A DNA stretch of 64,000 nt, from assembly GCA_964550365.1 (NCBI GenBank), contig CAZJZC010000001.1:12863-76862 (forward strand), written 5' to 3'. This stretch comes from an uncultured Gemmatimonadales bacterium (GTDB lineage: Bacteria; Gemmatimonadota; Gemmatimonadetes; Gemmatimonadales; JACORV01). The position numbers were made by a program, and so were the translations under genes. Shown in pieces: positions 1-64,000 of the stretch (positions are counted from its first letter, which is position 1; every line of letters starts with the position of its first letter). A model generated the notes under the pieces. That model saw nothing but the letters and a program-made list of their open reading frames with translations, made no database searches and was not told where the DNA came from.

Positions 1-552
1 CCCCACCATGGTGACCACGGCGGTATCGCCGGCATGGCGCACGGTGGCCACGATGAGCGACTCGGCGCCCATCGGCAGGATGCCGAAGGCGGTGTCGCGC
101 CCGGCCGAGCGGGACGCCAGTTCGGCGATGAGGCTGACCGTCTGTGTCGGCGCCACCGCGTCGGGCCGCAGGGCCAGCGCGCGCGTCTGCATGGTCCCGC
201 GCCCGGCCGTGACCACCAGCGAGTCGCCGCGCATCTCGGCCGTGTACCGCCCGCGCAGGGTGTCACCGGCGGCGTTCCAGGCCTCGGCCTCGAACCGCAC
301 GAAGCGGCCGGCGGCATAGGTCGCGCGGCTGTCGAGCTTCAGCGCCAGCAGGGGGATGGTGACACTGCGCTCGATGCGGCCGTCGGCGGACCGATAGGTC
401 TCGCGGCCGACCTCCCTGCCGGCCTGGTTGAAGCGGTAGAGCCGCGTGGCGGCCGGCTCCTGCGCCAGGGCGCTCGCCACGCCGACCACGCCGGCGCACG
501 CGACGGCGAAGGTCGAAGCAGTGAACCTGGAATCCACACGCCAATGTCTCAT
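1..552 (-). CDS. Hypothetical secreted protein, 3'-truncated by the window edge (first 184 codons present)
   Basis: Open minus-strand frame from ATG at 552 to position 1. It is absent from the ORF track because it has no in-window stop. Translation MRHWRVDSRFTASTFAVACAGVVGVASALAQEP... has a signal-peptide-like N-terminus. Third codon positions are strongly G/C. AAGGGGA lies 5 nt upstream of the ATG. Confidence 0.5.
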   Translation of the reverse strand, partial: MRHWRVDSRFTASTFAVACAGVVGVASALAQEPAATRLYRFNQAGREVGRETYRSADGRIERSVTIPLLALKLDSRATYAAGRFVRFEAEAWNAAGDTLRGRYTAEMRGDSLVVTAGRGTMQTRALALRPDAVAPTQTVSLIAELASRSAGRDTAFGILPMGAESLIVATVRHAGDTAVVTMVG

Positions 553-558
553 CGGAAT

Positions 559-638
559 CCCCTTACCCTTGCCTATCACCTATCACCCCTCACCCCTCAC
601 CCATCCCCAACCCTCTCACCCACCCCCATCACCTACCC
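559..638. repeat. Strand-asymmetric C-rich tract with tandem heptads (YMTCACC); G-run rich on the minus (transcribed) strand
   Basis: About 80 nt of plus strand contain a single G (pos 571). Four in-phase heptads TATCACC TATCACC CCTCACC CCTCACC occupy 574-601, followed by degenerate copies. The minus strand reads GGGGGTGGGTGAGAGGGTTGGGGATGGGTGAGGGGTGAGGGGTGATAGG. Confidence 0.6.
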
Positions 639-795
639 GCTCCTTCGTCCGAAGCCTGCCCGCCTTCACGACCTCCCGCCGCAGGACGAACTCGATCTGG
701 GCATTGAGCGAGCGCAGCTCGTCGGCCGCCCAGCGCTGCAGCGCTTCGTGCAGCTCCGGCTCGATCCTGAGGAGGAAGGCGCGGCGCTCAGCCAC
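616..795 (-). CDS. Small ribbon-helix-helix (Arc/MetJ-like) DNA-binding protein, 59 aa
   Basis: GTG at 795 to TGA at 616-618, not in the track as such. Translation VAERRAFLLRIEPELHEALQRWAADELRSLNAQIEFVLRREVVKAGRLRTKERVGDGGG. A beta-strand (FLLRI) followed by two helices is the RHH pattern. It lies 40 nt downstream of the SPFH gene on the same strand. Confidence 0.55.
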   Translation of the reverse strand: MAERRAFLLRIEPELHEALQRWAADELRSLNAQIEFVLRREVVKAGRLRTKERVGDGGG

Positions 796-835
796 TACCC
801 CGCCCGCTCCGCTCCGGCCGGCTCGGGCGGCCGCA

Positions 836-1768
836 TCAGTAGAGCGACCCGGCGTTGACCACCGGCGTGGTGTTCTGCTCGGAGCACAGCACCACCAGCA
901 GATTGCTCACCATCGCCGCCTTGCGCTCCTCGTCCAGCCGGACGATCGCCTTGTCGCTGAGCTGGGTGAGCGCCATCTCGACCATGCCCACCGCGCCCTC
1001 GACGATCTTCTGGCGCGCCGCGATGATCGCGCTCGCCTGCTGGCGCCGCAGCATGGCGCTGGCGATCTCGGGCGCGTAGGCCAGGTGGCTGATGCGGGCC
1101 TCGAGCACGTTCACGCCCGCCTTGGCCAGCCGGTCCTGGATCTCGCCCTTCAGCTTCTCCGCCACCACGGCCGTGTTGCCGCTGAGCGAGACCTGCCCCT
1201 CGTCGTGCGCGTCGTAGGGATACTGGTTCGCCAGGGCGCGCAGGGCCGCCTCGCTCTGGACGTGCACGTAGTTCTCGTAGTCGTCCACCTCGAACATCGC
1301 CTCGGCCGAATCCACCACCTGCCACACCACCACGGTGCCGATCTCGATCGGGTTCGAGTTGACGTCGTTCACCTTCAGCTTGGCCGTCTCGAAGTTCCGC
1401 ACCCGGAGCGAGATGCCCTTCTTGGTGAAGAACGGGTTGGCCCACCACAGGCCCGCCTGGCGCACCGTGCCCACGTAGCGGCCGAACAGCTGCAGCACCT
1501 TGCCCTGGTTCGGGTTCACCACGAAGAACCCCGCCAGCAGGACGGTCCACACCGTCCACGCCAGCGACTCGACCACGATGCGCGCCGTCGCCTGCGCCCT
1601 GATCGCGGCCACGAACTCGGCGCCGAGCGCGATGCCGACCAGCAGCAGGACGGCGATCATGAGCAGGCCGGGCACGGCCTTCTTCTCGATTTCCCGGATC
1701 ACGATGGTACCGCTCCATTCCGCCAAGGGTAATAGCGAAATGATATCATCATGATACCGACCCGTCAA
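836..1768 (-). CDS. SPFH/band-7 (stomatin/prohibitin-like) membrane protein
   Basis: 310-aa ORF with an N-terminal TM segment ([17 protein letters not shown]). An SPFH-like core follows ([30 protein letters not shown]), then a coiled C-terminal part. The true start may be an internal Met. Confidence 0.88.
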
Positions 1769-1804
1769 GTGGCTGTGGAAGTCGTTATGTCACAACAGGT
1801 TGGA

Positions 1805-2890
1805 TCAGCGCTTCTTGTCCTGGCCCCGCTGGCGGAGGGCCTTGGCGGCGACCTTGTCGGATCGCTTCCGCTCCACGGCGGCCCGCTGGTCCTCGCGCCG
1901 GGCCACGTGGGCGAGCTCGGCCGTGAGCTTGTGCCAGCTCTCGAGGCGTTCGGCGTCGAGCCGGCCCTCGGCGACGGCGGCCTTCACGGCGCAGCCGGGT
2001 TCGGGGCCGTGGGTGCAGTCGCCGAAGGCGCAGGCCCGCGCGAGCGCCTCGATGTCGGCGAAGGCGGCCCCGATCCCCTCGTCGGCGTCGAACAGCTGGA
2101 GCTCGCGCATGCCGGGCGTGTCGATCAGCAGGCCGCCGCCCGGCACCGCGACCAGCTCGCGCCACGTGGTGGTGTGCCGGCCCCGGGCATCGGCCGCGCG
2201 GACCTCGGCCGTCGCCTGCCGCTGGTAGCCGACCATCGCGTTGATGATGGTGCTCTTGCCGACCCCCGAGGAGCCGAGCAGGGCGCCGGTGCGGTGGCCC
2301 GCGAGACGGGCGAGCAGGGCGTCGATCCCCTGGCCGCTCGTGGCGCTGGTGAGCAGGACGCTCACGCCGGGGCTCACCTGTTCCGCCGCGTGCACCAGGG
2401 GCCCGGGATCGGCGCACAGGTCGGCCTTCGACAGCACGACCACGGGCGCGGCGCCGCTCTCCCAGGCCAGGGCGAGGTAGCGCTCGAGTCGGCGCGGATT
2501 GAACTCCGCGTTGAGGGAACTCACCAGGAACACCACGTCGATGTTGGCGGCGACGATCTGTTCGTCGGTCTCGCGGCCGGCGACCTTGCGGGTGAACACG
2601 CTGGTGCGCGGCAGGACCGCCTCGATGAGGCCGAGCCCGCCGGCCGCCGGGCGGGTCAGGGCGACCCAGTCGCCCACCGCGGGCAGGTCGCGCCGCTGTT
2701 TCGCCCGGTGGCGCAGGCGGCCCGACAGGGAGGCCTCGACCTCGCCGTCCGCGGCGTACAGCTCGAACACGCTGCGGTGCTCGACGGCGACCCGGGCCGG
2801 CACCAGCCCGTCCTCGGCGTACCGCGCGAAGGCGTCGGCGTGGCCCGCATGCCAGCCGAGCGCGGTCAGCGCGGCCGGGGCGTCGCTCAT
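1805..2890 (-). CDS. rsgA: Ribosome small-subunit-dependent GTPase A
   Basis: 361 aa with circularly permuted GTPase order: SKADL (G4), GSSGVGKSTIIN (P-loop), DTPGMRE (G3). C-terminal zinc knuckle CAFGDCTHGPEPGCAV. Confidence 0.93.
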   Translation of the reverse strand: MSDAPAALTALGWHAGHADAFARYAEDGLVPARVAVEHRSVFELYAADGEVEASLSGRLRHRAKQRRDLPAVGDWVALTRPAAGGLGLIEAVLPRTSVFTRKVAGRETDEQIVAANIDVVFLVSSLNAEFNPRRLERYLALAWESGAAPVVVLSKADLCADPGPLVHAAEQVSPGVSVLLTSATSGQGIDALLARLAGHRTGALLGSSGVGKSTIINAMVGYQRQATAEVRAADARGRHTTTWRELVAVPGGGLLIDTPGMRELQLFDADEGIGAAFADIEALARACAFGDCTHGPEPGCAVKAAVAEGRLDAERLESWHKLTAELAHVARREDQRAAVERKRSDKVAAKALRQRGQDKKR

Positions 2891-2903
2891 GGCGCCGTGC
2901 CGT

Positions 2904-4289
2904 TCAGCGGGGGGCCGCCCGGGGCAGGCGTTCCGGCATGTCGGCCACCACGTAGATCATCACGGCCATGGCGGCCACCGACTGCGCCATCTCGCGCGGG
3001 TCGATCTTGTCGGGCGTATCGGCCTCGCTGTGGTGGAACCAGAAGTAGCGCATGCCGTCGACGGCGAGTCCCATGCCGGGCACGCCGCGCTGCATGATGG
3101 GGTTGATGTCGGCCCCGCCGCCGCCGCGGGCGATGCTGTCGGCCCCCAGGGGCCGCAGCAGCGTGGCGATGTGGCGCACGATGGCCAGCGCGCTGTCGGT
3201 CCCGCCGAACCCGAAGCCCCGCGGCCGGAACACGCCGCCGTCGCTCTCCAGCGCCAGCACGTGGTCGTCCAGCTCGGCCGCGTGGGCGTCGCGGTAGGCC
3301 AGGCCGCCGCGCAGGCCGTTCTCCTCGTTGGTCCACCCCACGACCCGCACGGTGCGGCGCGGCCGCAGGCCCAGGCGCTGGAGCAGGCGCACCGCCTCCC
3401 AGGCCGCCACCACGCCGCCGCCGTCGTCCACCGCGCCGGCGCCGACATCCCAGGAATCGATGTGGCCGCCGAGCACCACGACCTCGCCGGGCAGTTCGCG
3501 GCCGACCAGCTCGCCCATCACGTTGCGCGAGGGCGCGTCGGGCAGGGTCCGGGCGCTCATCCGCAGGCGCACCACGGGCCGGTCGCCGCGGGCGGCCATC
3601 CGCCTGAGCATGGCGCTCTCTTCCACGCTGATCGCCGCGTGCGGGATCGGGCGCACGGTGGAGTCGTACTGCATCGCGCCGGTGTGCGGCGTCCGCAGCG
3701 AGTACGCGGCCGCCGAGCCGATCAGCGAGGCGACGGCGCCGGCGCGCGCCGCCTCGATCGCGCCGCGCGAGCGGAACTGCACGTTGAAGCCGTAGCTGCG
3801 CCACGGCACGTCGAACAGCACGATCTTCCCGCGCGCCTCGGCGGCCCGCGTCCGCAGTTCCTCGAAACTGCCCACCACCAGCACTTCGGCCTCGATGCCG
3901 CCGCGCGGCGTGCCGATCGAGCCGCCCAGACCCAGCATGGCGATCGGCGCACGGCGCGGCCGGACCAGCTCCAGCGACTCCGCGCCCCGCACCCAGTGGG
4001 GCACCATCACCGGCTCGCCGCGCACGTTCTCCAGGCCGTCGCGCCGCATCTCGGCGATGATCCAGTCGATGGCGTCCTCGAGCGCGCGCGAGCCGCTGAG
4101 CCGGTGGCCGAAGCGGTCGCTCAGTTCGGCGAGCCGGTTCCAGGCGCTGGAATCGCGCTGGGCGGCGGCGATGATCGACTCGGCGGCCGGGCGGTACCGC
4201 TCGGCCAGGGACTGGGCGCCGAGGGGCGCGGCGGCGAGGGCGGCGGCGGCGATCACGGCGACCGGCGCGGCCCCGAAGCGGATGGTCAT
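2904..4289 (-). CDS. M28-family zinc aminopeptidase/carboxypeptidase with PA domain (secreted)
   Basis: 461 aa with a signal peptide ending APLGAQS. Metal-ligand regions GGHIDSWDVGAGAVDDGGG, GWTNEENGLRG and FHHSEADT are present. Confidence 0.9.
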   Translation of the reverse strand: MTIRFGAAPVAVIAAAALAAAPLGAQSLAERYRPAAESIIAAAQRDSSAWNRLAELSDRFGHRLSGSRALEDAIDWIIAEMRRDGLENVRGEPVMVPHWVRGAESLELVRPRRAPIAMLGLGGSIGTPRGGIEAEVLVVGSFEELRTRAAEARGKIVLFDVPWRSYGFNVQFRSRGAIEAARAGAVASLIGSAAAYSLRTPHTGAMQYDSTVRPIPHAAISVEESAMLRRMAARGDRPVVRLRMSARTLPDAPSRNVMGELVGRELPGEVVVLGGHIDSWDVGAGAVDDGGGVVAAWEAVRLLQRLGLRPRRTVRVVGWTNEENGLRGGLAYRDAHAAELDDHVLALESDGGVFRPRGFGFGGTDSALAIVRHIATLLRPLGADSIARGGGGADINPIMQRGVPGMGLAVDGMRYFWFHHSEADTPDKIDPREMAQSVAAMAVMIYVVADMPERLPRAAPR

Positions 4290-4416
4290 GGGGCTAAGCT
4301 AACACGGGCCGTGCCGGCCCGGAGGGTCGGCGGGGCACGACGCGGATGCCCGCGGCGCCGCCGGAATCGTCGGGCAGGGTGCGCACGCCCGCCGGCGCCG
4401 ATCCGCGTGCCCGCCG

Positions 4417-5664
4417 TCAGTCGAGCGCGACGTCGAGCGCGGCATGGGCCGCGCGCAGGGCCGCCACGGCGGTAGCGGCGTCGGCGGCGCGCGCGAAGAT
4501 GAATCCGAGGTAGCGGCTGCCCTCGGGCAGGGGCACCAGGCGCTGGCCGCGATGCGCCGTGATCTGCACGTCATCCACCCAGGGCACCAGCTTCGCGGCG
4601 CCCACGCCCCGCACCTCGCGCAGGACGCCCGCGCGCGGAGTGGGGACCATCATCACGGCCGCCGCCTCGTCCTCGCGGGTCCAGTCCTCGGCCGGGATCG
4701 CGAATCCCAGCGCGTGGGCCAGCAGCAGGTCCTCCAGGCTCCGGCGCCGCGGGCCGAACCGCAGGACGGCGCCGCACCGCCCGCCGATGGGCCGGGCGGC
4801 CAGCTCGATCAGCCAGGGCCCGGCCTCGTTCCACCGCACCTCGGCGTGCACCGGACTCCGCCGCAGGCCGAGCGCCCGGGCGGCGCGTTCGACCAGCGCG
4901 GCGATGGCCTCCTGCGCCGCCGGGTCCATCCCGCTCGGCGTGGCGTAGATGGTCTCCTCGAAGAACGGGCCGTCGAGCGGGTCGGGCTTGTCGAACAGCG
5001 CCAGCACCCGCAGGCGCCCGCCGACCATGACGCCCTCGAGCGCCACCTCCCGCCCCGGCACGAACCGCTCGCACAGGAACAGGCCGGCGTCCTCGCCGCA
5101 GGCGCGGCGCGCCTCGGGCTCCTCGAGGATGCGCCGGATGCGTTCGGCCGCGGCCACGAAGGCGCCGGCGTCGTCGGCGCGGATGACGCCCCGGCTCATC
5201 GACAGGCGCGTCGGCTTGAGCACGCACGGGTACCGCGCCGCCCGCGCCAGCGCCGGGAGGTCGTCGTCGAAGCGATGCAGGGTGAAGGCCGGCACGCGCA
5301 CACCGGCCTCGGTCAGCAGGCGCCGCTGGAGGTGCTTGTCCCTCGCCGCGAGGCAGGCCTCCGGCGCATCGTGCGGCAGGCCGAGCGCCCGGGCGACGTG
5401 GGCCGCCACCAGGGCGGTGTCGTCGTCCACGCCCGCCACGGCCGCCACGGTGTGCACGGCGGCGAACGCCTGCGCCCCGGCGGCCGCGCGGTCGGCCCGC
5501 GCCAGGTCGAGGGCCAGCAGGCGGTCGGGCTGGGCGCCCGCCATGGTGCTGACGTGGTCGGAGGCGATGGTGAGGTCGGCGTCGAGCCGCAGGGCGGCCG
5601 ACACGTAGGCGTCGGCGCGGTAGGTGGTACTCGGCAGCAGCAGCAGCAGGCGCGGGCGGCTCAC
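4417..5664 (-). CDS. ATP-grasp domain protein (substrate unknown)
   Basis: 415 aa with ATP-grasp hallmarks DKHLQRRLLTEAGVRVP, YPCVLKPTRLSMSRGV, FLCERFVPGREVALEG and WLIELAARPIGG. Confidence 0.82.
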   Translation of the reverse strand: MSRPRLLLLLPSTTYRADAYVSAALRLDADLTIASDHVSTMAGAQPDRLLALDLARADRAAAGAQAFAAVHTVAAVAGVDDDTALVAAHVARALGLPHDAPEACLAARDKHLQRRLLTEAGVRVPAFTLHRFDDDLPALARAARYPCVLKPTRLSMSRGVIRADDAGAFVAAAERIRRILEEPEARRACGEDAGLFLCERFVPGREVALEGVMVGGRLRVLALFDKPDPLDGPFFEETIYATPSGMDPAAQEAIAALVERAARALGLRRSPVHAEVRWNEAGPWLIELAARPIGGRCGAVLRFGPRRRSLEDLLLAHALGFAIPAEDWTREDEAAAVMMVPTPRAGVLREVRGVGAAKLVPWVDDVQITAHRGQRLVPLPEGSRYLGFIFARAADAATAVAALRAAHAALDVALD

Positions 5665-5706
5665 ACGGGAACATCCGCCGGCGCCGGCCGGCCGGTCAAC
5701 CCGGGT

Positions 5707-6303
5707 CTACTTCTTGGCGGAGGCGAAGTACGGGTCGGCGCCCGAGGCGTGGTCGGTCACGTCCACGATGGCCGCGACCTCGGGGGCCAGCTCCTTGACG
5801 GTCGTCTCGATACCCTGGCGCAGGGTGACCGACGCCATGCCGCACCCCTGGCAGCCGCCCTGCATCCTGAGGAGGACCACGGCGTCCTGCACGTCGATCA
5901 GCTCGACGCGTCCGCCGTGACCGGCGACCATCGGGTTAATGCGGGTATCGAAGATCATCGAGACCTTGGAGAACAGCGCGTCGTCGCCGGCCGGGTCGAA
6001 CGCGGCCGGGCGCGGCGCCAGCGGCGGCCGGCCGGTGGCCAGCGCGGCGCGGATGGCGGCACCGACGGCCTTGCCCGTCACCTGCCACGGCGCGGTGTCG
6101 CTCTTGGTCACGGTCACGCTCGGGCCCGAGACCACCACGTCGGTCACGCCGGGGATCGCGAACAGGCCCTCGGCCAGCGGCGAACCGGCGGCCTCGGCGG
6201 CCGACCGGAACCGTCGCGCGCCGCCCTCGAGCAGGGGCACGCCCAGGGTGAAGGTGCAGCGCTTGTTGTCGGCCGGTTCGGCCGTGATGCGGACCTCGCT
6301 CAT
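5707..6303 (-). CDS. NifU/Nfu-type Fe-S cluster assembly/delivery protein
   Basis: 198 aa. The C-terminal Nfu domain carries a CxxC pair (LLRMQGGCQGCGMASVTLRQGIE). Confidence 0.86.
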   Translation of the reverse strand: MSEVRITAEPADNKRCTFTLGVPLLEGGARRFRSAAEAAGSPLAEGLFAIPGVTDVVVSGPSVTVTKSDTAPWQVTGKAVGAAIRAALATGRPPLAPRPAAFDPAGDDALFSKVSMIFDTRINPMVAGHGGRVELIDVQDAVVLLRMQGGCQGCGMASVTLRQGIETTVKELAPEVAAIVDVTDHASGADPYFASAKK

Positions 6304-6418
6304 GTCCCGTAAGATACACCGGGCCCTGCGAGAGGGCAGCCGCTCGGCGCGGCGGGCCTCCGGGCCTTAACGAATCGCCGCCGCGGCGGTAGCTCCAAGG
6401 CAGGACCCCGGAGGAACC

Positions 6419-7648
6419 GTGCCCCTGAGACCGCGCCACGTCGTCCGACTCGCCGCCGCGCTCGCCCTCGCGGCGCTCACCCTCGTCCCGCCCGCCGAGG
6501 CCCAGCGCGCGCCGCGCCGCCCCCGCCTCGCCGCCGACGCCGACACCAACGACGCCCGCGCCTATTTCATGTACGGCCTCGAGCGCCTCGAGCGCACGCC
6601 CGGCCTGGCCGCGCCGGCCTTCTACTGGGCCGCCCGGCTCGAGCCGCTCTCGCCCACGGCCTGGTGGGCCCAGTACATGGCGCAGGTCCTCGGCGACGCC
6701 CAGCGGCTGGTCCGCATCGTCCAGCGCGACCCCGTCGCCCTTGCCAGCCCGGAGGTCCGGGCGCTGGACTCCCTGCGGCTCCGGGCCGACATGCGCGACC
6801 CGTTCTTCCATCGGGAGTGGGAGGCGCCGAAACTGCTGGCCTATGCCCGGAACGCCGCGCGCCGCGAGGAGTGGTTCGGCACGTCCGAGGATGTCGGCAC
6901 CACCGGCATCGTGCGGGCCACCGAGCGGTACTTCGAGAGCGGCGACCTCTACAGCCGCGGCCTGCTGTTCTATGGCCAGAACGAGCTGCGCAGCGCGCTC
7001 CAGTACTGGGCCCTGGCCCAGCGGACCCGGGAGCTGGCCTGGATCACCGCCGAGCGCGGCCGGGCGTTCGTGGAACTGCGGCAGGGCGACAGCGCGCGGG
7101 TCGCGTACACCCGGGCGCTGGAGCTGGCGCGCCGCGGCTACGACCCCGCCGAGCACGGTCTCCACGAGACGCCGGCCGCCTGGGGCTACGCCCTCGGCCG
7201 CCTGCTCGAGGACCGGCGGAACACCGCCGCGGCCCGCGCGGCCTACGAGGAGGTCATCGAGCGCGACCCGGCCTTCTACCCGGCGAACCTGCGCCTGGCC
7301 GACCTCCTGCTCCAGGCACGCGACACCGCGACGGCGCTCTTCCGCCTCGGCCTCGCCCTCGGCGCCGGCGGCGGAGAGTACTTCACGCAGGTGCATGCGG
7401 CCGCGACCTACAGCAGGATGGGACGGCGCGACTCGGCGATGGTGCGCCTGCGGCGCGCCACCGAGCTGGAGCCGTGGGCCTCGGGGGGCTGGCTGCTCTA
7501 CGGCCGCGCCGCCGACGCCGTCGGCGACACGGCCGCCGCGATCGGCGCCTTCGAGCGGTTCCTGAGGCTGGCCCCGCGCGACGACCTCGGACGCGGGACG
7601 GTCACCCCCAGGCTGGACGCGCTCCGGGCCGCGCGGGCCCGCGACTAG
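6419..7648 (+). CDS. Secreted TPR-repeat protein
   Basis: 409 aa with GGAGG 5 nt upstream of GTG 6419. Signal peptide LAALTLVPPAEAQ. Repeated A/Y/L-rich helix pairs are typical of TPR (ARAAYEEVIERDPAFYPANLRLADLLL, GRRDSAMVRLRRATELEPW). Confidence 0.75.
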   Translation: MPLRPRHVVRLAAALALAALTLVPPAEAQRAPRRPRLAADADTNDARAYFMYGLERLERTPGLAAPAFYWAARLEPLSPTAWWAQYMAQVLGDAQRLVRIVQRDPVALASPEVRALDSLRLRADMRDPFFHREWEAPKLLAYARNAARREEWFGTSEDVGTTGIVRATERYFESGDLYSRGLLFYGQNELRSALQYWALAQRTRELAWITAERGRAFVELRQGDSARVAYTRALELARRGYDPAEHGLHETPAAWGYALGRLLEDRRNTAAARAAYEEVIERDPAFYPANLRLADLLLQARDTATALFRLGLALGAGGGEYFTQVHAAATYSRMGRRDSAMVRLRRATELEPWASGGWLLYGRAADAVGDTAAAIGAFERFLRLAPRDDLGRGTVTPRLDALRAARARD

Positions 7649-7700
7649 GGCGAGGCGGCACGCCCGCGCGGTCGGCGGCGCTGCGCGAGACGGCCATTGA

Positions 7701-9263
7701 TCAGCTCGCCGCGCGCCACTCCGGCCCGAGCCGGGCCATCAGCACGGCGAACAGCTCGATGCCGTCCCAGAGGTTCTGGAGCCGCAGGTTCTCGTTCGCG
7801 CCGTGCTGGTTGTTGTCGTGGTTCACCGTCGGCAGGGTCACCAGCGGCGCGCCGAGCACCTCGGCGAAGATGTTGAGCGGCAGACTGCCGCCCAGCGTGG
7901 GGACCTGGATGAGCGGCGCATCCAGCGACGGCTCGATGGCCCGCACCACGGCGCGGGCGAACGGCGCGTCGAGCGGGGTGCGCTGGGCCGGATAGCCGCC
8001 CGAGCCGAAGGCCGCGCGGACGATGCGCGGATGCCGCGCCCGCGTCGCCGAGTCCGGTTCGGCCTCCACGACGTGCCACCCCTCGCGCACCAGGTGGGCG
8101 CGCACCGCCTGCCGCACGTGCCCGGGCGTCTGGTCCGGCACCAGCCGCACGCCGAAGGCGGCCGTGGCGCTGGTGGGGATGACGTTGGCCGCGCCGGCGC
8201 CTACCCGCGCCATCTCGATGCCCTGGAGGTTCAGCGCCGGCAGCATGAGGCGTTCCATCAAAGGCGCGTTGCCGGCCTCGGTGGCCGCCAGGCCCAGCTC
8301 GCCCCGCAGCTGGGCGTCCACGTCGGGCACCGCGGCCAGCGCGGCCCGTTCGGCCGGCGTGACCGGCCGCACCTGGTCGGCGAAGCCCGCGATGCGCACC
8401 TGACCGTCGGCTCCGCGCATCGAGGTGATCAGCTCGGCGAGCAGGATGCCGGGGTTGGGCGCCCAGTTGCCGTAGTGGCCGCTGTGCAGGGGCCGCACCG
8501 GCCCGTAGACGGTGAGCTGGAAGCCCATGGACCCGCGCACCCCGAACACCACCTGGGGCCGGCGTGACTGGTGCACCGGGCCGTCGCAGAAGATCCAGGC
8601 GTCCGCCTGGAGCACGTCGGCGTAGCGCGTCAGCATCGCCCGGAGGTTGGGCGAACCGGCCTCCTCCTCGCCCTCGAAGAAGAACTTCAGGTTCACGGAC
8701 GGCCGGCGGCCCGAGGCGCGCAGGGCGTCGAGCGCCGCCAGCATCATGACGATCGGCGACTTGTCGTCGCTGGCCGACCGGGCATAGAGCCGCCACTCGC
8801 CGTCGATCGGGGCGTCGGCCGCCGGCGCCGCCACCTCCGTGCCGCCGGCCTCCAACGGGCGGTCGCGCAGGAGGGGCACCCACGGGTCGCCGGCCCAGCG
8901 CGCCCGGTCCACCGGCTGGCCGTCGTAGTGCGCGTACAGCACGACGGTGCGCGTCGCGCCCGGCACCCGCAGCTCGCCGAACACCGCGGGCGGCGCGCCC
9001 TCGAGCTCGAGCAGGCGCGGCTGGATCCCGCGCCGCCGCAGCATGGCGGCGATCGCCTCGGCGTTGCGGCGGATGCCGGGCGCGTCGGACGCCAGGTTGG
9101 GGATGGCCAGCAGGTCGGTCAGTTCCCGCAGGACCGCGGCCTCGTTGGCGCGGCGCCAGGCGCGCGCATCGTCGCGGACGGCGCGCGCGTCGGCGGCGCG
9201 CTGGGCCGCGAGCGGCGCGGCGATGGTGACGGACGCGAGAGCGGCCAGCAGTGCACGGTGCAT
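7701..9263 (-). CDS. M20/M25/M40-family dipeptidase (secreted)
   Basis: The 1308-aa track ORF was trimmed to ATG 9263, which has AGGAGGAG 6 nt upstream. Signal peptide SVTIAAPLAAQ. Motifs YAHYDGQPV, SASDDKSP, FFFEGEEEAGSP and NHDNNQHGANE are present. Confidence 0.9.
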   Translation of the reverse strand: MHRALLAALASVTIAAPLAAQRAADARAVRDDARAWRRANEAAVLRELTDLLAIPNLASDAPGIRRNAEAIAAMLRRRGIQPRLLELEGAPPAVFGELRVPGATRTVVLYAHYDGQPVDRARWAGDPWVPLLRDRPLEAGGTEVAAPAADAPIDGEWRLYARSASDDKSPIVMMLAALDALRASGRRPSVNLKFFFEGEEEAGSPNLRAMLTRYADVLQADAWIFCDGPVHQSRRPQVVFGVRGSMGFQLTVYGPVRPLHSGHYGNWAPNPGILLAELITSMRGADGQVRIAGFADQVRPVTPAERAALAAVPDVDAQLRGELGLAATEAGNAPLMERLMLPALNLQGIEMARVGAGAANVIPTSATAAFGVRLVPDQTPGHVRQAVRAHLVREGWHVVEAEPDSATRARHPRIVRAAFGSGGYPAQRTPLDAPFARAVVRAIEPSLDAPLIQVPTLGGSLPLNIFAEVLGAPLVTLPTVNHDNNQHGANENLRLQNLWDGIELFAVLMARLGPEWRAAS

Positions 9264-9332
9264 CGGAGCTCCTCCTGGCCGGGAATATGGCGGTTGCGTA
9301 CCCGTGTCGCGACGAGGCACCTTCTCCCGCCT

Positions 9333-11735
9333 ATGCGCACCCCGCTCGCCGCCCTCGCCGCCGCGCTGGCCGTGATCGCACCGGCCGCCGCCCAGCAGAC
9401 GCCCCGCCCCGCCGCCGTGGGCGCCGACATCGCCGCCGCCACCAGGGGCATGGACCGCCTCGCCGGCTTCATCCCGCTCGTCCTGGACGCCGAGGGCGGG
9501 AGGATCCTGCTCGAACTGCCGCGCGACTCGATGCGCGCCCTGGCGCTCTTCAGCCTCGCCACCGGGCTCGGCTCGAACCCCATCGGGCTCGATCGCGGCG
9601 CCAACGGGCCCGACCAGGTGGTCCGCTTCGAGCGCAGCGGCGCCCGGGTGCTGGTGGTGTTCGAGAACTGGGGCTACCGCTCGAGCGCCGGCAACGCCGA
9701 CCACGCGCGCACCGTGGCCGAGGCGTTCCCGGCCAGCACCGTGGCCGCCCTGCCGCTGGTCGCCGCCGAGGGGGGCCGCCTGCTGGTGGACGCCACCGAC
9801 TTCTTCGTGCGCGACTGGATCGGCGTGGCCGACGCGCTCCAGCAGAACCAGCAGGGCAGCTACGGCATCGCCCGCGACCGTTCGGGCGTGTTCCGGCCCT
9901 ACACCCGCGCCTACCCGGCCAACACCGAGGTGGACGTCAGCCTCACGTTCGCCACCCAGGGCCGGCCGGGCCGCATCGTCGCCGCCATCGCGCCCGACGG
10001 CTCGGCCATCACCCTGCGCCAGCACGTCTCGCTGATCGAACTGCCCGACGCCGGCTACCGTCCGCGCGCCGCCGACCCGCGTCTGGGCTTCTTCGGCATC
10101 ACCTTCAAGGATTACGCCCAGCCGTTGCAGGGATCGCTGGACCAGCGCTGGATCGCCCGCCACCGGGTGGAGCGCGACCGCCCGCTGGTCTACTACATCG
10201 ACCGCGGCATCCCCGAGCCGATCCGCGGCGCCACCATCGAGGGCGCGCGCTTCTGGGAGGAGGCCTTCGCCCGCGCCGGCCTGCCCGGCCTGTTCCGCGT
10301 CGAGCTCCTGCCCGAGGGCGCCGACCCGATGGACGCCCGGTACAACGTGGTGCAGTGGGAGAACCGCAACGAGCGCGGCTGGTCCATCGGCGGCTCGCTC
10401 GGCGACCCCCGGACCGGCCAGATCATCAAGGCCATGGCGCGCATGGACAGCCACCGCGCCCGCACCGACTACAACATCTACGCCGCGCTCATGGGCGCCG
10501 ACGCCGCCGCGGCCGACACCGCCTTCGTGCTGGCGCGGGTGCGCCAGGTGACGGCCCACGAGATCGGCCACACCCTGGGCATGGCGCACAACTACATCGC
10601 CTCGACCTACGAGCGCGGCTCGGTGATGGACTACCCGCCGCCGCGCGTGCGTCTGACCGCCGACGGCGTCATCGACATCGGCGCGGCCTATGCCCGCGGG
10701 CCGGGCGACTTCGACGTGTGGGCCATCCGCTGGGGCTACGGCATCTTCCCGCCCGCCGGCGAGGCCGACTCGCTGCGCGCCATCGTGGCCGAGGGCCTGC
10801 GGCGCGGCTGGCTGTTCCTCAGCGACGCCGACGCCCGGCCGGACTTCGCCAGCGACCCGCGCGCCAACCTGTGGGACGATGCGGCGACGCCCGGCGAGTA
10901 CCTGCGCCACCAGATGGACGTCCGCCGGGTGGCGATGCAGCGCTTCGGCCTGCGCAACATCCGCGTCGGCGAGCCGGTGGCCCTGCTCCAGGAGCGCTTC
11001 GCCTACCTGTACTTCTGGCACAAGTTCGCCGTGGCGTCGCTGGCCAAGGCCATCGGCGGCATGGAGTACCACCACGCCATCGCCGGCGACGGCCAGCAGG
11101 CCACCCGCTGGGTGCCGGCCGCGGTCCAGCGCGCCGCCCTCGGCCAGCTGCTCGGCGTCCTCGACCCCGCCGAACTGGCCATCCCCGACACGGTGCTCAC
11201 CCTGCTCGGGCCGCGGCCCTTCGGCGTCGGCGGCGCCCCCGAACTGTTCCAGTCGCGCACCCGGCCCGCCTTCGACGAGCTCGGCGCGGCGCGCACCCTG
11301 GCCGACATCGTGGTCAGCGCCCTCCTGCCCCGCGAGCGCGCCGCCCGACTGGTGCTCCAGTCGGCCCGCGACCCGCTCGCCCTGTCGCTGGCGGAGACGA
11401 TCGACTCGATCGCCGGGCGCACGTTCCGGCCGGCCGCCCCCGGCCGCGAGCGCGCCGAGGCCCTGCGCCGCACCGCCGCCCGCGCGCTGACCGACCAGCT
11501 CCTCGGCCTGGCCGCCGATCGCGACGCCCAGCCCGAGGTCCGGGCCATGGTGGACCTCAAGCTCGGTCAGCTGCGCGACCGCGCGCGCCTGCTGAGCCGC
11601 GCCGGCACCGAGGCGGCGCGGGCGCACTGGGCGTCCATCGCCGGCGACATCACCCGCTGGCTGGAGCGGCAGGAACTGCCCCAGCCCAGCCGCACGCTCG
11701 CGGCGCCGCAGTACGATCCGTTCGGGGAGCCCTGA
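9333..11735 (+). CDS. Secreted zinc-dependent metalloprotease (HExxH; resembles the DUF5117/DUF4953 metalloprotease group)
   Basis: The 1054-aa track ORF was trimmed to ATG 9333. Signal peptide LAVIAPAAAQQ. Zinc site VTAHEIGHTLGMAHNY with downstream GSVMDYPP. Confidence 0.87.
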   Translation: MRTPLAALAAALAVIAPAAAQQTPRPAAVGADIAAATRGMDRLAGFIPLVLDAEGGRILLELPRDSMRALALFSLATGLGSNPIGLDRGANGPDQVVRFERSGARVLVVFENWGYRSSAGNADHARTVAEAFPASTVAALPLVAAEGGRLLVDATDFFVRDWIGVADALQQNQQGSYGIARDRSGVFRPYTRAYPANTEVDVSLTFATQGRPGRIVAAIAPDGSAITLRQHVSLIELPDAGYRPRAADPRLGFFGITFKDYAQPLQGSLDQRWIARHRVERDRPLVYYIDRGIPEPIRGATIEGARFWEEAFARAGLPGLFRVELLPEGADPMDARYNVVQWENRNERGWSIGGSLGDPRTGQIIKAMARMDSHRARTDYNIYAALMGADAAAADTAFVLARVRQVTAHEIGHTLGMAHNYIASTYERGSVMDYPPPRVRLTADGVIDIGAAYARGPGDFDVWAIRWGYGIFPPAGEADSLRAIVAEGLRRGWLFLSDADARPDFASDPRANLWDDAATPGEYLRHQMDVRRVAMQRFGLRNIRVGEPVALLQERFAYLYFWHKFAVASLAKAIGGMEYHHAIAGDGQQATRWVPAAVQRAALGQLLGVLDPAELAIPDTVLTLLGPRPFGVGGAPELFQSRTRPAFDELGAARTLADIVVSALLPRERAARLVLQSARDPLALSLAETIDSIAGRTFRPAAPGRERAEALRRTAARALTDQLLGLAADRDAQPEVRAMVDLKLGQLRDRARLLSRAGTEAARAHWASIAGDITRWLERQELPQPSRTLAAPQYDPFGEP

Positions 11736-11760
11736 GCGGGGGACCGCCGGGCGGCCGGCG

Positions 11761-12123
11761 TCAGGGCTGGGCCAGGACCCAGGCCAGCGCGGCGTCGTGA
11801 TCGGCGAAGAAGGGCAGATCGCGGTCCGCCACCCGCGTGATGTCGAGGTGGGCCCGCAGTTGCGGGTCCGCGCCCACGACGGCGCCGGCCCGCACGAAAG
11901 CCTTGTTGTGCAGGGCCAGCTGCATCAGGGCCCGCAGGACCGTGCGGTCGAGCATCGAATCGCTCACGTCGGTGATGGTGTAGACCGAGTCCTCGCGTTC
12001 CCCAGCGATGGCCGCCCGCGCCTCCTCGATGGCGGCCAGCGCCGTGTCCTGGTCGTGGACCCGCGCGAAGTCGAGGCACAGGATGCGCCGCCCGGCCGTC
12101 TCGATGAACCGCGCGCGCGTCAT
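11761..12123 (-). CDS. Hypothetical 120-aa protein (possibly SpoIIAA/STAS-like fold)
   Basis: Complete ORF 4 nt downstream of the flavoenzyme gene on the same strand, with good GC3 bias. I recognise no diagnostic motif. Confidence 0.55.
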   Translation of the reverse strand: MTRARFIETAGRRILCLDFARVHDQDTALAAIEEARAAIAGEREDSVYTITDVSDSMLDRTVLRALMQLALHNKAFVRAGAVVGADPQLRAHLDITRVADRDLPFFADHDAALAWVLAQP

Positions 12124-12127
12124 CGGT

Positions 12128-13252
12128 TCACCGCGTCAGCCGCGACAGGGCGAAGGCGGCGGCCGCCGGCGGCGCGAGACCGTCGGCCAGGTCCGCCGCC
12201 AGTTCGCCGATGGCCGGGGCGAACTTGAAGCCGATGCCCGAACAGGGGCTCAGCAGCACCACGTTGGCATGGCCGGGGTGCCGGTCCACGATGAAGTCGC
12301 CGTCGGCCGTGTTGGTGTAGACGCATACCGCCGAGCGCGCGTGGGCGCCCGCGGCGGCCGGGAGCAGCCGGGCCAGCCGCGCGCGCGTCCGCTCGACCTC
12401 GGCGGGCGTGACGTCCCGCCGGACCGCGTCGGCCGTGGTCGCCTCGCCGCGATGATGGATGGCGCATTTCACCTCGCCCTCGAGCAACGGGAAGCCGTAG
12501 AACACCTCGCCGGCCTCGTCTTCCCAGAGATACACCGGGCACCGGCCCGGCGCGAGCAGTGCTGCGTCGCCCGCCGGCGTGAACCAGTGCTGGACCACCC
12601 GCTCGATCCACACGCCGGCGCCGAGCGCCGCCAGCGCAGGCGCGATCCACGGGCCGGTGGCCAGGATCAGCCGCGCCGCCCGCACGGTGCGCGCGGTGGT
12701 GCGGACCGTGACCCCGCCGGCGCCCGCCTCCCACCCGGTGACCGCCTCGTCGAACGCCAGCGTGGCGCCGCCCGCCAGCGCGGCGGCGTGCAGGGCGCGC
12801 ACGCAGTCCTCGGGCCGCAGTACGCCGGCGCGCGCCTCGAACAGTCCGCGTGCGCCCTCCGGTGCCCGCACCGCCGGCCAGCGGGCCAGTGCCTCCGCCG
12901 TGACGTCCTCGGTGACGACCCCGTGGGCCCGGGCGCTGGCGCGCGAAGCGTCCACCACCGCGGCGCCGGGCGGCCCCAGGTACAGGGCACCGGTGGGGAT
13001 CAGCAGGTCGCTCCGCCCGCTCACCGCGGCGAGCTCGTCCCACAGGGTCCAGGCGTGCCGGGCCAGCGGCGTGTACCGCGGGTGCTCGAACGAGGTCTCG
13101 CGGATGATGCGCGAGCCGCCGTGCGAAGAGCCCAGCGTGTGCGGCGGCCGGCGGGCGTCGAGGCCCAGCACCGCGCGGCCGCGCCGCGCCAGCCGCCAGG
13201 CGGCCGCGCCGCCCATCACCCCCAGCCCGACCACCACGGCATCGTAGCTCAC
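12128..13252 (-). CDS. FAD-dependent oxidoreductase of the monomeric sarcosine oxidase / N-methyltryptophan oxidase family
   Basis: 374 aa. N-terminal dinucleotide fold DAVVVGLGVMGGAAAW. C-terminal SPCSGIGFKFAP resembles the covalent-flavin Cys region (SGHGFKF) of MSOX/MTOX. Confidence 0.84.
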   Translation of the reverse strand: MSYDAVVVGLGVMGGAAAWRLARRGRAVLGLDARRPPHTLGSSHGGSRIIRETSFEHPRYTPLARHAWTLWDELAAVSGRSDLLIPTGALYLGPPGAAVVDASRASARAHGVVTEDVTAEALARWPAVRAPEGARGLFEARAGVLRPEDCVRALHAAALAGGATLAFDEAVTGWEAGAGGVTVRTTARTVRAARLILATGPWIAPALAALGAGVWIERVVQHWFTPAGDAALLAPGRCPVYLWEDEAGEVFYGFPLLEGEVKCAIHHRGEATTADAVRRDVTPAEVERTRARLARLLPAAAGAHARSAVCVYTNTADGDFIVDRHPGHANVVLLSPCSGIGFKFAPAIGELAADLADGLAPPAAAAFALSRLTR

Positions 13253-13262
13253 GCCGCGCGGC

Positions 13263-13742
13263 TCAGGGCATGGCCGCGATGCACTCGATCTCCACCCGCG
13301 CGCCGCTCACCGGGGTGACCACGTCGCCGATCGTCGAACGCGCCGGCGGCCCGTCGGGGAAGAACGTCACGTACACCTCGTTCATCGCCGCGAAGTCGGC
13401 CATGTCGGCCAGGAACACCGTGCACTTCACGGCCCGGGCCAGCGACGTGCCGGCCGCCCGGAAGACCCGGTCGAGGTTCTCCAGGGCCTGCCGGACCTCG
13501 GCTCTCACGCCGCCGGGCACCAGGGCCGCGGCGCCGGGCGCGATGCCGACCTGTCCCGAGGCGTACACCAGGCCGCCGATCCGCACGGCCGGCGCATACG
13601 GCCCCCGCGTCGCCGTGCCCGGCGGGTGGATCGCCTGGCGTTCCTGCGCCGCGGCCGCACCCGCCGCCGCCAGCATCAGCATCGCCGTCACCATCGCGCG
13701 TCGCGTCACCGGCGCCTCCCCATTCGTGTGGTCCGACGCCAT
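13263..13742 (-). CDS. RidA/YjgF-family protein with N-terminal signal-like segment
   Basis: C-terminal 159 aa of a 521-aa track ORF, starting at ATG 13742 (alternative Met at 13694). RidA-like blocks GGLVYASGQVG, CTVFLADMADFAAMNEVY and ARSTIGD...EIECIA. Confidence 0.82.
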   Translation of the reverse strand: MASDHTNGEAPVTRRAMVTAMLMLAAAGAAAAQERQAIHPPGTATRGPYAPAVRIGGLVYASGQVGIAPGAAALVPGGVRAEVRQALENLDRVFRAAGTSLARAVKCTVFLADMADFAAMNEVYVTFFPDGPPARSTIGDVVTPVSGARVEIECIAAMP

Positions 13743-13835
13743 ACAGTAGCCCGCGACCGCGTCCGACGGCCAGAGCGCTTGCATCCGTCCCCCGGCGCCG
13801 CGAAGTTCCCGCGCCACCTCCGCCGCGCGAGGCCC

Positions 13836-14861
13836 ATGACCAGCGACGTCGTCGTCGAACTGAGCCGCGTCAGCAAGCGCTTCGGCGCCGTCACGGCCGT
13901 GGACGACATCTCGCTCACCATCCGGCGCGGCGAGTTCTTCGCCCTCCTCGGCCCGTCGGGCTGCGGCAAGACCACGACGCTCCGGCTGCTCGCCGGCCTC
14001 GACACGCCCGACGCGGGCGACGTGCTGCTGCTCGGCGCGCGCGCCAACCTCGACCGGCCCTGGCAGCGGCCGGTCTCGCTGGTCTTCCAGCACTACGCCC
14101 TGTTCCCCCATCTCGACGTGGCGCGCAACGTGGGGTTCGGGCTCGTCGAGCGGCGGGTGCCGCCCGGGGAGGCGGCACGGCGGGTCGCCGCGGCGCTCGA
14201 GCTGGTGCGGCTCGATCCGGCGCAGTACGCCCGCCGGCGTCCGTCGGAGCTGTCGGGCGGCCAGCGCCAGCGTGTCGCGCTGGCGCGGGCGCTGGTGCTC
14301 GAGCCGGCCATCCTGCTGCTGGACGAGCCGCTCGGCGCCCTGGACCTCCAGCTGAGGCGGGAGATGCAGCTCGAACTCACGGCCCTGAACCGCCGCCTCG
14401 GCATCACCTTCGTGTTCGTCACCCACGACCAGGCCGAGGCCCTCGCCATGAGCGACCGCATCGCCGTGATGGACCGCGGCCGCATCGCGCAGGTCGGCAC
14501 GCCGGCCGAGGTCTACGAGCGCCCGCGCACGCCGTTCGTGGCCGCGTTCATCGGCGCCTGCAACCTGTTCGAGCGCGAACGCGGCGGCCGGCGCGAGCGG
14601 ATCGCGGTGCGGCCCGAGCGGACCGTCCTGTGCGGCGAGGGCGCGCCGCCCGCGGGAGCCGAGTGGCGCGCCGGCGCGGTGCGCGAGGTCGTCTACCTGG
14701 GCGAGACCATCCAGGTCCTGGTGCGGCTCGATGACGGCGCCGAGGCCCGCGTGGCCCTGCGCAACGAGGGCCAGGTGGACCGTCCGCTGGCCTGGAAGGC
14801 CGGCGACCGCGCCGCCGTCGCCTGGCATGACGCCGCCGCCACGGCGCTGGAGGACGGCTGA
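13836..14861 (+). CDS. potA: Spermidine/putrescine-type ABC transporter ATP-binding protein
   Basis: Trimmed to ATG 13836. Walker A GPSGCGKTT, signature LSGGQRQRV, Walker B LLLDEP, and a C-terminal regulatory (TOBE-like) extension. Confidence 0.9.
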   Translation: MTSDVVVELSRVSKRFGAVTAVDDISLTIRRGEFFALLGPSGCGKTTTLRLLAGLDTPDAGDVLLLGARANLDRPWQRPVSLVFQHYALFPHLDVARNVGFGLVERRVPPGEAARRVAAALELVRLDPAQYARRRPSELSGGQRQRVALARALVLEPAILLLDEPLGALDLQLRREMQLELTALNRRLGITFVFVTHDQAEALAMSDRIAVMDRGRIAQVGTPAEVYERPRTPFVAAFIGACNLFERERGGRRERIAVRPERTVLCGEGAPPAGAEWRAGAVREVVYLGETIQVLVRLDDGAEARVALRNEGQVDRPLAWKAGDRAAVAWHDAAATALEDG

Positions 14862-14875
14862 ACGCGCCGCGCCGG

Positions 14876-15733
14876 GTGGCCGGCTGGCTCGCGCGGCGCC
14901 CCGGCGCCCGCGCCGCGGCCCTGGCCGGTCCCGGCGTCGCCTGGCTGCTGGTGTTCTTCGCCGCGCCCATCGCCATCATGTTCGGGTATTCCTTCATGCC
15001 GCGCGGCATCTACGGCGGCGTCGAGCCGGGCGTCACGCTGGAGCACTACGCGCGGTTCCTCGACCCGCTCTACCTCCGGGTGGTGTGGCGCACGGTCGCC
15101 CTGGCCCTGCTGACCACGGCGCTCTGCCTGGCGCTTGGCTACCCCATGGCCTGGCTCATCGCGCGCGCCGGCCGCTGGCGGCACCTCCTGCTGGTCCTGG
15201 TGGTGGTGCCGCTGTGGACCAGCTTCCTGGTCCGGACCTACGCCCTGATGTTCCTGCTGCGCGACGCGGGGCCGGTGAACGCGATCCTGCTCGGCCTGGG
15301 CGTGGTGACCGAGCCCGTCCCCCTGCTCTACTCGCCGTTCGCCGTCCTCCTGGGCCTGGTCGCCGGTCACCTGCCGCTCATGGTCCTGCCGCTCTATGCC
15401 TCGCTCGAGAAGCTCGACCCCGCCCTGCTCGAGGCCGCCGAGGTGCTGGGCGCGCGGCCGGCCTCGCGCCTGGCTCGGGTCATCTGGCCGCTGTCCCTGC
15501 CTGGCGTCGCCGCCGGCTGCCTGCTGGTGTTCATCCCGGCGCTCGGCGCGTTCCTCACGCCCGACCTGCTGGGCGGCGCCCGGCAGGCCATGCTCGGCAA
15601 CCTGGTGCAGAACCAGTTCGCCGCCGCCCGCAACTGGCCCTTCGGCGCCGCCATCTCGTTCATCGTGATGGCCGCGGTGCTGGCCGCCCAGGCGCTCTGG
15701 GTGCGCCGCCGCGGCGGGGCGCTGGCGCCGTGA
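14876..15733 (+). CDS. potB: ABC transporter permease (PotB-like)
   Basis: 285 aa, multi-TM, with EAA loop LEAAEVLGARPASRLARV. Confidence 0.87.
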   Translation: MAGWLARRPGARAAALAGPGVAWLLVFFAAPIAIMFGYSFMPRGIYGGVEPGVTLEHYARFLDPLYLRVVWRTVALALLTTALCLALGYPMAWLIARAGRWRHLLLVLVVVPLWTSFLVRTYALMFLLRDAGPVNAILLGLGVVTEPVPLLYSPFAVLLGLVAGHLPLMVLPLYASLEKLDPALLEAAEVLGARPASRLARVIWPLSLPGVAAGCLLVFIPALGAFLTPDLLGGARQAMLGNLVQNQFAAARNWPFGAAISFIVMAAVLAAQALWVRRRGGALAP

Positions 15734-16509
15734 CGCGCCGGCCGCCGGTCGCCGTGCTGGTCATCGCGGCGGCGGGCTTCGCCCTGCTCCACCTGCCCCT
15801 CGTGGTGCTGGCGGTCTTCTCGTTCAACGCCTCGCGCTACTCGGTGACGTGGACCGGCGCCACGCTCGCCTGGTACCGCGAGGCCCTGACCCGCCCCGAT
15901 GTCCTGGCGGCCCTGCGCCTGTCGCTCGTCATCGCCCTGGCCACCACGGCCATCGCCACCGTGCTCGGCACCCTGCTCGCCCTGGCGCTGGCCCGGCACC
16001 GCTTCCGCGGCCGCCGCGCGATCGAGGGCGGCCTGCTGCTGCCGGTCGTGACGCCCGAGATCGTCATGGGCATCAGCCTGCTGCTGCTGTTCTCGACCCT
16101 GCGCGTGCCGCTCGGCCCCCTGACCGTCACCGCCGCGCACGTCGCCTTCAGCATCTCGTTCGTGGTCATCGTGGTCCGCGCGCGCCTCGCGGGCATCGAC
16201 CGCTCGCTCGAGGAGGCGGCCATGACCCTGGGCGCCGACGGCCCCGGGACCTTCCGGCGCGTCACCCTGCCCCTGCTGGCGCCGGGCATCCTGGCCGGCG
16301 CCCTGCTCGCCTTCACGATGTCGATCGACGACTTCGTCATCACGTTCTTCGTGGCGGGCCCCGGCACCACGACCCTGCCGGTGCTGGTCTACGGCATGGC
16401 GCGCCGGACGCTCGAGCCGACCATCAACGCCGTCAGCACCATGATGCTCGTGGCCACGACCGTCCTCGCCCTGCTCGCCGACCGGCTGGCCCGCGCCCGC
16501 ACCGGGTGA
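15730..16509 (+). CDS. potC: ABC transporter permease (PotC-like)
   Basis: GTG 15730 overlaps the potB stop (GTGA). EAA loop LEEAAMTLGADGPGTFRRV. This is the C-terminal part of a 592-aa track ORF. Confidence 0.87.
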   Translation: MTRRPPVAVLVIAAAGFALLHLPLVVLAVFSFNASRYSVTWTGATLAWYREALTRPDVLAALRLSLVIALATTAIATVLGTLLALALARHRFRGRRAIEGGLLLPVVTPEIVMGISLLLLFSTLRVPLGPLTVTAAHVAFSISFVVIVVRARLAGIDRSLEEAAMTLGADGPGTFRRVTLPLLAPGILAGALLAFTMSIDDFVITFFVAGPGTTTLPVLVYGMARRTLEPTINAVSTMMLVATTVLALLADRLARARTG

Positions 16510-16519
16510 GGGCGCCGTT

Positions 16520-17638
16520 GTGCCGGCGGGCGGCCTGGCCTATTCCTTACGCCGCATGATCCGCCCCGGCCCCTCCCGCCGCGCCGTCCTGGCCGCCGCC
16601 GCCGCGGCCCTCGCCGCGCCGCAGACCTCGTGCGGGCGCGGCGCCGACCGCCGGGGCGCCGACGCGCCGCCCGCCGACCTCGGCCCCATCGAGGACGCGC
16701 TCGCCATCTACAACTGGTCCGACTACATCGCCCCGGGCGTCGTCGAGGGATTCAGCCGCGAGTTCGGCGTGCGCGTGAGCTACGACACCTACGAGAGCAA
16801 CGAGGAGATGTTCGCCAAGCTGCTGGCCGGCGGCGGCGGCTACGACATCACGGTGCCCTCGAGCTACCTGCTCGAGGCGATGCGGGCCGCCGGCATGGTG
16901 CGGCCGCTCGACCGCGGCCACCTGGGCAACTGGGGCAACATCGCACCCCTGTTCCTCGATCCGCCGTTCGATCCGGGCAACCGCTACGCGGTCCCCTGGT
17001 CCTGGGGCGTCACCGGCATCGCCTGGCGGCGCGACCGCATGGCCCGGCCGCCGGCCGGCTGGGGCGTGTTCCACGACCCGCGCTGGCGCGGCCGCACCAC
17101 CATGCTCGACGACGGCCGCGAGGTGCTGGGCGCCATGCTGAAGCTCCGCGGCCACGGGCTCAACACCGTCGCGCCGGCGGCCCTCGGCCGCGCGCGCGAC
17201 GACGCCATCGCCGCCAAGCGGCTGCTGCGGGCCTTCAAGTCGGCCCCGGTCAAGGGCGATCTCATCGCCGGCGACGTCTGGATCGCGCAGATGTGGAACG
17301 GGGACGCGGCGCAGGCGGCGCGGGAGCAGGACGCCATCGCCTTCGCCGTGCCGGCCGAGGGATCGGCCATCTGGACCGACGGCGCCGTGGTCCTGGCGAC
17401 CGCGCCGCACCCGCGGGCGGCGCATGAATTCCTGAACTACTGCCTGCGGCCCGAGGTGGCCGCCGCCATCGGCGACGCGACCGGCTACGGCTCGCCCAAC
17501 GCGGCCGGCGCGCCGCGACAGCGGCGGCCCGTGCCCCTGCCGTCCGACGCGGAGCTGATGCGGCTGGAGTACTTCCGCGACCTCGGCGCGGCGACCGAGA
17601 CCTGGGACCGGCTGTGGACCGAGGTGAAAGCCGCCTGA
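16520..17638 (+). CDS. potD: Polyamine ABC transporter periplasmic substrate-binding protein (PotD/PotF-like)
   Basis: 372 aa with signal region RRAVLAAAAAALAAP. PotD-like blocks YNWSDYI, YDITVPSSY and AVPWSWGVTGIAW. The start could instead be ATG 16556. Confidence 0.87.
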   Translation: MPAGGLAYSLRRMIRPGPSRRAVLAAAAAALAAPQTSCGRGADRRGADAPPADLGPIEDALAIYNWSDYIAPGVVEGFSREFGVRVSYDTYESNEEMFAKLLAGGGGYDITVPSSYLLEAMRAAGMVRPLDRGHLGNWGNIAPLFLDPPFDPGNRYAVPWSWGVTGIAWRRDRMARPPAGWGVFHDPRWRGRTTMLDDGREVLGAMLKLRGHGLNTVAPAALGRARDDAIAAKRLLRAFKSAPVKGDLIAGDVWIAQMWNGDAAQAAREQDAIAFAVPAEGSAIWTDGAVVLATAPHPRAAHEFLNYCLRPEVAAAIGDATGYGSPNAAGAPRQRRPVPLPSDAELMRLEYFRDLGAATETWDRLWTEVKAA

Positions 17639-17641
17639 GCG

Positions 17642-18445
17642 TCAGTTCCTGATGAGCGCGACCAGGCCGGCGATCGTGAAGGGGATGGTCAGCAGGATGT
17701 TGAGCGTCGAGACGAACTGGTACGGATTGCGGACCGCCCGCGCCGGCACCACGAATCGGTCGCCGGCCTGGATGCTCATCGCGTCGAGCGTCCGCCCTTC
17801 GGTCACGGCCCGTTGCAGGTCGGCCCCGGTGTAGATCCGCTCGAGCCCGCGCTCGATGCGGAACTGGTCGAGCTCGGCATCGACCGCCAGGCCGCCCGCG
17901 ATCTGCAGCACCTCGTTCACCGGCACGTCCACCGGGACGGTGTAGAAGCCCTGCCGCGCCACGGCGCCGATCACCGCGACGCGGATGAGCGCCTGCGCCC
18001 GGACCCGCGGCTCCCGGATGAACTGCGCCAGCCGCTGGGTCAGGAAGTCGTTCAGCTCGACCCGCAGCACGCCGCCCAGCGGGATGGCGCCGACGGTCGG
18101 GAGCACCACCTCGCGCTGGGCCTGCACCGTGAAGGTGTCGGTCAGCGAGGTCTCGCCCTCGACCCGCAGCATGATGCGGTCGCCCACCTGGAAATCGCCC
18201 TCGCTCAGACGGCGGCGGACCAGGTTGGCCTGGGCCCGCGCCTGGGTCCGGATCTGGCTGGAATAGACCGAGGAGTTCGACGCCGTCTCCAGCTGGACCA
18301 GCAGGTCCTGCAGCGCCTGGCGCGTCGCGCGCACCTGGCTGAGCTCGGCGCCGGGGATCTGGGCCGCGGCCGCACCGGCCGCGCCGAACGCCAGCGCGGA
18401 CGCCACGAACACCAGTCGCCACGATCGGGGGAGCACGGCCTTCAT
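17642..18445 (-). CDS. Periplasmic polysaccharide export protein (Wza/EpsE-like, Poly_export + SLBB)
   Basis: Trimmed to ATG 18445 (MKAVLPRSW..., signal AAGAAAAQ). Export-family block LSEGDFQVGDRIMLRV and an SLBB-like C-terminal part. Its stop is only 3 nt from the convergent potD stop. Confidence 0.83.
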   Translation of the reverse strand: MKAVLPRSWRLVFVASALAFGAAGAAAAQIPGAELSQVRATRQALQDLLVQLETASNSSVYSSQIRTQARAQANLVRRRLSEGDFQVGDRIMLRVEGETSLTDTFTVQAQREVVLPTVGAIPLGGVLRVELNDFLTQRLAQFIREPRVRAQALIRVAVIGAVARQGFYTVPVDVPVNEVLQIAGGLAVDAELDQFRIERGLERIYTGADLQRAVTEGRTLDAMSIQAGDRFVVPARAVRNPYQFVSTLNILLTIPFTIAGLVALIRN

Positions 18446-18602
18446 GGGAGGGAAGTCTATGACGCCCCGGAGCCCCGCGCCACCCGGCGCGGGCCGGTGT
18501 GGGCGGTGGCGGTCGGAGGTGGGGGGCTCACCGGGACGGCGCGACCTGGGACGCAACCGCCCGCGATGAGGACCGCACCCACCTCAGACCATGGCGTGTT
18601 CG

Positions 18603-18818
18603 TTATGCTCCGCGCCGCAGCAGGATGGGACCTCCGACCAGCCCGAAACGCGCGAACTCACCCAGCTTGCGCGTGGCACTGCCCGCCGGCTGACCCGTCA
18701 GGGCCCGGCCGCACTGCCCGCACTCCTCGTCGGCTGCATCGCGCATCGGCCACATGGAACCGCGGCCGACACGCCGTCGATCCACCGTCCGCCCCGTGGC
18801 GCATTCCTCGCACAGCAT
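18603..18818 (-). CDS. Candidate small zinc-ribbon protein (71 aa), unannotated type
   Basis: ORF MLCEEC...(26 aa)...CGQCG has two CxxC pairs. GAGGTGAGGGGG lies 7-18 nt upstream of the ATG. By my count 55 of 70 third codon positions are G/C. It lies 157 nt upstream of the Wza-like gene on the same strand. Confidence 0.4.
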   Translation of the reverse strand: MLCEECATGRTVDRRRVGRGSMWPMRDAADEECGQCGRALTGQPAGSATRKLGEFARFGLVGGPILLRRGA

Positions 18819-19168
18819 AGACCTGCCCCCTCACCTCGCGCTCACCTTCACAACCACCGGGACGACACGATACAAGTTCGGGGCCACGACTCGGGGCAAC
18901 CGTCCAAGCATTCGATTGCACAACGACTTGGCCGCCCGTCCAGGATCGGTCCCGGCCGCCGTTTCCGTTGCGCCGCCGCGTCAGACTCGACCGTCGCGGC
19001 TGGGGTTTTGTCGCATTGCTGTTACAGTGAAGACCGGCGGTGAATCGTTAACATGTTGCTGTTGAAAGGTTTACACATGTTGAGAGCGTTCGCATGGGTT
19101 CTGCGGTGGTTTGAGCGCACCGCAGACCCGCCGGCAGCGCCTGGGAAGCTCCGCCGGAGGCTACACGC

Positions 19169-20143
19169 ATGGGTATCCGCGGCGACGACAGCCCTTTGAG
19201 GACCTCCATGGCCGAGCCGGGCCGCAGCCATCCGCCTCTCGTCGTGATCGCGAACAGCCAGGAGTGGCATACGCGATCGCTCGAGAGCATCCTCGGCCCG
19301 CACGGGTTCGCCGTGCTGCGCGCCTATACCGGCCGTCAGGCCCTCGAGCGCGTCCTCAGTGCCCAGCCCGACATCGTCATCCTCGACACCGACCTGCCCG
19401 ACATCGACGGCCTCGAAGTCTGCCGTCAGCTGCGCTCCGACGCCCGCGTGAGCGGCAGCACGCCGATCCTGATCACCAGCCCCGGGCACCCGAGCCGGCA
19501 CAAGCGGCTCGAGGCCCTGCGCGCGGGCGCCTGGGATTTCCTCGGCCCGACGCTCGACGGCGAGGAGCTGCCGCTCAGGCTCGACGCCTACGTGCGGGCG
19601 AAGTTCGACGCCGATCGGGCCCGCGAGGAGAGCCTGCTCGATCAGCTGACCGGCCTCTACAACATCCGCGGCCTGGCGCGGCGGGCCCGCGAGCTCGGCT
19701 CGCAGGCGTTCCGTCACCGCGAGCCGTTCGCCTGCGTGGTGTTCGCGCCGATGCTGGACGGGAGCTGGATGGCCGACGACGCCGCCTCGGAGTCGGCGCT
19801 GAACGCGGCCGTGGAGCAGCTGGCGAAGGCCCTGCGGGAGACCGGGCGGGTGTCCGACGCGATCGGGCGGCTCGGGCCGACGGAGTTCGCCATCGTGGCG
19901 CAGGGCACCGACCGCGAAGGCGCGGTGCGGCTGGCCGAGCGCCTGCAGCGCTCGCTCCAGGCCATGCTGGCCGATACCGAGCAGCGGTTCCGGATGTGCG
20001 CCGGGTACGATGCGGTGGACGATTATCACGAAGCGCCGATCGAGCCGTCGGACATGCTGGTGCGCGCCACGATGGCGATGCGCCTGTCGCGGTCCGACAG
20101 CGCCGGGAGCTGGATCCGGCCGTTCGAGGCCCGGGTCAACTGA
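19169..20143 (+). CDS. Atypical response-regulator receiver fused to a degenerate GGDEF domain (GPTEF) with retained RxxD I-site
   Basis: 324 aa with GGAGG 8 nt upstream of ATG 19169 (alternative ATG 19208). The REC domain lacks the acidic DD pair (VVIANSQEW) and the conserved Lys (GAWDFLGPT) but keeps the Asp in IVILDTDLPDIDG. The GGDEF region reads GRVSDAIGRLGPTEFAIV, against the canonical RxxD-xxx-RxGG(D/E)EF. Confidence 0.85.
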   Translation: MGIRGDDSPLRTSMAEPGRSHPPLVVIANSQEWHTRSLESILGPHGFAVLRAYTGRQALERVLSAQPDIVILDTDLPDIDGLEVCRQLRSDARVSGSTPILITSPGHPSRHKRLEALRAGAWDFLGPTLDGEELPLRLDAYVRAKFDADRAREESLLDQLTGLYNIRGLARRARELGSQAFRHREPFACVVFAPMLDGSWMADDAASESALNAAVEQLAKALRETGRVSDAIGRLGPTEFAIVAQGTDREGAVRLAERLQRSLQAMLADTEQRFRMCAGYDAVDDYHEAPIEPSDMLVRATMAMRLSRSDSAGSWIRPFEARVN

Positions 20144-20155
20144 CGGGGCGGGTCC

Positions 20156-22570
20156 CTAGCTGCTCCCCGCGATGAGCCGACCCGCGCCGGTGGCGGTCCC
20201 GGCCGCCTGGACCTCGTCGTCGGCGGCATACCCCGGCAGGTAGCTGTAGTACTTGTAGATCCCCTCCGGCTTCACGTCGTTCAGCACCGCGCCCAGCACC
20301 CGGATCGGCAGACGGTCGAGGTCGCCCAGCTTGGCGCCGGTCAGTTCCTTGTTGGTCACGCCGGTCCGCAGCACCAGCAGCAGGTTCCCCGTCAGTGATC
20401 CCAGCACCAGCGGATCGACGCCCGCGCCCAGCGGCGCCGAGTCGACGATGATGACGCCGTACTGCGACCGCAGGCTGATGAGCAGCTGGCTCATGGCCGG
20501 CGAGGCCAGGAGCTCCGGGCCGCCCGCCCGCCGCGTGCCGCAGCCGATGAAGTCGACCGACGGCAGGCTGGTGTGCTGGATGACCTGCTCGCGCTCGGCG
20601 TGGCCGCCCAGGTAGTCGATGAGCCCCGGCTTGCGGTTCGCCTTGAGGACCCGGTGCAGGGTGCCGCGCCGGATGTCGCCGTCGATGAGCAGGGTGCGGT
20701 GGCCGGCGTCGGCGAACGACAGTGCCAGGTTGCTGGCCAGGAAGGACTTCCCGTCGCCGCTGCCGGGACTGGTGATGGTGACGACCAGCGGCCCGGCCGA
20801 ACCGTGGGCGGTCACGATGCGCAGTCGCACCGACCGCAGTGCCTCGACCACCTGCGCCGAGGCCTCGTCCCGACCCGACCCCGCGTTCAGCCGCGGGATC
20901 GCCCCCAGGATGTCGAGGCCGAGCTCCTCGGTCACCTGGTCGGGGTAGCGCAGGCGGCGGTCGAACCGGTCGAGCAGCAGCGCCAGCGCGATGCCGAGGG
21001 CCAGCGAGCCGGCCATGCTGCCCAGCGCGACCAGCGGCTTGATGTTCTTGGTCGGCCGGTCGGGGACCACCGCCGGGTCGAGGATCCGGACGTCCGGGAT
21101 GCTGCTGGCCTCGGCCAGCCGGGCCTCGCTGTAGCGGGCCTGGAGGTTGGTATACAGCTGGTTGGCGATGGTGACGTCGCGCGAGAGCCGCGCCTCCTCG
21201 ATGGCGCGCGTCGGGATCTCCCGCAGGTCGCGCGAGGCGACGTTGATGCGCTCGTTGAGGAACGACTCGCGGGTGCGCATGTCGTCGAGCAGCGACCGCA
21301 TCATGGCCGGGATGCCCTGGCGCTGCAGCCCCCGGATCTCGGACAGCTGCCGCTCGACCTGCGGGTTGTCGTCGGTATAGCGCAGGCGGAGGATCCGCAG
21401 GGCCGCCTGTTTCGCCGTCAGGTCCGACAGGGCCGCGCGCAGCTCCGAGTTGCTCTGGATCGACGGGATCGCCTCGAGCACCACCGCCGAGATGCCGCTG
21501 TCCGGCGGCTGCTGCAGCACGCGCTGGATCGCCTCGCGGTCACGGCGCAGCTGGTCGCTCTCGCTGCGCATGTTGAAGTAGCTCTGCAGCGCCGGCGTCT
21601 GGGTCATCTGCAGTCCCGACACCACCGGCGGCGCCTGCTCCTCGCGCGGCAGGGTGATGGTGTTGACCTTGAAGGTCTCGAGCGCGTTCTCGGCGCGGCG
21701 CAGTTCGACGTACGACGCCTGCAGCTGGGCATCGAGGATGCGCGTCAGCTCCGTCAGCTTCTCCCGCTTCAGGTTGCGCGCCACCGACACGAACTGTTCG
21801 GCGATCGAGTTGAGGGTCGCCGCCGTCAGCGCCGGCACCCGGCCGTCCAGCGTGAGCTTGAGGAAGTTCCCGTCGCGCGGCGGAAGCACGGCGCCGAGGC
21901 GGGCGTTCAGGCCCACCGCCGCCTGCCGCGGCACGGTCACGCTGAAGCCGACGACGCGCCCGGGACGGAACGCCGTGGCCGGCGGCAGCCAGCGGAAGCC
22001 CGCGGGCACCCCGACCGAGTCACCCGCCGCACCGCGCTGCACCTCGCCCGCCACGTTGTGGAGCAGCACGAACGAGCGGCCGTCGGCACTGGCCCGGAAC
22101 TCGTAGCGGCCCGGGCGGAACCGGTCCATCAGCTCGAAGCTGCTGAACAGCGGGGCATCCAGCCCCGGGTTCTCGATCGACAGGTACAGCCGCTGGGCCT
22201 TCACAACCGAGTCCAGCACCGTGAACGAGCGGAGCAGGTCCAGCCAGTTGGTGTTCTGCAGCAGCTGCCCCTGCTGGATCGGGCCCTGGGTGCCCGCCAT
22301 CGGTTCGACCCAGATGGTGGCCTGCGCCTGGTAGACCGGATCGAGGATGCGGGCCACGGTCACGCCGCCGGCCGCGCCGACGACCGTCAGGAAGGCGACC
22401 AGCCACTTGTAGCGCCCGACCGCCGCCAGGTACCGGCCGAAGTCCGGCCCGCGCTCCTCGGCGGGCAGCGGCGGCGGCGCATTGTAGCCCGATGGCACCG
22501 CGGCGGGGTCGGCCCGCACGATGGCCGTGCCGTCCGAACCCTCGAGACCCGCTGGCAGATTGCTCGACAT
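20156..22570 (-). CDS. Polysaccharide co-polymerase / tyrosine autokinase (Wzc/GumC-type BY-kinase)
   Basis: The 1595-aa track ORF was trimmed to ATG 22570 (804 aa). Two TM segments flank a long coiled periplasmic domain. Walker A SPGSGDGKS, A' LLIDGDIRR, Walker B IIVDSAP, and a Tyr-rich tail YKYYSYLPGY. Confidence 0.92.
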   Translation of the reverse strand: MSSNLPAGLEGSDGTAIVRADPAAVPSGYNAPPPLPAEERGPDFGRYLAAVGRYKWLVAFLTVVGAAGGVTVARILDPVYQAQATIWVEPMAGTQGPIQQGQLLQNTNWLDLLRSFTVLDSVVKAQRLYLSIENPGLDAPLFSSFELMDRFRPGRYEFRASADGRSFVLLHNVAGEVQRGAAGDSVGVPAGFRWLPPATAFRPGRVVGFSVTVPRQAAVGLNARLGAVLPPRDGNFLKLTLDGRVPALTAATLNSIAEQFVSVARNLKREKLTELTRILDAQLQASYVELRRAENALETFKVNTITLPREEQAPPVVSGLQMTQTPALQSYFNMRSESDQLRRDREAIQRVLQQPPDSGISAVVLEAIPSIQSNSELRAALSDLTAKQAALRILRLRYTDDNPQVERQLSEIRGLQRQGIPAMMRSLLDDMRTRESFLNERINVASRDLREIPTRAIEEARLSRDVTIANQLYTNLQARYSEARLAEASSIPDVRILDPAVVPDRPTKNIKPLVALGSMAGSLALGIALALLLDRFDRRLRYPDQVTEELGLDILGAIPRLNAGSGRDEASAQVVEALRSVRLRIVTAHGSAGPLVVTITSPGSGDGKSFLASNLALSFADAGHRTLLIDGDIRRGTLHRVLKANRKPGLIDYLGGHAEREQVIQHTSLPSVDFIGCGTRRAGGPELLASPAMSQLLISLRSQYGVIIVDSAPLGAGVDPLVLGSLTGNLLLVLRTGVTNKELTGAKLGDLDRLPIRVLGAVLNDVKPEGIYKYYSYLPGYAADDEVQAAGTATGAGRLIAGSS

Positions 22571-22683
22571 TCGCTTCTCTACCCCTGGATTCTGGCCGCT
22601 CGCCGCGGAGGGTCCCCCCTCCCGGTCGCGGCACGCCGCTGAATATACGCCTTTTTCTCCCGGCGGAGCTTGCCGCCGCCAAG

Positions 22684-22741
22684 CTGTTGCAGTAACGCAA
22701 CCTTTGGGCCATGCCGCAGGACTGTTGCGCCGGAACAACGT
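22684..22741. promoter_or_regulatory. Two tandem copies of a CTGTTG-N8-CAAC.. inverted repeat (candidate transcription-factor sites)
   Basis: 22684-22703 reads CTGTTGcagtaacgCAACCT and 22722-22741 reads CTGTTGcgccggaaCAACGT, with identical 8-nt spacing. Both lie in the divergent region between the BY-kinase and the sigma-54 activator. The same motif occurs at 25525 and 60874. Confidence 0.4.
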
Positions 22742-22748
22742 TGCACCC

Positions 22749-22777
22749 TTGACATACCCCCGTCCGACTCCCCTAAT
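22749..22777 (+). promoter_or_regulatory. Sigma-70-like promoter candidate (TTGACA-N17-CCTAAT)
   Basis: Perfect -35 hexamer TTGACA at 22749-22754. A 17-nt spacer precedes CCTAAT at 22772-22777, about 80 nt upstream of the activator ATG. Confidence 0.35.
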
Positions 22778-22801
22778 TGCACGTTTCGGCAGAACTCCGT
22801 G

Positions 22802-22830
22802 CCCCCCGGGTCGTGCCGGGGGGTTTTGTT
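22802..22830 (+). terminator. Intrinsic-terminator-like hairpin with T-tract inside the 5' leader of the sigma-54 activator gene
   Basis: CCCCCCGG gtcgtg CCGGGGGG followed by TTTTGTT, ending 28 nt before ATG 22859. There is no upstream plus-strand gene for it to terminate. Confidence 0.45.
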
Positions 22831-22858
22831 CCACCGCCGCGCACCTGGACGACACTGG

Positions 22859-24340
22859 ATGACCGCGATCCCGGCTTCGAACACCCTGGTGATCAGCGCC
22901 GAGGCCAAGGCCAGCCTCGCCGTGCTGATCATCGACGATGAGCGCACCTTGCGCGAGAGCTGCAAGAGCGTCCTGGAGGCCGACGGCTTCCGGGTCGAGG
23001 TGTGCGCCCGCGGCGCCGACGCCCAGCAGCTCATCCAGCGGCGGCGCTACGACATCATCCTGACCGACCTGTACATGTCGGACGTCACCGGGATGGACCT
23101 GCTCAAGGCCGCCCTCGAGGCGGCGCCCGAGACCCTGGTGATCGTGATGACCGGCAACCCGAGCGTGGCGTCGAACGTCGAAGCGTTGCGCGCGGGCGCC
23201 TGGGACTACATCCCGAAACCGTTCTCGGCGACCCATCTCCAGATCCTGCTGGGCCGCGCCGCCCATGCGGTGATGGTGGCGCGGGAATCCTCGGCCAGTC
23301 ACGTCGGCGACGACGACTCGCCGGTGCAGCTGCTGGGCACCTCGCCGGAGTTCCGGCGGGCCCTCGAGCTCGCCCGCAAGGTGGCCGTGACCGACGCCTC
23401 GGTGTTCATCACCGGCGAGAGCGGGACCGGCAAGGAGATGATCGCGCAGTTCATCCACGCCCACAGCCGCCGCAGTTCGCGGCCCATCGTGGCGGTCAAC
23501 TGCGCCGCCCTGCCCGAGGCCCTGCTCGAGTCCGAGATGTTCGGGCACATGAAGGGCGCCTTCACCGGCGCCGTGAAGGACAAGGCCGGCCTGCTGGAGG
23601 CCGCCAACGGCGGCACCCTGTTCCTCGACGAGCTGATCGAGATGCCCAAGCCGGTCCAGGCCAAGCTGCTGCGCGTGATCCAGGACGGCGTGGTCCGGCG
23701 GCTCGGCAGTGCGCAGACCAGCGCGGTGGTCAACGTGCGGTTCATCGCGGCATCGAATCGCGACCCCGACGAGTCCGTGCGTGACGGCGCCCTCCGTGAG
23801 GACCTGTACTACCGCCTGCGCGTGGTGCCGATCCACCTGCCGCCCCTGCGCGAGCGGCCCGAGGACATCACCCTGCTGGCGAACCACTTCCTGACGCTGT
23901 ACTGGCGCCGGCACCGGGGCGCCAATGCTCCTCTGCCCACGCTGTCCGACGGCGCCCTGAGCGCGCTGGCGGCGCACGGCTGGCCGGGCAACGTGCGCGA
24001 ACTGCAGAACGCCATCGAGCACACGGTGGTCCTGCTCGAACCCGGGCAGGAGATCCAGCAGAAGGACATCCCGTTCCCCGGGACCGACCGGCCGGCGACC
24101 GGCGGCGCGGACGTCACGACCCCGATGTGGAACGACGAGGAGCTGGAGCAGAGCTACCACGCGGCGCGCGAGCGGGTGATCGCGACCTTCGAGCGCCGCT
24201 ACCTCACCTGGCTGGTCAACCGCGCCGGCGGGAACATGTCCAAGGCCGCGCGGCTGGCCGGCGTCGACCGGACCACGCTCTATCGGCTGATGGAGCGGCA
24301 CGGACTGCAGCGTGAAACCATCACCGTCGCGTCGGAGTAG
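22859..24340 (+). CDS. Sigma-54-dependent response regulator (NtrC/PrsR-like bacterial enhancer-binding protein)
   Basis: Trimmed to ATG 22859 (493 aa). Canonical REC (IIDDE, IILTDLYM, VMTG, IPKPF). AAA+ with GESGTGKE, the GAFTGA sigma-54 contact loop, GGTLFLDEL and WPGNVRELQN. C-terminal Fis-type HTH NMSKAARLAGVDRTTLYRLMERHGL. Confidence 0.93.
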   Translation: MTAIPASNTLVISAEAKASLAVLIIDDERTLRESCKSVLEADGFRVEVCARGADAQQLIQRRRYDIILTDLYMSDVTGMDLLKAALEAAPETLVIVMTGNPSVASNVEALRAGAWDYIPKPFSATHLQILLGRAAHAVMVARESSASHVGDDDSPVQLLGTSPEFRRALELARKVAVTDASVFITGESGTGKEMIAQFIHAHSRRSSRPIVAVNCAALPEALLESEMFGHMKGAFTGAVKDKAGLLEAANGGTLFLDELIEMPKPVQAKLLRVIQDGVVRRLGSAQTSAVVNVRFIAASNRDPDESVRDGALREDLYYRLRVVPIHLPPLRERPEDITLLANHFLTLYWRRHRGANAPLPTLSDGALSALAAHGWPGNVRELQNAIEHTVVLLEPGQEIQQKDIPFPGTDRPATGGADVTTPMWNDEELEQSYHAARERVIATFERRYLTWLVNRAGGNMSKAARLAGVDRTTLYRLMERHGLQRETITVASE

Positions 24341-24341
24341 C

Positions 24342-25508
24342 ATGACCGGCCACGGGACCGAACTCGGTCGCGCCGGCGCCCGTCGCGAACGGGTGGCCGA
24401 GCGGCCCGCCCCGGCGGCGGCCGAGAGCACCGCCGGGCAACTCGGCGGCGCCCTCGAGAGCGTCGGCTTCCCGGAGATCCGCGCGGCCGCGCAGGCCGTG
24501 CTCGCCGCCTGGACCAACACGCGGGGCGACGCCGCCGACCCCGCCGAGGCCCGGCAGGCGGTCATCTGGCTGGCCGACGCGGTGGACCGCGTGGCGCGCG
24601 GCGGGACGGTCGGCGCCGAAACGCCGGCCTCGACGCCGCTGGGCCGCCACCTGCTGGCCGAACTGCGGGGCGAACTGGTGCGGGCCTGGCACGCGGCCGG
24701 CGACGCGGGCCCGGACATGCTGGAGGTGCTCGGGGCGATCGAAACGGTCCGCCGGGCCATCGAGCCCGACTGGGCCGAGTACTTCACGTCGCGCCTCTCG
24801 GGGCCCGACGGCCTGGACCTCGTGGTGGAGGTCGCCCACGACCTGCGCTCGCCGGTGACCTCGATCATCTTCCTCGCCGAAACGCTCACCCGCGGCCAGA
24901 GCGGCGAGGTGAACGAGCTCCAGAAGCGGCAGCTGCGCCTCATCTACAGCGCCGCCCTGGGCCTCTCGTCCATGGCCAGCGACGTCATCGAACTGGCCCG
25001 CGGCGGCGACCAGCTGGTCGAGCGGGAGGTGTCGCCGTTCTCGGTCGCCGAGATCCTGGAGTCGGTCTCGGACATGGTGCGGCCGATCGCCGAGGAGAAG
25101 GGCCTCGCGATCCGGTTCACGCCGCCGCCCACCGACCACCGGCTCGGCCGGCCCCTGGCGCTCAGCCGGGTCCTGCTCAACCTCACGACCAACGCCCTCA
25201 AGTTCACCGACGACGGCTTCGTGGAGATCAGTACCCGCGCCCGCGGCCTGCAGGCCGTCGAGTTCAGCGTGCGCGACACCGGCCAGGGCATCTCCGAGGA
25301 GGCGCTCGCCAACCTGTACCAGCCGTTCCGGCGGACCCGGGCGCGGGCCGGCCGCAGCGGCTACTACTTCTCGGGCACCGGTCTGGGTCTGGCCATGTGC
25401 CGCAAGCTGGTCGAAGCGATGGGTGGAGAGTTGCAACTTGAAACGAAACCGGGCTGGGGGACCAGGTTCTTCTTCGAGTTGGCGTTGCCGCCGTCGAGTC
25501 ATTTGTAG
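24342..25508 (+). CDS. Soluble sensor histidine kinase (HisKA + HATPase_c) with uncharacterised ~170-aa N-terminal domain
   Basis: ATG 24342 lies 1 nt after the regulator stop. H-box EVAHDLRSPVTSI, N-box LLNLTTNALKFT, G1 VRDTGQGIS, G2 GTGLGLAMC. No hydrophobic TM segment is visible. Confidence 0.9.
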   Translation: MTGHGTELGRAGARRERVAERPAPAAAESTAGQLGGALESVGFPEIRAAAQAVLAAWTNTRGDAADPAEARQAVIWLADAVDRVARGGTVGAETPASTPLGRHLLAELRGELVRAWHAAGDAGPDMLEVLGAIETVRRAIEPDWAEYFTSRLSGPDGLDLVVEVAHDLRSPVTSIIFLAETLTRGQSGEVNELQKRQLRLIYSAALGLSSMASDVIELARGGDQLVEREVSPFSVAEILESVSDMVRPIAEEKGLAIRFTPPPTDHRLGRPLALSRVLLNLTTNALKFTDDGFVEISTRARGLQAVEFSVRDTGQGISEEALANLYQPFRRTRARAGRSGYYFSGTGLGLAMCRKLVEAMGGELQLETKPGWGTRFFFELALPPSSHL

Positions 25509-25524
25509 ACGGCCGTTCTACCTG

Positions 25525-25544
25525 CTGTTGCGCTGCCACAACAG
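25525..25544. promoter_or_regulatory. Perfect inverted repeat CTGTTG-N8-CAACAG (candidate enhancer/UAS)
   Basis: CTGTTGcgctgccaCAACAG sits in the lower-GC intergenic region upstream of the priming-transferase/exosortase operon. It shares CTGTTGCGC with the site at 22722. Confidence 0.42.
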
Positions 25545-25648
25545 ACCGCCACATGTCGCAACATCCCGGTACTGTAGCAGTCACGACACAGTAACATAAC
25601 GTGATGTAATGCAACGGTTTACGCTGTTAAGCGTGACCGGGCACACAC

Positions 25649-25664
25649 AAGCACGTTCCTTGCT
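25649..25664 (+). promoter_or_regulatory. Weak sigma-54-like -24/-12 element (AAGCACG-N4-TTGCT)
   Basis: It matches the consensus TGGCACG-N4-TTGCW with correct spacing in all but the first two positions, so it has AG instead of the GG dinucleotide. An overlapping GGGCAC at 25639-25644 has the GG but is 1 nt off in spacing. The element lies 105 bp downstream of the palindrome, and its end is 18 nt before ATG 25683. Confidence 0.28.
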
Positions 25665-25682
25665 ACTGTTACACCCCTGCCA

Positions 25683-26408
25683 ATGACAGCCATCGAACTC
25701 GTTCGTTCCGACCTTACTGCCGACCGAGCCCGCGCGGAGGCCTTCGAGCCGCCGGCCGACGACGTTGCCGAATCGCGCGCCCGCCGGATCCTCAACATCC
25801 TGGTGGCCGCGATCGGCCTGGTGCTCACCGCTCCGCTGCTGCTGGTCATCGCCGTGGCCGTGCGGCTGACGTCGCCGGGACCGATCCTCTACCGGCAGGT
25901 TCGGGTCGGCCTCGACCGCCGCAGTCCCCGCCTGCCCGTGGGCAACCACCGGCGCGCCATCGACTACGGCGGGAAGCCGTTCACCATCTACAAGTTCCGG
26001 ACGATGGCCGCGACCGCCTCGCGCAGCAGCCGCCAGGTGTGGGCCTCGCCGAACGACGCCCGGGTCACGCCGCTCGGCCGGCTGCTGCGCAAGTACCGGC
26101 TCGACGAGCTGCCGCAGCTGGTCAACGTGCTGCGCGGCGACATGAACGTCGTCGGCCCGCGTCCCGAGCAGCCGACCATCTTCGCCGACCTGCGCCAGCA
26201 GGTGCCGCAGTACGGCGAGCGGCAGCGGGCGCGTCCCGGCATCACGGGCTGGGCCCAGATCAATCACCATTACGACCGCTCGATCGACGACGTGCGCCGC
26301 AAGGTGGCGCTCGACCTGGAGTACATCGCCCGGCAGTCGCTGAGAGAGGATCTCCGCATCATGCTGCGGACCGCCCCCGTGCTGGTGTTCAAGAAGGGGG
26401 CTTGGTAG
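25683..26408 (+). CDS. Polyprenyl-phosphate sugar-1-phosphate transferase (Bac_transf family priming enzyme, WbaP/EpsB-like short form)
   Basis: 241 aa with one TM (ILNILVAAIGLVLTAPLLLVIAV). Family motifs include PILYRQVRVG, YKFRTM, DELPQLVNVLRGDMNVVGPRPE and PGITGWAQI. Confidence 0.92.
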   Translation: MTAIELVRSDLTADRARAEAFEPPADDVAESRARRILNILVAAIGLVLTAPLLLVIAVAVRLTSPGPILYRQVRVGLDRRSPRLPVGNHRRAIDYGGKPFTIYKFRTMAATASRSSRQVWASPNDARVTPLGRLLRKYRLDELPQLVNVLRGDMNVVGPRPEQPTIFADLRQQVPQYGERQRARPGITGWAQINHHYDRSIDDVRRKVALDLEYIARQSLREDLRIMLRTAPVLVFKKGAW

Positions 26409-26412
26409 TAGC

Positions 26413-27285
26413 TTGACCGGTGTGGCGACCTCGATGCGGCCGCTCCCATTCCCGATGAAGACGCCAGCGCCGACCACGATCGTCACGGCGCTGGCGTTCC
26501 TCGTTCTGTTCTGGCAGCCCATGAGCACCATGGCGCGGGACTGGTGGAACGACCCGGACGCCGGCCACGGCCTGCTGCTGTTCCCGGTCGCCCTGTACCT
26601 CGCCTGGCGCCGCGGCCGGGCCCCGGCCGCCGCCGAACAGCCGGTACTCGGGCTGGTCCTGCTCCTCGCGGCCGTCGCCCTCCGGTACGTCTCGGGCCTG
26701 GCGGCGGAGCTGTACACCATGCGGCTGTCCATGCTGGGCGCGCTGGCCGGCCTGATCATCGTCCGCAACGGCGTGCGCCAGATCCTGCACTGGTGGCTGC
26801 CGACCACCCTGGTGCTGCTGTCGGTGCCGCTGCCGGCGGTGGTCCTGGGCACCCTGGCCCTGCCGCTCCAGCTGATCGCCTCCGAGTGGGGGGCGGCCCT
26901 GCTCGAGGCCCGCCATGTCCCGGTCCGCCTGGCAGGGAATGTGCTCTATCTGCCGGGACGGTCGCTCTTCGTGACCGAGGCCTGCAGCGGCCTGCGATCG
27001 CTGACGGCGCTGGTGGCGCTGGGGGTCCTGATCGGCGGCCTGTCGCTCCGTTCGGTCTGGGCACGGGTCCTGCTCATCGGAGCAGCGATCCCGGTCGCGA
27101 TCGCGCTCAACGCGGTCCGGATCTTCCTGACCGGTTTCCTCGTCTATTTCGTCAGCCCCAGCCTGGCCGAAGGGGTGATGCACTACTCGGAGGGCTGGGC
27201 CATGTTCGTCATCGCCTTCGCGGCCCTCGGGGCCATCGCGTTCCTCCTGTTGCAGGCCGAGCGCCTGCTCCGGAGGCTCGCGTGA
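26413..27285 (+). CDS. Exosortase (EpsH/Xrt family transpeptidase)
   Basis: 290 aa, polytopic. Catalytic-motif regions are FVTEACSGLRSL (Cys), ALNAVRIFL (Arg) and VMHYSEGWAMF (His). The track start is TTG; in-frame GTG 26422 and ATG 26434 are alternatives. Confidence 0.92.
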   Translation: MTGVATSMRPLPFPMKTPAPTTIVTALAFLVLFWQPMSTMARDWWNDPDAGHGLLLFPVALYLAWRRGRAPAAAEQPVLGLVLLLAAVALRYVSGLAAELYTMRLSMLGALAGLIIVRNGVRQILHWWLPTTLVLLSVPLPAVVLGTLALPLQLIASEWGAALLEARHVPVRLAGNVLYLPGRSLFVTEACSGLRSLTALVALGVLIGGLSLRSVWARVLLIGAAIPVAIALNAVRIFLTGFLVYFVSPSLAEGVMHYSEGWAMFVIAFAALGAIAFLLLQAERLLRRLA

Positions 27286-27941
27286 GGGCGTCCCTCATCC
27301 GCGCCTGGCTGCCGCCGGCGGTCCTCGCGTTCGGCGCCCTGCTGACCGCGTCCCACACGCGGGCCCAGCAGGCGGCGAGCCTGCGCGCGCCCCTGCGCTC
27401 GGCCATCCCCCAGCGCGTCGAGGACCACCCGAGCCGCGACATCGCCCTGTCGGCCGACGAGGAACGCGTGGCCGGGGTGACCAGTTACCTCGTCCGGGCC
27501 TACCTCGAGGACGACACGCCGTCCGCGCGGATCGCCTTCTCGCTGTACGTCGGCTACTACGACCGCCAGACCCAGGGGCGGACCATCCACTCGCCGCGCA
27601 ACTGCCTGCCGGGCGGGGGCTGGGAGCCGCTGACCTCGTCGCGCACCTCGATCGAGACCGGCGCGGGACCGGCGGTGGTGAACCGCTACCTGCTGCAGCG
27701 CGGCACCGCGCGCCTCCTGGTCCTGTACTGGTACCAGGGCCGGGGACGCGTGGCCGCCAACGAGTACGCGGTGAAGTGGGACCTGCTGCGGGACGCCGCG
27801 GTCCACAAGCGCACCGAGGAGGCCCTGGTGAGGATCATGGTGCCGGTCGACGGCACCGAAGGCGAGGCGTTCGCGCTCGGCCAGCGCGTGGCCGCGACCA
27901 TCGTGCCGGCGCTGAACGCGGCGCTTCCGCAGCTGCAGTAG
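27282..27941 (+). CDS. epsI: EpsI-family exosortase-associated protein (separate polypeptide)
   Basis: GTG 27282 overlaps the exosortase stop (GTGA). 219 aa with an N-terminal TM/signal. The family motif HSPRNCLPGGGW compares with the HSPxxCLPGxGW pattern. Confidence 0.85.
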   Translation: MRASLIRAWLPPAVLAFGALLTASHTRAQQAASLRAPLRSAIPQRVEDHPSRDIALSADEERVAGVTSYLVRAYLEDDTPSARIAFSLYVGYYDRQTQGRTIHSPRNCLPGGGWEPLTSSRTSIETGAGPAVVNRYLLQRGTARLLVLYWYQGRGRVAANEYAVKWDLLRDAAVHKRTEEALVRIMVPVDGTEGEAFALGQRVAATIVPALNAALPQLQ

Positions 27942-27960
27942 CGCGTGCGCGAGCCGAGCG

Positions 27961-29613
27961 ATGACGCTGACCCCTCCACCCGGTGCTCCGACCGAACCGA
28001 CGCCCGCGCCTGACGTGACGGGCCTGCCCGCGGCCGGCCGCTCCCTGCCGTACCGCTGGATCGCCGCGGGCCTGCTGGCCCTGCACGTCGGGCTGATCTG
28101 GTTCGCCCGCACGCCCGGCGTCCTGACCGGCCACGACGACGCCCGGTACCTGCTGCTGGCAAGGTCCCTGCGCGCATCCGGCTACCGGGCGCTGTGGCGC
28201 TCCGACATGCCGCTCGAAGCGAACTACCCGCCGGGCTTCCCGGCCCTGCTCGCGCTGGCGGACGTGCTCCACTGGGGCTCGTTCACCCAGCTCATCCTGC
28301 TGAACGCCGCCCTGAGCGCCGCGGCGCTCGGGCTCACGTACCTGCTGGCGGCGCGCCGCTGGACCCCGGCCGTCGGCGTGCTGGTGCTGGCGCCGCTCGC
28401 CGTCAATCCGCACCTGGTGGATCTCGCCGGCTACGTCATGTCGGAGCCGGCGTTCATGTTCTGGTGCGTCCTGGCCATCGTCCTGCTGACGGACGACCGG
28501 CCGGGCCGCACCCGGCTGTGGGCCGCCGGCCTGGCCAGCATCGCCGCCGCGCTGACGCGGACCGTCGGCATCGGCCTGGTCGCCGCGGTCGGCCTGCTGT
28601 TCCTGTCGCGCCGGCGGTGGGCCGCGGCGGCCGTCTACGCGCTCGCCGCGGCGCTCACGATCGGCAACTGGCTGGCCTTCACGGTGCGGAACCCGGACCA
28701 GTTCCAGGGCGAGGCCTACACGGCCGACCTGCTGAACGTCGAGGGGACCCGGAGCCTGGCGGTGACGCTGGCGCGCCGGGTGACCGAGAACACGGTGGTC
28801 TACGCCGGGCGAGCGCTTCCCGACGCCCTCTCGCTGCCGGCCATCGCGTCCACGCCGCTCGACAACGCCGTCTGGGCCGTGCTGGCGGCCCTGCTGCTGC
28901 TCGCCGGCGCGGCGAGCATGGTGCGGCGCGCGCGGGCCGGCCTGTTCTTCCTCATCACGACCGCCGTGATCCTGCTGCTCTACAACTGGGCGCTGGTGCG
29001 GCTCCTCGCTCCGCTCCTGCCGTTCCTGGTGCTGGCCATCATGGCCGGTGCCGTGCGCCTGGCCGGACGTCGGGCGTGGCAGGTCGCCGGCGCGCTGGCG
29101 CTGGTCATGACCGTGACCGGGGCCGTCCGGACCGCGCGCCTGGTGGCCGCGCGGGCCACCTGTGAGCGCGCCGCCGAACTGCCCGCCGGCTGCGTGACGC
29201 CCGACCAGGCGAGCTTCTTCGCGGCGGTGGCCTTCATCCGGGAGCACGTGCCGGCCGAGGCCGTGTTCATCACCGCGAAGCAGGCGACCCTGACGCTCTA
29301 CACCGGCCACCAGAGCGTGAACTTCCCGACCGCGATCCGGGTGGATCCCAGCCGGTTCCTCGACTTCGCGCGGGACAACCGGGTATCATACATCCTGCTG
29401 GGGAGCCTCCGGTCGGTCGAGGTCGGCCTGCTGGCCCGGCGCGTCGAGGCGGCCTGCCCGGCGCTGGAGCTCATCGAAGCGTTTCCGCCACGGACCCTGC
29501 TGTTCCGTGTGCGGCCGCCAGGCGACACGGAGGGCGAGGCCGGCCCTGCCTGTCGCGCCGTGGCGGCCTACACCATCAGCAACCGCGACCGGGACTTCGA
29601 TCGTGACTTCTGA
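27961..29613 (+). CDS. GT-C-fold integral membrane glycosyltransferase (PMT_2 / ArnT-like, GT39/GT83-type)
   Basis: 550 aa with about 10 or more TM segments. The first extracytoplasmic loop carries the family acidic motif GHDDARYLLLARSL, which compares with D-(D/E)-(A/G)-R-Y-xxx-A. A C-terminal ~150-aa soluble domain follows. Confidence 0.72.
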   Translation: MTLTPPPGAPTEPTPAPDVTGLPAAGRSLPYRWIAAGLLALHVGLIWFARTPGVLTGHDDARYLLLARSLRASGYRALWRSDMPLEANYPPGFPALLALADVLHWGSFTQLILLNAALSAAALGLTYLLAARRWTPAVGVLVLAPLAVNPHLVDLAGYVMSEPAFMFWCVLAIVLLTDDRPGRTRLWAAGLASIAAALTRTVGIGLVAAVGLLFLSRRRWAAAAVYALAAALTIGNWLAFTVRNPDQFQGEAYTADLLNVEGTRSLAVTLARRVTENTVVYAGRALPDALSLPAIASTPLDNAVWAVLAALLLLAGAASMVRRARAGLFFLITTAVILLLYNWALVRLLAPLLPFLVLAIMAGAVRLAGRRAWQVAGALALVMTVTGAVRTARLVAARATCERAAELPAGCVTPDQASFFAAVAFIREHVPAEAVFITAKQATLTLYTGHQSVNFPTAIRVDPSRFLDFARDNRVSYILLGSLRSVEVGLLARRVEAACPALELIEAFPPRTLLFRVRPPGDTEGEAGPACRAVAAYTISNRDRDFDRDF

Positions 29614-30001
29614 GACGTCCTTCCAGAACGACCGCGGCCTCCCGCCGGGTGCTCGCGGCATCAGCCTGCGCAGTGCCCCGACCCGCTCCGTGGTGGTCGC
29701 CTCGCGCGCTCCGCGTGACCGGCTCGACACCTGCCTCTCGGCGCTGGTGCCCGCGTGCCGGGCGGCGGGCGTGGAACTGGTGGTCTGCCGCGCCTGCGAG
29801 CCGTCGGAGTTCCGGGCGCTCGCGGAGGCCTATCCATCGGTCCTCTGGATGCCCGCGCCCGACGGCCTCGACGAGCGTGGCCTGCGGGCCATCGGCTTCA
29901 CGGCGGCCGACGGCGACATCGTCTCGCTCCTCGACGACGGCCGGCCGGTGCCCGCCGGCTGGCTCGACGGCCCTCCCGGCCCTGCGGACGCCCATGACTG
30001 A
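29603..30001 (+). CDS. Short GT2-like protein (N-terminal Rossmann half only, 132 aa)
   Basis: GTG 29603 overlaps the previous stop by 11 nt. SVVVASRAPRDRLDTCLSAL...ADGDIVSLLDD mimics the first half of a GT-A domain through the DxD position, and then the frame ends. It overlaps the next gene by 8 nt. Confidence 0.45.
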   Translation: MTSETSFQNDRGLPPGARGISLRSAPTRSVVVASRAPRDRLDTCLSALVPACRAAGVELVVCRACEPSEFRALAEAYPSVLWMPAPDGLDERGLRAIGFTAADGDIVSLLDDGRPVPAGWLDGPPGPADAHD

Positions 30002-30890
30002 GACGGCGCCGGCGCTGTCGGTGGTGGTGCCCTCGGTCAACGGCTGGGGCGACCTGGAGGGCTGCCTGCGTGCGCTCATGGCTCAGCGCGGCGCATCCGT
30101 GGAGGCCATCGTGGCCGACCGCGTGGGTCCGGCGGTGCGCGAGCCGCTGCGGCAGGCGTTCCCCTCGGCGGTGCTGATCGAAGCCGCGGCCGGCACCGCC
30201 ATCCCGGCCCTGCGGCGCCTGGCCTTCGCACGGGCGCGGGCCGAGGTCGTCGGCGTCATCGAGGACCACGTCATCGTCCCGCCGGACTGGGCGGCGCGGA
30301 TGCTCGCCGCGCACGCCGCGGGCGCCGAGGTGGTCGGCGGCGCGGTGGTCAACGCCGCCACGTCCTCGCTGGTGGACTGGTCCGCGTTCCTGTGCGAGTA
30401 CAGCCACTGCCTGACGCCGCCGGCCGGGCCGTCGACGTGGCTGACCGGCAACAACACGACGTATCGTCGGGCCCTGCTCGAGCGGTTCGCGGGCGTGATC
30501 GCCGAGGACCGCTGGGAGGGCGCACTGCACGACGCCATCCGCGAAGCCGGCATCCCGCTCCTCAGCCGGCCCGACATCGTCGTCGGCCACAAGAAGCATT
30601 ACACGGTCGGCGAGTACGTCGGCCAGCGGTTCCTGTACTCGCGGTCGTACGCCGGCCTGCGGGTGGCCGGGACACCCGCCCTGCGCCGCCTGGCCTACGG
30701 GCTGGCGGCCCTGGCCCTGCCGCCGCTGCTGTTCGCGCGGGTGGTGGGGCGGGTGTGGGCCGCGCGGCGGCACCGCGGCGAGCTGGCCCGGTCCCTGCCC
30801 CTGCTGGGGGTCTACGTCGTCAGCTGGGCGCTGGGCGAGAGCGCCGGCGCGTGGTTCGGCGCCGGCGACGCGCTGGAGCGGGTGACCTGA
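29994..30890 (+). CDS. Glycosyltransferase family 2-like protein with C-terminal TM segments
   Basis: ATG 29994, 298 aa. LSVVVPSVNGWGDLEGCLRAL, with IEDH at the DxD position. TM helices near LAYGLAALALPPLLFARVV and LPLLGVYVVSWALG. Confidence 0.78.
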   Translation: MTETAPALSVVVPSVNGWGDLEGCLRALMAQRGASVEAIVADRVGPAVREPLRQAFPSAVLIEAAAGTAIPALRRLAFARARAEVVGVIEDHVIVPPDWAARMLAAHAAGAEVVGGAVVNAATSSLVDWSAFLCEYSHCLTPPAGPSTWLTGNNTTYRRALLERFAGVIAEDRWEGALHDAIREAGIPLLSRPDIVVGHKKHYTVGEYVGQRFLYSRSYAGLRVAGTPALRRLAYGLAALALPPLLFARVVGRVWAARRHRGELARSLPLLGVYVVSWALGESAGAWFGAGDALERVT

Positions 30891-32380
30891 TGCGCGAGCC
30901 CGACAACCCGCGCACGGTGAGCCCGCTGGCCGAGGGCCAGCGGGTGGCCGTCATCGGCGCCGGGCCCGGCGGCCTGACGGCGGCCTACCTGCTGGCCAAG
31001 GCCGGCGTCCCCGTCACGGTCTTCGAGGCCGAACAGGAGGTCGGCGGCATCTCGCGCACGGCCCGCTACAAGGGCTGGCGGTTCGACATCGGCGGCCACC
31101 GCTTCTTCACCAAGATCCGCCCGGTCGAGGAGCTGTGGCACGAGATCCTGGGGCCGGAGTTCATCGCGGTCCCGCGGCTCTCGCGCATCTACTACGACGG
31201 CCGTTTCTTCGACTACCCGCTCAAGGCCATGAACGCGCTGCGGGGCCTCGGCCTCCTCAACGCGTCGCTCATCATGCTCTCCTACCTCAAGGCGCGCCTC
31301 TGGCCCAGCCCGGTCGAGGAGAACTTCGAGCAGTGGGTGTCGAACCGGTTCGGCAGGCGGCTGTACGAGATCTTCTTCAAGACCTACACCGAGAAGGTCT
31401 GGGGCATCGCCTGCACCGAGATCCGGGCCGAGTGGGCGGCGCAGCGCATCCAGGGCCTCTCGCTCACCAAGGCCATCCTGTCGGCGGCCCAGCTCACCAA
31501 GCGCTCGACGGCCATCAAGACGCTCATCAACGAGTTCCAGTACCCGCGGCTGGGGCCGGGCCAGATGTGGGAGACCGCGACCGAGCGCGTGCGCGCCATG
31601 GGCGGCGAGGTGCTGCTCGGGCACGCCGTGACGGCGGTCGAGCTGCACGAGGGCCGCGCCGTGGCGGTCCGCGCGCGCACCGCCGAGGGCGAGCGGCGCT
31701 TCGCCTGCGACCACGTCATCTCCACCACGGACGTGCGGGCGCTGGTGCGGGCGCTGGACCCGGCGCCGCCGGCCCGCATCCGCAGCGCGGGGGACGGCCT
31801 GCGCTATCGCGACTTCCTGACGGTCGCGCTGATGATCGACCGGCCCGACCTGTTCCCCGACAACTGGATCTACATCCACACGCCGGGCGTGAAGGTGGGC
31901 CGCATCCAGAACTTCAACAACTGGTCGAAGGCCATGGTGGCCGACGCCGATCGGACCACCTGCCTGGGGCTCGAGTACTTCTGCTTCGAGGGCGACGGGC
32001 TGTGGACCACGCCCGACGCCGAGCTGATCGCCCTGGCCACGCGGGAACTCGCCCAGCTGGGTCTCGACGCCGGGGCGACGGTGTTCGACGGCACCGTGGT
32101 CCGCCAGCGGAAGGCGTACCCGATCTACGACGGCGAGTACCGGGCCCACCTGGACGAGGTGCGCTCGTTCATCGACGCGATCCCGAACCTGCACTGTGTC
32201 GGCCGCAACGGCATGCACAAGTACAACAACCAGGACCACTCGATGCTGACGGCGATGATGACCGTCTGGAACATGCAGGGCGCGGCGCACGACGTCTGGT
32301 CGGTGAACACCGACTACGAGTACCACGAGGAGATCCGGGTCCCGGACGCCCGGCCGGCCGCCGGCACCGTGGCGGACTGA
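30890..32380 (+). CDS. NAD(P)/FAD-dependent oxidoreductase (amine-oxidase/UDP-galactopyranose-mutase-like fold)
   Basis: ATG 30890 overlaps the previous stop (TGATG). 496 aa with dinucleotide motif VAVIGAGPGGLTAAYLLAKAGVPVTVFEAEQEVGG. Confidence 0.84.
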   Translation: MREPDNPRTVSPLAEGQRVAVIGAGPGGLTAAYLLAKAGVPVTVFEAEQEVGGISRTARYKGWRFDIGGHRFFTKIRPVEELWHEILGPEFIAVPRLSRIYYDGRFFDYPLKAMNALRGLGLLNASLIMLSYLKARLWPSPVEENFEQWVSNRFGRRLYEIFFKTYTEKVWGIACTEIRAEWAAQRIQGLSLTKAILSAAQLTKRSTAIKTLINEFQYPRLGPGQMWETATERVRAMGGEVLLGHAVTAVELHEGRAVAVRARTAEGERRFACDHVISTTDVRALVRALDPAPPARIRSAGDGLRYRDFLTVALMIDRPDLFPDNWIYIHTPGVKVGRIQNFNNWSKAMVADADRTTCLGLEYFCFEGDGLWTTPDAELIALATRELAQLGLDAGATVFDGTVVRQRKAYPIYDGEYRAHLDEVRSFIDAIPNLHCVGRNGMHKYNNQDHSMLTAMMTVWNMQGAAHDVWSVNTDYEYHEEIRVPDARPAAGTVAD

Positions 32381-32386
32381 GCCACG

Positions 32387-33559
32387 ATGCGCATCGGCGT
32401 GGACGCGACCTGCTGGGCCCACGGCCGGGGCTACGGCCGGTTCGTGCGCGAACTGCTGCCGGCCATGGCGGCGCTGGCGCCCGACGACCACTTCGTCTGC
32501 TTCGCCGACCCGCTGGCCGCCGAGCGCTTCGACCTCGCCGCCCCCAACGTGCGCCTGGTGCGGGTGGCCCAGTCGGCCGCGCCGGTCCATGCCGCCGCGG
32601 CCGACGGGGCGCGCCGCCCGGTGGACCTGCTGCGGCTGACCGCCGCCGTCTGGCGCGAGCCCACGGACGTGTTCTTCTTCCCCACGGTGTACACCTGGTT
32701 CCCGCTGCCGCCCGCGCGCCGCGCCGTGGTGACGATCCACGACGCCATCGCCGAGCGGTTCCCCGCCCTGACCCTGCCCACGCCCCGGGCGCGCCGCTTC
32801 TGGCAGGCCAAGGTGGCGCTGGCGCTGTTCCAGGCGCGGCTGGTGCTCACGGTGTCCGAGCACGCCGCCGGCGAGATCGCCGCGGCCCTCGGCCTGCCGC
32901 GCGGCGCGATCCGCGTGGCGGTCGAGGCGCCGGCACGGACCTTCCGGCCCGCGGGGCCGGGCGAGAGCGCGCAGGCGGCCGGGCGCGCCGGATTGCCGGC
33001 CGGGGCCCGCTGGTTCGTGTACGTGGGCGGCTTCAGCCCGCACAAGCGGGTGGACGCCATCGTGCGGGCGCACGCCGCGCTGGTGCGGGAGACCGGGCCG
33101 CGCGCGCCGTACCTCCTGCTGGTGGGCGCGACCACCGGCGACGCGTTCCTCGGCGACCAGCCGGCGATCCGCGCGGCGATCGCCGCGGCGGGGACCGGCG
33201 AGCGGGTGCGCTGGACCGGGTTCCTGCCCGACGAGGAACTGCGGGCCCTGCACAGCGGCGCCCTGGCGCTGCTGCTGCCGTCGCTGGCGGAGGGCTTCGG
33301 CCTGCCGGCCGTGGAAGCGGCCGCCTGCGCCTGCCCGGTGATCGCCACGACGGCGAGCCCGCTGCCCGACCTGCTGGCGGGCGGCGGCGTGTTCGTGGCC
33401 CCCGGCGACGAGGCGGCCCTGACGGCGGCCATGCGCCGGCTGATGACCGACGAGCCGGCGCGCACGGCCATGGCGCGCACCGCGGCCGCGCGGGCCGCGG
33501 CGCTCACCTGGCAGCGGGCCGCCGACGCCGCGCTCGGCGCCCTGCGTGAGGCGGCGTGA
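32387..33559 (+). CDS. Glycosyltransferase family 4 (GT-B)
   Basis: 390 aa. C-terminal GT-B block LLLPSLAEGFGLPAVEAAACACPVIAT contains the EX7E-type motif. Confidence 0.87.
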   Translation: MRIGVDATCWAHGRGYGRFVRELLPAMAALAPDDHFVCFADPLAAERFDLAAPNVRLVRVAQSAAPVHAAAADGARRPVDLLRLTAAVWREPTDVFFFPTVYTWFPLPPARRAVVTIHDAIAERFPALTLPTPRARRFWQAKVALALFQARLVLTVSEHAAGEIAAALGLPRGAIRVAVEAPARTFRPAGPGESAQAAGRAGLPAGARWFVYVGGFSPHKRVDAIVRAHAALVRETGPRAPYLLLVGATTGDAFLGDQPAIRAAIAAAGTGERVRWTGFLPDEELRALHSGALALLLPSLAEGFGLPAVEAAACACPVIATTASPLPDLLAGGGVFVAPGDEAALTAAMRRLMTDEPARTAMARTAAARAAALTWQRAADAALGALREAA

Positions 33560-34809
33560 GCGGCCTGCACTTCGCCATGCTGGCCACGTTCTACCCGCCC
33601 TGGAACTTCGGCGGCGACGGCATGGGCATCCTGCGGCTGTCGCAGGCCCTGGTGCGCCGGGGCCACCGGGTCACGGTGATCCACGACGGCGACGCCTACG
33701 TCGCGCTGGCCGGCCGCGAACCCGCGGCGCCGTTCGCCGACGACGGCGTCGAGGCGGTCACCCTGCGCAGCCGGCTGGGGCGCCTCAGCACCCTGCTGAC
33801 CCAGCAGACCGGGCGGCCGGCGATGCACGGCGGGCGCATCCGCCGCGAGCTGGAGGGGCGCGGCGTCGACGTGACCGTGTTCCACAACATCTCGCTGGTC
33901 GGAGGCCCGGGCGTCCTGGCGCTGGGACGGGGCACCACGGTCTACATGGCGCACGAGCACTGGCTCGTGTGCCCCTCGCACGTGCTCTGGCGGCACGGCC
34001 GGGAGGTCTGTACCGGGCGCGAATGCCTGCGGTGCGTCCTCCACTACCGGCGCCCGCCCCAGCTGTGGCGGTACACCGGCTACCTGGAGCGGGAACTGCG
34101 GCACGTCGACACGTTCATCGCCATGAGCGAGTTCAGCCGCGCCAAGCACCGGGAGTTCGGCTTCCCGCGCGACATGGAGGTGGTGCCCTATTTCCTGCCC
34201 GCCGCCGACCCTCCGTCGCCCGACGCGGACGCGCCGCCCCAGGAGCGCCCCTACTTCCTGTTCGTCGGCCGGCTGGAGCGCATCAAGGGTCTCGACGACG
34301 TGATCCCGGTGTTCGCGCGCTTCGACCGCGCCGACCTGGTCATCGCCGGCGACGGCGAATACGCCGCGACGCTCCGGTCCCTGGCCGGCGGCAACCCGCG
34401 CGTGAAGTTCCTCGGCCGCGTGGCGCCCGCCGAACTCTCGCGCTACTATCGGCACGCGGCAGCGCTCATCGTCCCCTCGGTCTGCTACGAGACGTTCGGG
34501 ATCATCATCATCGAGGCCTTCCGGCAGGGCACCCCCGTGGTGGCCCGGCGCATCGGGCCGTTCCCGGAGATCCTCGGGACCGCGGGCGGCGGCGACCTGT
34601 TCACCACGCCGGGCGAGCTGGAGGCGGTGCTGCACCGCTACCTGGACGAGCCGGCGCGCCGCGCCGAGCTCGGCGCGGCCGGCGCCGAGGCGTTCCGACG
34701 GCACTGGTCCGAGCAGGCCGTGGTGCCGAGATTCCTCGACGTCGTCCGGCGGGCGGCCGCGCACAAGGGCGACCGGCGGGTGGCCTCAGTCCTGGAGGGG
34801 GCGGCGTGA
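33556..34809 (+). CDS. Glycosyltransferase family 4 (GT-B)
   Basis: GTG 33556 overlaps the previous stop by 4 nt. 417 aa with LIVPSVCYETFGIIIIEAFRQGTPVVA. Confidence 0.87.
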   Translation: MSGLHFAMLATFYPPWNFGGDGMGILRLSQALVRRGHRVTVIHDGDAYVALAGREPAAPFADDGVEAVTLRSRLGRLSTLLTQQTGRPAMHGGRIRRELEGRGVDVTVFHNISLVGGPGVLALGRGTTVYMAHEHWLVCPSHVLWRHGREVCTGRECLRCVLHYRRPPQLWRYTGYLERELRHVDTFIAMSEFSRAKHREFGFPRDMEVVPYFLPAADPPSPDADAPPQERPYFLFVGRLERIKGLDDVIPVFARFDRADLVIAGDGEYAATLRSLAGGNPRVKFLGRVAPAELSRYYRHAAALIVPSVCYETFGIIIIEAFRQGTPVVARRIGPFPEILGTAGGGDLFTTPGELEAVLHRYLDEPARRAELGAAGAEAFRRHWSEQAVVPRFLDVVRRAAAHKGDRRVASVLEGAA

Positions 34810-35777
34810 AAGTCTTCATCACCGGCGGCGCGGGGTTCATCGGGTCGCACCTGGCCGACCGCCTGCTGGCCGACGGCCACGAGGTGCTGGTCCTCGACGA
34901 CCTCTCCACCGGTCAGATGACCAACCTGGACGGCCTCATCGGCCGGCCGGGGTTCGGCTACCGGATCGGCTCCGTCACCGACGAGCCGCTGGTGGCCGAG
35001 CTGGTGGACCGCTGCGACGCCACCGTGCACCTGGCGGCGGCCGTGGGCGTGCGGCTCATCGTCGAACGGCCGGTCCACACCATCGAGACCAACGTGCACG
35101 GGACCGAGGTGGTGCTGGGCGCCGTGGCGCGCAAGAAGAAGCTGGTGATCGTCGCCTCGACGTCGGAGGTCTACGGCAAGTCGGGCAAGGTGCCCTTCAG
35201 CGAGGACGACGACCTGACCATGGGCGCCACCCACCACAGCCGGTGGGCCTACGCCTGCTCCAAGGCGCTGGACGAGTGGCTGGCGCTGGCGTACCACCGC
35301 GAGAAGGGCGTGCCGGTGATCATCGCGCGGCTGTTCAACACGGTCGGGCCGCGGCAGACCGGGCGCTACGGCATGGTACTGCCGACCCTGGCGGGCCAGG
35401 CGGTCCGCGGCGAACCGCTGACGGTCTACGGCACCGGCGAGCAGTCGCGCTGCTTCGGGCACGTGCGCGACGCGGTCGCGGCCATCGTGAAGCTGATGGC
35501 GACCCCGGCCGCCGTGGGCCAGGTGTTCAACATCGGCAACGACGAGGAGGTCACCATCCTGCGGCTGGCCGAGATGGTGCGCGAGGCGGCCGGCAGCAGC
35601 TCGCCGATCGTCAAGGTGCCGTACGACGAGGCCTACGCGGCCGGGTTCGAGGACATGCAGCGCCGGGTGCCCGACGTGCGCAAGCTGGCGCGCACCATCG
35701 GCATGCGCCCCGAGACCCCGCTGCGCACCATCATCGCCGACGTGGTCGCCGAGCAGCAGGCGCTCGCGGGGCGCTAG
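34806..35777 (+). CDS. NAD-dependent epimerase/dehydratase (UDP-glucuronate decarboxylase-like SDR)
   Basis: GTG 34806 overlaps the previous stop (GTGA). 323 aa with ITGGAGFIGSHL, STSEVYG and the catalytic YACSK. Confidence 0.9.
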   Translation: MKVFITGGAGFIGSHLADRLLADGHEVLVLDDLSTGQMTNLDGLIGRPGFGYRIGSVTDEPLVAELVDRCDATVHLAAAVGVRLIVERPVHTIETNVHGTEVVLGAVARKKKLVIVASTSEVYGKSGKVPFSEDDDLTMGATHHSRWAYACSKALDEWLALAYHREKGVPVIIARLFNTVGPRQTGRYGMVLPTLAGQAVRGEPLTVYGTGEQSRCFGHVRDAVAAIVKLMATPAAVGQVFNIGNDEEVTILRLAEMVREAAGSSSPIVKVPYDEAYAAGFEDMQRRVPDVRKLARTIGMRPETPLRTIIADVVAEQQALAGR

Positions 35778-35781
35778 GCCG

Positions 35782-36525
35782 ATGCGCGCGATCCTCACCT
35801 ACCACTCGATCGATCCCTCGGGATCGCCGATCTCGGTGGACGAGGCCGCCTTCCGCGCGCACGTCCGATGGCTCGGGTCGGGCGCGGTGCGGGTCGTGGG
35901 GCTGACGGACCTGCTCGAGCCGGGCGACGGCGGTGATGCCGTCGCGCTCACGTTCGACGACGGCTTCGCGAGCTTCGCCGCGGCCGCCTGGCCGCTGCTG
36001 CGGGAGCGGCGCCTGCCGGTCACCGTGTTCGTGGTCAGCGCTCATGCCGGCGGCACCAACGACTGGGGCGGGCGGCCGGCGCCCGGCATCCCGACCCTGC
36101 CCCTGCTGGACTGGGACGCCCTGGCGCGGCTCACGGAGGACGGCGTCACGCTCGGCGCGCACAGCGCGACCCACCCCGACCTTCGCGCCGTCAGCGACGC
36201 CCAGCTGGCCGACGAGCTGGACGCCTCGGCCGACGCCGTGGGCCGGCACACCGGCCGGCGGCCGGCGGCCCTCGCGTACCCCTACGGGCACACCGACGCG
36301 CGGGTGACCCGCGCCGCCGCCGCCCGGTTCCGCGCCGCCGTGACCACCGACCTGCGACCGCTCGGGGCCGCCGAGTCGCCGCACCGCCTGCCGCGGCTGG
36401 ACGCGTTCTACCTGCGCGGCCGCGGCCAGCTCGAGCGCTGGGGCACGGCGGGCTTCGTCCGGCGGCTGGCGCTGCGGCGGGCCGCCCGGCGGGTCCGCTC
36501 GGCCCTGCGCCGGAGCCCGGCGTGA
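35782..36525 (+). CDS. Polysaccharide deacetylase (NodB/CE4-like)
   Basis: 247 aa with LTYHSI, ALTFDDGFAS and GAHSATHPDL. Confidence 0.84.
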   Translation: MRAILTYHSIDPSGSPISVDEAAFRAHVRWLGSGAVRVVGLTDLLEPGDGGDAVALTFDDGFASFAAAAWPLLRERRLPVTVFVVSAHAGGTNDWGGRPAPGIPTLPLLDWDALARLTEDGVTLGAHSATHPDLRAVSDAQLADELDASADAVGRHTGRRPAALAYPYGHTDARVTRAAAARFRAAVTTDLRPLGAAESPHRLPRLDAFYLRGRGQLERWGTAGFVRRLALRRAARRVRSALRRSPA

Positions 36526-37649
36526 GCCGGCCGGACCTCACGGTCATCGTGCCGGCGCTCAACGCCGTCAGCACGCTGCGCGCCTGCCTCGAGGGCCTCA
36601 CCGCCAGCGACCTGCCGCGGGAGCGCTTCGAGCTGATGCTGGTGGACGACGGATCGACCGACGAGACCAGCCTGGTGGGCGCCGAGTACTGCGACACGGT
36701 CATCCGCCTGGCCGGCAGGCCCCACGGCCCGGCCTTCGCCCGCAACCGCGGGGTCGAACAGGCCCGGGGCGACATCGTGGTGTTCGTGGACGCCGACGTG
36801 GTGGTCCATCCCGATGCGCTGCGGCGCCTGGTGGAGCGGTTCGCGTCGGCGCCGGACGTGAGCGCGGTGTTCGGCTCGTACGACGCGCGCCCGGCCGCGC
36901 GCTCCCTGGTCTCGCGCTACCGCAACCTGCTGCACCACTACGTGCACCAGAAGGGCCGCGGCGACGCCGAGACCTTCTGGGCCGGGCTGGGCGCGGTCCG
37001 GCGGGCCGACTTCCTCGAGGTCGGCATGTTCGACGAGTGGCACTACAACCGGCCGCAGATCGAGGACATCGAACTGGGGCGCCGGCTGCGGCGATACGGC
37101 CACCGGCTGCTGCTCGACCCGGACATCCAGGGCACGCACCTCAAGCGCTGGACGCTCGGCAGCACCCTGCGCGGCGACTTCCAGCACCGCGGCGTGCCGT
37201 GGATGTGGCTGCTGCTCCAGGAGGGCTCGCCGGGCACCACCACGTCGCTCAACGTGCGCACGCTCGAGAAGGTCCTCACCGGGCTGACCGCGCTGGCCCT
37301 GCTCACGCCGATCGCCGCGCTGGCGCTCGGCGAGGCGCGGGTGCTGCTGGCCGGCGCGGCCCTGCTGGCCTCGGTATCGGCGGCCAACATCGGCTTCTAT
37401 CTCTTCCTGCTGCGGCGCGGCGGCCCGCTGCTGGCGGCCGCCGCCGTCCCGCTGCACCTGGCCTACTACGCGGGCAACGCCTTCTCGGTCGTGTCGGGCT
37501 GGTTCGTCAACCTGCTGTTCGGCGAACCGGTGCCGCCGGCCGAGATCGCCGCCCACGCGCAGATCGGCATCGCCACCTGGCCGCCGGCACCGCGCCGGTC
37601 GGCGCAGAGCATCTGGGAGCAGCCGCGCGGAGGTCCCGATGGATCGTGA
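36522..37649 (+). CDS. Membrane-anchored glycosyltransferase family 2
   Basis: GTG 36522 overlaps the previous stop by 4 nt. 375 aa with TVIVPALNAVSTLRACL, LVDDGSTDET, ARNRGVEQARGDIVVFVDADV and IEDIELGRRL, followed by 3-4 C-terminal TM helices. Confidence 0.85.
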   Translation: MSRPDLTVIVPALNAVSTLRACLEGLTASDLPRERFELMLVDDGSTDETSLVGAEYCDTVIRLAGRPHGPAFARNRGVEQARGDIVVFVDADVVVHPDALRRLVERFASAPDVSAVFGSYDARPAARSLVSRYRNLLHHYVHQKGRGDAETFWAGLGAVRRADFLEVGMFDEWHYNRPQIEDIELGRRLRRYGHRLLLDPDIQGTHLKRWTLGSTLRGDFQHRGVPWMWLLLQEGSPGTTTSLNVRTLEKVLTGLTALALLTPIAALALGEARVLLAGAALLASVSAANIGFYLFLLRRGGPLLAAAAVPLHLAYYAGNAFSVVSGWFVNLLFGEPVPPAEIAAHAQIGIATWPPAPRRSAQSIWEQPRGGPDGS

Positions 37650-38001
37650 GAGTCCCGCACTCCCGCCCGACCTGCAGCTGGCGTTCGAGCCGCTGCACAA
37701 GCGCTACTTCGGCGTGGCGATCGGCGCCGCGCTCGGCCTGGTGCTGAGCGGCATGACGGCCGTGGTGCTGATCCGCCGGCCCGACCCGGCGCCCGACATC
37801 GGCATCCTGGCCGAGTACTTCTACGGGTACACGGTGAGCTGGCCCGGCGCCCTGGTCGCGCTGGCCTGGGGGTTCGTGGTAGGGTTCGTCGCCGGCTGGT
37901 TCACCGCGTTCTGCCGCAATCTCGTGATCGCCGCGTCGCTCTGGGTCTCCCGGACCCGCACCGAGCTGGACGCGACGCGCGATTTCCTCGACCACATCTG
38001 A
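37639..38001 (+). CDS. Small 2-TM membrane protein, paralog A (120 aa), unknown function
   Basis: It overlaps the GT2 gene by 11 nt. The TM helices are GVAIGAALGLVLSGMTAVVL and ALVALAWGFVVGFVAGWF. It aligns with the next ORF. Confidence 0.65.
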   Translation: MDRESPALPPDLQLAFEPLHKRYFGVAIGAALGLVLSGMTAVVLIRRPDPAPDIGILAEYFYGYTVSWPGALVALAWGFVVGFVAGWFTAFCRNLVIAASLWVSRTRTELDATRDFLDHI

Positions 38002-38013
38002 CCGGGAGCCGGC

Positions 38014-38310
38014 ATGACGGGTACCGACCAGGAGCTCCGCCAGGCGATCGCCAGGCTCAACGCGCGAGCCTGGGGCATCGCGATGGGCATGCTGCTCGGC
38101 GGCGGACTGTTCCTCGCGACCAACATCCTCGTGGTGAAGGGCGGGCCGAACGTCGGCCGGCATCTCTCGCTGCTGAGCGTGTACTTCCCCGGCTACCGGG
38201 TGACCTTCCTGGGCAGTTTCATCGGCTTCGTGTACGCCTTCGTGCTGGGCTACATCCTCGGGCGGCTGATCGGCACGATCTACAACAAGCTGCTCGCGAA
38301 CGACCGGTGA
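38014..38310 (+). CDS. Small 2-TM membrane protein, paralog B (98 aa), unknown function
   Basis: Shared pattern with paralog A: xRxxGxAxGxxLG ... L(L/A)xxYFxGYxVxxxG ... FxxGxxxG ... N. It lies 12 nt after paralog A, and its stop overlaps the next gene's start (GTGA). Confidence 0.65.
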   Translation: MTGTDQELRQAIARLNARAWGIAMGMLLGGGLFLATNILVVKGGPNVGRHLSLLSVYFPGYRVTFLGSFIGFVYAFVLGYILGRLIGTIYNKLLANDR

Positions 38311-39404
38311 GGGTCGCCGTCCTCGGCCTGGGGAACGCCGGCTTCGACATCCACCTGCCCGCGCTCGCCGCCCTGCCCGGCATCGCCGCCGTGGGCGTGG
38401 ATCCCGACCCGGCCCGGCGGGCGCGCGCCGCCGACCGGTTCGGCGTCCCGGTGTTCCCCTCGCTCGACGACGCCGCCGCCGCCGCACGGGTCGACGTCGT
38501 CATCGTGGCCACGCCCCCGGCCTCCCACGACGCGCTCTGCCGCCGGGCCTTCGACCTCGGTGCCGACGTCCTGTGCGAGAAGCCCTTCGCGCTCAGCGTG
38601 GCCGAGGCCCGCGGCATCGTCGCGGCCGCCTCGGCCGCCGGGCGCCGCGTGGCGCTCAACCACGAGTTCCGCGAGATGCCCATCTTCCGGGCCCTGCGCG
38701 ACGAGCTCGCGCGGCCGGACACCGGCGGCCTGGTGTTCGCGCAGGCATGGCAGAACATGGACCTGCCGCCGTGGAAGGAGCCGGGCTGGCGCGGCCAGCT
38801 GCTGACCGGCACGCTCTACGAGGCGGGCCTGCACCTGGTCGACTACCTGCTGGTGCTGTTCGGCGAGGCGCCGGCGGCCGTCTCGGCGACGATGTCGAGC
38901 GGCGGGGTCCGGCCGGAACCGTCCGACGCGCTGGCGCTGGTGACCATGGAGTTCTCGCGCGGCCGGCTGGGCCAGGTGATCCAGAACCGCCTGTGCCCGG
39001 GGGAGACGCAGTACTTCGAGGTGCGGGCCGACACCGAGCGCGCCTCGCTGCGCGCCTCGTTCGGCGGGCGGGCCCGGGTGAGCGCGGGCCTGTACCGGTC
39101 GACCCGGCCGCACCTCCGGCTCGAGCTGGGCGCGTCGGGCATCGCCTGGAGCGAACGCGGCCATGCGCGCCGGATGCTCGCCGCCAATCCCAAGGCGCCG
39201 GCCGCAGCGGCCACCGGCATCCTGATCCGCAAGACGCTGGACGCCTTCGCGTCGGGCGGCGCGCCGCCGGCGAGCGGCGAGGACGGCGTCCGGGCGCTCG
39301 AGGTGCTCGCGGCGTGCTATGTGTCGGCGGACACGGGGCGGCGCGTGGCCGTGGACGGGGCCGACGCCCTGCGGACCTTCCGGTTCGGCCGTGCTCCCTC
39401 GTGA
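38307..39404 (+). CDS. Gfo/Idh/MocA-family NAD(P)-dependent oxidoreductase
   Basis: 365 aa with RVAVLGLGNAGFDIHLPAL, the EKP motif (DVLCEKPFA) and VALNHEFR. Confidence 0.84.
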   Translation: MRVAVLGLGNAGFDIHLPALAALPGIAAVGVDPDPARRARAADRFGVPVFPSLDDAAAAARVDVVIVATPPASHDALCRRAFDLGADVLCEKPFALSVAEARGIVAAASAAGRRVALNHEFREMPIFRALRDELARPDTGGLVFAQAWQNMDLPPWKEPGWRGQLLTGTLYEAGLHLVDYLLVLFGEAPAAVSATMSSGGVRPEPSDALALVTMEFSRGRLGQVIQNRLCPGETQYFEVRADTERASLRASFGGRARVSAGLYRSTRPHLRLELGASGIAWSERGHARRMLAANPKAPAAAATGILIRKTLDAFASGGAPPASGEDGVRALEVLAACYVSADTGRRVAVDGADALRTFRFGRAPS

Positions 39405-39477
39405 GGGCCGGCACCTGAGGGGTCCCGAGGCCGGCCGGCAGGCACGCGGCAGGGGCGGCCACCGTCCCGCGGGCGAC

Positions 39478-40179
39478 TCAGGGGAGCGTCATGACGGCGT
39501 AGCCCCGGATGTCGTGTTCGTCCCGGCGATGCACCTCGACGCGCGCCCGCGAATCCGCCTGCCACTGCCGCAGGACGTCGGCCTCGCCGGGCCGCACGGC
39601 ATCGTCGAGCAGGATGGTCGCGCCCGGCGCGAGGTGCCCGTGCATGCGCGGCAGCATGCCGATGCGCCCGCCCGGCGTCTCGCCGGGCGGCCCGTCGCAC
39701 ACGACGAGCGCGAAGTCGCGCGGCATGTCGGTGGTCGGCGCGTCGTACCAGTCGAAGGCGCCGTACGAACGCAGGGGGGCGACGCGCAGGCGCACGCCGT
39801 GCCCCGGGATCCTGCTCAGCACGCCGGCGACGCGCGCGCCCCATTCCTCGGAATGCTCGAGCGACCAGACCTCGACGCCGGCCCGGCCGGCGACCGTCGC
39901 CAGGACGATCGACGTCAGCCCGCTGCCGCAGTCGAGCACCGGCCCGCCGGTGGCGATGCTCCGCGCCGCGCACTCGCGCAGGTACTCGACCGTCGCGGCG
40001 AAACCGTCGTTCCGCCAGGCCGCGGCCAGCGCGCGCAGCGCGTCGTCCCCCGGGACGGTGCCGGGCGGCACGCGGCACAGCTCCCGTACGGCCGCGCGCA
40101 TGCCGACGGTCCAGCGGATGTGCGCGGCCAGATGCCGGATACCGAGCGGAATCCAAGCCCAATGTCCCGCCAAGGTCAC
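39478..40179 (-). CDS. Class I SAM-dependent methyltransferase
   Basis: 233 aa with a GTG start. Motif I VLDCGSGLTSIVLA, and the post-I acidic residue in VWSLEHS. It is the only minus-strand gene inside the plus-strand block. Confidence 0.72.
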   Translation of the reverse strand: MTLAGHWAWIPLGIRHLAAHIRWTVGMRAAVRELCRVPPGTVPGDDALRALAAAWRNDGFAATVEYLRECAARSIATGGPVLDCGSGLTSIVLATVAGRAGVEVWSLEHSEEWGARVAGVLSRIPGHGVRLRVAPLRSYGAFDWYDAPTTDMPRDFALVVCDGPPGETPGGRIGMLPRMHGHLAPGATILLDDAVRPGEADVLRQWQADSRARVEVHRRDEHDIRGYAVMTLP

Positions 40180-40277
40180 CCCGGTGTGAGAGCGTGCGAT
40201 CCGGCGCGGCGCGAGCCCGGTCGGCAGAATAATACACGCCGGCGACCGCGGGGCGACCGGCGGGGCCCGACCGCCTG

Positions 40278-41783
40278 ATGCCGGAGCCCATCGGAGTGCC
40301 CCCGGGGTCCGACGCCGAGCGGCGCGCGCTCGCGCAGCAGGCCATGGATCGTCGCCTGGTCAAGGGCATCGCCTGGACCGGCGCCGCCAAGTGGGGGACC
40401 CAGGTGCTGAGCTGGGCCTCGACGCTGATCGTCGCGCGCCTGCTCACCCCGGACGACTACGGCCTGATCGGCATGGCCATGGTGTACCTGGGCTTCGTCC
40501 AGCTGATCAACGAGATCGGCGTGAGCGCCGCCATCATCCAGCGGCGGGACCTCGACGCGTCGCTGATCGCCCGGCTGGGCGGCCTGGCGGCGCTGGCGGG
40601 CGTGGTCTTCTTCCTGATCTCGCTCGCCGTCGCCGCGCCGCTGGCGGGCTTCTTCGGCGAGCCCGCCGTCAGGTCCATCGTGATCGCGCTGTCGACCACC
40701 TTCCTCCTCGGCGGGCTCCAGGTCCTGCCGTACTCCCTGCTGACGCGGGACCTGGAGTTCCGCCGGCTCGCCTGGATCGACGCCGCCGAGGCGATCGCGC
40801 TCACGGCCGTCACGCTCGGCGCCGCCCTGCTGGGCTTCGCCTACTGGTCGATCGTGGCCGGCGGGATCGCGGCGAAGCTGGTCGGTGCCGCCGCCGCCCT
40901 GGCGGCCCGGCCCCACCGGCTCCGCTGGCCGGCCGACTGGAGCACCCTGGGTCCCGCGCTCCGCTTCGGCTCGAACGTGGTCATCGGGCGCATCGCCTGG
41001 TATGCCTACAGCAACGCCGACTTCGCCATCGTCGGCAGGGTCCTCGGCAAGACGGCGCTGGGGGCCTACACGTTCGGCTGGACCATCGCCAGCATCCCCG
41101 TCGACAAGGTCAGCGCCCTGCTCGGCCGCGTGATGTTCCCGGTGCTCGCGTCGGTGCAGGACGACCGGGCCGCCGTGACCCGGTACTTCCTCCGCGTCAC
41201 CGAGGGCCTGGCGCTCGTCACCTTCCCGCTCTCGGTCGGCACGGCCCTGGCGGCCGACAGCCTGGTCAGCGTGGTCCTCGGCCCGCGCTGGACCGCCGCG
41301 GTCGAGCCGCTGCGCATCCTGGCGCTGTACGCCGCCTATCGTTCGATCATGACCCTGTTCCCGCACGTCCTGCTGGCGCTGGGCGACGCCCGGCGCACCA
41401 TGCACCTGAGCGTGAGCGCCGCGATCGTTCTGCCGCTGTGCTTCCTGGGAGGGACGTACTGGGGCACGACCGGCGTGGCCCTGGGGTGGGTGTTCGGCTA
41501 CCCGCTGGTCACCCTGCCGTTCCTGCTGCGGTATGTGCTGCGCCCGCTGGGCATCGGCGCCGGCACGTACGCCCGGACCCTGTGGCCGGCGTTCAGCGCC
41601 ACCCTGGTGATGGCGCTGGCGATCGTCGGCGTACGGCAGCTGCTCGCGGACCAGGCGACGGCGCCCGTGACACTGCTGGCGGACGTCGCGACGGGCGCGG
41701 CCGCGTACGGCGCCGCCGTCCTGCTCATGCACCGCGACAGGGTCACGGCGCTGGCGCGGGCGGTGCGCGAGGCCCGGCGATGA
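40278..41783 (+). CDS. Wzx-type polysaccharide flippase (MOP/PST superfamily)
   Basis: 501 aa with about 12-14 TM segments. N-terminal block KGIAWTGAAKWGTQVLSWASTLIVARLLTPDDYGL is typical of 'lipopolysaccharide biosynthesis protein' PST flippases. Confidence 0.9.
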   Translation: MPEPIGVPPGSDAERRALAQQAMDRRLVKGIAWTGAAKWGTQVLSWASTLIVARLLTPDDYGLIGMAMVYLGFVQLINEIGVSAAIIQRRDLDASLIARLGGLAALAGVVFFLISLAVAAPLAGFFGEPAVRSIVIALSTTFLLGGLQVLPYSLLTRDLEFRRLAWIDAAEAIALTAVTLGAALLGFAYWSIVAGGIAAKLVGAAAALAARPHRLRWPADWSTLGPALRFGSNVVIGRIAWYAYSNADFAIVGRVLGKTALGAYTFGWTIASIPVDKVSALLGRVMFPVLASVQDDRAAVTRYFLRVTEGLALVTFPLSVGTALAADSLVSVVLGPRWTAAVEPLRILALYAAYRSIMTLFPHVLLALGDARRTMHLSVSAAIVLPLCFLGGTYWGTTGVALGWVFGYPLVTLPFLLRYVLRPLGIGAGTYARTLWPAFSATLVMALAIVGVRQLLADQATAPVTLLADVATGAAAYGAAVLLMHRDRVTALARAVREARR

Positions 41784-43093
41784 GGGTCGTGCTGCTGTGC
41801 TACTACTATCCGCCCGACCGGGCGGTCGGCGCGCTGCGACCCGGCAAGATCGCCGCGGCCCTCCGGGCCGCGGGCCATGAGGTGACGGTGGTGGCCGCCC
41901 GGCCGTCCCCGCCCGCCACGACCGGCGACACCGAGCCCGGCGTCCGGCGCATCACGCCGATCCCCGGCCCGCGCGAGGCGTGGACCGCGCTCAAGCGCCT
42001 GGCCGGGCGGCTGGCCGGCCGCGGCGCCGCCGCGAACACCGGCGGCGAGGCCGCGGGCGGCGCGCCGGCCGTGCCGGCCACGGGCACCGGGAAGCGCTGG
42101 CTCTTCTCCCTGCTCTGGCTGCCCGATGACCGCCAGGGCTTCATCCTGCCGGCCGTGCTGTCGAGCCTGCGCCTGGTCCGCCGGGCCGACCTGCTCTACA
42201 CCTCCGGCCCGCCGTTCTCGGTCCACGTCGCGGGGCTGATCCTGCGCGCCCTCAGCGGGACCCGGTGGGCGGCGGAGTTCCGCGACCCGTGGACCGACAA
42301 CCCCTGGAAGCCGCCGCACGTGCGCAGCCGGTTCAGCGACGCGGCCGAACGCTGGCTCGAGGCCCGCTGCCTGCGCGCGGCCGACGTCGTGGTATCGGTG
42401 AGCGAGGGGATCGACGCGGTCCTCTCGCCGCGGGTCCCGCCGGGACCGGGCGGCCGCCGCCGCCACCTGGTGGCGCGCAACGGCATCGACGTGCTCGTCC
42501 GCGAGCCGCCGCCGCGCCAGCCGGGCCGGCTGAACATCGTGCACGTGGGCACGTTCTATCATCGGCGGGACCCGCGGCCGTTCCTCGAGGGCCTGGCGCG
42601 CGCCCTGCCGGCGCTGACGGCCGCCGGTACGGCCGTGCGGGTGGACCTGGTCGGGGACTGCCGGCGGTACAACGACATCTCGGTGGAACGCGTGGTGCAG
42701 GACCTGGGACTGGGCGCGACCGTGCACTTCGAGGACTGGGTGCCGCACGAGCGCTGCCTGGCCATGGTGGGCGCCGCGGACCTCCTGGTCATCCTGGCGC
42801 AGGATCAGCCGGGCCAGGTGCCCAACAAGCTGTATGAGTATCTTGGCACGCGACGGCCGGTCCTGGCGATCGCGGACGCCGACGGCGAGACCGCCCGCAT
42901 GCTCCGCCAGGTCGGCGGACACTTCGTGGTGGCCGACGGCGACCCGGCGGCCGTCGCCGGGGCCGTCGCCGAGGCCCTCGTGGCGGCGTCCGGCGCGCGG
43001 CCGAGCCCGGGCGGCGCCGCGGCCCTGCTCGAGGAATGGACGACGCGAACCCAGATGGAGCGGCTCCTTGCCGCCCTGCGACCGGAGCGCTGA
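41780..43093 (+). CDS. Glycosyltransferase (GT-B, family 4-like)
   Basis: ATG 41780 overlaps the flippase stop (ATGA). 437 aa with N-terminal MRVVLLCYYYPPDRAVGALR. The C-terminal part is nucleotide-sugar-binding-like. Confidence 0.78.
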   Translation: MRVVLLCYYYPPDRAVGALRPGKIAAALRAAGHEVTVVAARPSPPATTGDTEPGVRRITPIPGPREAWTALKRLAGRLAGRGAAANTGGEAAGGAPAVPATGTGKRWLFSLLWLPDDRQGFILPAVLSSLRLVRRADLLYTSGPPFSVHVAGLILRALSGTRWAAEFRDPWTDNPWKPPHVRSRFSDAAERWLEARCLRAADVVVSVSEGIDAVLSPRVPPGPGGRRRHLVARNGIDVLVREPPPRQPGRLNIVHVGTFYHRRDPRPFLEGLARALPALTAAGTAVRVDLVGDCRRYNDISVERVVQDLGLGATVHFEDWVPHERCLAMVGAADLLVILAQDQPGQVPNKLYEYLGTRRPVLAIADADGETARMLRQVGGHFVVADGDPAAVAGAVAEALVAASGARPSPGGAAALLEEWTTRTQMERLLAALRPER

Positions 43094-43824
43094 TGGCCGG
43101 AGCCGACGACTTCCTGATGGCGGCCCGCCGGGGCGACCGCGGGCTCATGCGGTACGCGCGACGCGCCTGGCGGGCACTGCTGGGGTTCCGGATGCCCGTC
43201 GTCCGGCCGCTGGCCGCGATCCTCTACGCCGAATGGAGTTTCCGGCCGACCTACGTGCCGCTGATCCTCAAGATCCTGTACCGCGAGCCGCTGCTGCGCT
43301 ACCGCTGCGCCCGCGTCGGCCGGCGCCTCCAGCTCGGCGGCGCCCTGCCCATGATCATCGGCAACGGCCGCATCGAGATCGGCGACGACGTGTCGATCGA
43401 CACCCGGAACACCTGGATCGTCGGGTTCAAGGTCTCCACCACGCCCGAGCTCGTCATCGGCGACCGGGTCTTCGTCGGCTACCAGACCGTGCTCAGCGTC
43501 GCCAAGCGCATCAGCATCGGCGCCGACACCATGATCGCCGGCAACGTGCAGATCTTCGACAACATCAGCCACCCGCTCTCGCCCGGGCGCCGGCGCCGCG
43601 GCGAGTCGTTCACGCTCGAGGAGGCCGATCCGGTCACCATCGGCACCAACGTGTGGATCGGCAACGGCGCGACCATCATGCGCGGCGTTTCAATCGGAGA
43701 CAACTCCGTGGTCGCCGCCTCCTCCGTCGTGACCAAGCCGGTACCCGCCAACACCCTGGTCGCCGGGAATCCGGCCCGGATCATCAAGCAGATCGAGGAG
43801 GATGAACCCACACCGGCCCCTTAG
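43093..43824 (+). CDS. Left-handed beta-helix (hexapeptide-repeat) acyl/acetyltransferase
   Basis: ATG 43093 overlaps the previous stop (TGATG). 243 aa with hexapeptide runs IGDDVSI, IGDRVFVG, IGADTMIAGNVQI, IGTNVWIGNGATIMRGVSIGDNSVVAA, then NPARII. Confidence 0.85.
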   Translation: MAGADDFLMAARRGDRGLMRYARRAWRALLGFRMPVVRPLAAILYAEWSFRPTYVPLILKILYREPLLRYRCARVGRRLQLGGALPMIIGNGRIEIGDDVSIDTRNTWIVGFKVSTTPELVIGDRVFVGYQTVLSVAKRISIGADTMIAGNVQIFDNISHPLSPGRRRRGESFTLEEADPVTIGTNVWIGNGATIMRGVSIGDNSVVAASSVVTKPVPANTLVAGNPARIIKQIEEDEPTPAP

Positions 43825-43883
43825 CGACACCATCGCGACATCACGTCGTCGTCACCGACTTGGTGATCCACATCACATTTCCT

Positions 43884-43899
43884 TGGCACCCCACGTTCT
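43884..43899 (+). promoter_or_regulatory. Sigma-54-like element with perfect -24 box (TGGCAC-N5-GTTCT)
   Basis: TTGGCACcccacGTTCTT. The -24 hexamer is perfect, but the -12 position has TC instead of GC. It lies about 140 nt upstream of the lipoprotein ATG. Confidence 0.22.
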
Positions 43900-44040
43900 T
43901 TACGCCGTCCGCGATCCGACTCATTATTGACGCTTGAGTCCAGTACGGGCCGTCGCACGTCCGTGCGTGCCCGCCCACGTGGGAACGAGGACCCCGGCAT
44001 GCCCGCATGGAGCGCGCCGCGGTCGAGGAAGGGCCGTCGC

Positions 44041-46185
44041 ATGAACCGCTCATGGTCTCCGTTGCTTCTTGCCTTCGTGTTCATGGCGGCCTGCCGCAAG
44101 GACGTGGGCCCCGATCCCGAACTTCAGCTCACGCCCGACGTGATCGCCTTCGCGGCGGTCAACGGCGGCGCCAATCCCACGCCGCAGAACGTGGTGATCA
44201 CCGAGCCTGGCGGGCGCTCGCTGACCGACATCACCGTCACCATCACCTATGGCGGCGGCGAACCGACGGGCTGGCTGAATGTCACGCTCGGCGGCACCTC
44301 GGCGCCGGCCACGATGACGCTGAACGCCACGACCGGGACGCTCGCGGCGGGGCAGTACTCGGCGACCGTCGAGGTCGCGGCCCCGCTGGCCACCAACTCG
44401 CCGCTGGCCCTGCCGGTGACCTTCCAGGTCGCCAGCCCCGGCGCGGCGGTGATCTCGCTCTCGACCAACACCATCGGCTTCGGCGCCACGGCCGGCGGCA
44501 GCAACCCGCCCTCGCAGACGGTCAGCGTCACGAACAGCGGCGTCGGCGTGCTCAACCTCGGGGTGGGGACCATCACCTACGGCGCGGGACAGCCGACCGG
44601 CTGGCTGGTGGCCTCGCTGAACCAGGCGACGGCCCCGGCGAACCTCACGCTGACGGCCGCGCTCGGCTCGCTGGGCGCCGGGACCTACACGGCCACCGTG
44701 CCGGTGACCTCCACCAACGGCGTCAACAGTCCGCAGAACGTCACCGTCGGCTTCCTGGTCCAGTCGGGTGGTGGTGGCGGCGGCGGCGGCCCACCCAACC
44801 TCATCAACCCGGCCTGCAACCCGTACCCGACGCCGACCGTCCCGGCGCCGCTGCGGACCTTCTACGTCGATGCCGCCGGCGGGAACGATGCGGCCAACGG
44901 CACCACGCCCGCGACGGCGTGGAAGACGCTCCCCCGGGCCAACAACGCGGTCCAGCCGGGCGACCTGGTCCTGGTCCGCGGCGTGTTCTCGAACCAGAAC
45001 ATCCGGCCCATCGTCTCGGGCACCGCGACCAACAAGATCGTCTACCGGGTCCTCCCCGGCGACTCGGCGCGCATCACCATCGGGCAGTTCGACGTGGCCC
45101 TGTGGCTGGACGGCCGCAGCCACATCGTGGTCGACGGGTTCGAGATCAACAACGTGATCAACCCGTTCCTGATGCGCTTCGGCGCGTCGAACAACTGGCT
45201 GTTCAACCTGTACATCCACGACACCGGCGGCAGTATCATCTCCGGCAGCGACGACAACCGGGTCGAGGGCAGCCGCATCCTGCGGGTCGGCAGCGAGGCG
45301 AACAACTCGGGCGACGCCATCTTCATCCAGGACGGCGCCGACCGGAACATCATCGTCCGCAACGAGGTCGGGTTCGGCGGCCACGGGACCATCTGGGTCA
45401 GCTTCCAGAGCGCGTCCGAGCAGACGGCGAACGACAACGTCATCGCGCAGAACGACACCTACAACCCGTGGGCCTCGGGCATGGGCCTGAACGGCAAGGC
45501 GGTCCGCACCATCGTCGAGTGCAACCGCATCCACCACTCGGCCGACGGCACCGGGATCAACTACGCCCGCACCGGCCTGGAGATCGAAGGCATCGACAAC
45601 ATCATCCGCTTCAACGAGCTGTACCGGAGCGGCGCGTTCGGCATGACCGTGCAGGGCCGGACCTTCGGCGGCTTCCTCCAGCATGCGACCGGCAACCTCA
45701 TCTACGGCAACACCTTCTGGCGCAACGGGCGGGGCAGCATCGAACTGGTCCAGCGCGACAACGGCACGGTGCGGAACAACATCTTCGAGAACAACATCCA
45801 CTGGAACGACGCGGGGATGCTGGACCAGGGCACCCGCTACACGATCGTGCTCGACATGTTCAACGCGAACAGCGGCAACATCCTGGCGCCCGGGAACATG
45901 GGCGGCAACATCGTCCGGCACAGCATCTTCCCGCCCAACCAGACCACGGTCCTGATGGTCCGGAAGGCCGGGGACGGCGGCAACACCGCGTACAATCTCG
46001 CCGCGGCGCTCGCCACCTTCACCGGCTGGACGAACATCACCACCAGCGATCCGCTGTTCACGAACGAGGCGCAGGACAACGTGATCCTGCAGACGACGAG
46101 TCCGGCGATCAACGCCGGCCGGGTGATCTCGAACCACCCGTTCCTCGGGTCGGCGCCGGACCTCGGGGCGCGCGAACGCCAGTAG
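44041..46185 (+). CDS. Lipoprotein with two tandem Ig/BACON-like repeats, a Gly8 linker and a right-handed parallel beta-helix (pectate-lyase-fold) domain
   Basis: Trimmed to ATG 44041 (GAGGAAGGG upstream). Lipobox FVFMAAC. Two ~105-aa repeats: ITYGGGEPTGWLNVTL...AGQYSATVEV...NSPLALPVTFQV and ITYGAGQPTGWLVASL...AGTYTATVPV...NSPQNVTVGFLV. GGGGGGGG linker. Beta-helix turns include NRVEGSRI, RNIIVRNEV, NDNVIAQND, NIIRFNELY, GNLIYGNTF and VRNNIFENN. Confidence 0.8.
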   Translation: MNRSWSPLLLAFVFMAACRKDVGPDPELQLTPDVIAFAAVNGGANPTPQNVVITEPGGRSLTDITVTITYGGGEPTGWLNVTLGGTSAPATMTLNATTGTLAAGQYSATVEVAAPLATNSPLALPVTFQVASPGAAVISLSTNTIGFGATAGGSNPPSQTVSVTNSGVGVLNLGVGTITYGAGQPTGWLVASLNQATAPANLTLTAALGSLGAGTYTATVPVTSTNGVNSPQNVTVGFLVQSGGGGGGGGPPNLINPACNPYPTPTVPAPLRTFYVDAAGGNDAANGTTPATAWKTLPRANNAVQPGDLVLVRGVFSNQNIRPIVSGTATNKIVYRVLPGDSARITIGQFDVALWLDGRSHIVVDGFEINNVINPFLMRFGASNNWLFNLYIHDTGGSIISGSDDNRVEGSRILRVGSEANNSGDAIFIQDGADRNIIVRNEVGFGGHGTIWVSFQSASEQTANDNVIAQNDTYNPWASGMGLNGKAVRTIVECNRIHHSADGTGINYARTGLEIEGIDNIIRFNELYRSGAFGMTVQGRTFGGFLQHATGNLIYGNTFWRNGRGSIELVQRDNGTVRNNIFENNIHWNDAGMLDQGTRYTIVLDMFNANSGNILAPGNMGGNIVRHSIFPPNQTTVLMVRKAGDGGNTAYNLAAALATFTGWTNITTSDPLFTNEAQDNVILQTTSPAINAGRVISNHPFLGSAPDLGARERQ

Positions 46186-46194
46186 GCCGGCCGC

Positions 46195-47256
46195 TCAGGG
46201 AGCCAGGCGGCCGAGCGCGCTCCGCAGGCCGGCGACCTTGCCGGCCAGCATGGTGACCGTGGTCCTGGCGCTGACGCCGATCCGGGGCAGCAGGAGCGGG
46301 TCGTCCCCCCGGGCCGCCAGCCGCTCGGCGGCCGGGTCGTGCGTCGCGGTGACCGCGCCCAGGAACCCCGCGGCGCCCAGCAGCGCGGGCGAGCGCCCGG
46401 TCCGTCCCTCCGGATAACAGAAGGCCGTTCCCGCCCGAGCGCCCAGCCGGGCGTCGAGCGCGGCACGGCAGCGGCGCAGGTCCTCGAGCACCTCGTCATC
46501 GGTCAGCGCATCGAGCACCCGGTGAGCGGCCGAATGGCCGCCGAAATCGACGGCGCCCGGCGCGGCGCGCGCTTCGTCCCAGGTCATCGGGCGCAACGGC
46601 CCCGCCCCCTCGCGCGCCGGCGACACGCCCAGGGCGTCGCGCAGTCGGCCCAGCGCCTCGCGCCGCGCGGCCAGAGTCGCGCCGCGGAGCCGCTCGGCGC
46701 CCAGTGACAGCGCGCCCTGCATCCCCGCCCCGGTGGTGAGGTCCAGCTCGCCCCAGCCTTCGACCGGGACCCGGCGGCCGAGCCCTTCGGCCAGCACGGC
46801 CGGGAGCTCGTCCCACCAGTAGGGACCGCCGGCGTCCAGGTAGTCCGTGGCGAGGAAGATCGTGGCGGGCAGGCCGAGGCGCTCCAGCTCGGGCGCCGCC
46901 AGTTCCAGGTTGTTGGCGTAGCCGTCGTCGAAGGTCACGGCGAGCGCGGCGCGGGGCAGGTCCGCGCCGCGCCGCAGGGCCGCGATCGCGTCCTCGAGAC
47001 GCACCACCGCGTAGTGCCGCGCCAGGTACTCCAGGTGGTCGCGGAACCGGTCCGCCCCGAGGTGCAGGCCGCCGGCCGCCACCCAGGGCGGCGGCGGCTC
47101 GGCGACGATGCTGTGGTAGCAGAGGATGGGCAGGGCGCGCGCGTTGCGCTTCCGCAGGAGGGCGTCGGCGCCCGACCATCGCGCCGCGGCGTAGACGCCC
47201 CGCGCCACGCTCGCACGCAGGAGGTCGGGGCTGGGCGGCTGCGGCAGGCCTACCAT
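46195..47256 (-). CDS. Polysaccharide deacetylase (NodB/CE4-like)
   Basis: C-terminal 353 aa of a 790-aa track ORF, starting at ATG 47256. LCYHSI, AVTFDDGYANN and FGGHSAAHRVL. Confidence 0.84.
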   Translation of the reverse strand: MVGLPQPPSPDLLRASVARGVYAAARWSGADALLRKRNARALPILCYHSIVAEPPPPWVAAGGLHLGADRFRDHLEYLARHYAVVRLEDAIAALRRGADLPRAALAVTFDDGYANNLELAAPELERLGLPATIFLATDYLDAGGPYWWDELPAVLAEGLGRRVPVEGWGELDLTTGAGMQGALSLGAERLRGATLAARREALGRLRDALGVSPAREGAGPLRPMTWDEARAAPGAVDFGGHSAAHRVLDALTDDEVLEDLRRCRAALDARLGARAGTAFCYPEGRTGRSPALLGAAGFLGAVTATHDPAAERLAARGDDPLLLPRIGVSARTTVTMLAGKVAGLRSALGRLAP

Positions 47257-48473
47257 CCGAGGTGCGTCCCCACCAGCCGGGCCATCTCGAGGCACCGCCC
47301 GCTCCAGGACTCGCCCGCCATCGCCCCCGCCTGGTCGCGGCGCCAGGCCGCGTCGTGGCCGGCCTCGAGGAAGTGGCGGACACCCGCCACGAACGCGTCC
47401 GGGTCGGAGGCCGTGCGCAGGCCGGCGTAGCCGCTCAGCGCCCGGATCTCCGGCAGGGCGGTCGCGACCACCGGCGCGCCGGCCGAGAGGTACTCGCGCA
47501 GCTTGATGGGGTTCACGGCGACGGTCAGGTCGCTCACCACGAACGGGATGAGCGCGACGTCGAAGGCGGCCGTGTACGCCGGGAGGGTGTCGTAGGGGCG
47601 CTGGCCGAGGAGGCGGACGTTCGGCAGGCGTTCGAGGCGGCCGACGTCGACCTGGGCGCGGCCGATGAGCACCAGCGTGGTCGCGGGGAAGGCCTCCGCG
47701 AGACGCACGATCAGGTCCTGGTCCAGCCACTCGTGCAGCAGGCCGAAGAACCCCAGGATCGGCGTGGTGATGTCGGCGATGTCCGCCGGGCGGTTCGTGG
47801 GCTCGAGCGCGGCGGCGGCGAAGTGCGCCCAGTCGACGCCGTGGGGCAGCAGGTAGGCGCGGTCGGTGTGGGCCCGGCAGTCCTCGAGCAGGGCGGCGGC
47901 CGAGGCGAACACCACGTCGGCCTCGCGGCACAGCCGCTCGTGGCACGAGCGCATGACGTCGCCGTCGTAGTCGCCGAAGGCCCACCAGCGGTCCACGCAG
48001 TGATAGACCAGCCCGGCACGCGGGAAGCTGTCCAGGTACGGCGCGACGGTCGGCGTGTAGACCCACAGGAGCGGGGCCCCGTCGCCCAGGCCGGCCATCG
48101 ACCGCCGCACGGCGCGCCGGTAGAGCGCCGCGTTGACCCGTTCCGCGAGCCGGTTCCCCGGCAGGGGGATGCTGAGCGGGCTGGCCACGCGCAGGCGCCC
48201 CTCGCTGGGCCGGCGCGCGGCCCCGGCCGAGCGGCGCAGGCGCTGGGCGATGCGCTGGAGGTCCATCACGTTCGACAGCTTCGGCCGCCGCATGCCGCTC
48301 GACTCGACCCAGACGACGTCGGTCGCCTCGGCGTAGAGACGCATGATGTGGTGCTTGCTGGTCGGATCCCCGTTCCAGTCGTTGGCGAAGCAGACCACCG
48401 TCGGCCACGCCTCGAGCAGGCCGCGCATCTCGGCCCGCAGGGCCGCTTCGGCGCCCGCCGTCGGTGCGCTCAC
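47250..48473 (-). CDS. Glycosyltransferase (GT-B, family 1/4-like)
   Basis: 407 aa. GTG 48473 overlaps the upstream stop (GTGA). WVESSGMRRP, then the C-terminal part ALIPFVVSDLTVAVNPIKLREYLSAGAPVVAT. Confidence 0.78.
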   Translation of the reverse strand: MSAPTAGAEAALRAEMRGLLEAWPTVVCFANDWNGDPTSKHHIMRLYAEATDVVWVESSGMRRPKLSNVMDLQRIAQRLRRSAGAARRPSEGRLRVASPLSIPLPGNRLAERVNAALYRRAVRRSMAGLGDGAPLLWVYTPTVAPYLDSFPRAGLVYHCVDRWWAFGDYDGDVMRSCHERLCREADVVFASAAALLEDCRAHTDRAYLLPHGVDWAHFAAAALEPTNRPADIADITTPILGFFGLLHEWLDQDLIVRLAEAFPATTLVLIGRAQVDVGRLERLPNVRLLGQRPYDTLPAYTAAFDVALIPFVVSDLTVAVNPIKLREYLSAGAPVVATALPEIRALSGYAGLRTASDPDAFVAGVRHFLEAGHDAAWRRDQAGAMAGESWSGRCLEMARLVGTHLGW

Positions 48474-50398
48474 GCGTCATCTCCCCGGGCGATCGTGGTG
48501 ACCACCCGCATCGGCATGGTGACCTCGCCCCGCGCCAGCAGGCTGGGCCGTTCGTAGCGCGTGCCATAGCGGTCGCTCGCCGGCGCCGTGCCGACCTCGA
48601 ACCCGAGGCCCGGGGGGAGCGCCACGCGGATCACCACCGCGGGCGTCCCGGGCAGACGCACCAGCCAGGCCGACGGCCCGTCGGCGCGGCTGACGACCTC
48701 GCCGGCCGCCAGGTGCAGGCGCCAGGTCACCGGTTCGCGGCCCCGCCCCTCGAGCGTGTCGGTGATCGTCCAGGTGCGGGCGGCCGCCTCGAACTCGATC
48801 CGGCGCCGGCAGCGGGCGCGCGAGGGGCGGTGCGCGAAGCCGTGGTGCTCGCCCTCGAAGATCTGGCGGTCCGCGTCGGCGGCGAACGTGCGGCAGGCCG
48901 ACCGGGTTCGGTCGGCCAGCACCCGCCACGGACGCTCGACGCTGATGGGGTTCTGCTCCTCGTCCGCCACCTGCAGGACCCCGTGCGCCGCGGTGGACCG
49001 GAAGGCGTACCGCGCCGCCAGGTCACGCGTGTAGGCGTAGGTGCCGCTGTCGGCCACCACGCGGCGCGCGCCGATGACCAGTTCGAACGCGAGCTGGTCG
49101 TTGTGGTCGTGACTCCCGGCGCCGCGCAGTCCCACGGCGCCGCACCGCACCACGCAGTGGTCGTCGCCGTGCCGCAGGACGTAGAAGCCGCCCGCCGGGA
49201 AGGCCGCCGGGCCCGGCGGTCCGGCGGGCCACCAGTCGTCGGGCAGGCCCAGGGCGTGCCGGCGCGGCGCGTCCTCGGCCGCGGCGTCCATGGCGAACAG
49301 CCGCCCGTCGTCGGCGTCGCCCAGCAGCGGCGCCTGGCCGTCGGCCGGCAGGCAGGCCGCGATGAACGCGTACATCGCGCGCAGGCGCTGGTCGTAGCGC
49401 AGATCGACGCCGCCGGGCGCGTTGTGCGCCAGCAGGTCCCGGCTCCAGGCGAAGCACTCGGTCACCAGCCGATGATAGCCGATCGAGCCCTCGAACGAGA
49501 CCCCGTCGTCCCCCACCTGGATCCCGATCTCGGCACCGAGGATGCGCGCGCCGGTGCGCAGCCAGCGGTCGCCCTGCGGCGTCCCGCGGAAGCACACGCC
49601 CAGGGCCGCCAGCCCGGCCGCTTCGGCCACGTAGTGGTTGCCCCGGTAGACGGGGTGCCACTCCAGGTAGCGTTCCACGAAGCGGCCGGTGACCAGCAGG
49701 TCGGCGAGCAGGGCCGACCACGTCCCGGCGTCGATCGCCTCGTCGTGCGCGAAGATGCTGGCGGCGAGGATCCAGTTCGCGGCCCGGATCGCGGCGTCCA
49801 TGGGCGCGATCCAGTGCGGGCCGAGGCCCAGCGGGTTGTCGTCGATCCACGAGCGGACCTGGCCGACGAAGGCGTCGCGGTAGCGCGGCTCGCCGGTCCG
49901 CGCATGGGCCCGGGCCAGGGCCAGGAAGTGGCGGCAGCGTGACAGCTCCCAGACGGTGCGGATGTCGGACCCGTCGCCGCGGACGATATCGTGATGCCCC
50001 AGGCCGCGCAGAGGCCACTCCCGCCCGCTGTAGAGGTCGCGTCGCCAGGCGGGCGGCATGCCGAGGTCCACCGGACCGGAGCCGATGAGGTCGAAGACGC
50101 CCCGGGCGGCGCGGTCGGCCAGCGCGACGTCGGCGTCGGTGCAGGTCGAGCGGGCCCACTCGACCTCGCCGCCGGCGGGCAGCCACAGCCGGCCGCCGCC
50201 CGGGCGCGCCAGCCAGGCCGCCATCGGCGCCGGCCGCCCGCCCCATTCGGTCCGCCAGCGCCGGGCCCAGGCGTCGGCGCGCGCGGCGCTGCGGGCGAAC
50301 CCGCCCAGGCGCCGGTCGGCGGTGCGGCGGGCGGCCAGCATCGCCTTCCAGGCGGTCAGCCGGGCCGCGTCGGCGGCCGACAGGCCCGACAGGCCCAT
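48470..50398 (-). CDS. Heparinase II/III-like (alginate-lyase-fold) protein
   Basis: 642 aa. An N-terminal all-alpha toroid-like region (IRTVWELSRCRHFLALARAH, NHYVAEAAGLAALG) is followed by HDHNDQLAFEL, which is typical of the Hepar_II_III C-terminal domain. Confidence 0.82.
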   Translation of the reverse strand: MGLSGLSAADAARLTAWKAMLAARRTADRRLGGFARSAARADAWARRWRTEWGGRPAPMAAWLARPGGGRLWLPAGGEVEWARSTCTDADVALADRAARGVFDLIGSGPVDLGMPPAWRRDLYSGREWPLRGLGHHDIVRGDGSDIRTVWELSRCRHFLALARAHARTGEPRYRDAFVGQVRSWIDDNPLGLGPHWIAPMDAAIRAANWILAASIFAHDEAIDAGTWSALLADLLVTGRFVERYLEWHPVYRGNHYVAEAAGLAALGVCFRGTPQGDRWLRTGARILGAEIGIQVGDDGVSFEGSIGYHRLVTECFAWSRDLLAHNAPGGVDLRYDQRLRAMYAFIAACLPADGQAPLLGDADDGRLFAMDAAAEDAPRRHALGLPDDWWPAGPPGPAAFPAGGFYVLRHGDDHCVVRCGAVGLRGAGSHDHNDQLAFELVIGARRVVADSGTYAYTRDLAARYAFRSTAAHGVLQVADEEQNPISVERPWRVLADRTRSACRTFAADADRQIFEGEHHGFAHRPSRARCRRRIEFEAAARTWTITDTLEGRGREPVTWRLHLAAGEVVSRADGPSAWLVRLPGTPAVVIRVALPPGLGFEVGTAPASDRYGTRYERPSLLARGEVTMPMRVVTTIARGDDA

Positions 50399-50412
50399 CC
50401 GGGCCGCCAGGT

Positions 50413-52353
50413 TCAGCGCGGGTCGACCCAGTGGTCGTACCAGGCGCAGAGGTTCAGCAGGTTCCAGAGGCGGAACGCGTAGTCGGCACGGCCGTCACGG
50501 TGCGCGCGGAACAGCGCGCGCAGGTGGTCGGCGTCGAAGATGTCGCGGCGCATGATGCTCGACCCGAGCACCGCGTCCTCGGCCCAGGCGCCGAGCGGCT
50601 CGGCCCGCAGCCAGTCGGCCAGGGGCACGTCGAAGCCCTTCTTCGGGCGGTGCGCCACGGCCTCGCCCACCAGCCCTTCGGCGGCGCGCTTGAGGATGTG
50701 CTTGGTCCGGCCGTTGCGGAGCTTCATCGCGGCCGGCAGCGCGAAGCCCAGCTCGACCACGCGATGGTCGAGGAACGGCACCCGGGCCTCGATGGAGCTG
50801 AGCATCGTCATCTTGTCCACCCGCATCAGGAGCAGTTCGGGCAGGCGGACCATGAAGTCCTGGTACGCCATCGCCGCCGCGTAGTCCCCCTCGGGGCTCA
50901 GCGCCGCGAACTCGGCCTGGTTGGCCGCCGCCACCGCGGCGCTCGACAGCACCGGCGCCAGCCGGTCCGCGGCGGCCGCCGTGAGCATCCGTCGCTTCTC
51001 GCCGTCCCAGTTGGCCACGGCGCCGCTGACGAACAGCGGCTCGCCGCGCGCGGCGCGGCCGAACAGGTCGCGTACCTCGCGCAGGCGGCTGGAGCCGGCG
51101 AGGGCGCCCGACGCCAGCGCGCCGACCGCCGCGCGCACCGGCGCGGGCAGGCCGAGGTAGCGCGCGTAGTAGCGCCGCTGGACGGCGGCATAGCGCCGGT
51201 ACCGGGGATACCCGGCGAACAGCTCGTCACTGCCCTCCCCCACCTGCACCACGATGACGCCCGAGTCGCGCACCAGCCGGGACAGCAGCTTGAGCGGCAG
51301 GCACACCCAGTCCGACAGGGGTTCGTCCTGGGCGTGCACCAGCTCGGGGATCATGCCGGCGACCTGGGAGGGCTGGAGCACCAGTTCGTGATGGTCGGCC
51401 GCGAAGTGCTTCGCCACCCGCGCCGCGTGCGGCCGCTCGTCGAAATGGGGCTGGCCGTCGAAGCCGACCGAGAAGGTCTGCACCGCGGCGCCGAGGTGCC
51501 GGCTCAGCAGGGCCAGGATGAGCGAGGAATCGAGACCCCCGGAGAGCAGCAGCCCGTGCGGGACGTCGGCCATGGTCTGCTCGATCACCGCCGAGTCCAG
51601 CAGGCCGAGCAGGTGGTCGGCGACCTCGGCCTCGCCGGCCCCGGCGAGACCGGCCGGCAGGGCGTGGCCCGCCGGCGACCACCAGCGCCGCGTCTCCATG
51701 CGGCCCGACGGGTCGGCGATGAGCACGTGGCCCGCCGGCAGCTTGCGGATGCCGGCGAACAGCGTCGCCGGCGGCGGCACGGCCGCGAAGGTGAGGTACT
51801 GCGCCAGCGCCGCCTCGTCGAGCTGGGCCGAGGCGCTGGGGTGGGCGAGGATGGCCTTGATCTCGGAGCCCCACAGCAGGGTGCGTCCGAACACGGCGTA
51901 GTACAGGGGCTTGATGCCGACCCTGTCGCGCGCGAGCACCAGGCGGCGGCGCGGCGCGTCCCAGATCGAGAAGGCGAACATCCCGCGCAGGCGGTCCAGC
52001 ATCCCCAGGTCGTGTTCCTCGTACAGGTGGATCAGCGTCTCGGTGTCGGTCCGGGAGCGATACCGGTGCCCGGCCTGCTCGAGCCCCGCGCGGTACTCGG
52101 CATGGTTGTAGACCTCGCCGTTGTAGCAGATCCAGACCGAGCCGTCCTCGTTGGCCATCGGGCCGCGCCCCGCCGCCGACAGGTCGACGATCGACAGCCG
52201 CCGGTGGCCCATGCCCACCGTGCACGAGGGGTCGACGTAGGTCCCCGCGTCGTCGGGCCCGCGGTGGACCATCGCGTCGCGCATCCGCTCGACCACGGCG
52301 GCCGTGACCGGGGGGGCACCCTCCAGCGCCATCGCGCCGCAGATGCCGCACAT
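50413..52353 (-). CDS. asnB: Asparagine synthase (glutamine-hydrolysing)-type amidotransferase, EPS-associated
   Basis: Trimmed to ATG 52353 (646 aa). N-terminal nucleophile MCGICG. The PP-loop is SGGLDSS. Confidence 0.92.
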
Positions 52354-54473
52354 CAGCCGCGCACCTGGTCGCGGATGGCGAAGGTCGCCTCCGTGACCGA
52401 CCGCAGGGTGGCGGCGTCGATCGGCAGGGGCGGCCCCTCCGTCACGGCACGGTGGAACGCCTCCCACTCCTCCCGCAGGCCCTTGTTCACGCCCACCGGC
52501 CGGCCGCTCAGGAGGCCGGCGCGGTGACTGCGCGCCCGGCGGAAATCGTCTACTACGCCGACCTCGCCGCCCAGGTAGACCTCGATCCGCTCCTTGGGGA
52601 GCTGCTTGTGCCCCTGCGTGGTGTAGATCAGCGTGGCCAGTGTGCCGTCGGCGAACCGCAACTGCGCCGAGAAGTTGGCGTCCGGGCGCCCGGCCGAGCC
52701 GGCCATGGCCTGCACGCTCGCCAAGGGTCCGGCGGCGAGGAAGTGGAGCAGGTCCACCATGTGGCAGGCCTCGCCCACGACGCGCCCGCCGCCCTCCTCG
52801 CCGTGGGTCCAGTCGGCGCCGGTGCCCGGATCGGCGTTGACCCGGTACACCACGATCGGCGCTCCCTGGTGCGCGGCGATGCGCGCCTTGAGGAACGCCG
52901 CGGCCGACGAGAAGCGCCGGTTGAACCCCACCTGGAACGGGAGCCCCGTCGCCGTCACCGCGGCGAGGACGGCGTCGAGCTGGGTGGTGTCGAGGGCCAG
53001 GGGCTTCTCGAGGAACACCGCCTTGCCGGCCTCGAGCGCCGCGACGGCCATCTCCGCGTGCCGGTCGTGCCGCGTGGCGATGAGCACCGCGTCGACGTCG
53101 GACCGCTGGAGCAGTTCCCGGTAGTCGGTCGTGATGAACGACGCGCCGGCCTCCCGGGCCGCGTTGCGGGCGCTGACGCCGGTGCGGGTCGCAACGCCCG
53201 TGACCTGGAACCGGTCCTGCATGCCGCGGAGGTTCGGGACGTGAACCGCGCGGGTGAACGCGCCGGCGCCGAGGAGCCCGAGCCGGACGACGGACCCCCG
53301 GGCCGGCGCGGTCCGCGCGGGAACCGCCGGCGGCGCCGGTGCCGGGACGGCCGGGGCCGCCGGCGCCGCGTCGTAGCGCAGGGCGATGGCGAGCGGGGAC
53401 GACGCGCCCGCGATGAGCCGGAAGGCCTCGTCCGCCCGGTCCAGGGGCAGTTCGGTCTCGACCAGGGCATCCCACCGGACCGCGCCCGAGCGCAGCAGCT
53501 CGAGGTAGCTCTGCATGTTGCGGTTCTCGGTCCAGCGCACGTAGGCGGCCGGATAGTCGTGCCCCTGCTGTTCGTAGGTGGCATCGTAGCGTCCCGGGCC
53601 GTACGAGCAGGAGATGCGGACCTCGATCTCCTTCTCGTAGAACGGGGAGCGCGTCAGCGACAGGCCGACGTCGCCGACGACGACGACGGCGCCCCGCTTG
53701 CGGGTGAACGCCATCGCGTCGCGGATCGGCTGGTCGCTGCTGGTGGCGGCCGCGATGATGGTCCGGTCGGCGCCGAGTCCCCCGGTGAGCTCGCGCACCA
53801 TGGCGGCGACGTCCTCGGGCGGCGCCGCGGCCCGGGCGCCGAGCGCCAGGGCCATGTCCCGCCGGCCGGCCACCGGGTCCGCGGCCACCACCACGGCACC
53901 CGCCGCGCGGGCGAGCTGGACCGTGAGCATGCCCACGAGGCCCAGCCCCGAGACGACGACCACGTGGCCGATCTCGAGCTCGGCCTGCCGGACGCCCTGG
54001 AGGGCGATGGCGCCGACCGCGGCCGAGGCCGCGTCGCTCTCGCGCACGCCCTCGGGCACGGCGCAGACGAGATTGCGGGGCACCGCCACGAATTCGGCGT
54101 GCCAGGCGCACTCGGAGCCGGCGCAGGCCACCCGCTGGCCGACGCGCAGGTCGTCGATGCCCTCGCCGACCGCCTCGATGATCCCGGCGCACGAGTAGCC
54201 GGTGGCGACGTCGCTCTCGAGCTTGCTGCGGACCCGCGCCAGCGTGGCGCCGATGCCGTCGCGCAGGGCCGACTGGACGACCTGCATGGCCAGGTCGGGC
54301 CGGCGGCGGGCCTTGTCCAGCGCCGACTCGCCGGTGCTCTGGAGGTTGGCGCGCTCGGTCCCGGTGCTGATGACCGACCACGTGGTCCGCACCAGGACGG
54401 CGCCGCGCCCGGCGCGCGGCGGCGGCACCTCGACGACTTCCGCGCGACCTTCCCGCAGGACGACCTGCTTCAC
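52353..54473 (-). CDS. Bi-domain oxidoreductase (zinc-type alcohol dehydrogenase/MDR domain fused to Gfo/Idh/MocA domain)
   Basis: Trimmed to GTG 54473 (706 aa). The MDR half has [14 protein letters not shown] and [15 protein letters not shown]. An Ala/Pro linker joins the Gfo half with [11 protein letters not shown] and the EKP motif (VFLEKPLA). Its stop overlaps the asnB start. Confidence 0.87.
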
Positions 54474-55666
54474 GTGCGCTCCCAGGCCGACGTGCGGACC
54501 GGCTCGGCCGGCACGGCGAGCGGCGCCGGCGCGGGCAGGCGCGCGACGCGGCGGTAGGTCGCGCGCCACAGGTCCGCGGCCGTCTCCCAGCTGTAGCGCC
54601 GGCATTCCTCGCGGCCGGCGTCCGCGAGGCGGCCCGCCAGGCCGTCGTCGTTCAGCACCCGGAGGACCGCCGCCGCGAGGCCCGGCGGATCGTCGATCGG
54701 CACCAGCAGCGCCGTCTTCTCGGTGGTCACCATGTCGGGGATCCCTCCTGCGGCCGTCGTGACGATGGGCAGACCGGCCGCCATCGCTTCGATCAGCACG
54801 TGGGGCATGTTGTCGATCCGTGAGCTGTTCACCAGCACGCCGCCGGCGCCGAAGACCTCCGGCATGCTCCGGTGCGGCACCGCGCCATGGAAGGTGATGC
54901 CGCGGCCGCCGAGCCGCGCGGCGAGCCGGCGCAGGGACCGCTCCGAGCGCCCGGCGCCGTAGATGTCGAGCACCGCGTCCGGGACCGCCGCGCGCACCAG
55001 CGCGAAGGCGCGCAGGGTGTTCTCGACCGCGTAGAGCGGCTCGAGCAGCCGCGCGGAGACCAGCCGCGGGCGGACCCGCTCCGGCCGCCGCCATGCGAAG
55101 GCCGACGTATCCACCACGTTGGGCACCACGACGCCGTCCAGCCCGTGGCTCCGGAACAGGCGCTGGAGATAGGCCGAGGGGAATACCAGCACGGCCGCCC
55201 GTCGCGCCGCCCAGCGGACCACCGGCCCCCACCAGCGGAAGTGCGCCGCCGCCCGGCCGTCGTGGTAGTTCAGCACCACCGGGACGCCGAAGCGGCGGGC
55301 GACCCAGACCGCCGGCACGGCCCCGAACAGGAACGCCGTGTGCGCCGCGCAGAACACGTGGAACACGTCGGCGCGCGGGGCCGCGCGCCGCAGGGCGCGC
55401 AGGTACAGCCACGGCCGGACCACCGAGCGGATGAGCGGCCACTCGGTCAGCCGGCGGGCGCGGCCGCCGAGCCGGGGATCGATGGGCACCAGCTCGGCGT
55501 CCACCGACGGGTCGGACCGGAAGCCGCTCACGATGGCCGACGCCGCCTGGGCCTGCCCGCCGAGCATGTGCCCCGGGGCCGACACGACGACCCGCAGGCG
55601 CCGGGCAGGGGCCGCGGCCGGCTCAGACACCGTAGGCCTCCAGGTAGCGGTCCACCATCGTCGCAT
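54470..55666 (-). CDS. Glycosyltransferase family 4 (GT-B)
   Basis: 398 aa from ATG 55666. An in-frame GTG at 55630 would reduce the overlap with the upstream gene from 44 nt to 8 nt. [27 protein letters not shown]. Confidence 0.84.
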
Positions 55667-56759
55667 GGCCGTAATGCGCCCGCACCCGCTCGCGGGCCGC
55701 CGACCCCAGTCGCTCCCGCCGCTGCGGGTCGCGTCCCAGCTCGCCCAGCAGTGCCGCCAGCGCCGGGACGTCGCCCACCGGGAAGAACGCGCCGCCGGTG
55801 CTCCCGCCGACGACCGCGGGGATCTCGCCGACCGGCGTCGAGACGACCGGCACGCCCGACGCCATGGCCTCGAGGATGACCAGGGGCAGCGCCTCGTGCA
55901 GCGAGCTCAGCACGAACAGGTCCAGCAGCGGCAGCAGGGCCGCGACGTCCTCGCGCCAACCGAGGAAGCGGACCCGGTCGGCGATCCCCAGCGACCGTGC
56001 CAGCGCCTCGAGGTCGCCCCTGAGGGGGCCGTCACCGATGATCGCCAGCCGCAGCGCGGGGAGCTCCGCCGAGGCCTGGTGGAACGCCCGGATGAGCACG
56101 CCGTAGTCCTTCTCCGGGAACAGCCGGCCGGCCGTGCCCACGAGCACGCCGCTGTCGAGCCCGAGGCGCTCGCGCGCCGCGGCGGCGTCGGCGGGCCGGC
56201 GATACCGCTCCGGATCGATGCCGTTGGTGATGACGCGGAGCCGGTCGGCCCCGACGCCGACCCGGTCCCGGTAGTAGTCCGCCATGGAATGGCCCACGAC
56301 GGCGAACGCGTCGCATCGAAGCGCCATGGCGCCGAGCGCCAGCCGGTAGTCGCCGCGCGACTTGAGGTACTCGAACGAGTGCTCCGTGTGTACCAGCCTC
56401 GGCGTTCCGGCCAGGCCGGTGGCCGGCAGGGCGTGGAACAGCGATCCGAAGTGATGCGTGTGCACCACGGCGGCCCCGAGGCGACGGAACAGCGCGGCGA
56501 GCCTCAGGTGCGCGCGCGGATCCAGCCAGCGCCGGCCGCCCATGACGTGGTACGGGACGTCGGCCTCGCGGAGCGCCGCCTCGTGCTCGCCTCCGCGGTC
56601 GAGCGCCACCAGGACCGGCTGGTACCCGCGCGCGCGGAGGCCGGCGGCCAGCCCCACCGCCATGGATTCCATGCCCCCCTTGCCGAGGTTCAGCAGGACC
56701 TGCACGCAGACCTGTCGAGAGCCGGGACCCTGGTCGCCTGGCGCGCCGCCGACGGCCAT
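55623..56759 (-). CDS. Glycosyltransferase family 4 (GT-B)
   Basis: 378 aa with LNLGKGGMES and FVLSSLHEALPLVILEAMASGVPVVST. Confidence 0.87.
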   Translation of the reverse strand: MAVGGAPGDQGPGSRQVCVQVLLNLGKGGMESMAVGLAAGLRARGYQPVLVALDRGGEHEAALREADVPYHVMGGRRWLDPRAHLRLAALFRRLGAAVVHTHHFGSLFHALPATGLAGTPRLVHTEHSFEYLKSRGDYRLALGAMALRCDAFAVVGHSMADYYRDRVGVGADRLRVITNGIDPERYRRPADAAAARERLGLDSGVLVGTAGRLFPEKDYGVLIRAFHQASAELPALRLAIIGDGPLRGDLEALARSLGIADRVRFLGWREDVAALLPLLDLFVLSSLHEALPLVILEAMASGVPVVSTPVGEIPAVVGGSTGGAFFPVGDVPALAALLGELGRDPQRRERLGSAARERVRAHYGHATMVDRYLEAYGV

Positions 56760-56763
56760 CGTC

Positions 56764-58158
56764 CTAGCGTCGCAGCGCCCGGGCGGCGCGACGTTCCCGC
56801 GCCGACACCGTCGGCGGGATGAAGGCCGGCGGGATGCCCAGGCGCCCGCCGACGCAGAGCGCGATGAGGAAGTAGGTGATCGGATGGTAGGCGAAGGACA
56901 GGAAGAATCCCGCCGCGGCGAACGCCACCAGGGCCGCGCGCAGGCTGCTGCCGAGCACGGCCTCGTCGTGCGCCAGGTCGATCACCGGCCGCGGCCGGCC
57001 GCGGGCCTGGCGGCTCGCGAGCGCCACCGGTCCCAGCCCCTTGAACGCGGTCCACAGCGTCATGGTGAAGGCGATCAGGCCCAGCACCCCCAGCTCGGCG
57101 CCGATCTCCACGAACGAGTTGTGCGCCGCGCTGAACTTGATGCCGTAGCCCAGGTCGGCCTTCCCCGAGATCATGCCCTCCGCGATGCCGAAGTTCTTGA
57201 TCCCGACGCCTTGCAGCGGGTGGGTGTACATGTACTTCACCCCGCGCTTCCAGACCTCGAAGCGGCCCTCGCGGGCGTCGAAGTTGTAGTCCTCGGTCGG
57301 CTCGAAGATGGACGTGAACCGCTGCTTCGTCGTCTCGTTGGCCGAGGCCGCGAACACCAGGATGCCGGCCACCGCCAGGACGATCTGCCGCAGCCGCCTT
57401 CTCGGCGGCGCGTGCGCCACCTGCCAGGCGCCCATCACCATGAGGCCGACGAAACCGCCGCGCGAGCCCGTCTTGACGATCGCCACCAGCAGCAGCACGG
57501 CGCAGGCGTACCACAGCACCCGCCACCACCCCTTGCGGCTCGCCAGGTAGAGTGCCAGCGGCAGCAGCACCAGGAACATCAGCGCCGACTCGTTCGAATC
57601 GAATGCGGGACCGGCGCCCGGCCGCCAGCTCCCGCCGAACATGACCAGGTGCCCGGCCACGGCCGCGCCGCCCATGACCACCCCGCCGAGGGAGGTGATG
57701 AGCGTCCGGCGCTCGGCCCAGGCGGCCGCGCTGATGACGAAGACCAGCAGCAGCTTCCAGTACTCGGTCGTGAGGAACGCCACCGCGTAGCCTTTCCACA
57801 GGGCCGTGGGCAGCGTGGCGACGGCGAGCAGGGCGGTGAGCCAGATCCAGCGGGCCGGCCGGGCCTGGACGGCCCGCACGACCTCGCGCCAGGGCAGCAC
57901 GAACAGGGCCAGCACCAGCAGCAGCGCCGCCGTGATCTTGGCCGGCTGGAGGCTCGCCAGCGCGGGCTGGAGGTCGTGGACCTTGGCGACCGACACGGCC
58001 ACGTAGAGCGCAAGCACCAGGCGGAAGAACGTCCCCATGGCGCCGCGGGCCCGCAGGCGTACCTGCTCGATCACGGGGACCCTGGCCGGGGCCGGCGGCC
58101 GGCGGCGGCCCACGGGCGCGACCTGCAGCACCTCGCTCACGGCCGGCGGGGGGATCAT
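56764..58158 (-). CDS. O-antigen ligase/Wzy-like polysaccharide polymerase (Wzy_C family membrane protein)
   Basis: Trimmed to ATG 58158, which overlaps the upstream stop (ATGA). 464 aa, polytopic. It has TGSRGGFVG and a large loop with AHNSFVEIGAELGVLG, as in O-antigen ligase-like proteins. Confidence 0.84.
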   Translation of the reverse strand: MIPPPAVSEVLQVAPVGRRRPPAPARVPVIEQVRLRARGAMGTFFRLVLALYVAVSVAKVHDLQPALASLQPAKITAALLLVLALFVLPWREVVRAVQARPARWIWLTALLAVATLPTALWKGYAVAFLTTEYWKLLLVFVISAAAWAERRTLITSLGGVVMGGAAVAGHLVMFGGSWRPGAGPAFDSNESALMFLVLLPLALYLASRKGWWRVLWYACAVLLLVAIVKTGSRGGFVGLMVMGAWQVAHAPPRRRLRQIVLAVAGILVFAASANETTKQRFTSIFEPTEDYNFDAREGRFEVWKRGVKYMYTHPLQGVGIKNFGIAEGMISGKADLGYGIKFSAAHNSFVEIGAELGVLGLIAFTMTLWTAFKGLGPVALASRQARGRPRPVIDLAHDEAVLGSSLRAALVAFAAAGFFLSFAYHPITYFLIALCVGGRLGIPPAFIPPTVSARERRAARALRR

Positions 58159-59321
58159 GCGAGCCCGTTGTCCACGGACGGCCGGACCGGGTCGGCCCAG
58201 ACATCCCAGCGGCGGCGCACCGCGTTGGCGGCCGCGACGAGAAGCGCCCCGTGGAGCATGAGTGCGCTCCTGAGGACGCCGTGCACCCGCCGGAGGATCC
58301 CGGGGCTGCCACTGGGCGGCAGCCACCACACCAGCCCGGCCGCCACGACGCCCGCGAGCGCCAGCGGCAACGCCCCCGGCCCCGCCACGACGAGCACGCC
58401 GGCCGTGACGGCCACGCTGGCCAGCGGCGTCGCCAGGCGCAGCACCTTGTGCGAGACGAACTGCCACCAGATGGGGTTGCGCCACGGCACCAGCGCCCAG
58501 GGCATGAGCGCCATCAGCTGGAAGTTCCCCGTGAGCGTCCGCACCTTGCGCATGAACTCCGTGTCGTCGTCACCCACCGGCACGTCATGGACCAGCGCCT
58601 CGCGCGCGAAGCGCACCCGCCGCCCGGCGCGGACCACGCTGAGAGCGATCCAGACGTCGTCGAGGATCAGTCCCGCCGGCATCGCCTGCCAGGACTCGCG
58701 CCGGATGGCGTACAGCGCGCCGGTGACACCCGGCACGCTGTGCCACGATGATTCGGCGGCGCGCAGTTCGCGTTCGCGGCGCCAGTACCAGTCGAGCAGC
58801 CCCCCGCCCGCCGGTCGCGCCAGCTCGAGGCAGCCGGAGACGGCCCCCACGTCGTCCGACGCCAGCTCGGCGACCAGACGCTCGATCGCGGTCGCCGTGA
58901 CGCGCTGCCTCACGTCGGTGAGGACCAGCACCTCGCCCCGCGCCTGCGCGACGCCGGCATTCAGGGCCGACGCCTTGCCGCCCCACGACGCCAGTTCCAC
59001 CACCGTCAGGCGGTCCGGTCCAAGCGCCTGGAGGGCCTCATGCGCGATGGGGTCGGGGCCGTCGAGCGCCACCACGACGTCCAGCCGCAGGGTCGAGGGA
59101 AGCGCCAGCAGGGCGGAGACCTTGTCGGCGATCGCGCGCCCGCTCCGGCGCGCCGCGATCACGACGGTCACGGCCGCGGCGGCGGGCCGATCGGCCGGCC
59201 GCGGGGGCCTGGCCGGCAGCCGCGCCACGATCCAGGGGTAGACCAGGTACGCATAGCCCAGCAGCGCCGCGCCGCCGGCGATGAGCAGCCAGCCCAGGGC
59301 CGGGCCCGGAAGGATCAGCAT
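58155..59321 (-). CDS. Membrane glycosyltransferase family 2
   Basis: 388 aa. N-terminal TM, then VTVVIAARR, VVVALDGPD, GKASALNAGVAQARGEVLVLTDVRQ, and C-terminal TM helices. Confidence 0.84.
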   Translation of the reverse strand: MLILPGPALGWLLIAGGAALLGYAYLVYPWIVARLPARPPRPADRPAAAAVTVVIAARRSGRAIADKVSALLALPSTLRLDVVVALDGPDPIAHEALQALGPDRLTVVELASWGGKASALNAGVAQARGEVLVLTDVRQRVTATAIERLVAELASDDVGAVSGCLELARPAGGGLLDWYWRRERELRAAESSWHSVPGVTGALYAIRRESWQAMPAGLILDDVWIALSVVRAGRRVRFAREALVHDVPVGDDDTEFMRKVRTLTGNFQLMALMPWALVPWRNPIWWQFVSHKVLRLATPLASVAVTAGVLVVAGPGALPLALAGVVAAGLVWWLPPSGSPGILRRVHGVLRSALMLHGALLVAAANAVRRRWDVWADPVRPSVDNGLA

Positions 59322-59446
59322 GGACCCGACGCCCGTCGGCCGGTACGGCCTGCCTCCAAAGGACCCATCTTGCGTAATACTAGCAACTTACACCGCCTAC
59401 ATCCAGTCACGAACCGGTCGCCGGCCCGGCCCTCATGGGTGCACAA

Positions 59447-59470
59447 AGGGCCCGGCACCCACCGGGCCCT
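59447..59470 (-). terminator. Rho-independent terminator candidate downstream of the PEP-CTERM gene
   Basis: Perfect 9-bp stem AGGGCCCGG / CCGGGCCCT with a 6-nt loop, 26 nt after the stop. On the minus strand it is followed by TTGTGC, which together with the terminal stem T gives a short U-tract. Confidence 0.5.
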
Positions 59471-59495
59471 CTTGGCCGACCGACCGCGCGGCGGT

Positions 59496-60239
59496 CTAGA
59501 ACTGGTCGATCTGCTCGTCCCGGTTCCGACGCCGCACCAGCCCGACGCCGCCCAGGAACACCAGCCCGGTACCCAGCAGTGTCATCGTCACCGGCTCCGG
59601 CGTCACCATGGCGCACGGCACCCGGCCGTCGCCGCCGAAGCTGTTGTCGCTGCCGCACTCGGCGTCCCCGCCGGCGACGAAGCCGTCGGTCAGCCAGGCG
59701 ACCTCGGCCTGGCTCGCGGACCAGTCGTTGCTGGTCTCGAACGAGAACACCACCCAGCCGGACGCATCGCCGCAGGTCGTGAAGTACGACGACGGGTTCC
59801 GGGTCGACCGCTGGCATCCTTCGATGCCGCCCTCGCCGTTCAGCGGCACGCCGGCCGCGACCTCGATGATGCCGCCCAGGCCGTCGGGCTGACGCAGGGT
59901 CCAGTTCGACGCGCTGCTGCCCGTGACGCCGACAGAACCGGTCGTCGAGACGGAGAGGTTGCCGGCGCCGACGATCGCCGGCGTGATGAGGCCGATGCGG
60001 CGGATGATCGAGCCACCCGTGTTGTCGCCCTGCCACCCGTAGCCCTGCAGGTTGCGGACCCGGATGATGACGTTGGTCCCGCCTCCTGACCGGGCCGACG
60101 TCTGCACCGACAGGCTGGCGCAGGCGCGGATCGCGCCGGGGCTGCAGTAGTTCAGGAAGTCCCTGGTGTCGGCGCGCAACTGGCTGGCTGCGGCAAGCAC
60201 GGCCACGCTGGCACCCACCACTACTCCACTGACTCTCAT
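59496..60239 (-). CDS. PEP-CTERM sorting-domain protein (exosortase cargo), 247 aa
   Basis: Trimmed to ATG 60239. Signal peptide VVGASVAVLAAASQLRA. C-terminal tripartite tag VTPEP-VTMTLLGTGLVFLGGVGLV-RRRNR. The mature part is Gly/Ser/Thr-rich with six Cys. Confidence 0.88.
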   Translation of the reverse strand: MRVSGVVVGASVAVLAAASQLRADTRDFLNYCSPGAIRACASLSVQTSARSGGGTNVIIRVRNLQGYGWQGDNTGGSIIRRIGLITPAIVGAGNLSVSTTGSVGVTGSSASNWTLRQPDGLGGIIEVAAGVPLNGEGGIEGCQRSTRNPSSYFTTCGDASGWVVFSFETSNDWSASQAEVAWLTDGFVAGGDAECGSDNSFGGDGRVPCAMVTPEPVTMTLLGTGLVFLGGVGLVRRRNRDEQIDQF

Positions 60240-60712
60240 GCGTTGCTCCCTTTTCGGATGGCGCCTTGACGCCGATGGATCGCGATCCCGAAACCCACGT
60301 AGAACACGATGTACGACAGACAGAACAGTCCGGTCTTGATGATCGCCCTGATCAGGGCCGGCTTCTGAGCCGGGTTCATGGCGCGGAGCGCCAGCGGCAC
60401 GTCCAGCGCGAAGATCACCAGGGCCCCGATCACCGCCGCCGCCACCAGCCAGGCGAACACGGTCGCGATGCGCGCCGGGATCCGCCAACCCATCTCGATC
60501 GCACCCGCGGCGAACAGACCGAACCCGAGAGTGCCGAGCGGCAGGCCATCGACCGCCGCGCTGATCGAACCGAACTCCCACTCCGGGCTGCCGTAGCCCC
60601 AAGGGATGAACACCATCGTCACGTCGGTCCAGCCGACCACCGCGGCGATCAGACCCAGACCGGCGACCAGGCCCCAACCGGGACCGGCACCATACCCCTG
60701 ACGTTCGGTCAT
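60236..60712 (-). CDS. Hypothetical 4-TM membrane protein (158 aa) translationally coupled to the PEP-CTERM gene
   Basis: Trimmed to ATG 60712. The four hydrophobic helices are GLVAGLGLIAAVVGW, LGTLGFGLFAAGAI, IATVFAWLVAAAVIGALVIFAL and GLFCLSYIVFYVGFGIAI. Its TGA overlaps the next ATG (ATGA). Confidence 0.68.
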   Translation of the reverse strand: MTERQGYGAGPGWGLVAGLGLIAAVVGWTDVTMVFIPWGYGSPEWEFGSISAAVDGLPLGTLGFGLFAAGAIEMGWRIPARIATVFAWLVAAAVIGALVIFALDVPLALRAMNPAQKPALIRAIIKTGLFCLSYIVFYVGFGIAIHRRQGAIRKGSNA

Positions 60713-60782
60713 CTCGGAACTACCCCCCCTCACGCCTCGTGAACCGCGTAGCCGGGGCAGTTCCCGCCTCGGCCGAACATTG

Positions 60783-60798
60783 TGCAAGTTCTACACCC
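60783..60798 (-). promoter_or_regulatory. Weak sigma-54-like element (GGGTGT-N5-TTGCA) on the minus strand
   Basis: The minus strand reads cGGGTGTAGAACTTGCAc. The GG and GC dinucleotides have the correct 11-nt register and the -12 box TTGCA is perfect. The -24 box otherwise fits poorly. It lies about 70 nt upstream of ATG 60712 and about 75-95 nt downstream of the palindrome at 60874. Confidence 0.22.
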
Positions 60799-60873
60799 GC
60801 CAGCGGCAGTAGCGTTAACCAATTGTACCACAAGCACTTGAACTGCATCGGACTGGTCGGCGAGCACGGCATT

Positions 60874-60916
60874 TTGTTGCGCGCCCGCATCAGTCGCTGT
60901 GGTGGCGTCACAAGCA
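60874..60916. promoter_or_regulatory. Copies of the CTGTTG-N8-CAACAG-type inverted repeat upstream of the PEP-CTERM cargo operon
   Basis: 60874-60893 reads TTGTTGcgcgcccgCATCAG, with 1 mismatch per half and the same 8-nt spacer starting CGC. 60897-60916 reads CTGTGGtggcgtcaCAAGCA and is weaker. Confidence 0.35.
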
Positions 60917-60948
60917 TCGGCGCCGCACAGACTTGAACCTTTGACGCG

Positions 60949-62163
60949 CTAGCCGGCGCCCCGGCGGCGCACCACGCGGGCCGCCACGACCCCGATGGCC
61001 ACGGCCGCCCACTCCTCGGTCCTCGTTGGCGGCTGGCCGGTCCACAGCGGCACCAGCACGGCGGCAGCCACCAGCACCCCGACCGCCGGTCCCAGCCAGA
61101 CGCGTGAAACGTAATAGGCGCACGGGAAGGCGAAGGCCGCCATCCAGAGCAGGCCGAGCAGCCGCTGGGCCCAGCCCGGGATACTGCGCGGATACCAGAC
61201 CAGCGTCCAGCCGTCGCCGGCCGTGTAGCCGACACCACACCGTACCGCCGAATCGACGGCAACGCACGCGCCGCGTTCGCCGCGGGTGATGGCGAGGTCG
61301 AAGGTGTCGCCGCGGGCGTACGGCGCCAGGGCCCCGGCGAGCCGGCGTTCGGGACCGTCGAGTCCCAGCTCGGCCGCGAAGGTGCGCTGGCGGATGATGA
61401 GGTCGCTGCCGACGGCCCCCACCAGCAGGACCTCGTGCTGGAAGTGGTCGTAGATGCTGAAGATGTCGGCCAGCTGGTCCGGGGGTGGCGCGGCGACCAC
61501 CGTCAGCCTCAGCGGCACCTGCGCGCGGAGCAGTCGGCCGACCGTGGGCGAGTGCCAGACGAGTCCGGGCGGCAGGGGCCGGTCTGCCAGCGTCGCCGCC
61601 AGGACCCGACCCCGGTAGACCCCGAGATGCGCCAGGTTCGGCGTCCACTGGCTGAAGAAGGCGGCGTCGGACGGCCAGGGTACGAAGAGCGCCGGCGGCC
61701 CGGCGTAGGCCAGGGCGGCGGCCGCGACCGCCGCGGCCGCGAGTCCGGGTGCCCAGCGGCCATCGGCGGCGCGCCAGGCCGGCCAGCTGCGCGCGATCAG
61801 CACGCCGACCGCCGCGCCCACCGCGTTCGACATGAGGTCGATGGGCGAGGGGTCGCGGCCCGGGATCACCAGCTGGGCGACCTCCACCGCGGCCGAGAGC
61901 GCCGCGGCGGCGAGCACGACGCGCCGGTCGTACCACCCGAGCCCGCTCAGCGCCGCGCCCAGGGGCAGGAACAGCAGCACGTTGCGCACGATGTCGGCCA
62001 CCGCGCTCGGGCCGAACAGGCCGATGACCGGAGCGACGTCGCCGGTCGGCGGGAGTGTGGCCAGCAGGATCACGGCGACCGCGGCCGCGATGCCGGCCGC
62101 CCGGGAGCGGGTCATCGGACGGGCCGGGAGGACGGACGGAGGAGAGGGGATCGGCGTGGTCAT
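60949..62163 (-). CDS. VanZ-like domain membrane protein with long C-terminal extension
   Basis: Trimmed to ATG 62163 (alternative ATG 62115). The VanZ-like N-terminal block is DIVRNVLLFLPLGAAL...EVAQLVIPGRDPSPIDLMSNAVGAAVG. A ~200-aa non-hydrophobic domain follows, then two C-terminal TM helices. Confidence 0.72.
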   Translation of the reverse strand: MTTPIPSPPSVLPARPMTRSRAAGIAAAVAVILLATLPPTGDVAPVIGLFGPSAVADIVRNVLLFLPLGAALSGLGWYDRRVVLAAAALSAAVEVAQLVIPGRDPSPIDLMSNAVGAAVGVLIARSWPAWRAADGRWAPGLAAAAVAAAALAYAGPPALFVPWPSDAAFFSQWTPNLAHLGVYRGRVLAATLADRPLPPGLVWHSPTVGRLLRAQVPLRLTVVAAPPPDQLADIFSIYDHFQHEVLLVGAVGSDLIIRQRTFAAELGLDGPERRLAGALAPYARGDTFDLAITRGERGACVAVDSAVRCGVGYTAGDGWTLVWYPRSIPGWAQRLLGLLWMAAFAFPCAYYVSRVWLGPAVGVLVAAAVLVPLWTGQPPTRTEEWAAVAIGVVAARVVRRRGAG

Positions 62164-62235
62164 CCGGCTCCAGCATCGAGGACTCCGGCTCCGGCGCTGG
62201 CCACCGTGACCGTTCGCCCCTACTGTAGGAGCGGG

Positions 62236-63297
62236 ATGAAGAGTATCCGATCGCCCGGCGAAGGCACAGGTTCGCCCCCCGCCCTGCACTGCCCCCGCTG
62301 CCGGGAACCCCTCCGACTCGACGGCATCAGCGAGCCCGCGTGGCGGTGCGCCGCCTGCGACCGGACCTACCCGGTCATCTGCGGCATCCCCGACCTCAGG
62401 GTGGCGCCCGACCCGTACATCGGCATCGACGCCGACCGAGCCAAGGGCCGCGCGATCGCCGAACGCGCCGCCGACCTGGACTTCGCCGGCCTGGTCGCCT
62501 GGTACTACGCCCACACCGACGTGGTACCGGCCCACCACGCCCGCGCCTACACCCGCGGGCTCCTGGCCGCCGAAGCCCGCGCCGCGGCGAGCCTGGCGGC
62601 CTGGGACGCGCACCTGGTCTCCGGCGGCGGCGCGGCCCTCGGCGGCGACCTGCTGGAGGTCGGCTGCGGCACGGGACCCCTGCTGGTCGCGACGGCGCCG
62701 CGCGTACGCAGCCTGGTCGGTGTCGACGTGGCGTTCCGGTGGCTGGTCGTGGCGCACAAGCGGCTGGCCGAAGGCGGCGTCGACACCATGCTGGTGTGCG
62801 CCAACGCCGAGGCACTGCCGTTCGCCGGCGCGGCGTTCGACGCCGTGGCCATGGAATCCGTCCTGGAGGTCGTTCAGGACCAGGCGGGTGCCCTGGCGGA
62901 GGCGGCGCGCGTCGCGCGACCCGGCGCGCCGCTGGTGATCGCCACGCCGAACCGCTTCAGCCTGGGCCCGGACCCGCACGTGGGGACCTGGGGGGCCGGC
63001 CTGCTGCCCGAGCGCGTCGTCGCCGCGATCGCGCGCCGCCAGGGAGCCATCCCGCCGCGGCGGCGCCTTCACACCTCGCGGTCGCTGGCGCGTGTCCTCC
63101 GGCGTGCCGGCTTCGCGCGCCCGCGGGTCTTCCTGCCGGACGTCCCGGCGGCACACCGGCGCCGACTGCCGCCCATGCTGCGCGCGGCGGCCGCGGTGTA
63201 CACGGCGCTGGCGTTCGTGCCGCTGACCCGCTGGCTGCTGCTGGTCGTGGGGCCGCTGCTGCTCGCCGTCGCGGAGCGTGAACGGGCGGCGCCATGA
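62236..63297 (+). CDS. Class I SAM-dependent methyltransferase with N-terminal Trm112-like zinc ribbon and C-terminal TM helix
   Basis: Trimmed to ATG 62236 (AGGAG 6 nt upstream). CPRC...(18 aa)...CAAC followed by GIPDL. Motif I LLEVGCGTGPL. C-terminal hydrophobic LTRWLLLVVGPLLLAV. Confidence 0.8.
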   Translation: MKSIRSPGEGTGSPPALHCPRCREPLRLDGISEPAWRCAACDRTYPVICGIPDLRVAPDPYIGIDADRAKGRAIAERAADLDFAGLVAWYYAHTDVVPAHHARAYTRGLLAAEARAAASLAAWDAHLVSGGGAALGGDLLEVGCGTGPLLVATAPRVRSLVGVDVAFRWLVVAHKRLAEGGVDTMLVCANAEALPFAGAAFDAVAMESVLEVVQDQAGALAEAARVARPGAPLVIATPNRFSLGPDPHVGTWGAGLLPERVVAAIARRQGAIPPRRRLHTSRSLARVLRRAGFARPRVFLPDVPAAHRRRLPPMLRAAAAVYTALAFVPLTRWLLLVVGPLLLAVAERERAAP

Positions 63298-64000
63298 ACA
63301 AGGTCGCCCTGTTCCTGAGCACGGCGCTGGTGCTCGGCGAGAGCGCCCGCGACCGCGCCGACATCCTCTGGCGCCTGTCGAAGAACGTCCGCGTCCGTCT
63401 GGGCCTGGCGCGCTACCATCCGGAGGTCGTGCACCTGGTGCGCACGCGCTGGGGCCCGGTGCACCTGCGCGACAACTTCGGCGACGTCACCAACCTGCCC
63501 AGGGTATGGCTGCAGAACGAGTATCGGCTGGAGCGGCTCGAGGGCGAGGGGGTCATCCTCGACGTGGGCGCCAACATCGGGCTGTTCGCCGCGTGGGCCG
63601 CGGCGCACAACCCCGGCCGCGCCATCCACTGCTTCGAGCCGCTGGCGGCCAACCGGCGGATGATCGCGCTCAACTGCCCGTCGGCCGTCATCGCGCCCGG
63701 CGGCCTCGGGCGACAGGCCGGCACGGTCACGCTTCGGGTGGACGCCCACGCGATCATGGCCAGCACGGTCGATACCAGCTGGCCCACGCAGCCGCAGGCC
63801 TTCGAGGTGGTGCCGCTGGACGAGTACGCCCGCGCCACCGGCATCGGGGCGGTCGCCTTCCTCAAGCTCGACACCGAGGGCATGGAACTGGAGATCCTGG
63901 ACGGCGCCCGCGAGACCCTGCGGCGCGTCGCGCGGGTCGCGATGGAAACGCATGGCGAGGATCGGCACCGCGGCGCCCTCCAGCGGCTCACGGCCGCAGG
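63294..64000 (+). CDS. FkbM-family methyltransferase, 3'-truncated by the window edge
   Basis: ATG 63294 overlaps the previous stop (ATGA). The frame is open to the window end and so is not in the track. VILDVGANIGLFAAWAA and FLKLDTEGMELEIL are FkbM signatures. Confidence 0.8.
   Translation, partial: MNKVALFLSTALVLGESARDRADILWRLSKNVRVRLGLARYHPEVVHLVRTRWGPVHLRDNFGDVTNLPRVWLQNEYRLERLEGEGVILDVGANIGLFAAWAAAHNPGRAIHCFEPLAANRRMIALNCPSAVIAPGGLGRQAGTVTLRVDAHAIMASTVDTSWPTQPQAFEVVPLDEYARATGIGAVAFLKLDTEGMELEILDGARETLRRVARVAMETHGEDRHRGALQRLTAA

What the first reader, a model, noticed from the sequence alone, without database searches (positions are those of the whole stretch)
17642..64000. ~46-kb exosortase/PEP-CTERM-type exopolysaccharide island with a non-canonical parts list
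Seen in sequence: an exosortase with Cys/Arg/His motif regions (FVTEACSGLRSL, NAVRIFL, HYSEGW). A separate EpsI protein (HSPRNCLPGGGW). A Bac_transf priming enzyme, a Wza-like exporter, and a Wzc-like BY-kinase with a Tyr tail. Wzx and Wzy-like proteins, at least 11 GTs, two deacetylases and an AsnB amidotransferase. One protein ends in PEP-TM-RRR. Established knowledge: PEP-CTERM/exosortase systems are linked to EPS loci and often carry PrsK/PrsR/PrsT regulators. Differences here: the kinase is soluble, unlike the polytopic PrsK. No TPR lipoprotein (PrsT-like) lies in the island. A GT-C enzyme sits in the core operon. Only a single cargo gene is present, about 32 kb from the exosortase. No BY-kinase phosphatase is present. 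The island abuts potD with only 3 nt between convergent stops (17638/17642), so the core/accessory junction is unusually abrupt.
Basis: partly seen in the sequence, partly recalled or inferred. Interest (0 to 1): 0.6.

Follow-up and report, generated by a model that had tools for sequence, protein, structure and literature searches.

The report
Gemmatimonadales exosortase exopolysaccharide gene cluster
This is a soil-bacterium (Gemmatimonadales) gene cluster that builds and exports a surface polysaccharide and carries an exosortase that probably processes one dedicated PEP-CTERM surface protein; the layout is normal for that lineage rather than an odd imported island, although the exosortase belongs to a subtype that no curated model covers.

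Summary

The exosortase passes only the generic exosortase model. It fails XrtA (156 vs 208 bits) and XrtD (176 vs 400), as do four relatives, so neither refutation condition is met.

The "non-canonical" reading is mostly not supported. The source is a Gemmatimonadales MAG. In about 20 related loci the same core recurs: Wza, REC-GGDEF, Wzc, σ54 regulator, soluble kinase, priming transferase, exosortase, EpsI. PrsK/PrsT are proteobacterial features, and dispersed cargo genes are the norm (Haft 2006). The GT-C enzyme is not core. It belongs to a portable trio (GT-C, UGM-like flavoenzyme, membrane GT2; fused in some relatives) that also occurs in loci without an exosortase. Nothing marks an island.

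New points:
- The cargo belongs to a large unmodelled ~245-aa β-sandwich PEP-CTERM family, translationally coupled to an HpsJ-like membrane protein.
- A σ54-type promoter recurs upstream of wzc (14/18 loci).
- The conserved GGDEF protein has a degenerate active site and an intact I-site.

Verdict: lineage-typical variant of a known system; modest interest.

The parts
17642..18445 (-). Short Wza-like outer-membrane polysaccharide export protein. It has a signal peptide, Poly_export and one SLBB domain, and a C-terminal hydrophobic helix.
   Evidence: Pfam Poly_export 38.3/28 and SLBB 32.4/27. XrtA export model TIGR03027 scores only 29.9/180. TM scan. Conserved in relatives.
18603..18818 (-). 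Possible 71-aa CxxC...CxxC small protein with a C-terminal ...ARFGLxG motif. It is uncertain whether this is a real gene.
   Evidence: Called at the same position in L003 and L005. Alignment A1. The motif was found only in the window, L003 and L005. No family hit.
19244..20143 (+). REC-GGDEF protein with a degenerate active site (GPTEF instead of GG[D/E]EF) and an intact RxxD I-site. Probable c-di-GMP receptor.
   Evidence: TIGR00254 GGDEF 50.3/37.4. RVSDAIGRLGPTEF in the window; the same degenerate motif in 14 relatives. Part of the conserved core.
20156..22519 (-). Wzc-type PCP-2a co-polymerase fused to a BY-kinase, with a C-terminal Tyr cluster.
   Evidence: Wzz, GNVR and CbiA domains. TIGR01007 117.8/108. 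Two TM segments. Tail YKYYSYLPGY.
22696..22711 (-). σ54-type -24/-12 promoter-like site, TGGCCCAAAGGTTGCG, 177 nt upstream of the wzc start codon.
   Evidence: A matching YGGTAYC-N4-YTTGCR site points toward wzc in 14 of 18 distinct relatives, against 25% expected (P about 4e-6). Control regions are at background.
22859..24340 (+). σ54-dependent NtrC-family response regulator (REC, AAA+ and HTH domains).
   Evidence: PrsR model TIGR02915 375/502.6, which fails. AtoC 383 and NtrC 373 score equally well.
24393..25508 (+). Cytoplasmic histidine kinase with HisKA and HATPase_c domains. It has a conserved ~140-aa helical N-terminal domain of unknown type and no TM segment.
   Evidence: Pfam. Maximum 19-residue hydropathy is 1.25 in the window, L003 and L005.
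25683..26408 (+). Small monotopic polyprenyl-phosphate glycosyl-phosphotransferase (Bac_transf), the priming enzyme.
   Evidence: TIGR03025 258/295.6; XrtA-type TIGR03013 228.9/393.
26422..27285 (+). Exosortase of an unclassified subtype.
   Evidence: TIGR02602 151/105.6 passes. XrtA 156.2/208 and XrtD 175.8/400 fail. Four relatives behave the same way. Cys188, Arg233 and His254 are invariant.
27282..27941 (+). Separate EpsI protein. Its start overlaps the exosortase stop by 4 nt.
   Evidence: TIGR02914 107.6/42.8. Its best match is the C-terminal half of XrtD, 133.2 bits.
28015..29613 (+). GT-C-fold (PMT_2 / GT39-like) polytopic glycosyltransferase. Accessory, not part of the core.
   Evidence: Eight or more TM segments. 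Sub-threshold GT87 and PMT hits. Homologs carry PF13231 and one is named GT39. Fused to a g34-like GT2 in P0167. Present only in L012 among exosortase loci.
29690..30890 (+). A 103-aa GT2 N-terminal fragment (29690-30001) followed by a GT2 gene (30021-30890).
   Evidence: Pfam Glycos_transf_2 33.2/23.3 for the second gene. The fragment is 34% identical to the N-terminus of that gene.
30890..32380 (+). UDP-galactopyranose-mutase-like FAD enzyme (PRK07208 family).
   Evidence: NF005548 705/389. The nearest solved relatives are UGMs, E 6e-15. 64-69% identical copies sit next to GT-C and GT2 genes in L089 and L090.
32387..36525 (+). Two GT4 glycosyltransferases, an NAD-dependent sugar epimerase/dehydratase, and a polysaccharide deacetylase.
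   Evidence: NCBIfam hits.
36522..37649 (+). Membrane-anchored GT2, the partner of the GT-C enzyme.
   Evidence: NCBIfam. C-terminal TM segments. 46% identical to the N-terminal half of the GT2+GT-C fusion protein P0167. PDB relatives include PcManGT, ArnC, DPMS and GtrB.
37639..38310 (+). Two paralogous small 2-TM membrane proteins (120 and 98 aa). Candidate lipid-linked-sugar flippase pair; this is speculative.
   Evidence: 28% identical, E 3e-9. holin_4 scores 42.9/70, below cutoff. TM scan.
38307..40101 (.). Gfo/Idh/MocA oxidoreductase (+) and a methyltransferase-like protein (-).
40278..43824 (+). Wzx (MOP) flippase, a GT4 and a hexapeptide O-acetyltransferase.
   Evidence: NF007773 220/273. 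Pfam GT4. Acetyltransferase models.
44041..46185 (+). Lipoprotein with two Ig-like repeats, a poly-Gly linker and a right-handed β-helix. Probable EPS-modifying or EPS-cleaving enzyme.
   Evidence: Beta_helix 46/25.9. Lipobox LLLAFVFMAAC. Lowest GC of the locus.
46195..59321 (-). Nine-gene minus-strand block. By coordinate: deacetylase, GT4-like, heparinase II/III-like, AsnB amidotransferase, ADH+Gfo fusion oxidoreductase, GT4, GT4 (stp2-like), Wzy/O-antigen-ligase-like, GT2.
   Evidence: XrtA-system models all score below cutoff: TIGR03108 478/817, TIGR03088 221/409, TIGR03097 80.7/188.
59448..59469 (-). GC-rich hairpin (GGGCCCGG-tgggtg-CCGGGCCC) followed by TTTGTG, just after the cargo gene. 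Possible terminator.
   Evidence: Read directly from the sequence. The consensus scan did not call it.
59496..60239 (-). PEP-CTERM cargo protein, 247 aa. It has a signal peptide, a β-sandwich domain with six conserved Cys, and the tail VTPEPVTM...RRR.
   Evidence: TIGR02595 18.8/16. Family alignment with invariant P-E-P and RR. 524 cluster representatives at E<=1e-10. AF2 pLDDT 78.5. No PDB match.
60236..60712 (-). HpsJ-like 158-aa membrane protein. Its stop overlaps the cargo start codon (ATGA).
   Evidence: NF038305 25/60, below cutoff. 35-40% identical homologs carry PF28006 and sit directly upstream of cargo homologs in L007 and L008. Also adjacent to a cargo homolog in L059.
60949..64000 (.). 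VanZ-family membrane protein (-), a class I methyltransferase (+) and an FkbM methyltransferase (+, cut off by the window end).
   Evidence: VanZ 47.9/30.1. Methyltransferase models. A VanZ homolog lies near the cargo pair in L008.

Best explanation
This is the lineage-typical exopolysaccharide locus of a Gemmatimonadales bacterium, not an anomalous island. It has three layers.

(1) A vertically conserved core:
- a short Wza-like exporter;
- a REC-GGDEF protein with a dead active site and an intact I-site;
- Wzc (a co-polymerase/tyrosine-kinase fusion);
- a σ54-dependent response regulator with a cytoplasmic histidine kinase;
- a small Bac_transf priming enzyme;
- an exosortase;
- a separate EpsI.

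(2) A strain-variable glycan toolbox:
- 6 GT4 and 3 GT2 enzymes, plus Wzx and Wzy;
- acetyl- and methyltransferases and two deacetylases;
- an AsnB amidotransferase and several oxidoreductases;
- a β-helix lipoprotein;
- a portable trio: GT-C, a UGM-like flavoenzyme and a membrane GT2.

(3) A bicistronic cargo unit: an HpsJ-like membrane protein plus a 247-aa secreted β-sandwich protein that ends in a strongly conserved PEP-CTERM signal.

Inferred mechanism:
- The priming enzyme and the cytoplasmic glycosyltransferases build a modified repeat unit on undecaprenyl phosphate.
- Wzx flips it and Wzy polymerises it.
- Wzc and the Wza-like protein control chain length and export.
- The GT-C trio adds a periplasmic decoration, possibly a furanose, from a lipid-linked donor.
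- The kinase and the σ54 regulator switch on at least wzc through a -24/-12 promoter.
- The degenerate GGDEF protein couples the system to c-di-GMP.
- The exosortase, working with EpsI, cleaves the cargo at its PEP motif after Sec export and releases or attaches it to the matrix. There it probably helps retain the polysaccharide on the cell, as shown for PepA in Aquincola.

What is shown here: gene content, family assignments, conservation of the core and of the cargo pair, motif enrichment, and the fusion link. What is inferred: all biochemical steps, the cleavage, and the regulation.
For: - Family assignments.
- Taxon: the relatives are Gemmatimonadales and Gemmatimonadota MAGs. PGAP gives a relative only the generic exosortase name.
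- Core synteny holds in L003 and L005 and in 23 loci of 9 kb or more.
- The exosortase catalytic triad is invariant.
- The window protein and four clade members all fail XrtA and XrtD but pass the generic model.
- The cargo family has invariant PEP, six invariant Cys and an RRR cluster, and 524 cluster representatives at E<=1e-10.
- The HpsJ-like partner is conserved next to the cargo, with an ATGA start/stop overlap.
- In a relative, genes beside the cargo pass two XrtA-system equivalog models: TIGR03006 322.8/276.2 and TIGR03019 282.3/260.4.
- The σ54 motif lies toward wzc in 14 of 18 loci against 25% expected. Controls upstream of the priming gene (8/43), GGDEF (2/19) and wza (7/19) are near background.
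- The degenerate GGDEF motif with an intact RxxD is conserved in 14 relatives.
- The GT2+GT-C fusion and the recurring trio.
- Literature: Haft 2006 for the PEP-CTERM/EpsH concept and the proteobacterial restriction of PrsK/R/T. Xia 2023 for a PEP-CTERM protein that increases bound polymer.
Against: - No experiment exists for any member of this clade.
- Only 64 kb of the genome is visible. The total number of PEP-CTERM proteins, the presence of rpoN, and any second exosortase are all unknown.
- The PEP-CTERM HMM score of the window protein alone is marginal (18.8 vs 16). Pfam's PEP-CTERM model did not report it at E<=0.01.
- The window's own σ54-like site (TGGCCC...) departs from the clade consensus (GGTAYC). 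The related loci are not phylogenetically independent, so the P value is optimistic.
- No σ54 motif was found upstream of the exosortase operon, and none is clearly conserved upstream of the cargo pair.
- The cargo fold gave no informative structural match.
- The 46 kb may not serve a single polymer.
Confidence: 0.8

Rival explanations
1. First reader's view. The region is an accessory 'island' joined abruptly to the core genome, carrying an exosortase system whose parts list is truly aberrant: a soluble kinase, no PrsT, a GT-C enzyme in the core operon, a lone distant cargo gene and no phosphatase.
For: - Each of these features is present or absent as stated.
- GC drops from about 0.75 to 0.70-0.72 across 18-28 kb.
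Against: - The low-GC stretch is exactly the core that is conserved, in order, across about 20 relatives at 45-79% protein identity.
- There is no tRNA and there are no flanking repeats. No integrase-like product appeared among the called genes that I scanned.
- The soluble kinase and the σ54 regulator are part of the core in relatives.
- PrsK/R/T are proteobacterial, and cargo genes are usually dispersed.
- The GT-C gene is absent from nearly all related exosortase loci.
- Convergent genes 3 nt apart are ordinary in compact genomes.
Confidence: 0.07
2. It is simply a divergent XrtA system. The exosortase would be the true ortholog of XrtA, and the sub-threshold scores would reflect phylogenetic distance only.
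For: - Many parts have XrtA-system models among their top hits: TIGR03013, TIGR03027, TIGR03007/03018, TIGR03108, TIGR03097 and TIGR03088.
- In relative L007, the genes beside the cargo pass the XrtA-system equivalog models TIGR03006 and TIGR03019.
- The cargo carries a classical PEP motif.
Against: - XrtA model TIGR03109 scores 142-159 against a cutoff of 208 in all five members tested.
- The N-terminal half of XrtD scores higher in every one of them.
- No PrsK/R/T equivalogs are present.
- Every XrtA-system accessory model fails in the window itself.
Confidence: 0.2
3. It is a split version of XrtD, the VPLPA-CTERM-specific exosortase that normally carries a fused EpsI domain.
For: Both the exosortase (175.8 bits, model positions 3-244) and EpsI (133.2 bits, model positions 285-482) have XrtD as their best subtype hit.
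Against: - The summed score of about 309 bits is still below the 400-bit cutoff.
- The two parts are separate genes throughout the clade.
- The only cargo carries TPEP, not VPLPA. The motif scan, which allowed VPLPA-like tails, found no other candidate.
Confidence: 0.04
4. The 46 kb is a mosaic of independent glycan modules that merely lie side by side. The exosortase core and Wzx/Wzy genes would make one polymer. The GT-C, UGM-like and GT2 block (28-38 kb) would serve a different target, such as protein O-glycosylation or another cell-surface glycan.
For: - The trio occurs in ABC-transporter-type glycan loci without an exosortase.
- Everything downstream of EpsI differs between relatives.
Against: - The genes from the priming enzyme to the Gfo oxidoreductase (25683-39404) are co-directional. 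Gaps range from -11 to +76 nt, which suggests one transcript.
- In the closest relative the GT-C gene also follows EpsI.
- This rival refines the best explanation rather than replacing it.
Confidence: 0.3

Closest known systems
XrtA / PEP-CTERM system of Proteobacteria (Methylobacillus eps locus; Zoogloea and Aquincola floc-formation loci; Haft et al. 2006)
   Same: - An exosortase with the Cys/Arg/His triad sits beside EpsI inside a large Wzx/Wzy-type EPS locus.
- The locus also has a priming transferase, a short OPX exporter, a chain-length/tyrosine-kinase component, an AsnB-type amidotransferase, an O-antigen-ligase-like protein and stp2-like GT4 enzymes.
- The cargo has a classical PEP-TM-Arg tail.
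- A σ54-dependent regulator and a kinase lie next to the locus.
   Different: - The exosortase fails the XrtA model.
- The chain-length and kinase parts are fused into one Wzc.
- The kinase is cytoplasmic and is not PrsK. The regulator is not an equivalog of PrsR. No PrsT is present.
- A REC-degenerate-GGDEF protein is part of the core.
- The cargo is co-transcribed with an HpsJ-like protein rather than standing alone behind a σ54 box.
- The σ54-like site found here is at wzc.
XrtD (VPLPA-CTERM-specific exosortase, TIGR04152)
   Same: It is the best-scoring subtype model for both the exosortase and EpsI.
   Different: - XrtD is a single fused protein; here the two parts are separate genes.
- The scores are below the cutoff.
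- The sorting motif is PEP, not VPLPA.
Cyanoexosortase systems with HpsJ-like partners (NCBIfam NF050013 / NF038305; hormogonium polysaccharide loci)
   Same: A small HpsJ-family membrane protein is associated with an exosortase/EPS system.
   Different: - The match to HpsJ is sub-threshold (25 vs 60 bits).
- The exosortase is not a cyanoexosortase.
- Here the HpsJ-like gene is translationally coupled to the cargo gene.
Lipid-linked periplasmic glycosylation modules (ArnC/ArnE-F/ArnT; GtrA/GtrB/GtrC; mycobacterial Glf and DPA pathway with GT-C arabinofuranosyl/galactofuranosyl transferases)
   Same: A membrane GT2, a GT-C-fold transferase and small membrane proteins occur together, with a UGM-like flavoenzyme suggesting a furanose donor. 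In some relatives the GT2 and GT-C are fused.
   Different: - No component passes an equivalog model for any of these systems.
- The sugar, the acceptor and the flippase role of the two small proteins are all unknown.

Membership tests
Exosortase (EpsH) family, TIGR02602 / PF09721 | Score at or above the curated family cutoff | tested here: met
   151 bits against 105.55. The signature model TIGR04178 scores 58.8 against 23. Homologs carry PF09721.
Exosortase (EpsH) family, TIGR02602 / PF09721 | Conserved Cys, Arg and His catalytic residues in a polytopic membrane protein | tested here: met
   C188, R233 and H254 are invariant in 25 sequences. Six or more TM segments.
XrtA (exosortase A, TIGR03109) | Score at or above the 208-bit cutoff | tested here: not met
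   156.2 bits for the window protein. 141.7-159.4 bits for four relatives.
XrtA (exosortase A, TIGR03109) | Companion XrtA-system equivalogs in the locus (TIGR03027, 03007, 03018, 03013, 03108, 03097, 03088, 03006, 03019) | tested here: not met
   All score below cutoff in the window: 29.9/180, 112/279, 105/231, 229/393, 478/817, 80.7/188 and 221/409. TIGR03006 and TIGR03019 have no hit in the window, but both pass in relative L007.
XrtD (TIGR04152) | Single protein with a fused EpsI domain that scores at least 400 bits, plus VPLPA-CTERM cargo | tested here: not met
   Here there are two genes, scoring 175.8 and 133.2 bits. The cargo motif is TPEP.
EpsI (TIGR02914) | Score at or above the cutoff, and adjacent to an exosortase | tested here: met
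   107.6 against 42.8. The gene overlaps the exosortase stop by 4 nt.
PEP-CTERM sorting domain (TIGR02595) | C-terminal PEP motif, TM helix and basic cluster, scoring at or above the cutoff | tested here: met
   18.8 against 16, which is marginal. P-E-P, the hydrophobic stretch and RR are invariant across 27 family members. The protein has an N-terminal signal peptide. Pfam's model did not report it at E<=0.01.
PrsR (TIGR02915) | Equivalog score of at least 502.6 bits | tested here: not met
   375.1 bits, no better than AtoC (382.9) or NtrC (373.5).
PrsK (TIGR02916) | Polytopic transmembrane histidine kinase | tested here: not met
   No TM segment in the window protein or in two relatives. Only HisKA and HATPase_c domains were found. 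PrsK is not among the 25 listed hits.
PrsT (TIGR02917) | ~900-aa TPR lipoprotein scoring at least 312 bits | tested here: not met
   No TPR protein among the 39 locus genes. The only TPR protein in the window (6419-7648, 409 aa) scores 32.4 bits.
PCP-2a / BY-kinase (Wzc-like) | Wzz and GNVR periplasmic domains between two TM segments, a P-loop kinase domain, and a C-terminal Tyr cluster | tested here: met
   (TIGR01007 117.8/108).
Genomic island (horizontally acquired) | tRNA or integrase nearby, flanking repeats, and patchy distribution among relatives | tested here: not met
   No tRNA. No meaningful repeats. No integrase-like product among the called genes that I scanned. The core is conserved across the clade.
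GT-C fold glycosyltransferase (PMT_2 / GT39-like) | Match to a GT-C family model, and polytopic topology | tested here: inconclusive
   The protein's own hits are below cutoff (GT87 20.6/25, PMT 17.4/22.7). It has eight or more TM segments. Homologs at 32-42% identity carry PF13231 and one is named GT39. No PDB sequence match.
HpsJ family (NF038305 / PF28006) | Score at or above the cutoff | tested here: inconclusive
   25 against 60 for the window protein. Its 35-40% identical homologs carry precomputed PF28006 hits.

The most novel reading that the evidence does not exclude
The Gemmatimonadales locus could define a distinct, so far unnamed exosortase subtype that works as a near one-to-one system. 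The exosortase, with a separate EpsI, would be dedicated to a single conserved ~245-aa disulfide-rich β-sandwich PEP-CTERM family. That cargo is always paired with, and translationally coupled to, an HpsJ-like membrane protein.

The subtype would have its own regulatory triad: a cytoplasmic kinase, a σ54 regulator acting at wzc, and a c-di-GMP-sensing REC-degenerate-GGDEF protein.

In this strain it would additionally be joined to a GT2/UGM-like/GT-C module that decorates the polymer, or the cargo itself, with a furanose from a lipid-linked donor.
Probability: 0.3. Interest if true: 0.5.

Novelty: new variant of a known kind. Interest (0 to 1): 0.3.

Why it matters
Gemmatimonadota are abundant soil bacteria with almost no genetics, and their matrix biology is unknown. 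This work defines three things that curated resources could turn into new subtype, cargo and partner models:
- a conserved eight-gene exosortase-EPS core;
- a specific candidate substrate family;
- an HpsJ-like partner.

It also gives concrete deletion targets in cultured Gemmatimonas. The exosortase mechanism (cleavage site and acceptor) has not been biochemically defined, to my knowledge. A system with one conserved, well-folded cargo is a better model for studying it than genomes with dozens of PEP-CTERM proteins.

For the genome scan itself, the main lesson is calibration. Deviations from the proteobacterial XrtA/PrsKRT template are the norm in other phyla and should not be scored as anomalies.

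Tried and rejected
- A look-up of the exact source contig through the 100% identical exosortase P0001 found nothing on record. The rest of the 104-kb contig and the genome-wide PEP-CTERM count could therefore not be examined.
- The σ54 consensus is not enriched across the whole window (15 matches vs 18 expected).
- σ54-like sites upstream of the priming/exosortase operon (8/43), GGDEF (2/19) and wza (7/19) are at or near background.
- The regions upstream of the HpsJ-cargo pair share a conserved block but no convincing common -24/-12 element.
- tRNA, Rfam, σ70 promoter and terminator scans around the cargo and repeat searches returned no tRNA, RNA-family, promoter or terminator match and only low-identity GC-rich repeats.
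- PDB sequence searches for the GT-C protein and the exosortase profile found nothing useful.
- The small CxxC ORF next to wza is not broadly conserved; its motif occurs in only three distinct loci. I do not count it as core.
- The VanZ protein is not homologous to the 334-aa gene that precedes HpsJ in relatives.
- The GT2 downstream of the GT-C gene (30021-30890) is not the fusion partner. The partner is the GT2 at 36522-37649.
- Literature searches found no paper linking exosortase or PEP-CTERM systems to Gemmatimonadota beyond one transcriptome mention. Nothing was found on PRK07208.

Full report
**Gene map.** The window is about 75% GC and every frame is full of long ORFs. I therefore called genes with a codon log-odds model trained on obvious genes, followed by a greedy non-overlap filter. 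Between 17642 and the window end there are 39 genes. To the left lies a potABCD operon.

**Observation check.**
- The exosortase (26422-27285) carries the quoted Cys, Arg and His motifs. The next gene, overlapping by 4 nt, is an EpsI with HSPRNCLPGGGW.
- A small Bac_transf priming enzyme, a short Wza-like protein (Poly_export and SLBB) and a 787-aa Wzc with the tail YKYYSYLPGY are confirmed.
- So are a MOP flippase, a Wzy_C protein, two deacetylases and an AsnB.
- I count six GT4, three GT2 and one GT-C-like enzyme, plus the priming transferase and a 103-aa GT2 fragment.
- One protein (59496-60239, minus strand) ends ...VTPEPVTMTLLGTGLVFLGGVGLVRRRNRDEQIDQF. A six-frame scan finds no other such tail in the 64 kb.
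- The kinase has no TM segment.
- No TPR protein and no BY-kinase phosphatase was detected among the locus genes.
- The stop codons of potD and the Wza-like gene are 3 nt apart.

**Subtype tests.** The exosortase passes only the generic family model (151 vs 105.6 bits). It fails XrtA (156.2 vs 208) and every other subtype. Its best hit, and EpsI's best hit, are the two halves of XrtD (175.8 and 133.2 bits vs a 400-bit cutoff). Four relatives give the same pattern. The PEP-CTERM model is passed, narrowly (18.8 vs 16).

The σ54 regulator is not a PrsR equivalog (375 vs 502.6; AtoC and NtrC score the same). The kinase is a generic HisKA/HATPase_c protein. The only TPR protein in the window lies 10 kb to the left among housekeeping genes and scores 32 vs 312 bits on PrsT.

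**Who carries it, and is the layout unusual?** The closest genomic relatives are Gemmatimonadales and Gemmatimonadota MAGs. The protein search returned more than 3,600 exosortase relatives. The top 120 are all 63-73% identical apart from the 100% self-match P0001, and PGAP gives one of them only the generic family name.

Gene contexts from two long contigs show the same order and strands as the window: Wza-like(-), REC-GGDEF(+), Wzc(-), σ54 regulator(+), kinase(+), Bac_transf(+), exosortase(+), EpsI(+).

A metagenome scan gave 80 more loci. tblastn mapping of all window proteins onto the 23 loci of 9 kb or more shows the following:
- Where the retrieved sequence extends far enough, the loci carry this same core set.
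- Four loci have the regulatory block inverted.
- Five loci have Wza-Wzc placed directly before the priming gene.
- Everything after EpsI varies.
- potD is never the neighbour.

Together with the absence of tRNA and flanking repeats, and with no integrase-like product among the called genes that I scanned, the 'island' reading fails. The slightly lower-GC stretch (18-28 kb) is precisely the vertically conserved core.

Haft et al. 2006 state that PrsK, PrsR and PrsT share the phylogenetic profile of a proteobacterial cis-element. They also state that most PEP-CTERM genes are dispersed single-gene units (PMC1569441). A soluble kinase, no PrsT and a distant cargo gene are therefore what one expects outside Proteobacteria.

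**The cargo.**
- The gene starts at ATG 60239 and encodes a signal peptide (MRVSGVVVGASVAVLAAASQLRA|DT).
- Thirty homologs of about 245 aa share the signal peptide, six invariant cysteines and a nearly invariant tail, VTPEPVTMxLLGSGLxGxGGxGLxRRRK.
- A profile search of 1.84 billion cluster representatives finds 524 at E<=1e-10, nearly all full length.
- No Pfam or NCBIfam model covers the mature domain.
- AlphaFold predicts a confident all-β sandwich for residues 23-210 (pLDDT 78.5). It has no significant PDB neighbour.

The gene directly upstream encodes a 158-aa membrane protein whose stop overlaps the cargo start (ATGA). It matches HpsJ weakly. In two relatives a 35-40% identical HpsJ (PF28006) gene again sits directly upstream of cargo homologs. 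There the pair is followed by genes that pass the XrtA-system deacetylase and FemAB equivalog models. In a third relative the pair lies next to the REC-GGDEF gene of the core. Within 10 kb of the exosortase in the other long loci, no PEP-CTERM tail is found. A GC-rich hairpin follows the cargo gene.

**Regulation.**
- A σ54-type -24/-12 element (YGGTAYC-N4-YTTGCR) points toward wzc in 14 of 18 distinct wzc/regulator intergenic regions. The window's site is TGGCCCAAAGGTTGCG at 22696-22711.
- The background rate predicts 25% of such regions with a hit (binomial P about 4e-6; this is optimistic because the loci are related).
- The same scan upstream of the priming gene (8/43), GGDEF (2/19) and wza (7/19) stays near background.
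- The conserved REC-GGDEF protein has GPTEF in place of GG[D/E]EF. It keeps RxxD five residues upstream. The same degenerate active-site/intact I-site pattern is seen in 14 relatives. I infer a c-di-GMP receptor rather than a cyclase.

**The GT-C gene.**
- On its own it is below Pfam cutoffs. Its homologs carry PMT_2, and one is named GT39.
- Five homologs of about 900 aa are fusions. In P0167, residues 8-322 match the membrane GT2 at 36522-37649 (46% identity) and residues 334-899 match the GT-C protein (38% identity).
- In two other loci the GT-C gene, this GT2 and a 64-69% identical copy of the flavoenzyme at 30890-32380 are adjacent. Those loci are ABC-transporter-type glycan clusters with no exosortase.
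- The flavoenzyme's nearest solved relatives are UDP-galactopyranose mutases.
- Two paralogous 2-TM proteins follow the GT2.

The GT-C gene is therefore part of a portable periplasmic decoration module, possibly for a furanose. It is not part of the exosortase core. Among exosortase loci it follows EpsI only in the closest relative.

**How it most likely works.** The following is inferred from family knowledge.
1. The priming enzyme and the cytoplasmic GT4/GT2 enzymes assemble a repeat unit on undecaprenyl phosphate. The unit is modified by amidation, acetylation and deacetylation, methylation and oxidation.
2. Wzx flips the unit, the Wzy-like protein polymerises it, and Wzc with the Wza-like protein exports the polymer.
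3. The trio adds a side decoration in the periplasm.
4. The kinase and the σ54 regulator activate at least wzc, and c-di-GMP acts through the degenerate GGDEF protein.
5. The exosortase with EpsI removes the TM-RRR anchor of the β-sandwich cargo at the PEP motif. The cargo then joins the matrix. By analogy with PepA of Aquincola, it probably shifts polymer from released to cell-bound (PMC9850573).

**Comparison and novelty.** The system works like an XrtA-type system and shares distant homologs of many of its parts. It fails the XrtA, XrtD, PrsK, PrsR and PrsT membership tests. I found no paper describing exosortase systems in Gemmatimonadota. I rate it a new variant of a known kind: an unnamed, lineage-wide exosortase subtype with its own regulators and a dedicated cargo/HpsJ-like pair. 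A specialist would not be very surprised. The value lies in curation and in offering a simple model system. Interest 0.3.

Noticed in passing
window 19244-20143 (+): The conserved REC-GGDEF protein has a degenerate active site (RLGPTEF) and an intact RxxD I-site. The same pattern appears in 14 relatives, which suggests a c-di-GMP receptor rather than a cyclase.
   Followed up: partly
window 28015-29613, 30890-32380, 36522-37649; L089 8496-12682; L090 10001-14959: A GT-C (PMT_2-like) gene, a UGM-like flavoenzyme and a membrane GT2 form a recurring trio. The trio also occurs in ABC-transporter-type glycan loci without an exosortase. In about 900-aa relatives such as P0167, the GT2 and GT-C are fused.
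   Followed up: yes
window 37639-38001 and 38014-38310 (+): Two paralogous small 2-TM proteins (28% identity) lie directly after the membrane GT2. They match a 'holin_4' model weakly. They could be a heterodimeric flippase for a lipid-linked sugar, but no evidence was obtained.
   Followed up: partly
window 18446-19243, especially 18603-18818 (-): The spacer between wza and the GGDEF gene is unusually long (798 bp). It contains a possible 71-aa CxxC...CxxC ORF ending ...ARFGLxG. The ORF is called at the same place in two relatives, but the motif is absent from most others.
   Followed up: partly
window 29690-30001 (+): A 103-aa ORF is 34% identical to the N-terminus of the GT2 that follows it, and lies in a different frame. 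It is probably a remnant of a duplicated GT2, or a pseudogene.
   Followed up: partly
window 44041-46185 (+): A lipoprotein (lipobox FMAAC) with two Ig-like repeats, a run of glycines and a right-handed β-helix. It has the lowest GC of the locus (0.685). It may be an EPS lyase or epimerase.
   Followed up: partly
window 48470-54473 (-): A heparinase II/III-like protein with no hydrophobic N-terminal segment in the TM scan (no dedicated signal-peptide prediction was run), an AsnB amidotransferase, and a 706-aa fusion of a zinc-ADH domain with a Gfo/Idh/MocA domain form a tight block. The heparinase-like protein may therefore be cytoplasmic, so its role is unclear.
   Followed up: no
window 6419-7648 (+): A 409-aa TPR protein with an N-terminal hydrophobic segment lies 10 kb left of the locus. 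Its best NCBIfam hit is PrsT, but at 32 bits against a 312-bit cutoff, so it is not PrsT.
   Followed up: yes
L007 610-4643; L008 637-4670: In relatives the HpsJ-cargo pair is preceded by a ~1010-aa outer-membrane β-barrel protein (CarboxypepD_reg and OMP_b-brl_4 domains) and a ~333-aa protein of unknown family. Both are missing from the window, where a VanZ gene directly precedes the pair.
   Followed up: partly
L003 10209-14955 (-): In a relative, EpsI is followed by a fatty-acyl-AMP ligase, an acyl carrier protein and a 931-aa protein with no family hit. This suggests that some members of the clade acylate their polymer.
   Followed up: no
window 60713-60948 (-); L007 4644-4814; L008 4671-4845: The regions upstream of the HpsJ-like gene share a conserved block (TTGCAG-N-CAA-GTGCTTG). 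It may be a lineage-specific promoter or operator.
   Followed up: partly

Follow-up and report, generated by a model that had tools for sequence, protein, structure and literature searches.

The window, i.e. the whole stretch of 64,000 nucleotides analysed here, is Gemmatimonadota-like and carries two genes that diverge from a shared intergenic region. Leftward lies the gene of a BY-kinase or Wzc-type chain-length determinant (20156-22570, minus strand; NCBIfam TIGR01005, TIGR01007 and Wzc), whose start, MSSNLP, is conserved in relatives. Rightward lies the gene of an NtrC-family response-regulator sigma-54 activator (22859-24340, plus strand) organised as REC, AAA+ with GAFTGA, and HTH_8. 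This protein matches PF00072, PF00158 and PF02954, contains the Walker A and GAFTGA motifs, and its C-terminal HTH domain, at roughly residues 425-493, has the recognition helix DRTTLYRLMERHG. The next gene codes for a histidine kinase of 398 aa with HisKA and HATPase_c domains (24312-25508, plus strand), the presumed partner of the activator; its best 25 NCBIfam matches are all generic and far below their cut-offs.

The intergenic region contains two 18-bp palindromic sites of the activator type, neither assigned to a strand, referred to as S1 (22685-22702, TGTTGCagtaacGCAACC) and S2 (22723-22740, TGTTGCgccggaACAACG). In the window sequence the corresponding 20-mers are CTGTTGcagtaacgCAACct (22684-22703) and CTGTTGcgccggaaCAACgt (22722-22741), 38 bp apart from start to start, exactly where a preliminary description had placed them. 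The exact motif CTGTTG-N8-CAAC occurs in the window at 22684, 22722 and 25525 only. The copy at 25525-25544 is an exact match and a perfect palindrome, as previously claimed, and is counted on both strands, so that the three sites give 4 matches for 0.06 expected; none of 100 shuffles reached 4. The further copy reported at 60874-60893 is present but imperfect, since it reads TTGTTG...CATCAG, with 2 mismatches to the 12 bases first noted and 1 to TGTTGC-N6-GCAACA. In the 2.47 kb of non-coding DNA, using shuffles matched to its local composition, the strict motif with at most 1 mismatch was observed 3 times (0.016 expected) and the relaxed motif TGTNGC-N6-GCNACA, also with at most 1 mismatch, 5 times (0.13 expected), with 0 of 500 shuffles reaching these counts in either case. 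The strict motif at the same tolerance has no match in the coding sequence of the window, which bears out the restriction to intergenic DNA first noticed by eye. TGTTGC/GCAACA is also the most over-represented hexamer of the four regulatory regions (6 observed for 0.42 expected). The consensus derived from orthologs is TGTTGC-N6-GCAACA and the unit was refined to the 18-bp palindrome TGTnGC-N6-GCnACA. The position weight matrix built from 160 distinct sites is symmetric, and the dyad symmetry of the 18-bp unit fits a dimeric protein with a Fis-type HTH.

Similar sites precede three other promoters of the window. Upstream of the operon coding for a sugar transferase (25683-26408) and an exosortase (26413-27285), one site (25526-25543, TGTTGCgctgccACAACA, no strand) lies within the perfect 20-bp palindrome and a second, weaker one (25573-25590, TGTAGCagtcacGACACA, no strand) is found 47 bp downstream of it; a GCTACAG half-site is kept in relatives at the position equivalent to the latter. 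In the window, their centres lie at about -140 and -93 relative to a -24/-12-type promoter (25649-25664, plus strand, AAGCACGTTCCTTGCT) whose element, nnGCAYR-N4-YTGC, is kept by 68 of 78 loci, with a canonical GG in L032, L033, L037 and L050. Upstream of the REC-GGDEF gene (19169-20143), the preliminary description had reported a cluster of half-sites at 19019-19082; conserved full sites were found instead at 18966-18983 (CGTTGCgccgccGCGTCA) and, 43 bp away, at 19009-19026 (TGTCGCattgctGTTACA), neither with a strand. The first is conserved as cGTTGCG-N5-GCGTCA in L085, L088, L089, L092 and L097, with variants in L054 (GGCAACA replacing GCGTCA) and L098. Their centres are at about -141 and -98 relative to a block resembling a -24/-12 promoter (19090-19105, plus strand, TCGCATGGGTTCTGCG), which reads TCGCACGCGTTCTGCG, AAGCACGACTCGTGCG and GCGCACGCTTCCTGCG in orthologs. 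The third region precedes a minus-strand operon. Its site (60875-60892, TGTTGCgcgcccGCATCA, no strand) is centred at about -111 from a canonical GG-N10-GC promoter (60783-60798, minus strand, GGGTGTAGAACTTGCA), and the orthologous promoters, GGGTTCGATACTTGCG in L164 and TGGTTCACTTCTTGCT in L163, are both canonical. A gap of 77 nt separates site and promoter in the window, compared with 76 nt in L164, where the equivalent site is CGTCGCgtgaccGCAACA. This operon (59496-60712, minus strand) begins with a gene for an HpsJ-like membrane protein (60236-60712) that overlaps by ATGA a PEP-CTERM gene (59496-60239) coding for a 247-aa protein with a TIGR02595 score of 19.0 for a cut-off of 16; GT2, Wzy and GT4 genes follow.

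Because strings of the -24/-12 type are not enriched in the non-coding DNA of the window (3 observed for 3.79 expected for GG-N8-YTGC), the promoter calls rely on cross-species conservation only. The first G of the canonical GG is missing in two conserved blocks, AGCACG (25650) and CGCATG (19091), and a further block at 18871-18886 is devoid of the C of the -12 element. Neither a site nor an in-register promoter was found in the intergenic region 43771-44106 upstream of a beta-helix protein. The gene rpoN was not observed in the window and would lie outside it.

Conservation of the motif upstream of orthologous operons had been set beforehand as a test, and it was found: a site with at most 1 mismatch is present upstream of the activator ortholog in 88 of 131 loci and upstream of the sugar-transferase/exosortase operon in 76 of 78, the median gap between site and promoter being 124 nt in the latter. 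A tandem pair 36-45 bp apart precedes the activator gene in 53 of the 131 loci. S1 has a homologous counterpart in L054, CGTTGCaaaggaGCAACA, and another in the L003 group, where it is the distal site CGTTGCAAATGTGCAACA, and the start-to-start spacing of S1 and S2 is 37-43 bp in the relatives read. In an alignment of 16 loci (A1), two invariant sites are flanked by divergent sigma-54 promoters, the leftward one reading CGGTCTRGACCTTGCAA and the rightward one GGCCCGATCCCTGCA. In many relatives the activator gene has a canonical sigma-54 promoter of its own with the tandem sites some 55-100 bp before it, which is the classic layout of positive autoregulation. The two palindromes are real, evolutionarily conserved putative DNA-binding sites; the motif is specific to non-coding DNA, keeps its position among loci and is accompanied by the activator and by conserved promoter blocks. 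The earlier idea of a common operator or enhancer gains support from the sites conserved upstream of the activator and sugar-transferase/exosortase orthologs. Its description as island-specific was abandoned: the locus is a gene cluster conserved throughout the phylum and not a strain-specific island.

S1 and S2 are probably tandem sites (tTGTnGCr-N5-GCnACA) for dimers of the adjacent activator, and the element would mark a regulon of exopolysaccharide, exosortase and PEP-CTERM genes. The activator gene is adjacent in more than 130 loci and its HTH, GNMSKAAR[LI]AGVDRTTLYRLMERHGL, is nearly invariant in most of the loci. Of the proteins encoded in the conserved neighbourhood (GGDEF, BY-kinase, activator, kinase, sugar transferase, exosortase), none but the activator has a DNA-binding domain. 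The activator, already named as a candidate in the preliminary description, is on these grounds the proposed binder. Alternatively, the sites could be bound by some other transcription factor whose gene lies in another part of the genome, for instance a further paralog of the activator or a global regulator, and the gene of the adjacent activator would then be no more than a target. Paralogous activators do exist in some genomes (L040 and L052 on one contig, L009 and L057 in one MAG), and the large L016 group carries a different, NtrC-like inner motif (GCACCttGGTGC) upstream of the activator gene. However, motif and activator occur together in the conserved neighbourhood in more than 100 loci, and the invariance of the HTH parallels that of the motif. 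TGT...ACA dyads are typical of the NtrC-type family, e.g. TGT-N10-ACA for NifA and TGTTAC-N12-GTAACA for CbrB, and their presence at enhancer distance from -24/-12 promoters fits the protein family of the activator. Binding by another factor is unlikely in view of this evidence.

The promoters around S1 and S2 bear on the second alternative. A candidate sigma-54 promoter (22696-22711, minus strand, TGGCCCAAAGGTTGCG) faces the BY-kinase gene, with GG and GC exactly 10 nt apart in a TGGC..TTGC context, and its TTGC is the right half of S1. TGG-N9-TTGC is kept in exact register in all five closely related sequences compared (the window, L054, L081, L082 and L083) while the spacer bases vary; in more distant relatives, the BY-kinase promoter is placed elsewhere. 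S1 spans about -17 to +1 of this candidate promoter, with its centre at about -8, and the centre of S2 is at about -46. Neither position is that of an enhancer with respect to the leftward promoter. The location some 70-200 bp upstream of a -24/-12 promoter is seen at the GGDEF, sugar-transferase and PEP-CTERM promoters and in relatives, but not for S1 and S2. At S1, a bound activator and the sigma-54 holoenzyme would be in competition.

On the other side, S2 is followed by TTGACA (22749-22754, plus strand), a sigma-70-type -35-like hexamer for the activator-kinase operon; the 20-mer of S2 ends 7 nt before this hexamer, as had been stated. TTGAC[AT] is fixed 7-8 nt after S2 in five sequences (the window, and as TTGACT in L054, L081, L083 and L086), and in the latter four a conserved TAnnnn lies 17 nt after TTGACT. 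The window has a perfect -35, but the hexamer 17 nt downstream of it is CCTAAT; because no good -10 follows, the promoter scanner calls no sigma-70 promoter. Nor was a sigma-54 promoter found for the activator gene in the window, the nearest candidates being off by one base: cGGCAGaactccgTGCc on the plus strand, considered as the rightward promoter of the activator gene, has GG-N11-GC spacing and was rejected, as was GGCACGGAGTTCTGC at 22803 on the minus strand for the same spacing. A second leftward sigma-54 promoter beside S1, TTGGCGGCGGCAAGCT, is likewise one base off and was discarded. Class-I activation by S1 of a BY-kinase promoter with the -10-like TATATT (22647->22642) is not supported, because among relatives the AATATAC block lies anywhere between 22 and 44 nt from S1, with no helical phasing. 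A terminator-like hairpin is also present near S1 and S2, at 22801-22824.

S1 could, given the exact GG-N10-GC register of its right half in TGGCCCAAAGGTTGCG, be mainly a promoter element, TGTTGC/GCAACA being extended sigma-54 -12 boxes (TTGC) and the palindromes their by-products. A canonical sigma-54 -12 box does read TGTTGC in L041, L034 and L039. Against this, inspection of the sequence by hand shows that S2 and the sites at 25526 and 60875 lack, on both strands, a GG in the register that such a promoter needs, and the left half of S1 is kept as the palindromic partner although it lies at about +1. The homolog of S1 in the L003 group, a distal site, has no -24 partner and separate promoters flank the sites there; the weight matrix, moreover, is symmetric. 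We consider this explanation quite improbable. That the palindromes act as nucleic-acid hairpins, i.e. RNA stem-loops, terminators or REP-like repeats, is very improbable. Each unit can pair as a 6-bp stem and a real terminator-like hairpin is found nearby, but on neither strand is the S1-S2 region more stably folded than its shuffled versions (z = +1.13 and +1.20), and the hairpin of the 25526 site reaches only -6.3 kcal/mol (z = -0.5). Complementarity between the variable positions 4 and 15 is seen in just 49% of the 160 sites for 37% expected, and the sites lie upstream of promoters. The search for known RNA families gave no Rfam match, and with folding also negative the reading as an RNA structure was set aside. 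Chance matches, although favoured for T/A-containing words by intergenic DNA of 55-66% G+C as compared to 74% overall, are effectively refuted by the local-composition shuffles and by a position conserved in more than 100 loci.

With the activator as the favoured binder, the sites would operate as follows. The histidine kinase would phosphorylate the activator, which would then oligomerise on its sites and remodel the sigma-54 holoenzyme through DNA looping. The sites at the three other promoters would work at classic enhancer distances from a -24/-12-type promoter. At the divergent region, S1 would supply the TTGC -12 element of the leftward BY-kinase sigma-54 promoter. Because S1 would provide this element and S2 abuts TTGACA, occupancy of the two sites most likely adjusts or restricts transcription of the BY-kinase gene and places the activator operon under autoregulation. 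Autoregulation, as first suggested, finds an argument in the sites of many relatives, which precede the activator's own sigma-54 promoter; the activator gene of the window is without such a promoter. We infer the identity of the binder, the sigma-54 dependence of the promoters and the sign of regulation at S1 and S2. Judging from the sequences compared, the activator appears to switch on an exopolysaccharide (slime) and exosortase gene cluster in Gemmatimonadota soil bacteria.

Gemmatimonadota are abundant in soil and have almost no characterised gene regulation, for which a concrete regulon is proposed here. It would consist of one two-component sigma-54 activator, one 18-bp site and at least five transcription units (REC-GGDEF, BY-kinase, activator-kinase, sugar transferase-exosortase and the PEP-CTERM/glycosyltransferase/Wzy operon), tying the sensing of a signal to exopolysaccharide production and exosortase-dependent protein sorting. 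In the literature searched, no prior description was found of the motif words, nor of sigma-54 or exosortase regulation in Gemmatimonas. The closest parallel is the proteobacterial PEP-CTERM box with PrsK, PrsR and PrsT (Haft et al. 2006, PMC1569441), and RpoN dependence has been shown for a PEP-CTERM gene of Aquincola (PMC9850573). In both systems, the gene of an NtrC-type response-regulator activator stands beside exopolysaccharide and exosortase genes, and a -24/-12 promoter is preceded by an activator site that may be repeated. Site and promoter are about 63 nt apart on average in the Prs system (PMC1569441) and 76-77 nt at the PEP-CTERM operon here, where a PEP-CTERM protein gene (59496-60239) is among the targets downstream of the element. 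Among NCBIfam families, TIGR02915 (PrsR) ranks second for the activator, yet at 375.1 bits for a cut-off of 502.6 the protein is no PrsR equivalog. PrsK (TIGR02916) is not among the best 25 NCBIfam matches of the kinase and no PrsT was identified here. The site TGTnGC-N6-GCnACA also differs from the 17-nt Prs motif, which is set apart by its end, TTTACA, absent from S1, S2 and the sites at 25526 and 60875. Identity with the published PEP-CTERM box was rejected: the window has just two copies of GGTTTAC, at 19068 and 25616, and GTTTACA is not regularly present in the loci. Furthermore, the Prs motif was found only in Proteobacteria (PMC1569441), in contrast with the Gemmatimonadota locus described here, and it serves mainly single PEP-CTERM genes, whereas the present regulon also covers biosynthesis, export and regulatory genes. 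The site and its putative activator form a system analogous to PrsR and the PEP-CTERM box, outside that family. Haft et al. (2006, PMC1569441) noted that regulators and DNA motifs of PEP-CTERM systems beyond their class, including those of non-Proteobacteria, were still to be found, and the proposed Gemmatimonadota regulon bears on this point.

As a tentative extension, the locus might be a phylum-wide Gemmatimonadota counterpart of the PEP-CTERM system, dependent on sigma-54 and the activator and with its own enhancer word, TGTnGC-N6-GCnACA. A half-site would have been co-opted as a -12 box, the activator's site atop its target promoter acting as a built-in limiter; many -24 elements would lack the first G and transcripts would be almost leaderless. 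The proposed regulon is a new example of a familiar kind of genetic switch, and two other known systems resemble it. FleQ, which controls the pel and psl exopolysaccharide promoters in Pseudomonas aeruginosa, lacks a receiver that can be phosphorylated and works on sigma-70 promoters together with FleN and c-di-GMP. It is likewise an enhancer-binding protein of exopolysaccharide genes with two sites, one upstream of the promoter and one overlapping it, and a diguanylate cyclase-type gene is part of the circuit. Its motif is unrelated, however, and c-di-GMP sensing is a feature of FleQ of which the activator described here gives no sign. NtrC, whose site reads TGCACC-N5-GGTGCA, binds at glnA to tandem enhancer sites for glnAp2 and to promoter-proximal, low-affinity 'governor' sites, and the sigma-70 promoter glnAp1 is repressed. 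Its tandem dyads at about -140 and -100 from the sigma-54 promoter recall those of the GGDEF and sugar-transferase promoters, additional sites lie near or overlap promoters, and one protein can serve as activator at a sigma-54 promoter and also influence a sigma-70 promoter. The sequence of the site, the regulon and the phylum are different, and here one site would itself supply the -12 element; an enhancer site overlapping a sigma-54 promoter would, if true, be an unusual regulatory layout.

The exopolysaccharide/exosortase cluster of the window is recognised by NCBIfam and Pfam models as a weak polysaccharide-export match (17642-18556, -), a REC-GGDEF gene (19169-20143, +), a BY-kinase/Wzc gene (20156-22570, -), an NtrC-type activator gene (22859-24340, +), a histidine kinase gene (24312-25508, +), a priming sugar transferase gene (25683-26408, +) and an exosortase gene (26413-27285, +), downstream of which lie numerous genes for glycosyltransferases, as well as genes for a flippase and Wzy. 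The exosortase scores 151 bits with the general EpsH family model, above its cut-off of 105.6, but reaches the cut-off of no subtype model (XrtD 176 vs 400; XrtA 156 vs 208) and is an unclassified subtype.

The preliminary description placed tandem CTGTTG-N8-CAAC palindromes between the divergent BY-kinase and activator genes. They are found there: CTGTTGcagtaacgCAACct occupies 22684-22703 and CTGTTGcgccggaaCAACgt 22722-22741, with a spacing of 38 bp. The TTGACA (22749-22754) that begins 7 nt past the second is present too, and the observation is confirmed. The exact motif occurs at three places only in 64 kb (22684, 22722 and 25525-25544, the last a perfect 20-bp palindrome) against 0.06 expected; the copy reported at 60874 is present but imperfect by the same motif. 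The G+C content of the window is 73.6% and its intergenic DNA is AT-richer; the test was therefore repeated for the non-coding DNA (2.47 kb), using 500 shuffles matched to local composition. With at most one mismatch, TGTTGC-N6-GCAACA was observed three times (0.016 expected) and TGTNGC-N6-GCNACA five times (0.13 expected), numbers that none of the 500 shuffles reached. TGTTGC/GCAACA was also the top hexamer in an unbiased count over four regulatory regions (6 observed vs 0.42 expected), and the strict motif was not found, at up to one mismatch, in the coding sequence of the window.

Related loci (L-numbers) were fetched from genome and metagenome collections. Activator relatives from the genome collection (56-80% identity) all carry a Gemmatimonadota label, and the metagenome collection supplied 80 further loci. 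A lack of conservation upstream of orthologous operons had been named as evidence against the motif; conservation was found. In 88/131 loci the 380 nt before the activator gene contain a site with at most one mismatch, and 53 of the 131 have a tandem pair spaced 36-45 bp. Before the sugar-transferase gene, 76/78 loci have a site with up to two mismatches (50/78 with up to one). The matrix of 160 distinct sites gives the consensus tTGTnGCr-N5-GCnACA. In an alignment (A1) of 16 loci, in which the activator gene is divergent from the BY-kinase gene and followed by the sugar-transferase gene, the intergenic region shows invariant blocks in this succession: a predicted sigma-54 promoter pointing left (reverse complement CGGTCTRGACCTTGCAA), the palindromes yGTTGCAAATnTGCAACA and TGTTGCnnnnnnGCAACC spaced 42-43 bp, and, about 45-50 bp beyond them and before the activator gene, a predicted sigma-54 promoter pointing right (GGCCCGATCCCTGCA). 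In 68/78 loci, the sugar-transferase gene is preceded by a conserved block nnGCAYR-N4-YTGC of -24/-12 geometry that starts a median 124 nt from the site start; its first G is often absent, and the canonical GGCACGG-N3-CTGC is found in L032, L033, L037 and L050. Many conserved promoter blocks of the lineage read (C/T/A)GCACG-N4-TTGC, without the first G of the sigma-54 GG (19090-19105 and 25649-25664 in the window), and for several of them the start codon is just 13-20 nt away, implying that leaders are very short or missing. Before the activator gene, the large L016 group has another inner motif, GCACCttGGTGC; its sugar-transferase gene is still preceded by TGTGGC-type sites. In L016-L018, L021, L045, L063 and L110-L133, the TGTTGC tandem is replaced by a conserved GGTGCAC ... 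GGATGCACCttGGTGC element, similar to an NtrC site, between two divergent sigma-54 promoters; in the activator promoter of this clade, the -24 element is 3 nt away from a CGCTGC-N6-GCGACA site.

The activator contains a receiver domain, Walker A and GAFTGA motifs and a Fis-type HTH, whose sequence GNMSKAAR[LI]AGVDRTTLYRLMERHGL is near-invariant in most related loci, which fits the invariant DNA word. The earlier reading of the palindromes as a shared operator or enhancer bound by this adjacent activator is supported by the conserved sites and the near-invariant HTH, with refinements. A different factor may bind them instead; against this, the activator is the sole DNA-binding protein of the conserved neighbourhood. 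A role as hairpins is unlikely: folding of the S1-S2 region, which contains the tandem palindromes, is no more stable than that of shuffles (z = +1.1 and +1.2), the variable symmetric positions are complementary in just 49% of sites vs 37% expected, and no Rfam match was obtained. Some genomes have two activator paralogs, each with exopolysaccharide neighbours (L040/L052 on one contig, L009/L057 in one MAG). In L002-L014 and related loci the sugar-transferase gene directly follows an orphan activator, with no histidine kinase between, and its leader contains a conserved hairpin GGGGGGCCGAnAnGGCCCCGTTAGC. In L140, a tandem array of ~8-nt units lies 3' of the kinase gene (roughly 2540-2620), with cgtatccc runs followed by cgtatctcgtatcc-type units.

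Three further operons of the window have sites upstream. The REC-GGDEF gene is preceded by sites at 18966-18983 and 19009-19026, 43 bp apart, and a promoter-like block TCGCATGGGTTCTGCG (19090-19105), all conserved in L054, L085, L088, L089, L092, L097 and L098. The sugar transferase-exosortase operon has sites at 25526-25543 and 25573-25590 and a promoter AAGCACGTTCCTTGCT (25649-25664), whose AGCACG-N4-TTGC is the same in L085. For a minus-strand operon, the canonical GG-N10-GC promoter GGGTGTAGAACTTGCA (60798->60783) lies 77 nt beyond the site at 60875-60892; in L164, a 61%-identical relative, the site CGTCGCgtgaccGCAACA is 76 nt before the promoter GGGTTCGATACTTGCG. The first gene of this operon encodes an HpsJ-like membrane protein (60712->60236, -) and shares an ATGA overlap with the gene of a 247-aa PEP-CTERM protein (60239->59496, -; tail VTPEPVTMTLLGTGLVFLGGVGLVRRRNR; TIGR02595 score 19.0, cut-off 16), followed by GT2, Wzy and GT4 genes. 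L163 has a homologous HpsJ-like/PEP-CTERM gene pair in the same order, and L161 one in reversed order. The region 18607-18886 (-), before the export gene, contains a small ORF of ~70 aa with two CxxC pairs (MLCEECATG...EECGQCG), its MLCE start being conserved in L054; the highly conserved block TGGCCCCGAACTTGTA that precedes it (TTGAA in L054 and L085) has -24/-12 geometry with the -12 C replaced.

The palindromes of the divergent region, S1 (22685-22702) and S2 (22723-22740), were compared with the closest relatives (L054, L081, L082 and L083; activator identity 77-79%). The blocks common to all five, in otherwise unalignable DNA, are AATATAC, S1, nGGnCCA or AGrCCA 3 nt past S1, S2 at a spacing of 38-39 bp, and TTGAC[AT] 7-8 nt past S2. 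On the minus strand, the nGGnCCA/AGrCCA block and the right half of S1 make up a promoter-like string (TGGCCCAAAGGTTGC in the window, TGGCCCAATTGTTGC in L054, TGGCCCGGATGTTGC in L082, TGGTCTGAATGTTGC in L081 and TGGCCTGATTGTTGC in L083) with the exact GG-N10-GC register in 5/5 and varying bases between. It is read as a candidate sigma-54 promoter facing the BY-kinase gene, which in other clades also has a canonical sigma-54 promoter, at other positions. Relative to this candidate, S1 spans about -17 to +1 and the centre of S2 is at about -46, neither being an enhancer position; such overlap of a predicted binding site with a promoter would be unusual. The idea that the palindromes are nothing but -12 boxes does not hold for S2 and the sites at 25526 and 60875, none of which has a GG in register, nor for the L003 group, whose sites lie apart from the promoters.

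No in-register sigma-54 promoter facing the activator gene was found in the window and its closest relatives. TAnnnn follows TTGAC[AT] by 17 nt in L054, L081, L083 and L086; the window has CCTAAT at this distance, and a promoter scanner called no promoter. The fixed distance from S2 to the -35-like box speaks for a functional coupling of S2 to the TTGAC[AT] promoter-like element. The window shows no enrichment of promoter-like strings (3 observed vs 3.8 expected), and promoter calls therefore depend on conservation alone; several blocks depart from GG or GC, and no rpoN was seen within the 64 kb. Between TTGACA and the activator start codon, a strong terminator-like hairpin (22801-22831, +; 9-bp G+C stem, -21.5 kcal/mol, z = -2.2, then TTTTGTT) may act as an attenuator in the leader; L054, L081 and L083 do not conserve it and instead have a third palindrome-like site (e.g. 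TGTTGTggctcgGCAACA in L083). Most relatives conserve the AATATAC block (22642-22648; read as TATATT on the strand of the BY-kinase gene) before the BY-kinase gene, at varying distances from S1 (22-44 nt) and from the start codon (9-72 nt); it could be an alternative sigma-70 -10 element.

In the most likely mechanism, the histidine kinase would phosphorylate the activator, whose dimers would bind the palindromes and oligomerise. From distal tandem sites, they would switch on transcription by sigma-54 in three operons, those of GGDEF, sugar transferase/exosortase and PEP-CTERM/glycosyltransferase. In the compact divergent region, activator bound on the promoter at S1 and between the two promoters at S2 would tune transcription of the BY-kinase gene and of its own operon. 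Precedents are the 'governor' sites of NtrC, its repression of glnAp1, and FleQ at pel.

From its sequence, the system is predicted to combine an activator enhancer with a sigma-54 regulon that serves exopolysaccharide and PEP-CTERM functions. Among known systems, the proteobacterial PEP-CTERM box with PrsK/PrsR/PrsT is the closest. That box is a 17-nt activator motif that ends in TTTACA and, before PEP-CTERM genes, precedes a sigma-54 promoter by 63 nt on average (PMC1569441), and RpoN dependence of a gene of this type was shown in Aquincola (PMC9850573). The Gemmatimonadota system would work alike but is not a member, because the activator, with 375 bits, stays below the TIGR02915 (PrsR) cut-off of 502.6, PrsK is not among the best 25 NCBIfam hits of the kinase, and both the DNA word and the phylum differ. 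Haft et al. noted that further regulators and motifs were still to be found for PEP-CTERM systems outside their described class (PMC1569441), and our literature search found no description of the motif or the regulon in Gemmatimonadota. GGTTTAC, which recalls the TTTACA that ends the proteobacterial box but lacks conservation among relatives, has only two copies in 64 kb (19068-19074 and 25616-25622; 0.58 expected, at least two in 10/100 shuffles), both between predicted activator sites and promoter block.

Follow-up and report, generated by a model that had tools for sequence, protein, structure and literature searches.

The window (the whole 64,000-nucleotide stretch of DNA that was analysed) is a Wzx/Wzy-type EPS locus, encoding a Wzx flippase, a Wzy_C protein and a Wzc-like protein together with several GT4 glycosyltransferases and an acetyltransferase. 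Its core operon, on the forward strand, includes a PrsR-like sigma-54-dependent response regulator (22859..24340; NCBIfam TIGR02915 PEP_resp_reg, E 4.7e-112 but short of the 502.6-bit cutoff) and a sensor histidine kinase (24393..25508; histidine kinase families, E about 1e-39). The Wzc-like polysaccharide co-polymerase/tyrosine autokinase is divergent from this operon (20156..22519, reverse strand; TIGR01005, E 1.2e-59; TIGR01007, 117.8 bits, cutoff 108). The kinase is followed by a polyprenyl-phosphate sugar-phosphate (priming) transferase of the short single-TM form (25683..26408; Pfam Bac_transf, E 3e-59), which aligns, with scores under the cutoffs, to TIGR03025 and TIGR03013 (EpsB_2) in their C-terminal part. 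Next come an exosortase (26413..27285; PF09721 Exosortase_EpsH, E 5e-60; TIGR02602, 151 bits against 105.6) and the exosortase-associated periplasmic protein EpsI (27282..27941; PF11984 (DUF3485), E 1.8e-46; TIGR02914, 107.6 bits against 42.8). The exosortase belongs to an unnamed subtype, the XrtA and XrtD profiles being below cutoff (156 against 208 and 176 against 400 bits). The core of Wzc, response regulator, histidine kinase, priming transferase, exosortase and EpsI recurs over 80 metagenome loci, given long enough flanks, and the genes 3' of EpsI vary. The response regulator lies 5' of the exosortase in many of these 80 loci with enough upstream sequence, synteny of the kinase extends to L022, L081 and many of L084-L163, and the Wzc-like gene keeps its place in L022, L081 and many metagenome loci.

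The gene directly behind EpsI (27961..29613, forward strand; 550 aa, GC3 0.94) encodes the GT-C glycosyltransferase considered here and opens a glycan cassette. The priming transferase, exosortase, EpsI and GT-C genes are all real and run head to tail: the EpsI start and the exosortase stop share a GTGA at 27282-27285, EpsI and GT-C are separated by 19 nt, and GTG 29603 of the next gene overlaps the GT-C stop (TGA 29611-29613) by 11 nt. This arrangement agrees with the coordinates and junctions given in an earlier note on this DNA. The note had also called co-transcription of the genes evident; we would call it plausible for GT-C with exosortase and EpsI, because the gap is short (19 nt) and a scan of it revealed no terminator-like site. 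The exosortase-EpsI operon and the GT-C cassette are thus probably transcribed together.

As judged from its model and its sequence, the 550-aa protein is an integral-membrane glycosyltransferase of the GT-C(A) fold, remotely related to the ArnT/PMT_2 group. The AlphaFold2 model (pLDDT 86.6, pTM 0.88) has about 11 transmembrane helices; simple hydropathy gives 8 segments. The best 40 Foldseek matches of the model in the PDB are all GT-C enzymes, among them STT3A/B, ArnT (5f15/5ezm), ALG12, ALG9, AglB, DPY19, Pmt4, AftA/AftB/AftD, PglB, Emb and PimE. The Foldseek probability is 1.00 for STT3, ArnT, ALG12, AglB, DPY19, Pmt4 and AftA and at most 0.21 for any transporter. ArnT 5f15, a protein of similar length, superimposes with TM-scores of 0.55/0.55. 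The profile search against Pfam and NCBIfam, PMT_2 and ArnT profiles included, gave nothing at threshold; its sole matches were GT87 (20.4 bits, cutoff 25; E 4.6e-4) and AZOBR_p60025 (E 1.3e-3), so it is structure and profile-profile comparison that carry the assignment. In the profile-profile comparison (hhalign) the GT-C family matches three proteins bearing PF13231 and/or PF02366 (PMT/PMT_2) with 99.6% probability (E 1.8e-23), and 4 of 12 family members show weak PMT_2 matches. The family is large and unannotated (3273 representative clusters at E<=1e-30), with members mostly from Gemmatimonadota.

The sequence GHDDARYLLLARSL occupies residues 57-70, immediately after TM1. Asp59 and Tyr63 of this first loop (D59-D60-x-x-Y63) are invariant across 12 family members, as are YPP(89-91), R132, E162, R200 and R347, and the motif GHDDARYLLLARSLRASG resembles that of E. 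coli ArnT (QPDETRYAEISREMLASG). The identification of the protein as a PMT/ArnT-like GT-C with an acidic first-loop motif, proposed in the earlier note, is therefore borne out by the motif, by hhalign and by the structural comparison with ArnT, PMT and PglB-type folds. The C-terminal domain (about residues 400-550) is alpha/beta. Its Cys401, Cys411, Cys499 and Cys531 are invariant in the protein and its four closest relatives, which fits an extracytoplasmic location.

The cassette comprises about 12 genes on the forward strand in the order GT-C, sGT2, GT2b, UGM-like enzyme, two GT4s, SDR, deacetylase, GT2c, two small proteins and a Gfo/Idh/MocA oxidoreductase. The free-standing sGT2 (29603..30001; 132 aa, weak MftF-type GT2 match, E 1.8e-4) covers the N-terminal half of a GT2 (GT-A) domain and aligns to this half of the full-length GT2b' paralogues; short forms (about 107-163 aa) are kept in L001, L026, L165, L168 and L170. 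GT2b (29994..30890; 298 aa, PF00535, E 2e-9) is a membrane-associated GT2 whose sequence is strongly conserved within the cassette (59-79% identity in more than 100 clusters). The top Foldseek matches of its model (pLDDT 95) are WrtF, PcManGT and hyaluronan synthase, and GtrB ranks 44th. The next gene (30890..32380; NF005548, 705 bits against 389) encodes a FAD-dependent enzyme resembling eukaryote-type UDP-galactopyranose mutase (UGM); its best PDB sequence matches are the UGMs 4u8l and 3ute (E 6e-15 over residues 19-229), and it is 67-77% identical in cassette loci. Two GT4s follow (32387-33559 and 33556-34809; NCBIfam GT4-type matches, e.g. MshA and the MSMEG_0565 family), then an SDR (34806-35777) that resembles UDP-sugar dehydratases/decarboxylases, and a polysaccharide deacetylase with PgaB/IcaB-type family matches (35782-36525). 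GT2c (36522-37649; 375 aa, PF00535, E 1e-26) carries C-terminal TM helices and matches PcManGT over its full length, while its matches to ArnC, DPMS and GtrB are confined to the generic N-terminal GT-A domain. The small proteins sm1 and sm2 (37639-38001 and 38014-38310) are paralogous, and the Gfo/Idh/MocA gene (38307..39404; NCBIfam matches), found at the same position in L170, closes the co-directional run. No enzyme of the cassette could be identified with confidence as supplying the donor for GT-C, GT2b being less like GtrB than like its top matches.

Comparison of related genomes demonstrates that GT-C travels with the cassette behind it, not with the exosortase. Exosortase/EpsI genes lie within 10 kb in one of the 80 genomic loci bearing GT-C family members. 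GT-C is adjacent in two of the 39 informative loci with orthologous exosortase-EpsI (taken at 57-74% identity), and in most of them a convergent GT2 or GT4 gene takes its place. By comparison, UGM-like genes are found within 10 kb of GT-C homologues in 11 loci, GT2b and GT2c in 12 each, and, again within this distance, GT4s in 12-13 and sm1/sm2 in 7-8; they all belong to the closer relatives. L165 and L170 keep the same gene order from GT-C on with no exosortase upstream. The linkage also survives rearrangement, as the permuted order GT2c-sm1-sm2-GT-C-GT2b'-GT2b in L004 and L009 indicates; GT2b and GT2c are absent altogether from the cassette in L001 and L026. Five GT-C relatives were looked up by exact protein, and only that in L081 is exosortase-linked and syntenic; those in L082 and L083 are not, the contig of P0001 is too short for a verdict, and P0002 has different surroundings. 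As the closest-scoring homologues, P0001 and P0002 (42% identity), are again placed differently, orthology is hard to define in this fast-evolving family. The functional coupling of GT-C to sorting suggested in the earlier note is thus not supported, the adjacency by which it was to be checked being essentially unconserved. The exosortase-EpsI-GT-C order is nevertheless kept in five contigs (the window, L022, L081, L088 and L134) although GT-C of the full-length syntenic loci L022 and L081 is only 39-41% identical to that of the window, so some selective value of the linkage is conceivable.

It seems likely that GT-C is a periplasmic glycosyltransferase using a lipid-linked donor and belonging to a conserved glycan cassette, which in this lineage sits directly behind the sigma-54 regulator, kinase, priming transferase, exosortase and EpsI. 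In characterised GT-C enzymes the active site faces the periplasm. Here it would lie on the same face, in the first loop after TM1 (Asp59, Tyr63), and the enzyme would take a sugar from a polyprenyl-phosphate-linked donor and pass it to an acceptor that the C-terminal periplasmic domain helps to bind. The cassette would build or decorate a cell-envelope glycan, and the acceptor is most likely a polysaccharide or its lipid-linked intermediate; the exosortase cargo is probably not the acceptor. Given the probable co-transcription with the exosortase operon, the cassette glycan and PEP-CTERM sorting would be co-regulated.

The donor might instead be a pre-assembled oligosaccharide, moved en bloc from a polyprenyl-diphosphate carrier after Wzx flipping by an enzyme acting as OST or, functionally, as ligase/polymerase. 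We regard this as rather unlikely. STT3 and AglB do top the Foldseek matches, with PglB also present, but the subfamilies rank closely (E-values of 1e-7 to 1e-6 alike for STT3, ArnT and ALG12). WWDYG is the hallmark motif of OST; it is absent from GT-C, where the weakly aligned stretch reads FITAKQATLTLY. The four or five cytoplasmic glycosyltransferases of the cassette could build an oligosaccharide, a MOP/Wzx-type flippase is encoded nearby (40278..41783, forward strand; NF007773, E 5.8e-65, 220 bits against 273) with homologues within 10 kb in 9 GT-C loci, and neither GT2b nor GT2c proved on comparison to be a convincing monosaccharide-phosphate-lipid synthase. Nevertheless, the sequence relatives of GT-C are of the PMT_2/ArnT type, enzymes that use monosaccharide-phosphate-lipid donors, and polymerisation or ligation has a separate Wzy_C/O-antigen-ligase-like protein available to it (56764..58158, reverse strand; PF04932, E 2.7e-21; TIGR03097, E 9.5e-23, below cutoff).

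The earlier note suggested that GT-C might glycosylate the PEP-CTERM cargo or decorate the polymer, and the second option fits the evidence better. A protein O-glycosyltransferase (PMT- or streptococcal PgtC2-like) acting on periplasmic cargo together with exosortase and EpsI is improbable, in spite of the position of GT-C directly after EpsI, the order kept in four other loci and the presence of Pmt4 and Pmt1/2 among the fold matches. There is a precedent in the pairs of GT-C and GtrB by which bacterial membrane proteins are O-glucosylated in their Ser/Thr-rich regions (PMC12041528), and glycosylation of PEP-CTERM proteins is widely suspected with the enzyme unassigned (PMC12188702, PMC9850573). 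However, adjacency is missing from 79 of the 80 GT-C loci and 37 of the 39 exosortase loci, and the cassette of L165 and L170 has no exosortase. The PEP-CTERM protein of the note is real (59496..60239, reverse strand; TIGR02595, 19 bits against 16; tail VTPEP-TM-RRR), and a six-frame search of the window found no other such tail, but its gene lies 30 kb from GT-C on the opposite strand. The Ser/Thr/Gly richness ascribed to it is only moderate (S+T 19%, G 17% in the mature region), and no long disordered S/T tract was found in it. GT-C gave no Pfam MIR match, and its 550 aa leave no room for such a domain. The Wzy_C protein is an alternative candidate for polymerisation or for O-glycosylation of the cargo, for the latter equally good or better, TIGR03097 being named 'putative O-glycosylation ligase, exosortase A system-associated'.

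It is also improbable that GT-C modifies lipid A, the LPS core or some other non-EPS lipid of the envelope, the cassette being an Arn-like pathway placed in the EPS locus by chance. Among the top structural matches is ArnT, equal in size and with a similar N-terminal motif, and the SDR (28% over 335 aa to the E. coli ArnA C-terminal domain, E 3e-37), the deacetylase, the TM-anchored GT2c and the small membrane proteins sm1 and sm2 superficially parallel ArnA/D/C/E/F. But hhalign assigns the GT-C family a probability of 0.2% against E. coli ArnT, and the deacetylase is not similar to ArnD. The cassette lacks both an ArnB-type aminotransferase and a formyltransferase, sm1 and sm2 have 2 TM segments each (simple hydropathy) and match no known flippase family in the profile search, and nothing in the Arn pathway corresponds to the two GT4s or to the UGM-like enzyme.

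Transfer to a polysaccharide acceptor, the reading we prefer, would resemble the 'three-component' type of periplasmic glycosylation that follows assembly. The D-x3-Y spacing of Asp59 and Tyr63 is also that of D31 and Y35 in the GT136 enzyme ORF12, where both residues were found to be necessary (Kelly et al. 2024, PMC11127046).

The 550-aa membrane protein under study (GT-C, 27961–29613, plus strand) is encoded within a tightly packed run of plus-strand genes (25683–39404) in the window, which has a G+C content of ~74% and in which genes were called by third-position GC bias. The run is opened by a priming transferase (25683–26408; Bac_transf, E 3e-59), an exosortase (26413–27285; PF09721, E 5e-60) and EpsI (27282–27941; PF11984, E 1.8e-46). 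GT-C comes next, followed by a 132-aa ORF (sGT2, 29603–30001), a 298-aa GT2 (GT2b, 29994–30890), an FAD enzyme (30890–32380) and then, in order, by two GT4s, an SDR, a deacetylase, a 375-aa GT2 (GT2c, 36522–37649), two small membrane proteins (sm1 and sm2, 37639–38001 and 38014–38310) and a Gfo/Idh/MocA oxidoreductase that ends at 39404. The gene junctions described in the earlier note are exact: the exosortase and EpsI genes share the GTGA at 27282–27285, and the GTG at 29603 overlaps the GT-C stop codon (29611–29613) by 11 nt. EpsI is separated from the ATG at 27961 by a 19-nt gap, and no terminator-like site is found between these two genes. A PrsR-like sigma-54 regulator, a histidine kinase and a divergent Wzc-like gene lie upstream of the run. 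Elsewhere the window encodes a Wzx flippase (MOP/Wzx, 40278–41783), more GT4s, an acetyltransferase, an AsnB-type amidotransferase, a Wzy_C protein and one PEP-CTERM protein (59496–60239, minus strand). The locus is an exosortase-type EPS locus.

Since no XrtA-specific model reaches its cutoff, the exosortase/EpsI pair (26413–27941) looks, by sequence, like an unnamed exosortase subtype that comes mostly from Gemmatimonadota. The pair passes the generic models TIGR02602 and TIGR02914 only; its highest scores, though far under the cutoff, are those with the respective halves of the fused XrtD model. On many metagenome contigs (loci L084–L163) it belongs to a conserved operon that also encodes a sigma-54 regulator, a kinase and a priming transferase of the short form. 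The PEP-CTERM gene of the window is adjoined (60236–62115, minus strand) by a small membrane protein weakly like the cyanoexosortase-associated HpsJ (E 2.7e-5) and by a 388-aa VanZ-domain protein.

The GT-C sequence gives only a sub-threshold match to GT87 in Pfam (E 4.6e-4, 20.4 bits with a cutoff of 25) and only a weak match to AZOBR_p60025 in NCBIfam; among PDB sequences nothing significant is found by phmmer or with the family profile. The AlphaFold2 (AF2) model, built on 12 homologues, has a pLDDT of 86.6, a pTM of 0.88 and ~11 TM helices. Foldseek against the PDB returns, at probability 1.00, GT-C enzymes only: STT3A/B, ArnT, ALG12, ALG9, AglB, DPY19, Pmt4, AftA/AftB/AftD, PglB, Emb and PimE. 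The model and the Foldseek comparison demonstrate a polytopic core with the GT-C helix arrangement, which places the protein in the GT-C superfamily (GT-C_A). The earlier note had reckoned with a non-GT-C transporter as the outcome that would speak against its reading; a transporter fold was rejected, the MFS-type Foldseek matches having probabilities of 0.21 at most. The role of a Wzy polymerase was set aside, because the fold is GT-C_A and a separate Wzy_C protein is present. Alignment of the family by hhalign with three distant PF13231 and/or PF02366 proteins (99.6%, E 1.8e-23, 421 columns) identifies it as a remote branch of the ArnT/PMT_2 group. PMT_2 is matched weakly by 4 of 12 relatives (best E 3.2e-5), whereas the window GT-C gives no PMT_2 match in Pfam; the related proteins P0001–P0012 carry no precomputed Pfam annotation. 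The fold and general chemistry of GT-C are of a known kind, while the family itself is without a Pfam, NCBIfam or PDB sequence match.

A word-indexed homologue search with GT-C gives only 16 matches (best identity 42%) and overlooks close relatives of the protein. That the family is large becomes clear from an exhaustive profile search, in which 3273 representative clusters (50% identity) pass E≤1e-30 and as many as 12,412 pass E≤1e-10, the matches being nearly all full-length (~540 aa). Most loci related to that of the window come from Gemmatimonadota, for which reason the window is probably from this phylum too. Several paralogues are often present per genome, some of them in tandem; such expansion is seen in L028, L030, L072 and L082, as well as in the genomes behind L001/L002/L032, L003/L008 and L021/L036. 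Compared with its cassette neighbours, the expanded family (tandem duplicates, several paralogues in one MAG) evolves at a much higher rate, which would be expected of acceptor- or donor-diversifying enzymes.

The acidic first-loop motif reported earlier is confirmed right after TM1 (residues 28–49), with Asp59 and Tyr63 invariant in the family. Asp59 is found in 12/12 members, position 60 is occupied by Asp or Asn, and in the AF2 model both residues are at the start of the helix that follows TM1. As judged from the alignment and the model, Asp59 and Asp60 are the putative catalytic acidic residues of the first extracytoplasmic loop. The stretch GHDDARYLLLARSLRASG of the window GT-C is similar to QPDETRYAEISREMLASG of E. 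coli ArnT, and the motif common to both proteins after TM1 reads D-[DE]-x-R-Y-x-x-[IL]-[AS]-R-x-[LM]-x-A-S-G. The D-x3-Y spacing is the same as that of D31/Y35 in ORF12, the founder enzyme of GT136, where these residues were mutagenised (Kelly et al. 2024, PMC11127046). Four cysteines of the C-terminal alpha/beta domain are invariant in the query and its four closest relatives, and this conservation is consistent with a periplasmic location of the domain.

According to the earlier note, GT-C could couple glycosylation to the sorting of PEP-CTERM proteins. The adjacency of GT-C to exosortase-EpsI was analyzed from both sides. On the GT-C side, all proteins of the window served as tblastn and phmmer queries against 80 genome loci (1.24 Mb in total, flanks of up to 10 kb); no stretch of the 12-sequence alignment was conserved long enough for the loci scan, and the scan was rerun with 5 sequences. 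Exosortase/EpsI is found within 10 kb in one of the 80 loci: exosortase, EpsI and priming transferase are all near GT-C in L022 alone, and this locus is syntenic throughout. Metagenome contig L081 is likewise fully syntenic with the window. The other homologues found with the exact protein add no exosortase link: L082 and L083 have unrelated contexts, in P0002 an FMN-dependent dehydrogenase comes after GT-C, and the contig of P0001 is too short to tell. On the exosortase side, 80 metagenome loci with an orthologous exosortase (57–74% identity) share the conserved block Wzc(−)/regulator/kinase/priming transferase/exosortase/EpsI, and the 39 loci extending at least 500 nt past EpsI are informative. 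GT-C directly follows EpsI in two of them (L088 and L134). The next gene after EpsI is convergent in most exosortase loci; those genes that were checked encode a GT2 or GT4, or else a nucleotidyltransferase on the same strand. GT-C and the exosortase lie side by side more often than if they were placed at random in genomes, which is to be expected of two EPS-locus genes. The conserved co-occurrence with exosortase/EpsI that would characterize an exosortase-associated family was not found in the 80 GT-C loci and 39 exosortase loci, and the cassette described below is exosortase-free in L165 and L170; the suggested coupling to sorting thus has no conserved partnership behind it.

GT-C stands at the 5' end of a portable glycan cassette, which in the lineage of the window has its place directly after the conserved exosortase operon. 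At no more than 10 kb from GT-C homologues, the UGM-like flavoenzyme (the FAD enzyme of the window) is present in 11 loci, GT2b and GT2c in 12 each, the GT4 pair in 12–13 and sm1/sm2 in 7–8; the cassette-linked loci are all from closer relatives. L170 has the exact gene order of the window with the exosortase absent: GT-C (588 aa, HMM E 1.8e-121), short GT2, GT2b, flavoenzyme, GT4, GT4, SDR, deacetylase, GT2c, two small proteins and Gfo/Idh/MocA. L165 is similar. A carbamoyltransferase and a VanZ-like gene (2101–3880) lie upstream of the L170 cassette on the other strand. L004 and L009 have a permuted order (flavoenzyme-deacetylase-GT2c-sm1-sm2-GT-C-GT2b'-GT2b, where GT2b' is a full-length paralogue in place of sGT2) and the genes are still together, so the linkage outlasts rearrangement. 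Identity is 59–79% for GT2b, 67–77% for the flavoenzyme and 30–41% for GT-C, i.e. the cassette enzymes are far more conserved than GT-C.

The sGT2 product comprises the N-terminal (nucleotide-binding) half of a GT2 domain only. A free-standing ORF of this type (~107–163 aa), which comes after GT-C or the start of the cassette and before GT2b or the flavoenzyme, is conserved in six loci or more: window 29603–30001, L001:1600–1920, L026:11636–11971, L165:9513–10004, L168:7610–8008 and L170:7589–8008. In L004, L009, L017, L022 and L081 the place of sGT2 is taken by GT2b' (~290–315 aa). It may be that sGT2 is a functional half-GT or a recurrent truncation. In the orthologous exosortase locus L143 the gene right after EpsI (8129–9652, 507 aa) looks like an sGT2-like N-terminal region fused to a GT2c-like enzyme; the ~2.5 kb of contig beyond EpsI contain no GT-C. 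In L168 a distant GT-C-like ORF (5842–7287, minus strand, HMM E 4.6e-20) is divergent beside a cassette without canonical GT-C; in L135 another one (11570–13012, minus strand, HMM E 1.4e-14) lies on the opposite strand, convergent after EpsI. A different GT-C may substitute in some loci.

By analogy with all characterised GT-C enzymes, the donor would be polyprenyl-phosphate-linked and used at the periplasmic face; from the fold we infer that GT-C would use a polyprenyl-(di)phosphate-sugar on the extracytoplasmic side. The public protein P0166, recorded from an NCBI contig, is 100% identical to GT2b. The AF2 model of GT2b (pLDDT 95) consists of a GT-A domain and C-terminal helices. Foldseek places WrtF, PcManGT and hyaluronan synthase at the top and GtrB at rank 44, and in a profile search of the PDB the match is confined to the generic N-terminal GT-A domain. 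The likeness of GT2c to ArnC, DPMS and GtrB is limited to the same generic domain. No UbiA/PPPRS-type gene was seen alongside GT-C, and sm1/sm2 match no flippase family in the profile libraries. The latter two proteins are paralogous, have two TM segments each and always come after GT2c or SDR in the cassette; sm2 gives a full-length match (E 5e-11, under cutoff) to the 75-residue "bacteriophage holin" model of NCBIfam. The role of the two might be that of a flippase or of a GacJ-like accessory subunit of a GT2. The FAD enzyme passes the uncharacterised NCBIfam equivalog NF005548 and has eukaryote-type UDP-galactopyranose mutases (UGM) as its best solved relatives (E 6e-15), and the SDR (34806–35777) resembles the ArnA decarboxylase/UDP-xylose synthase type (E 3e-37). 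The UGM-like flavoenzyme and the ArnA-like SDR hint at a furanose or pentose sugar, and one may speculate from these similarities that a furanose or pentose nucleotide sugar enters the cassette product.

The linkage of GT-C to the cassette favours a glycan or its lipid-linked intermediate as the acceptor. It is possible that GT-C transfers an oligosaccharide en bloc from a diphosphate-linked carrier, as STT3 is the top fold match, and it is also possible that the enzyme acts on an envelope lipid. O-glycosylation of the PEP-CTERM cargo is a possibility with little in its favour: GT-C enzymes do glycosylate Ser/Thr-rich bacterial proteins (PMC12041528) and PEP-CTERM glycosylation is itself still just suspected, but the genomic linkage data go against an action of GT-C on the cargo, the sole cargo gene is 30 kb off, the cargo is only moderately Ser/Thr-rich, and the Wzy_C protein of the window is of the kind labelled by NCBIfam as putative exosortase-associated O-glycosylation ligase. 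Glycosylation of the 59496–60239 protein by GT-C, as suggested originally, is not backed by the comparative data. We consider it very improbable that, where exosortase, EpsI and GT-C are contiguous (the window, L022, L081, L088 and L134), GT-C acts on PEP-CTERM cargo or joins it to the cassette glycan at the periplasmic face upon its release by exosortase; if true, GT-C would be the missing enzyme for the long-suspected PEP-CTERM glycosylation or EPS attachment.

To our knowledge, nobody has shown how, or whether, PEP-CTERM proteins get glycosylated or attached to exopolysaccharide. An exosortase-wired GT-C would have been a direct lead on this glycosylation; the comparative evidence argues otherwise. 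The literature search found no paper mentioning exosortase together with GT-C, hence the proposed link between them is new as an idea. The GT-C family, having no Pfam, NCBIfam or PDB sequence match and combining the GT-C fold with an ArnT-like active-site motif, is a candidate new CAZy family; GT136 became one in 2024. The 12-gene cassette, highly conserved and found mostly in Gemmatimonadota, includes the UGM-like flavoenzyme, the ArnA-like SDR and a conserved free-standing half-GT2, and its glycan may contain a furanose or pentose. The architecture of the locus, a conserved regulator/priming/exosortase/EpsI core with swappable glycan cassettes, aids in reading soil metagenome loci.

Comparison with the exosortase/PEP-CTERM EPS loci (Haft et al. 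system; TIGR03013 EpsB_2, TIGR02915 PrsR, TIGR03097 O-ligase-like) shows that the window carries the full set: Wzc, PrsR-like regulator, kinase, priming transferase, exosortase, EpsI, Wzy_C protein, AsnB-like amidotransferase and PEP-CTERM protein. The system as described has no GT-C, which in the window is a variable-region gene only.

ArnT (CAZy GT83; Pfam PMT_2 PF13231), the lipid A 4-amino-4-deoxy-L-arabinosyltransferase, shares with the window protein the GT-C(A) fold (Foldseek TM 0.55 each way), a similar length (550 aa in both the window GT-C and E. coli ArnT, 541 residues in the C. metallidurans ArnT structure) and a C-terminal alpha/beta domain, which in the window GT-C too would be periplasmic. 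The window GT-C is also ArnT-like in its remote homology to PMT_2-bearing proteins. In contrast, there is no significant direct sequence or profile match between the two, and GT-C has no Arn operon around it, its gene being part of an EPS-type cassette that includes GT4s and the UGM-like flavoenzyme. Orthology to ArnT was rejected (hhalign probability of only 0.2% with the E. coli protein), as was an Arn-like pathway upon comparison with the E. coli arn operon: ArnB is absent, the deacetylase is unlike ArnD, GT2c matches ArnC in the N-terminal domain only, and the SDR alone resembles the ArnA C-terminal domain. Assignment to OST (STT3/PglB/AglB, GT66) was discarded, the sequence having no WWD motif; in a weak profile alignment FITAKQATL lies opposite SWWDYG of STT3A. 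Identity as a PMT (GT39) was discarded as well, with neither a MIR domain nor a PF02366 match, and Foldseek gives partial matches to Pmt1, Pmt2 and Pmt4 (TM 0.29–0.43). PMT and streptococcal PgtC2 (with GtrB) resemble the window GT-C in fold and acidic first-loop motif, and in the periplasmic action predicted for it, and PMT-type and PgtC2 enzymes glycosylate Ser/Thr-rich secreted or membrane proteins (PMC12041528). This is the activity first proposed for the window GT-C, which, unlike them, has no conserved linkage to a cargo or sorting enzyme.

By analogy, the closest functional framework for GT-C would be the "three-component" post-assembly glycosylation of polysaccharides, in which a GT-C works together with a flippase and a synthase of the lipid-linked sugar (PMC11127046). 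In these systems (GtrA/B/C; the pentofuranose systems with GT136, Kelly et al. 2024, PMC11127046), as in the window, a GT-C with an extra C-terminal periplasmic domain is found inside a Wzx/Wzy-type polysaccharide locus, beside TM-anchored GT2s, small membrane proteins and sugar-modifying redox enzymes. The window differs in that no GtrB-type or PRPP-dependent polyprenyl-phosphate sugar synthase was identified and the GtrA, SMR and MATE flippase signatures are absent. The C-terminal domain of its GT-C is alpha/beta, whereas ORF12 carries a beta-rich carbohydrate-binding module (PMC11127046), and the window GT-C heads a 12-gene cassette, whereas the three-component systems are add-ons of 3–4 genes.
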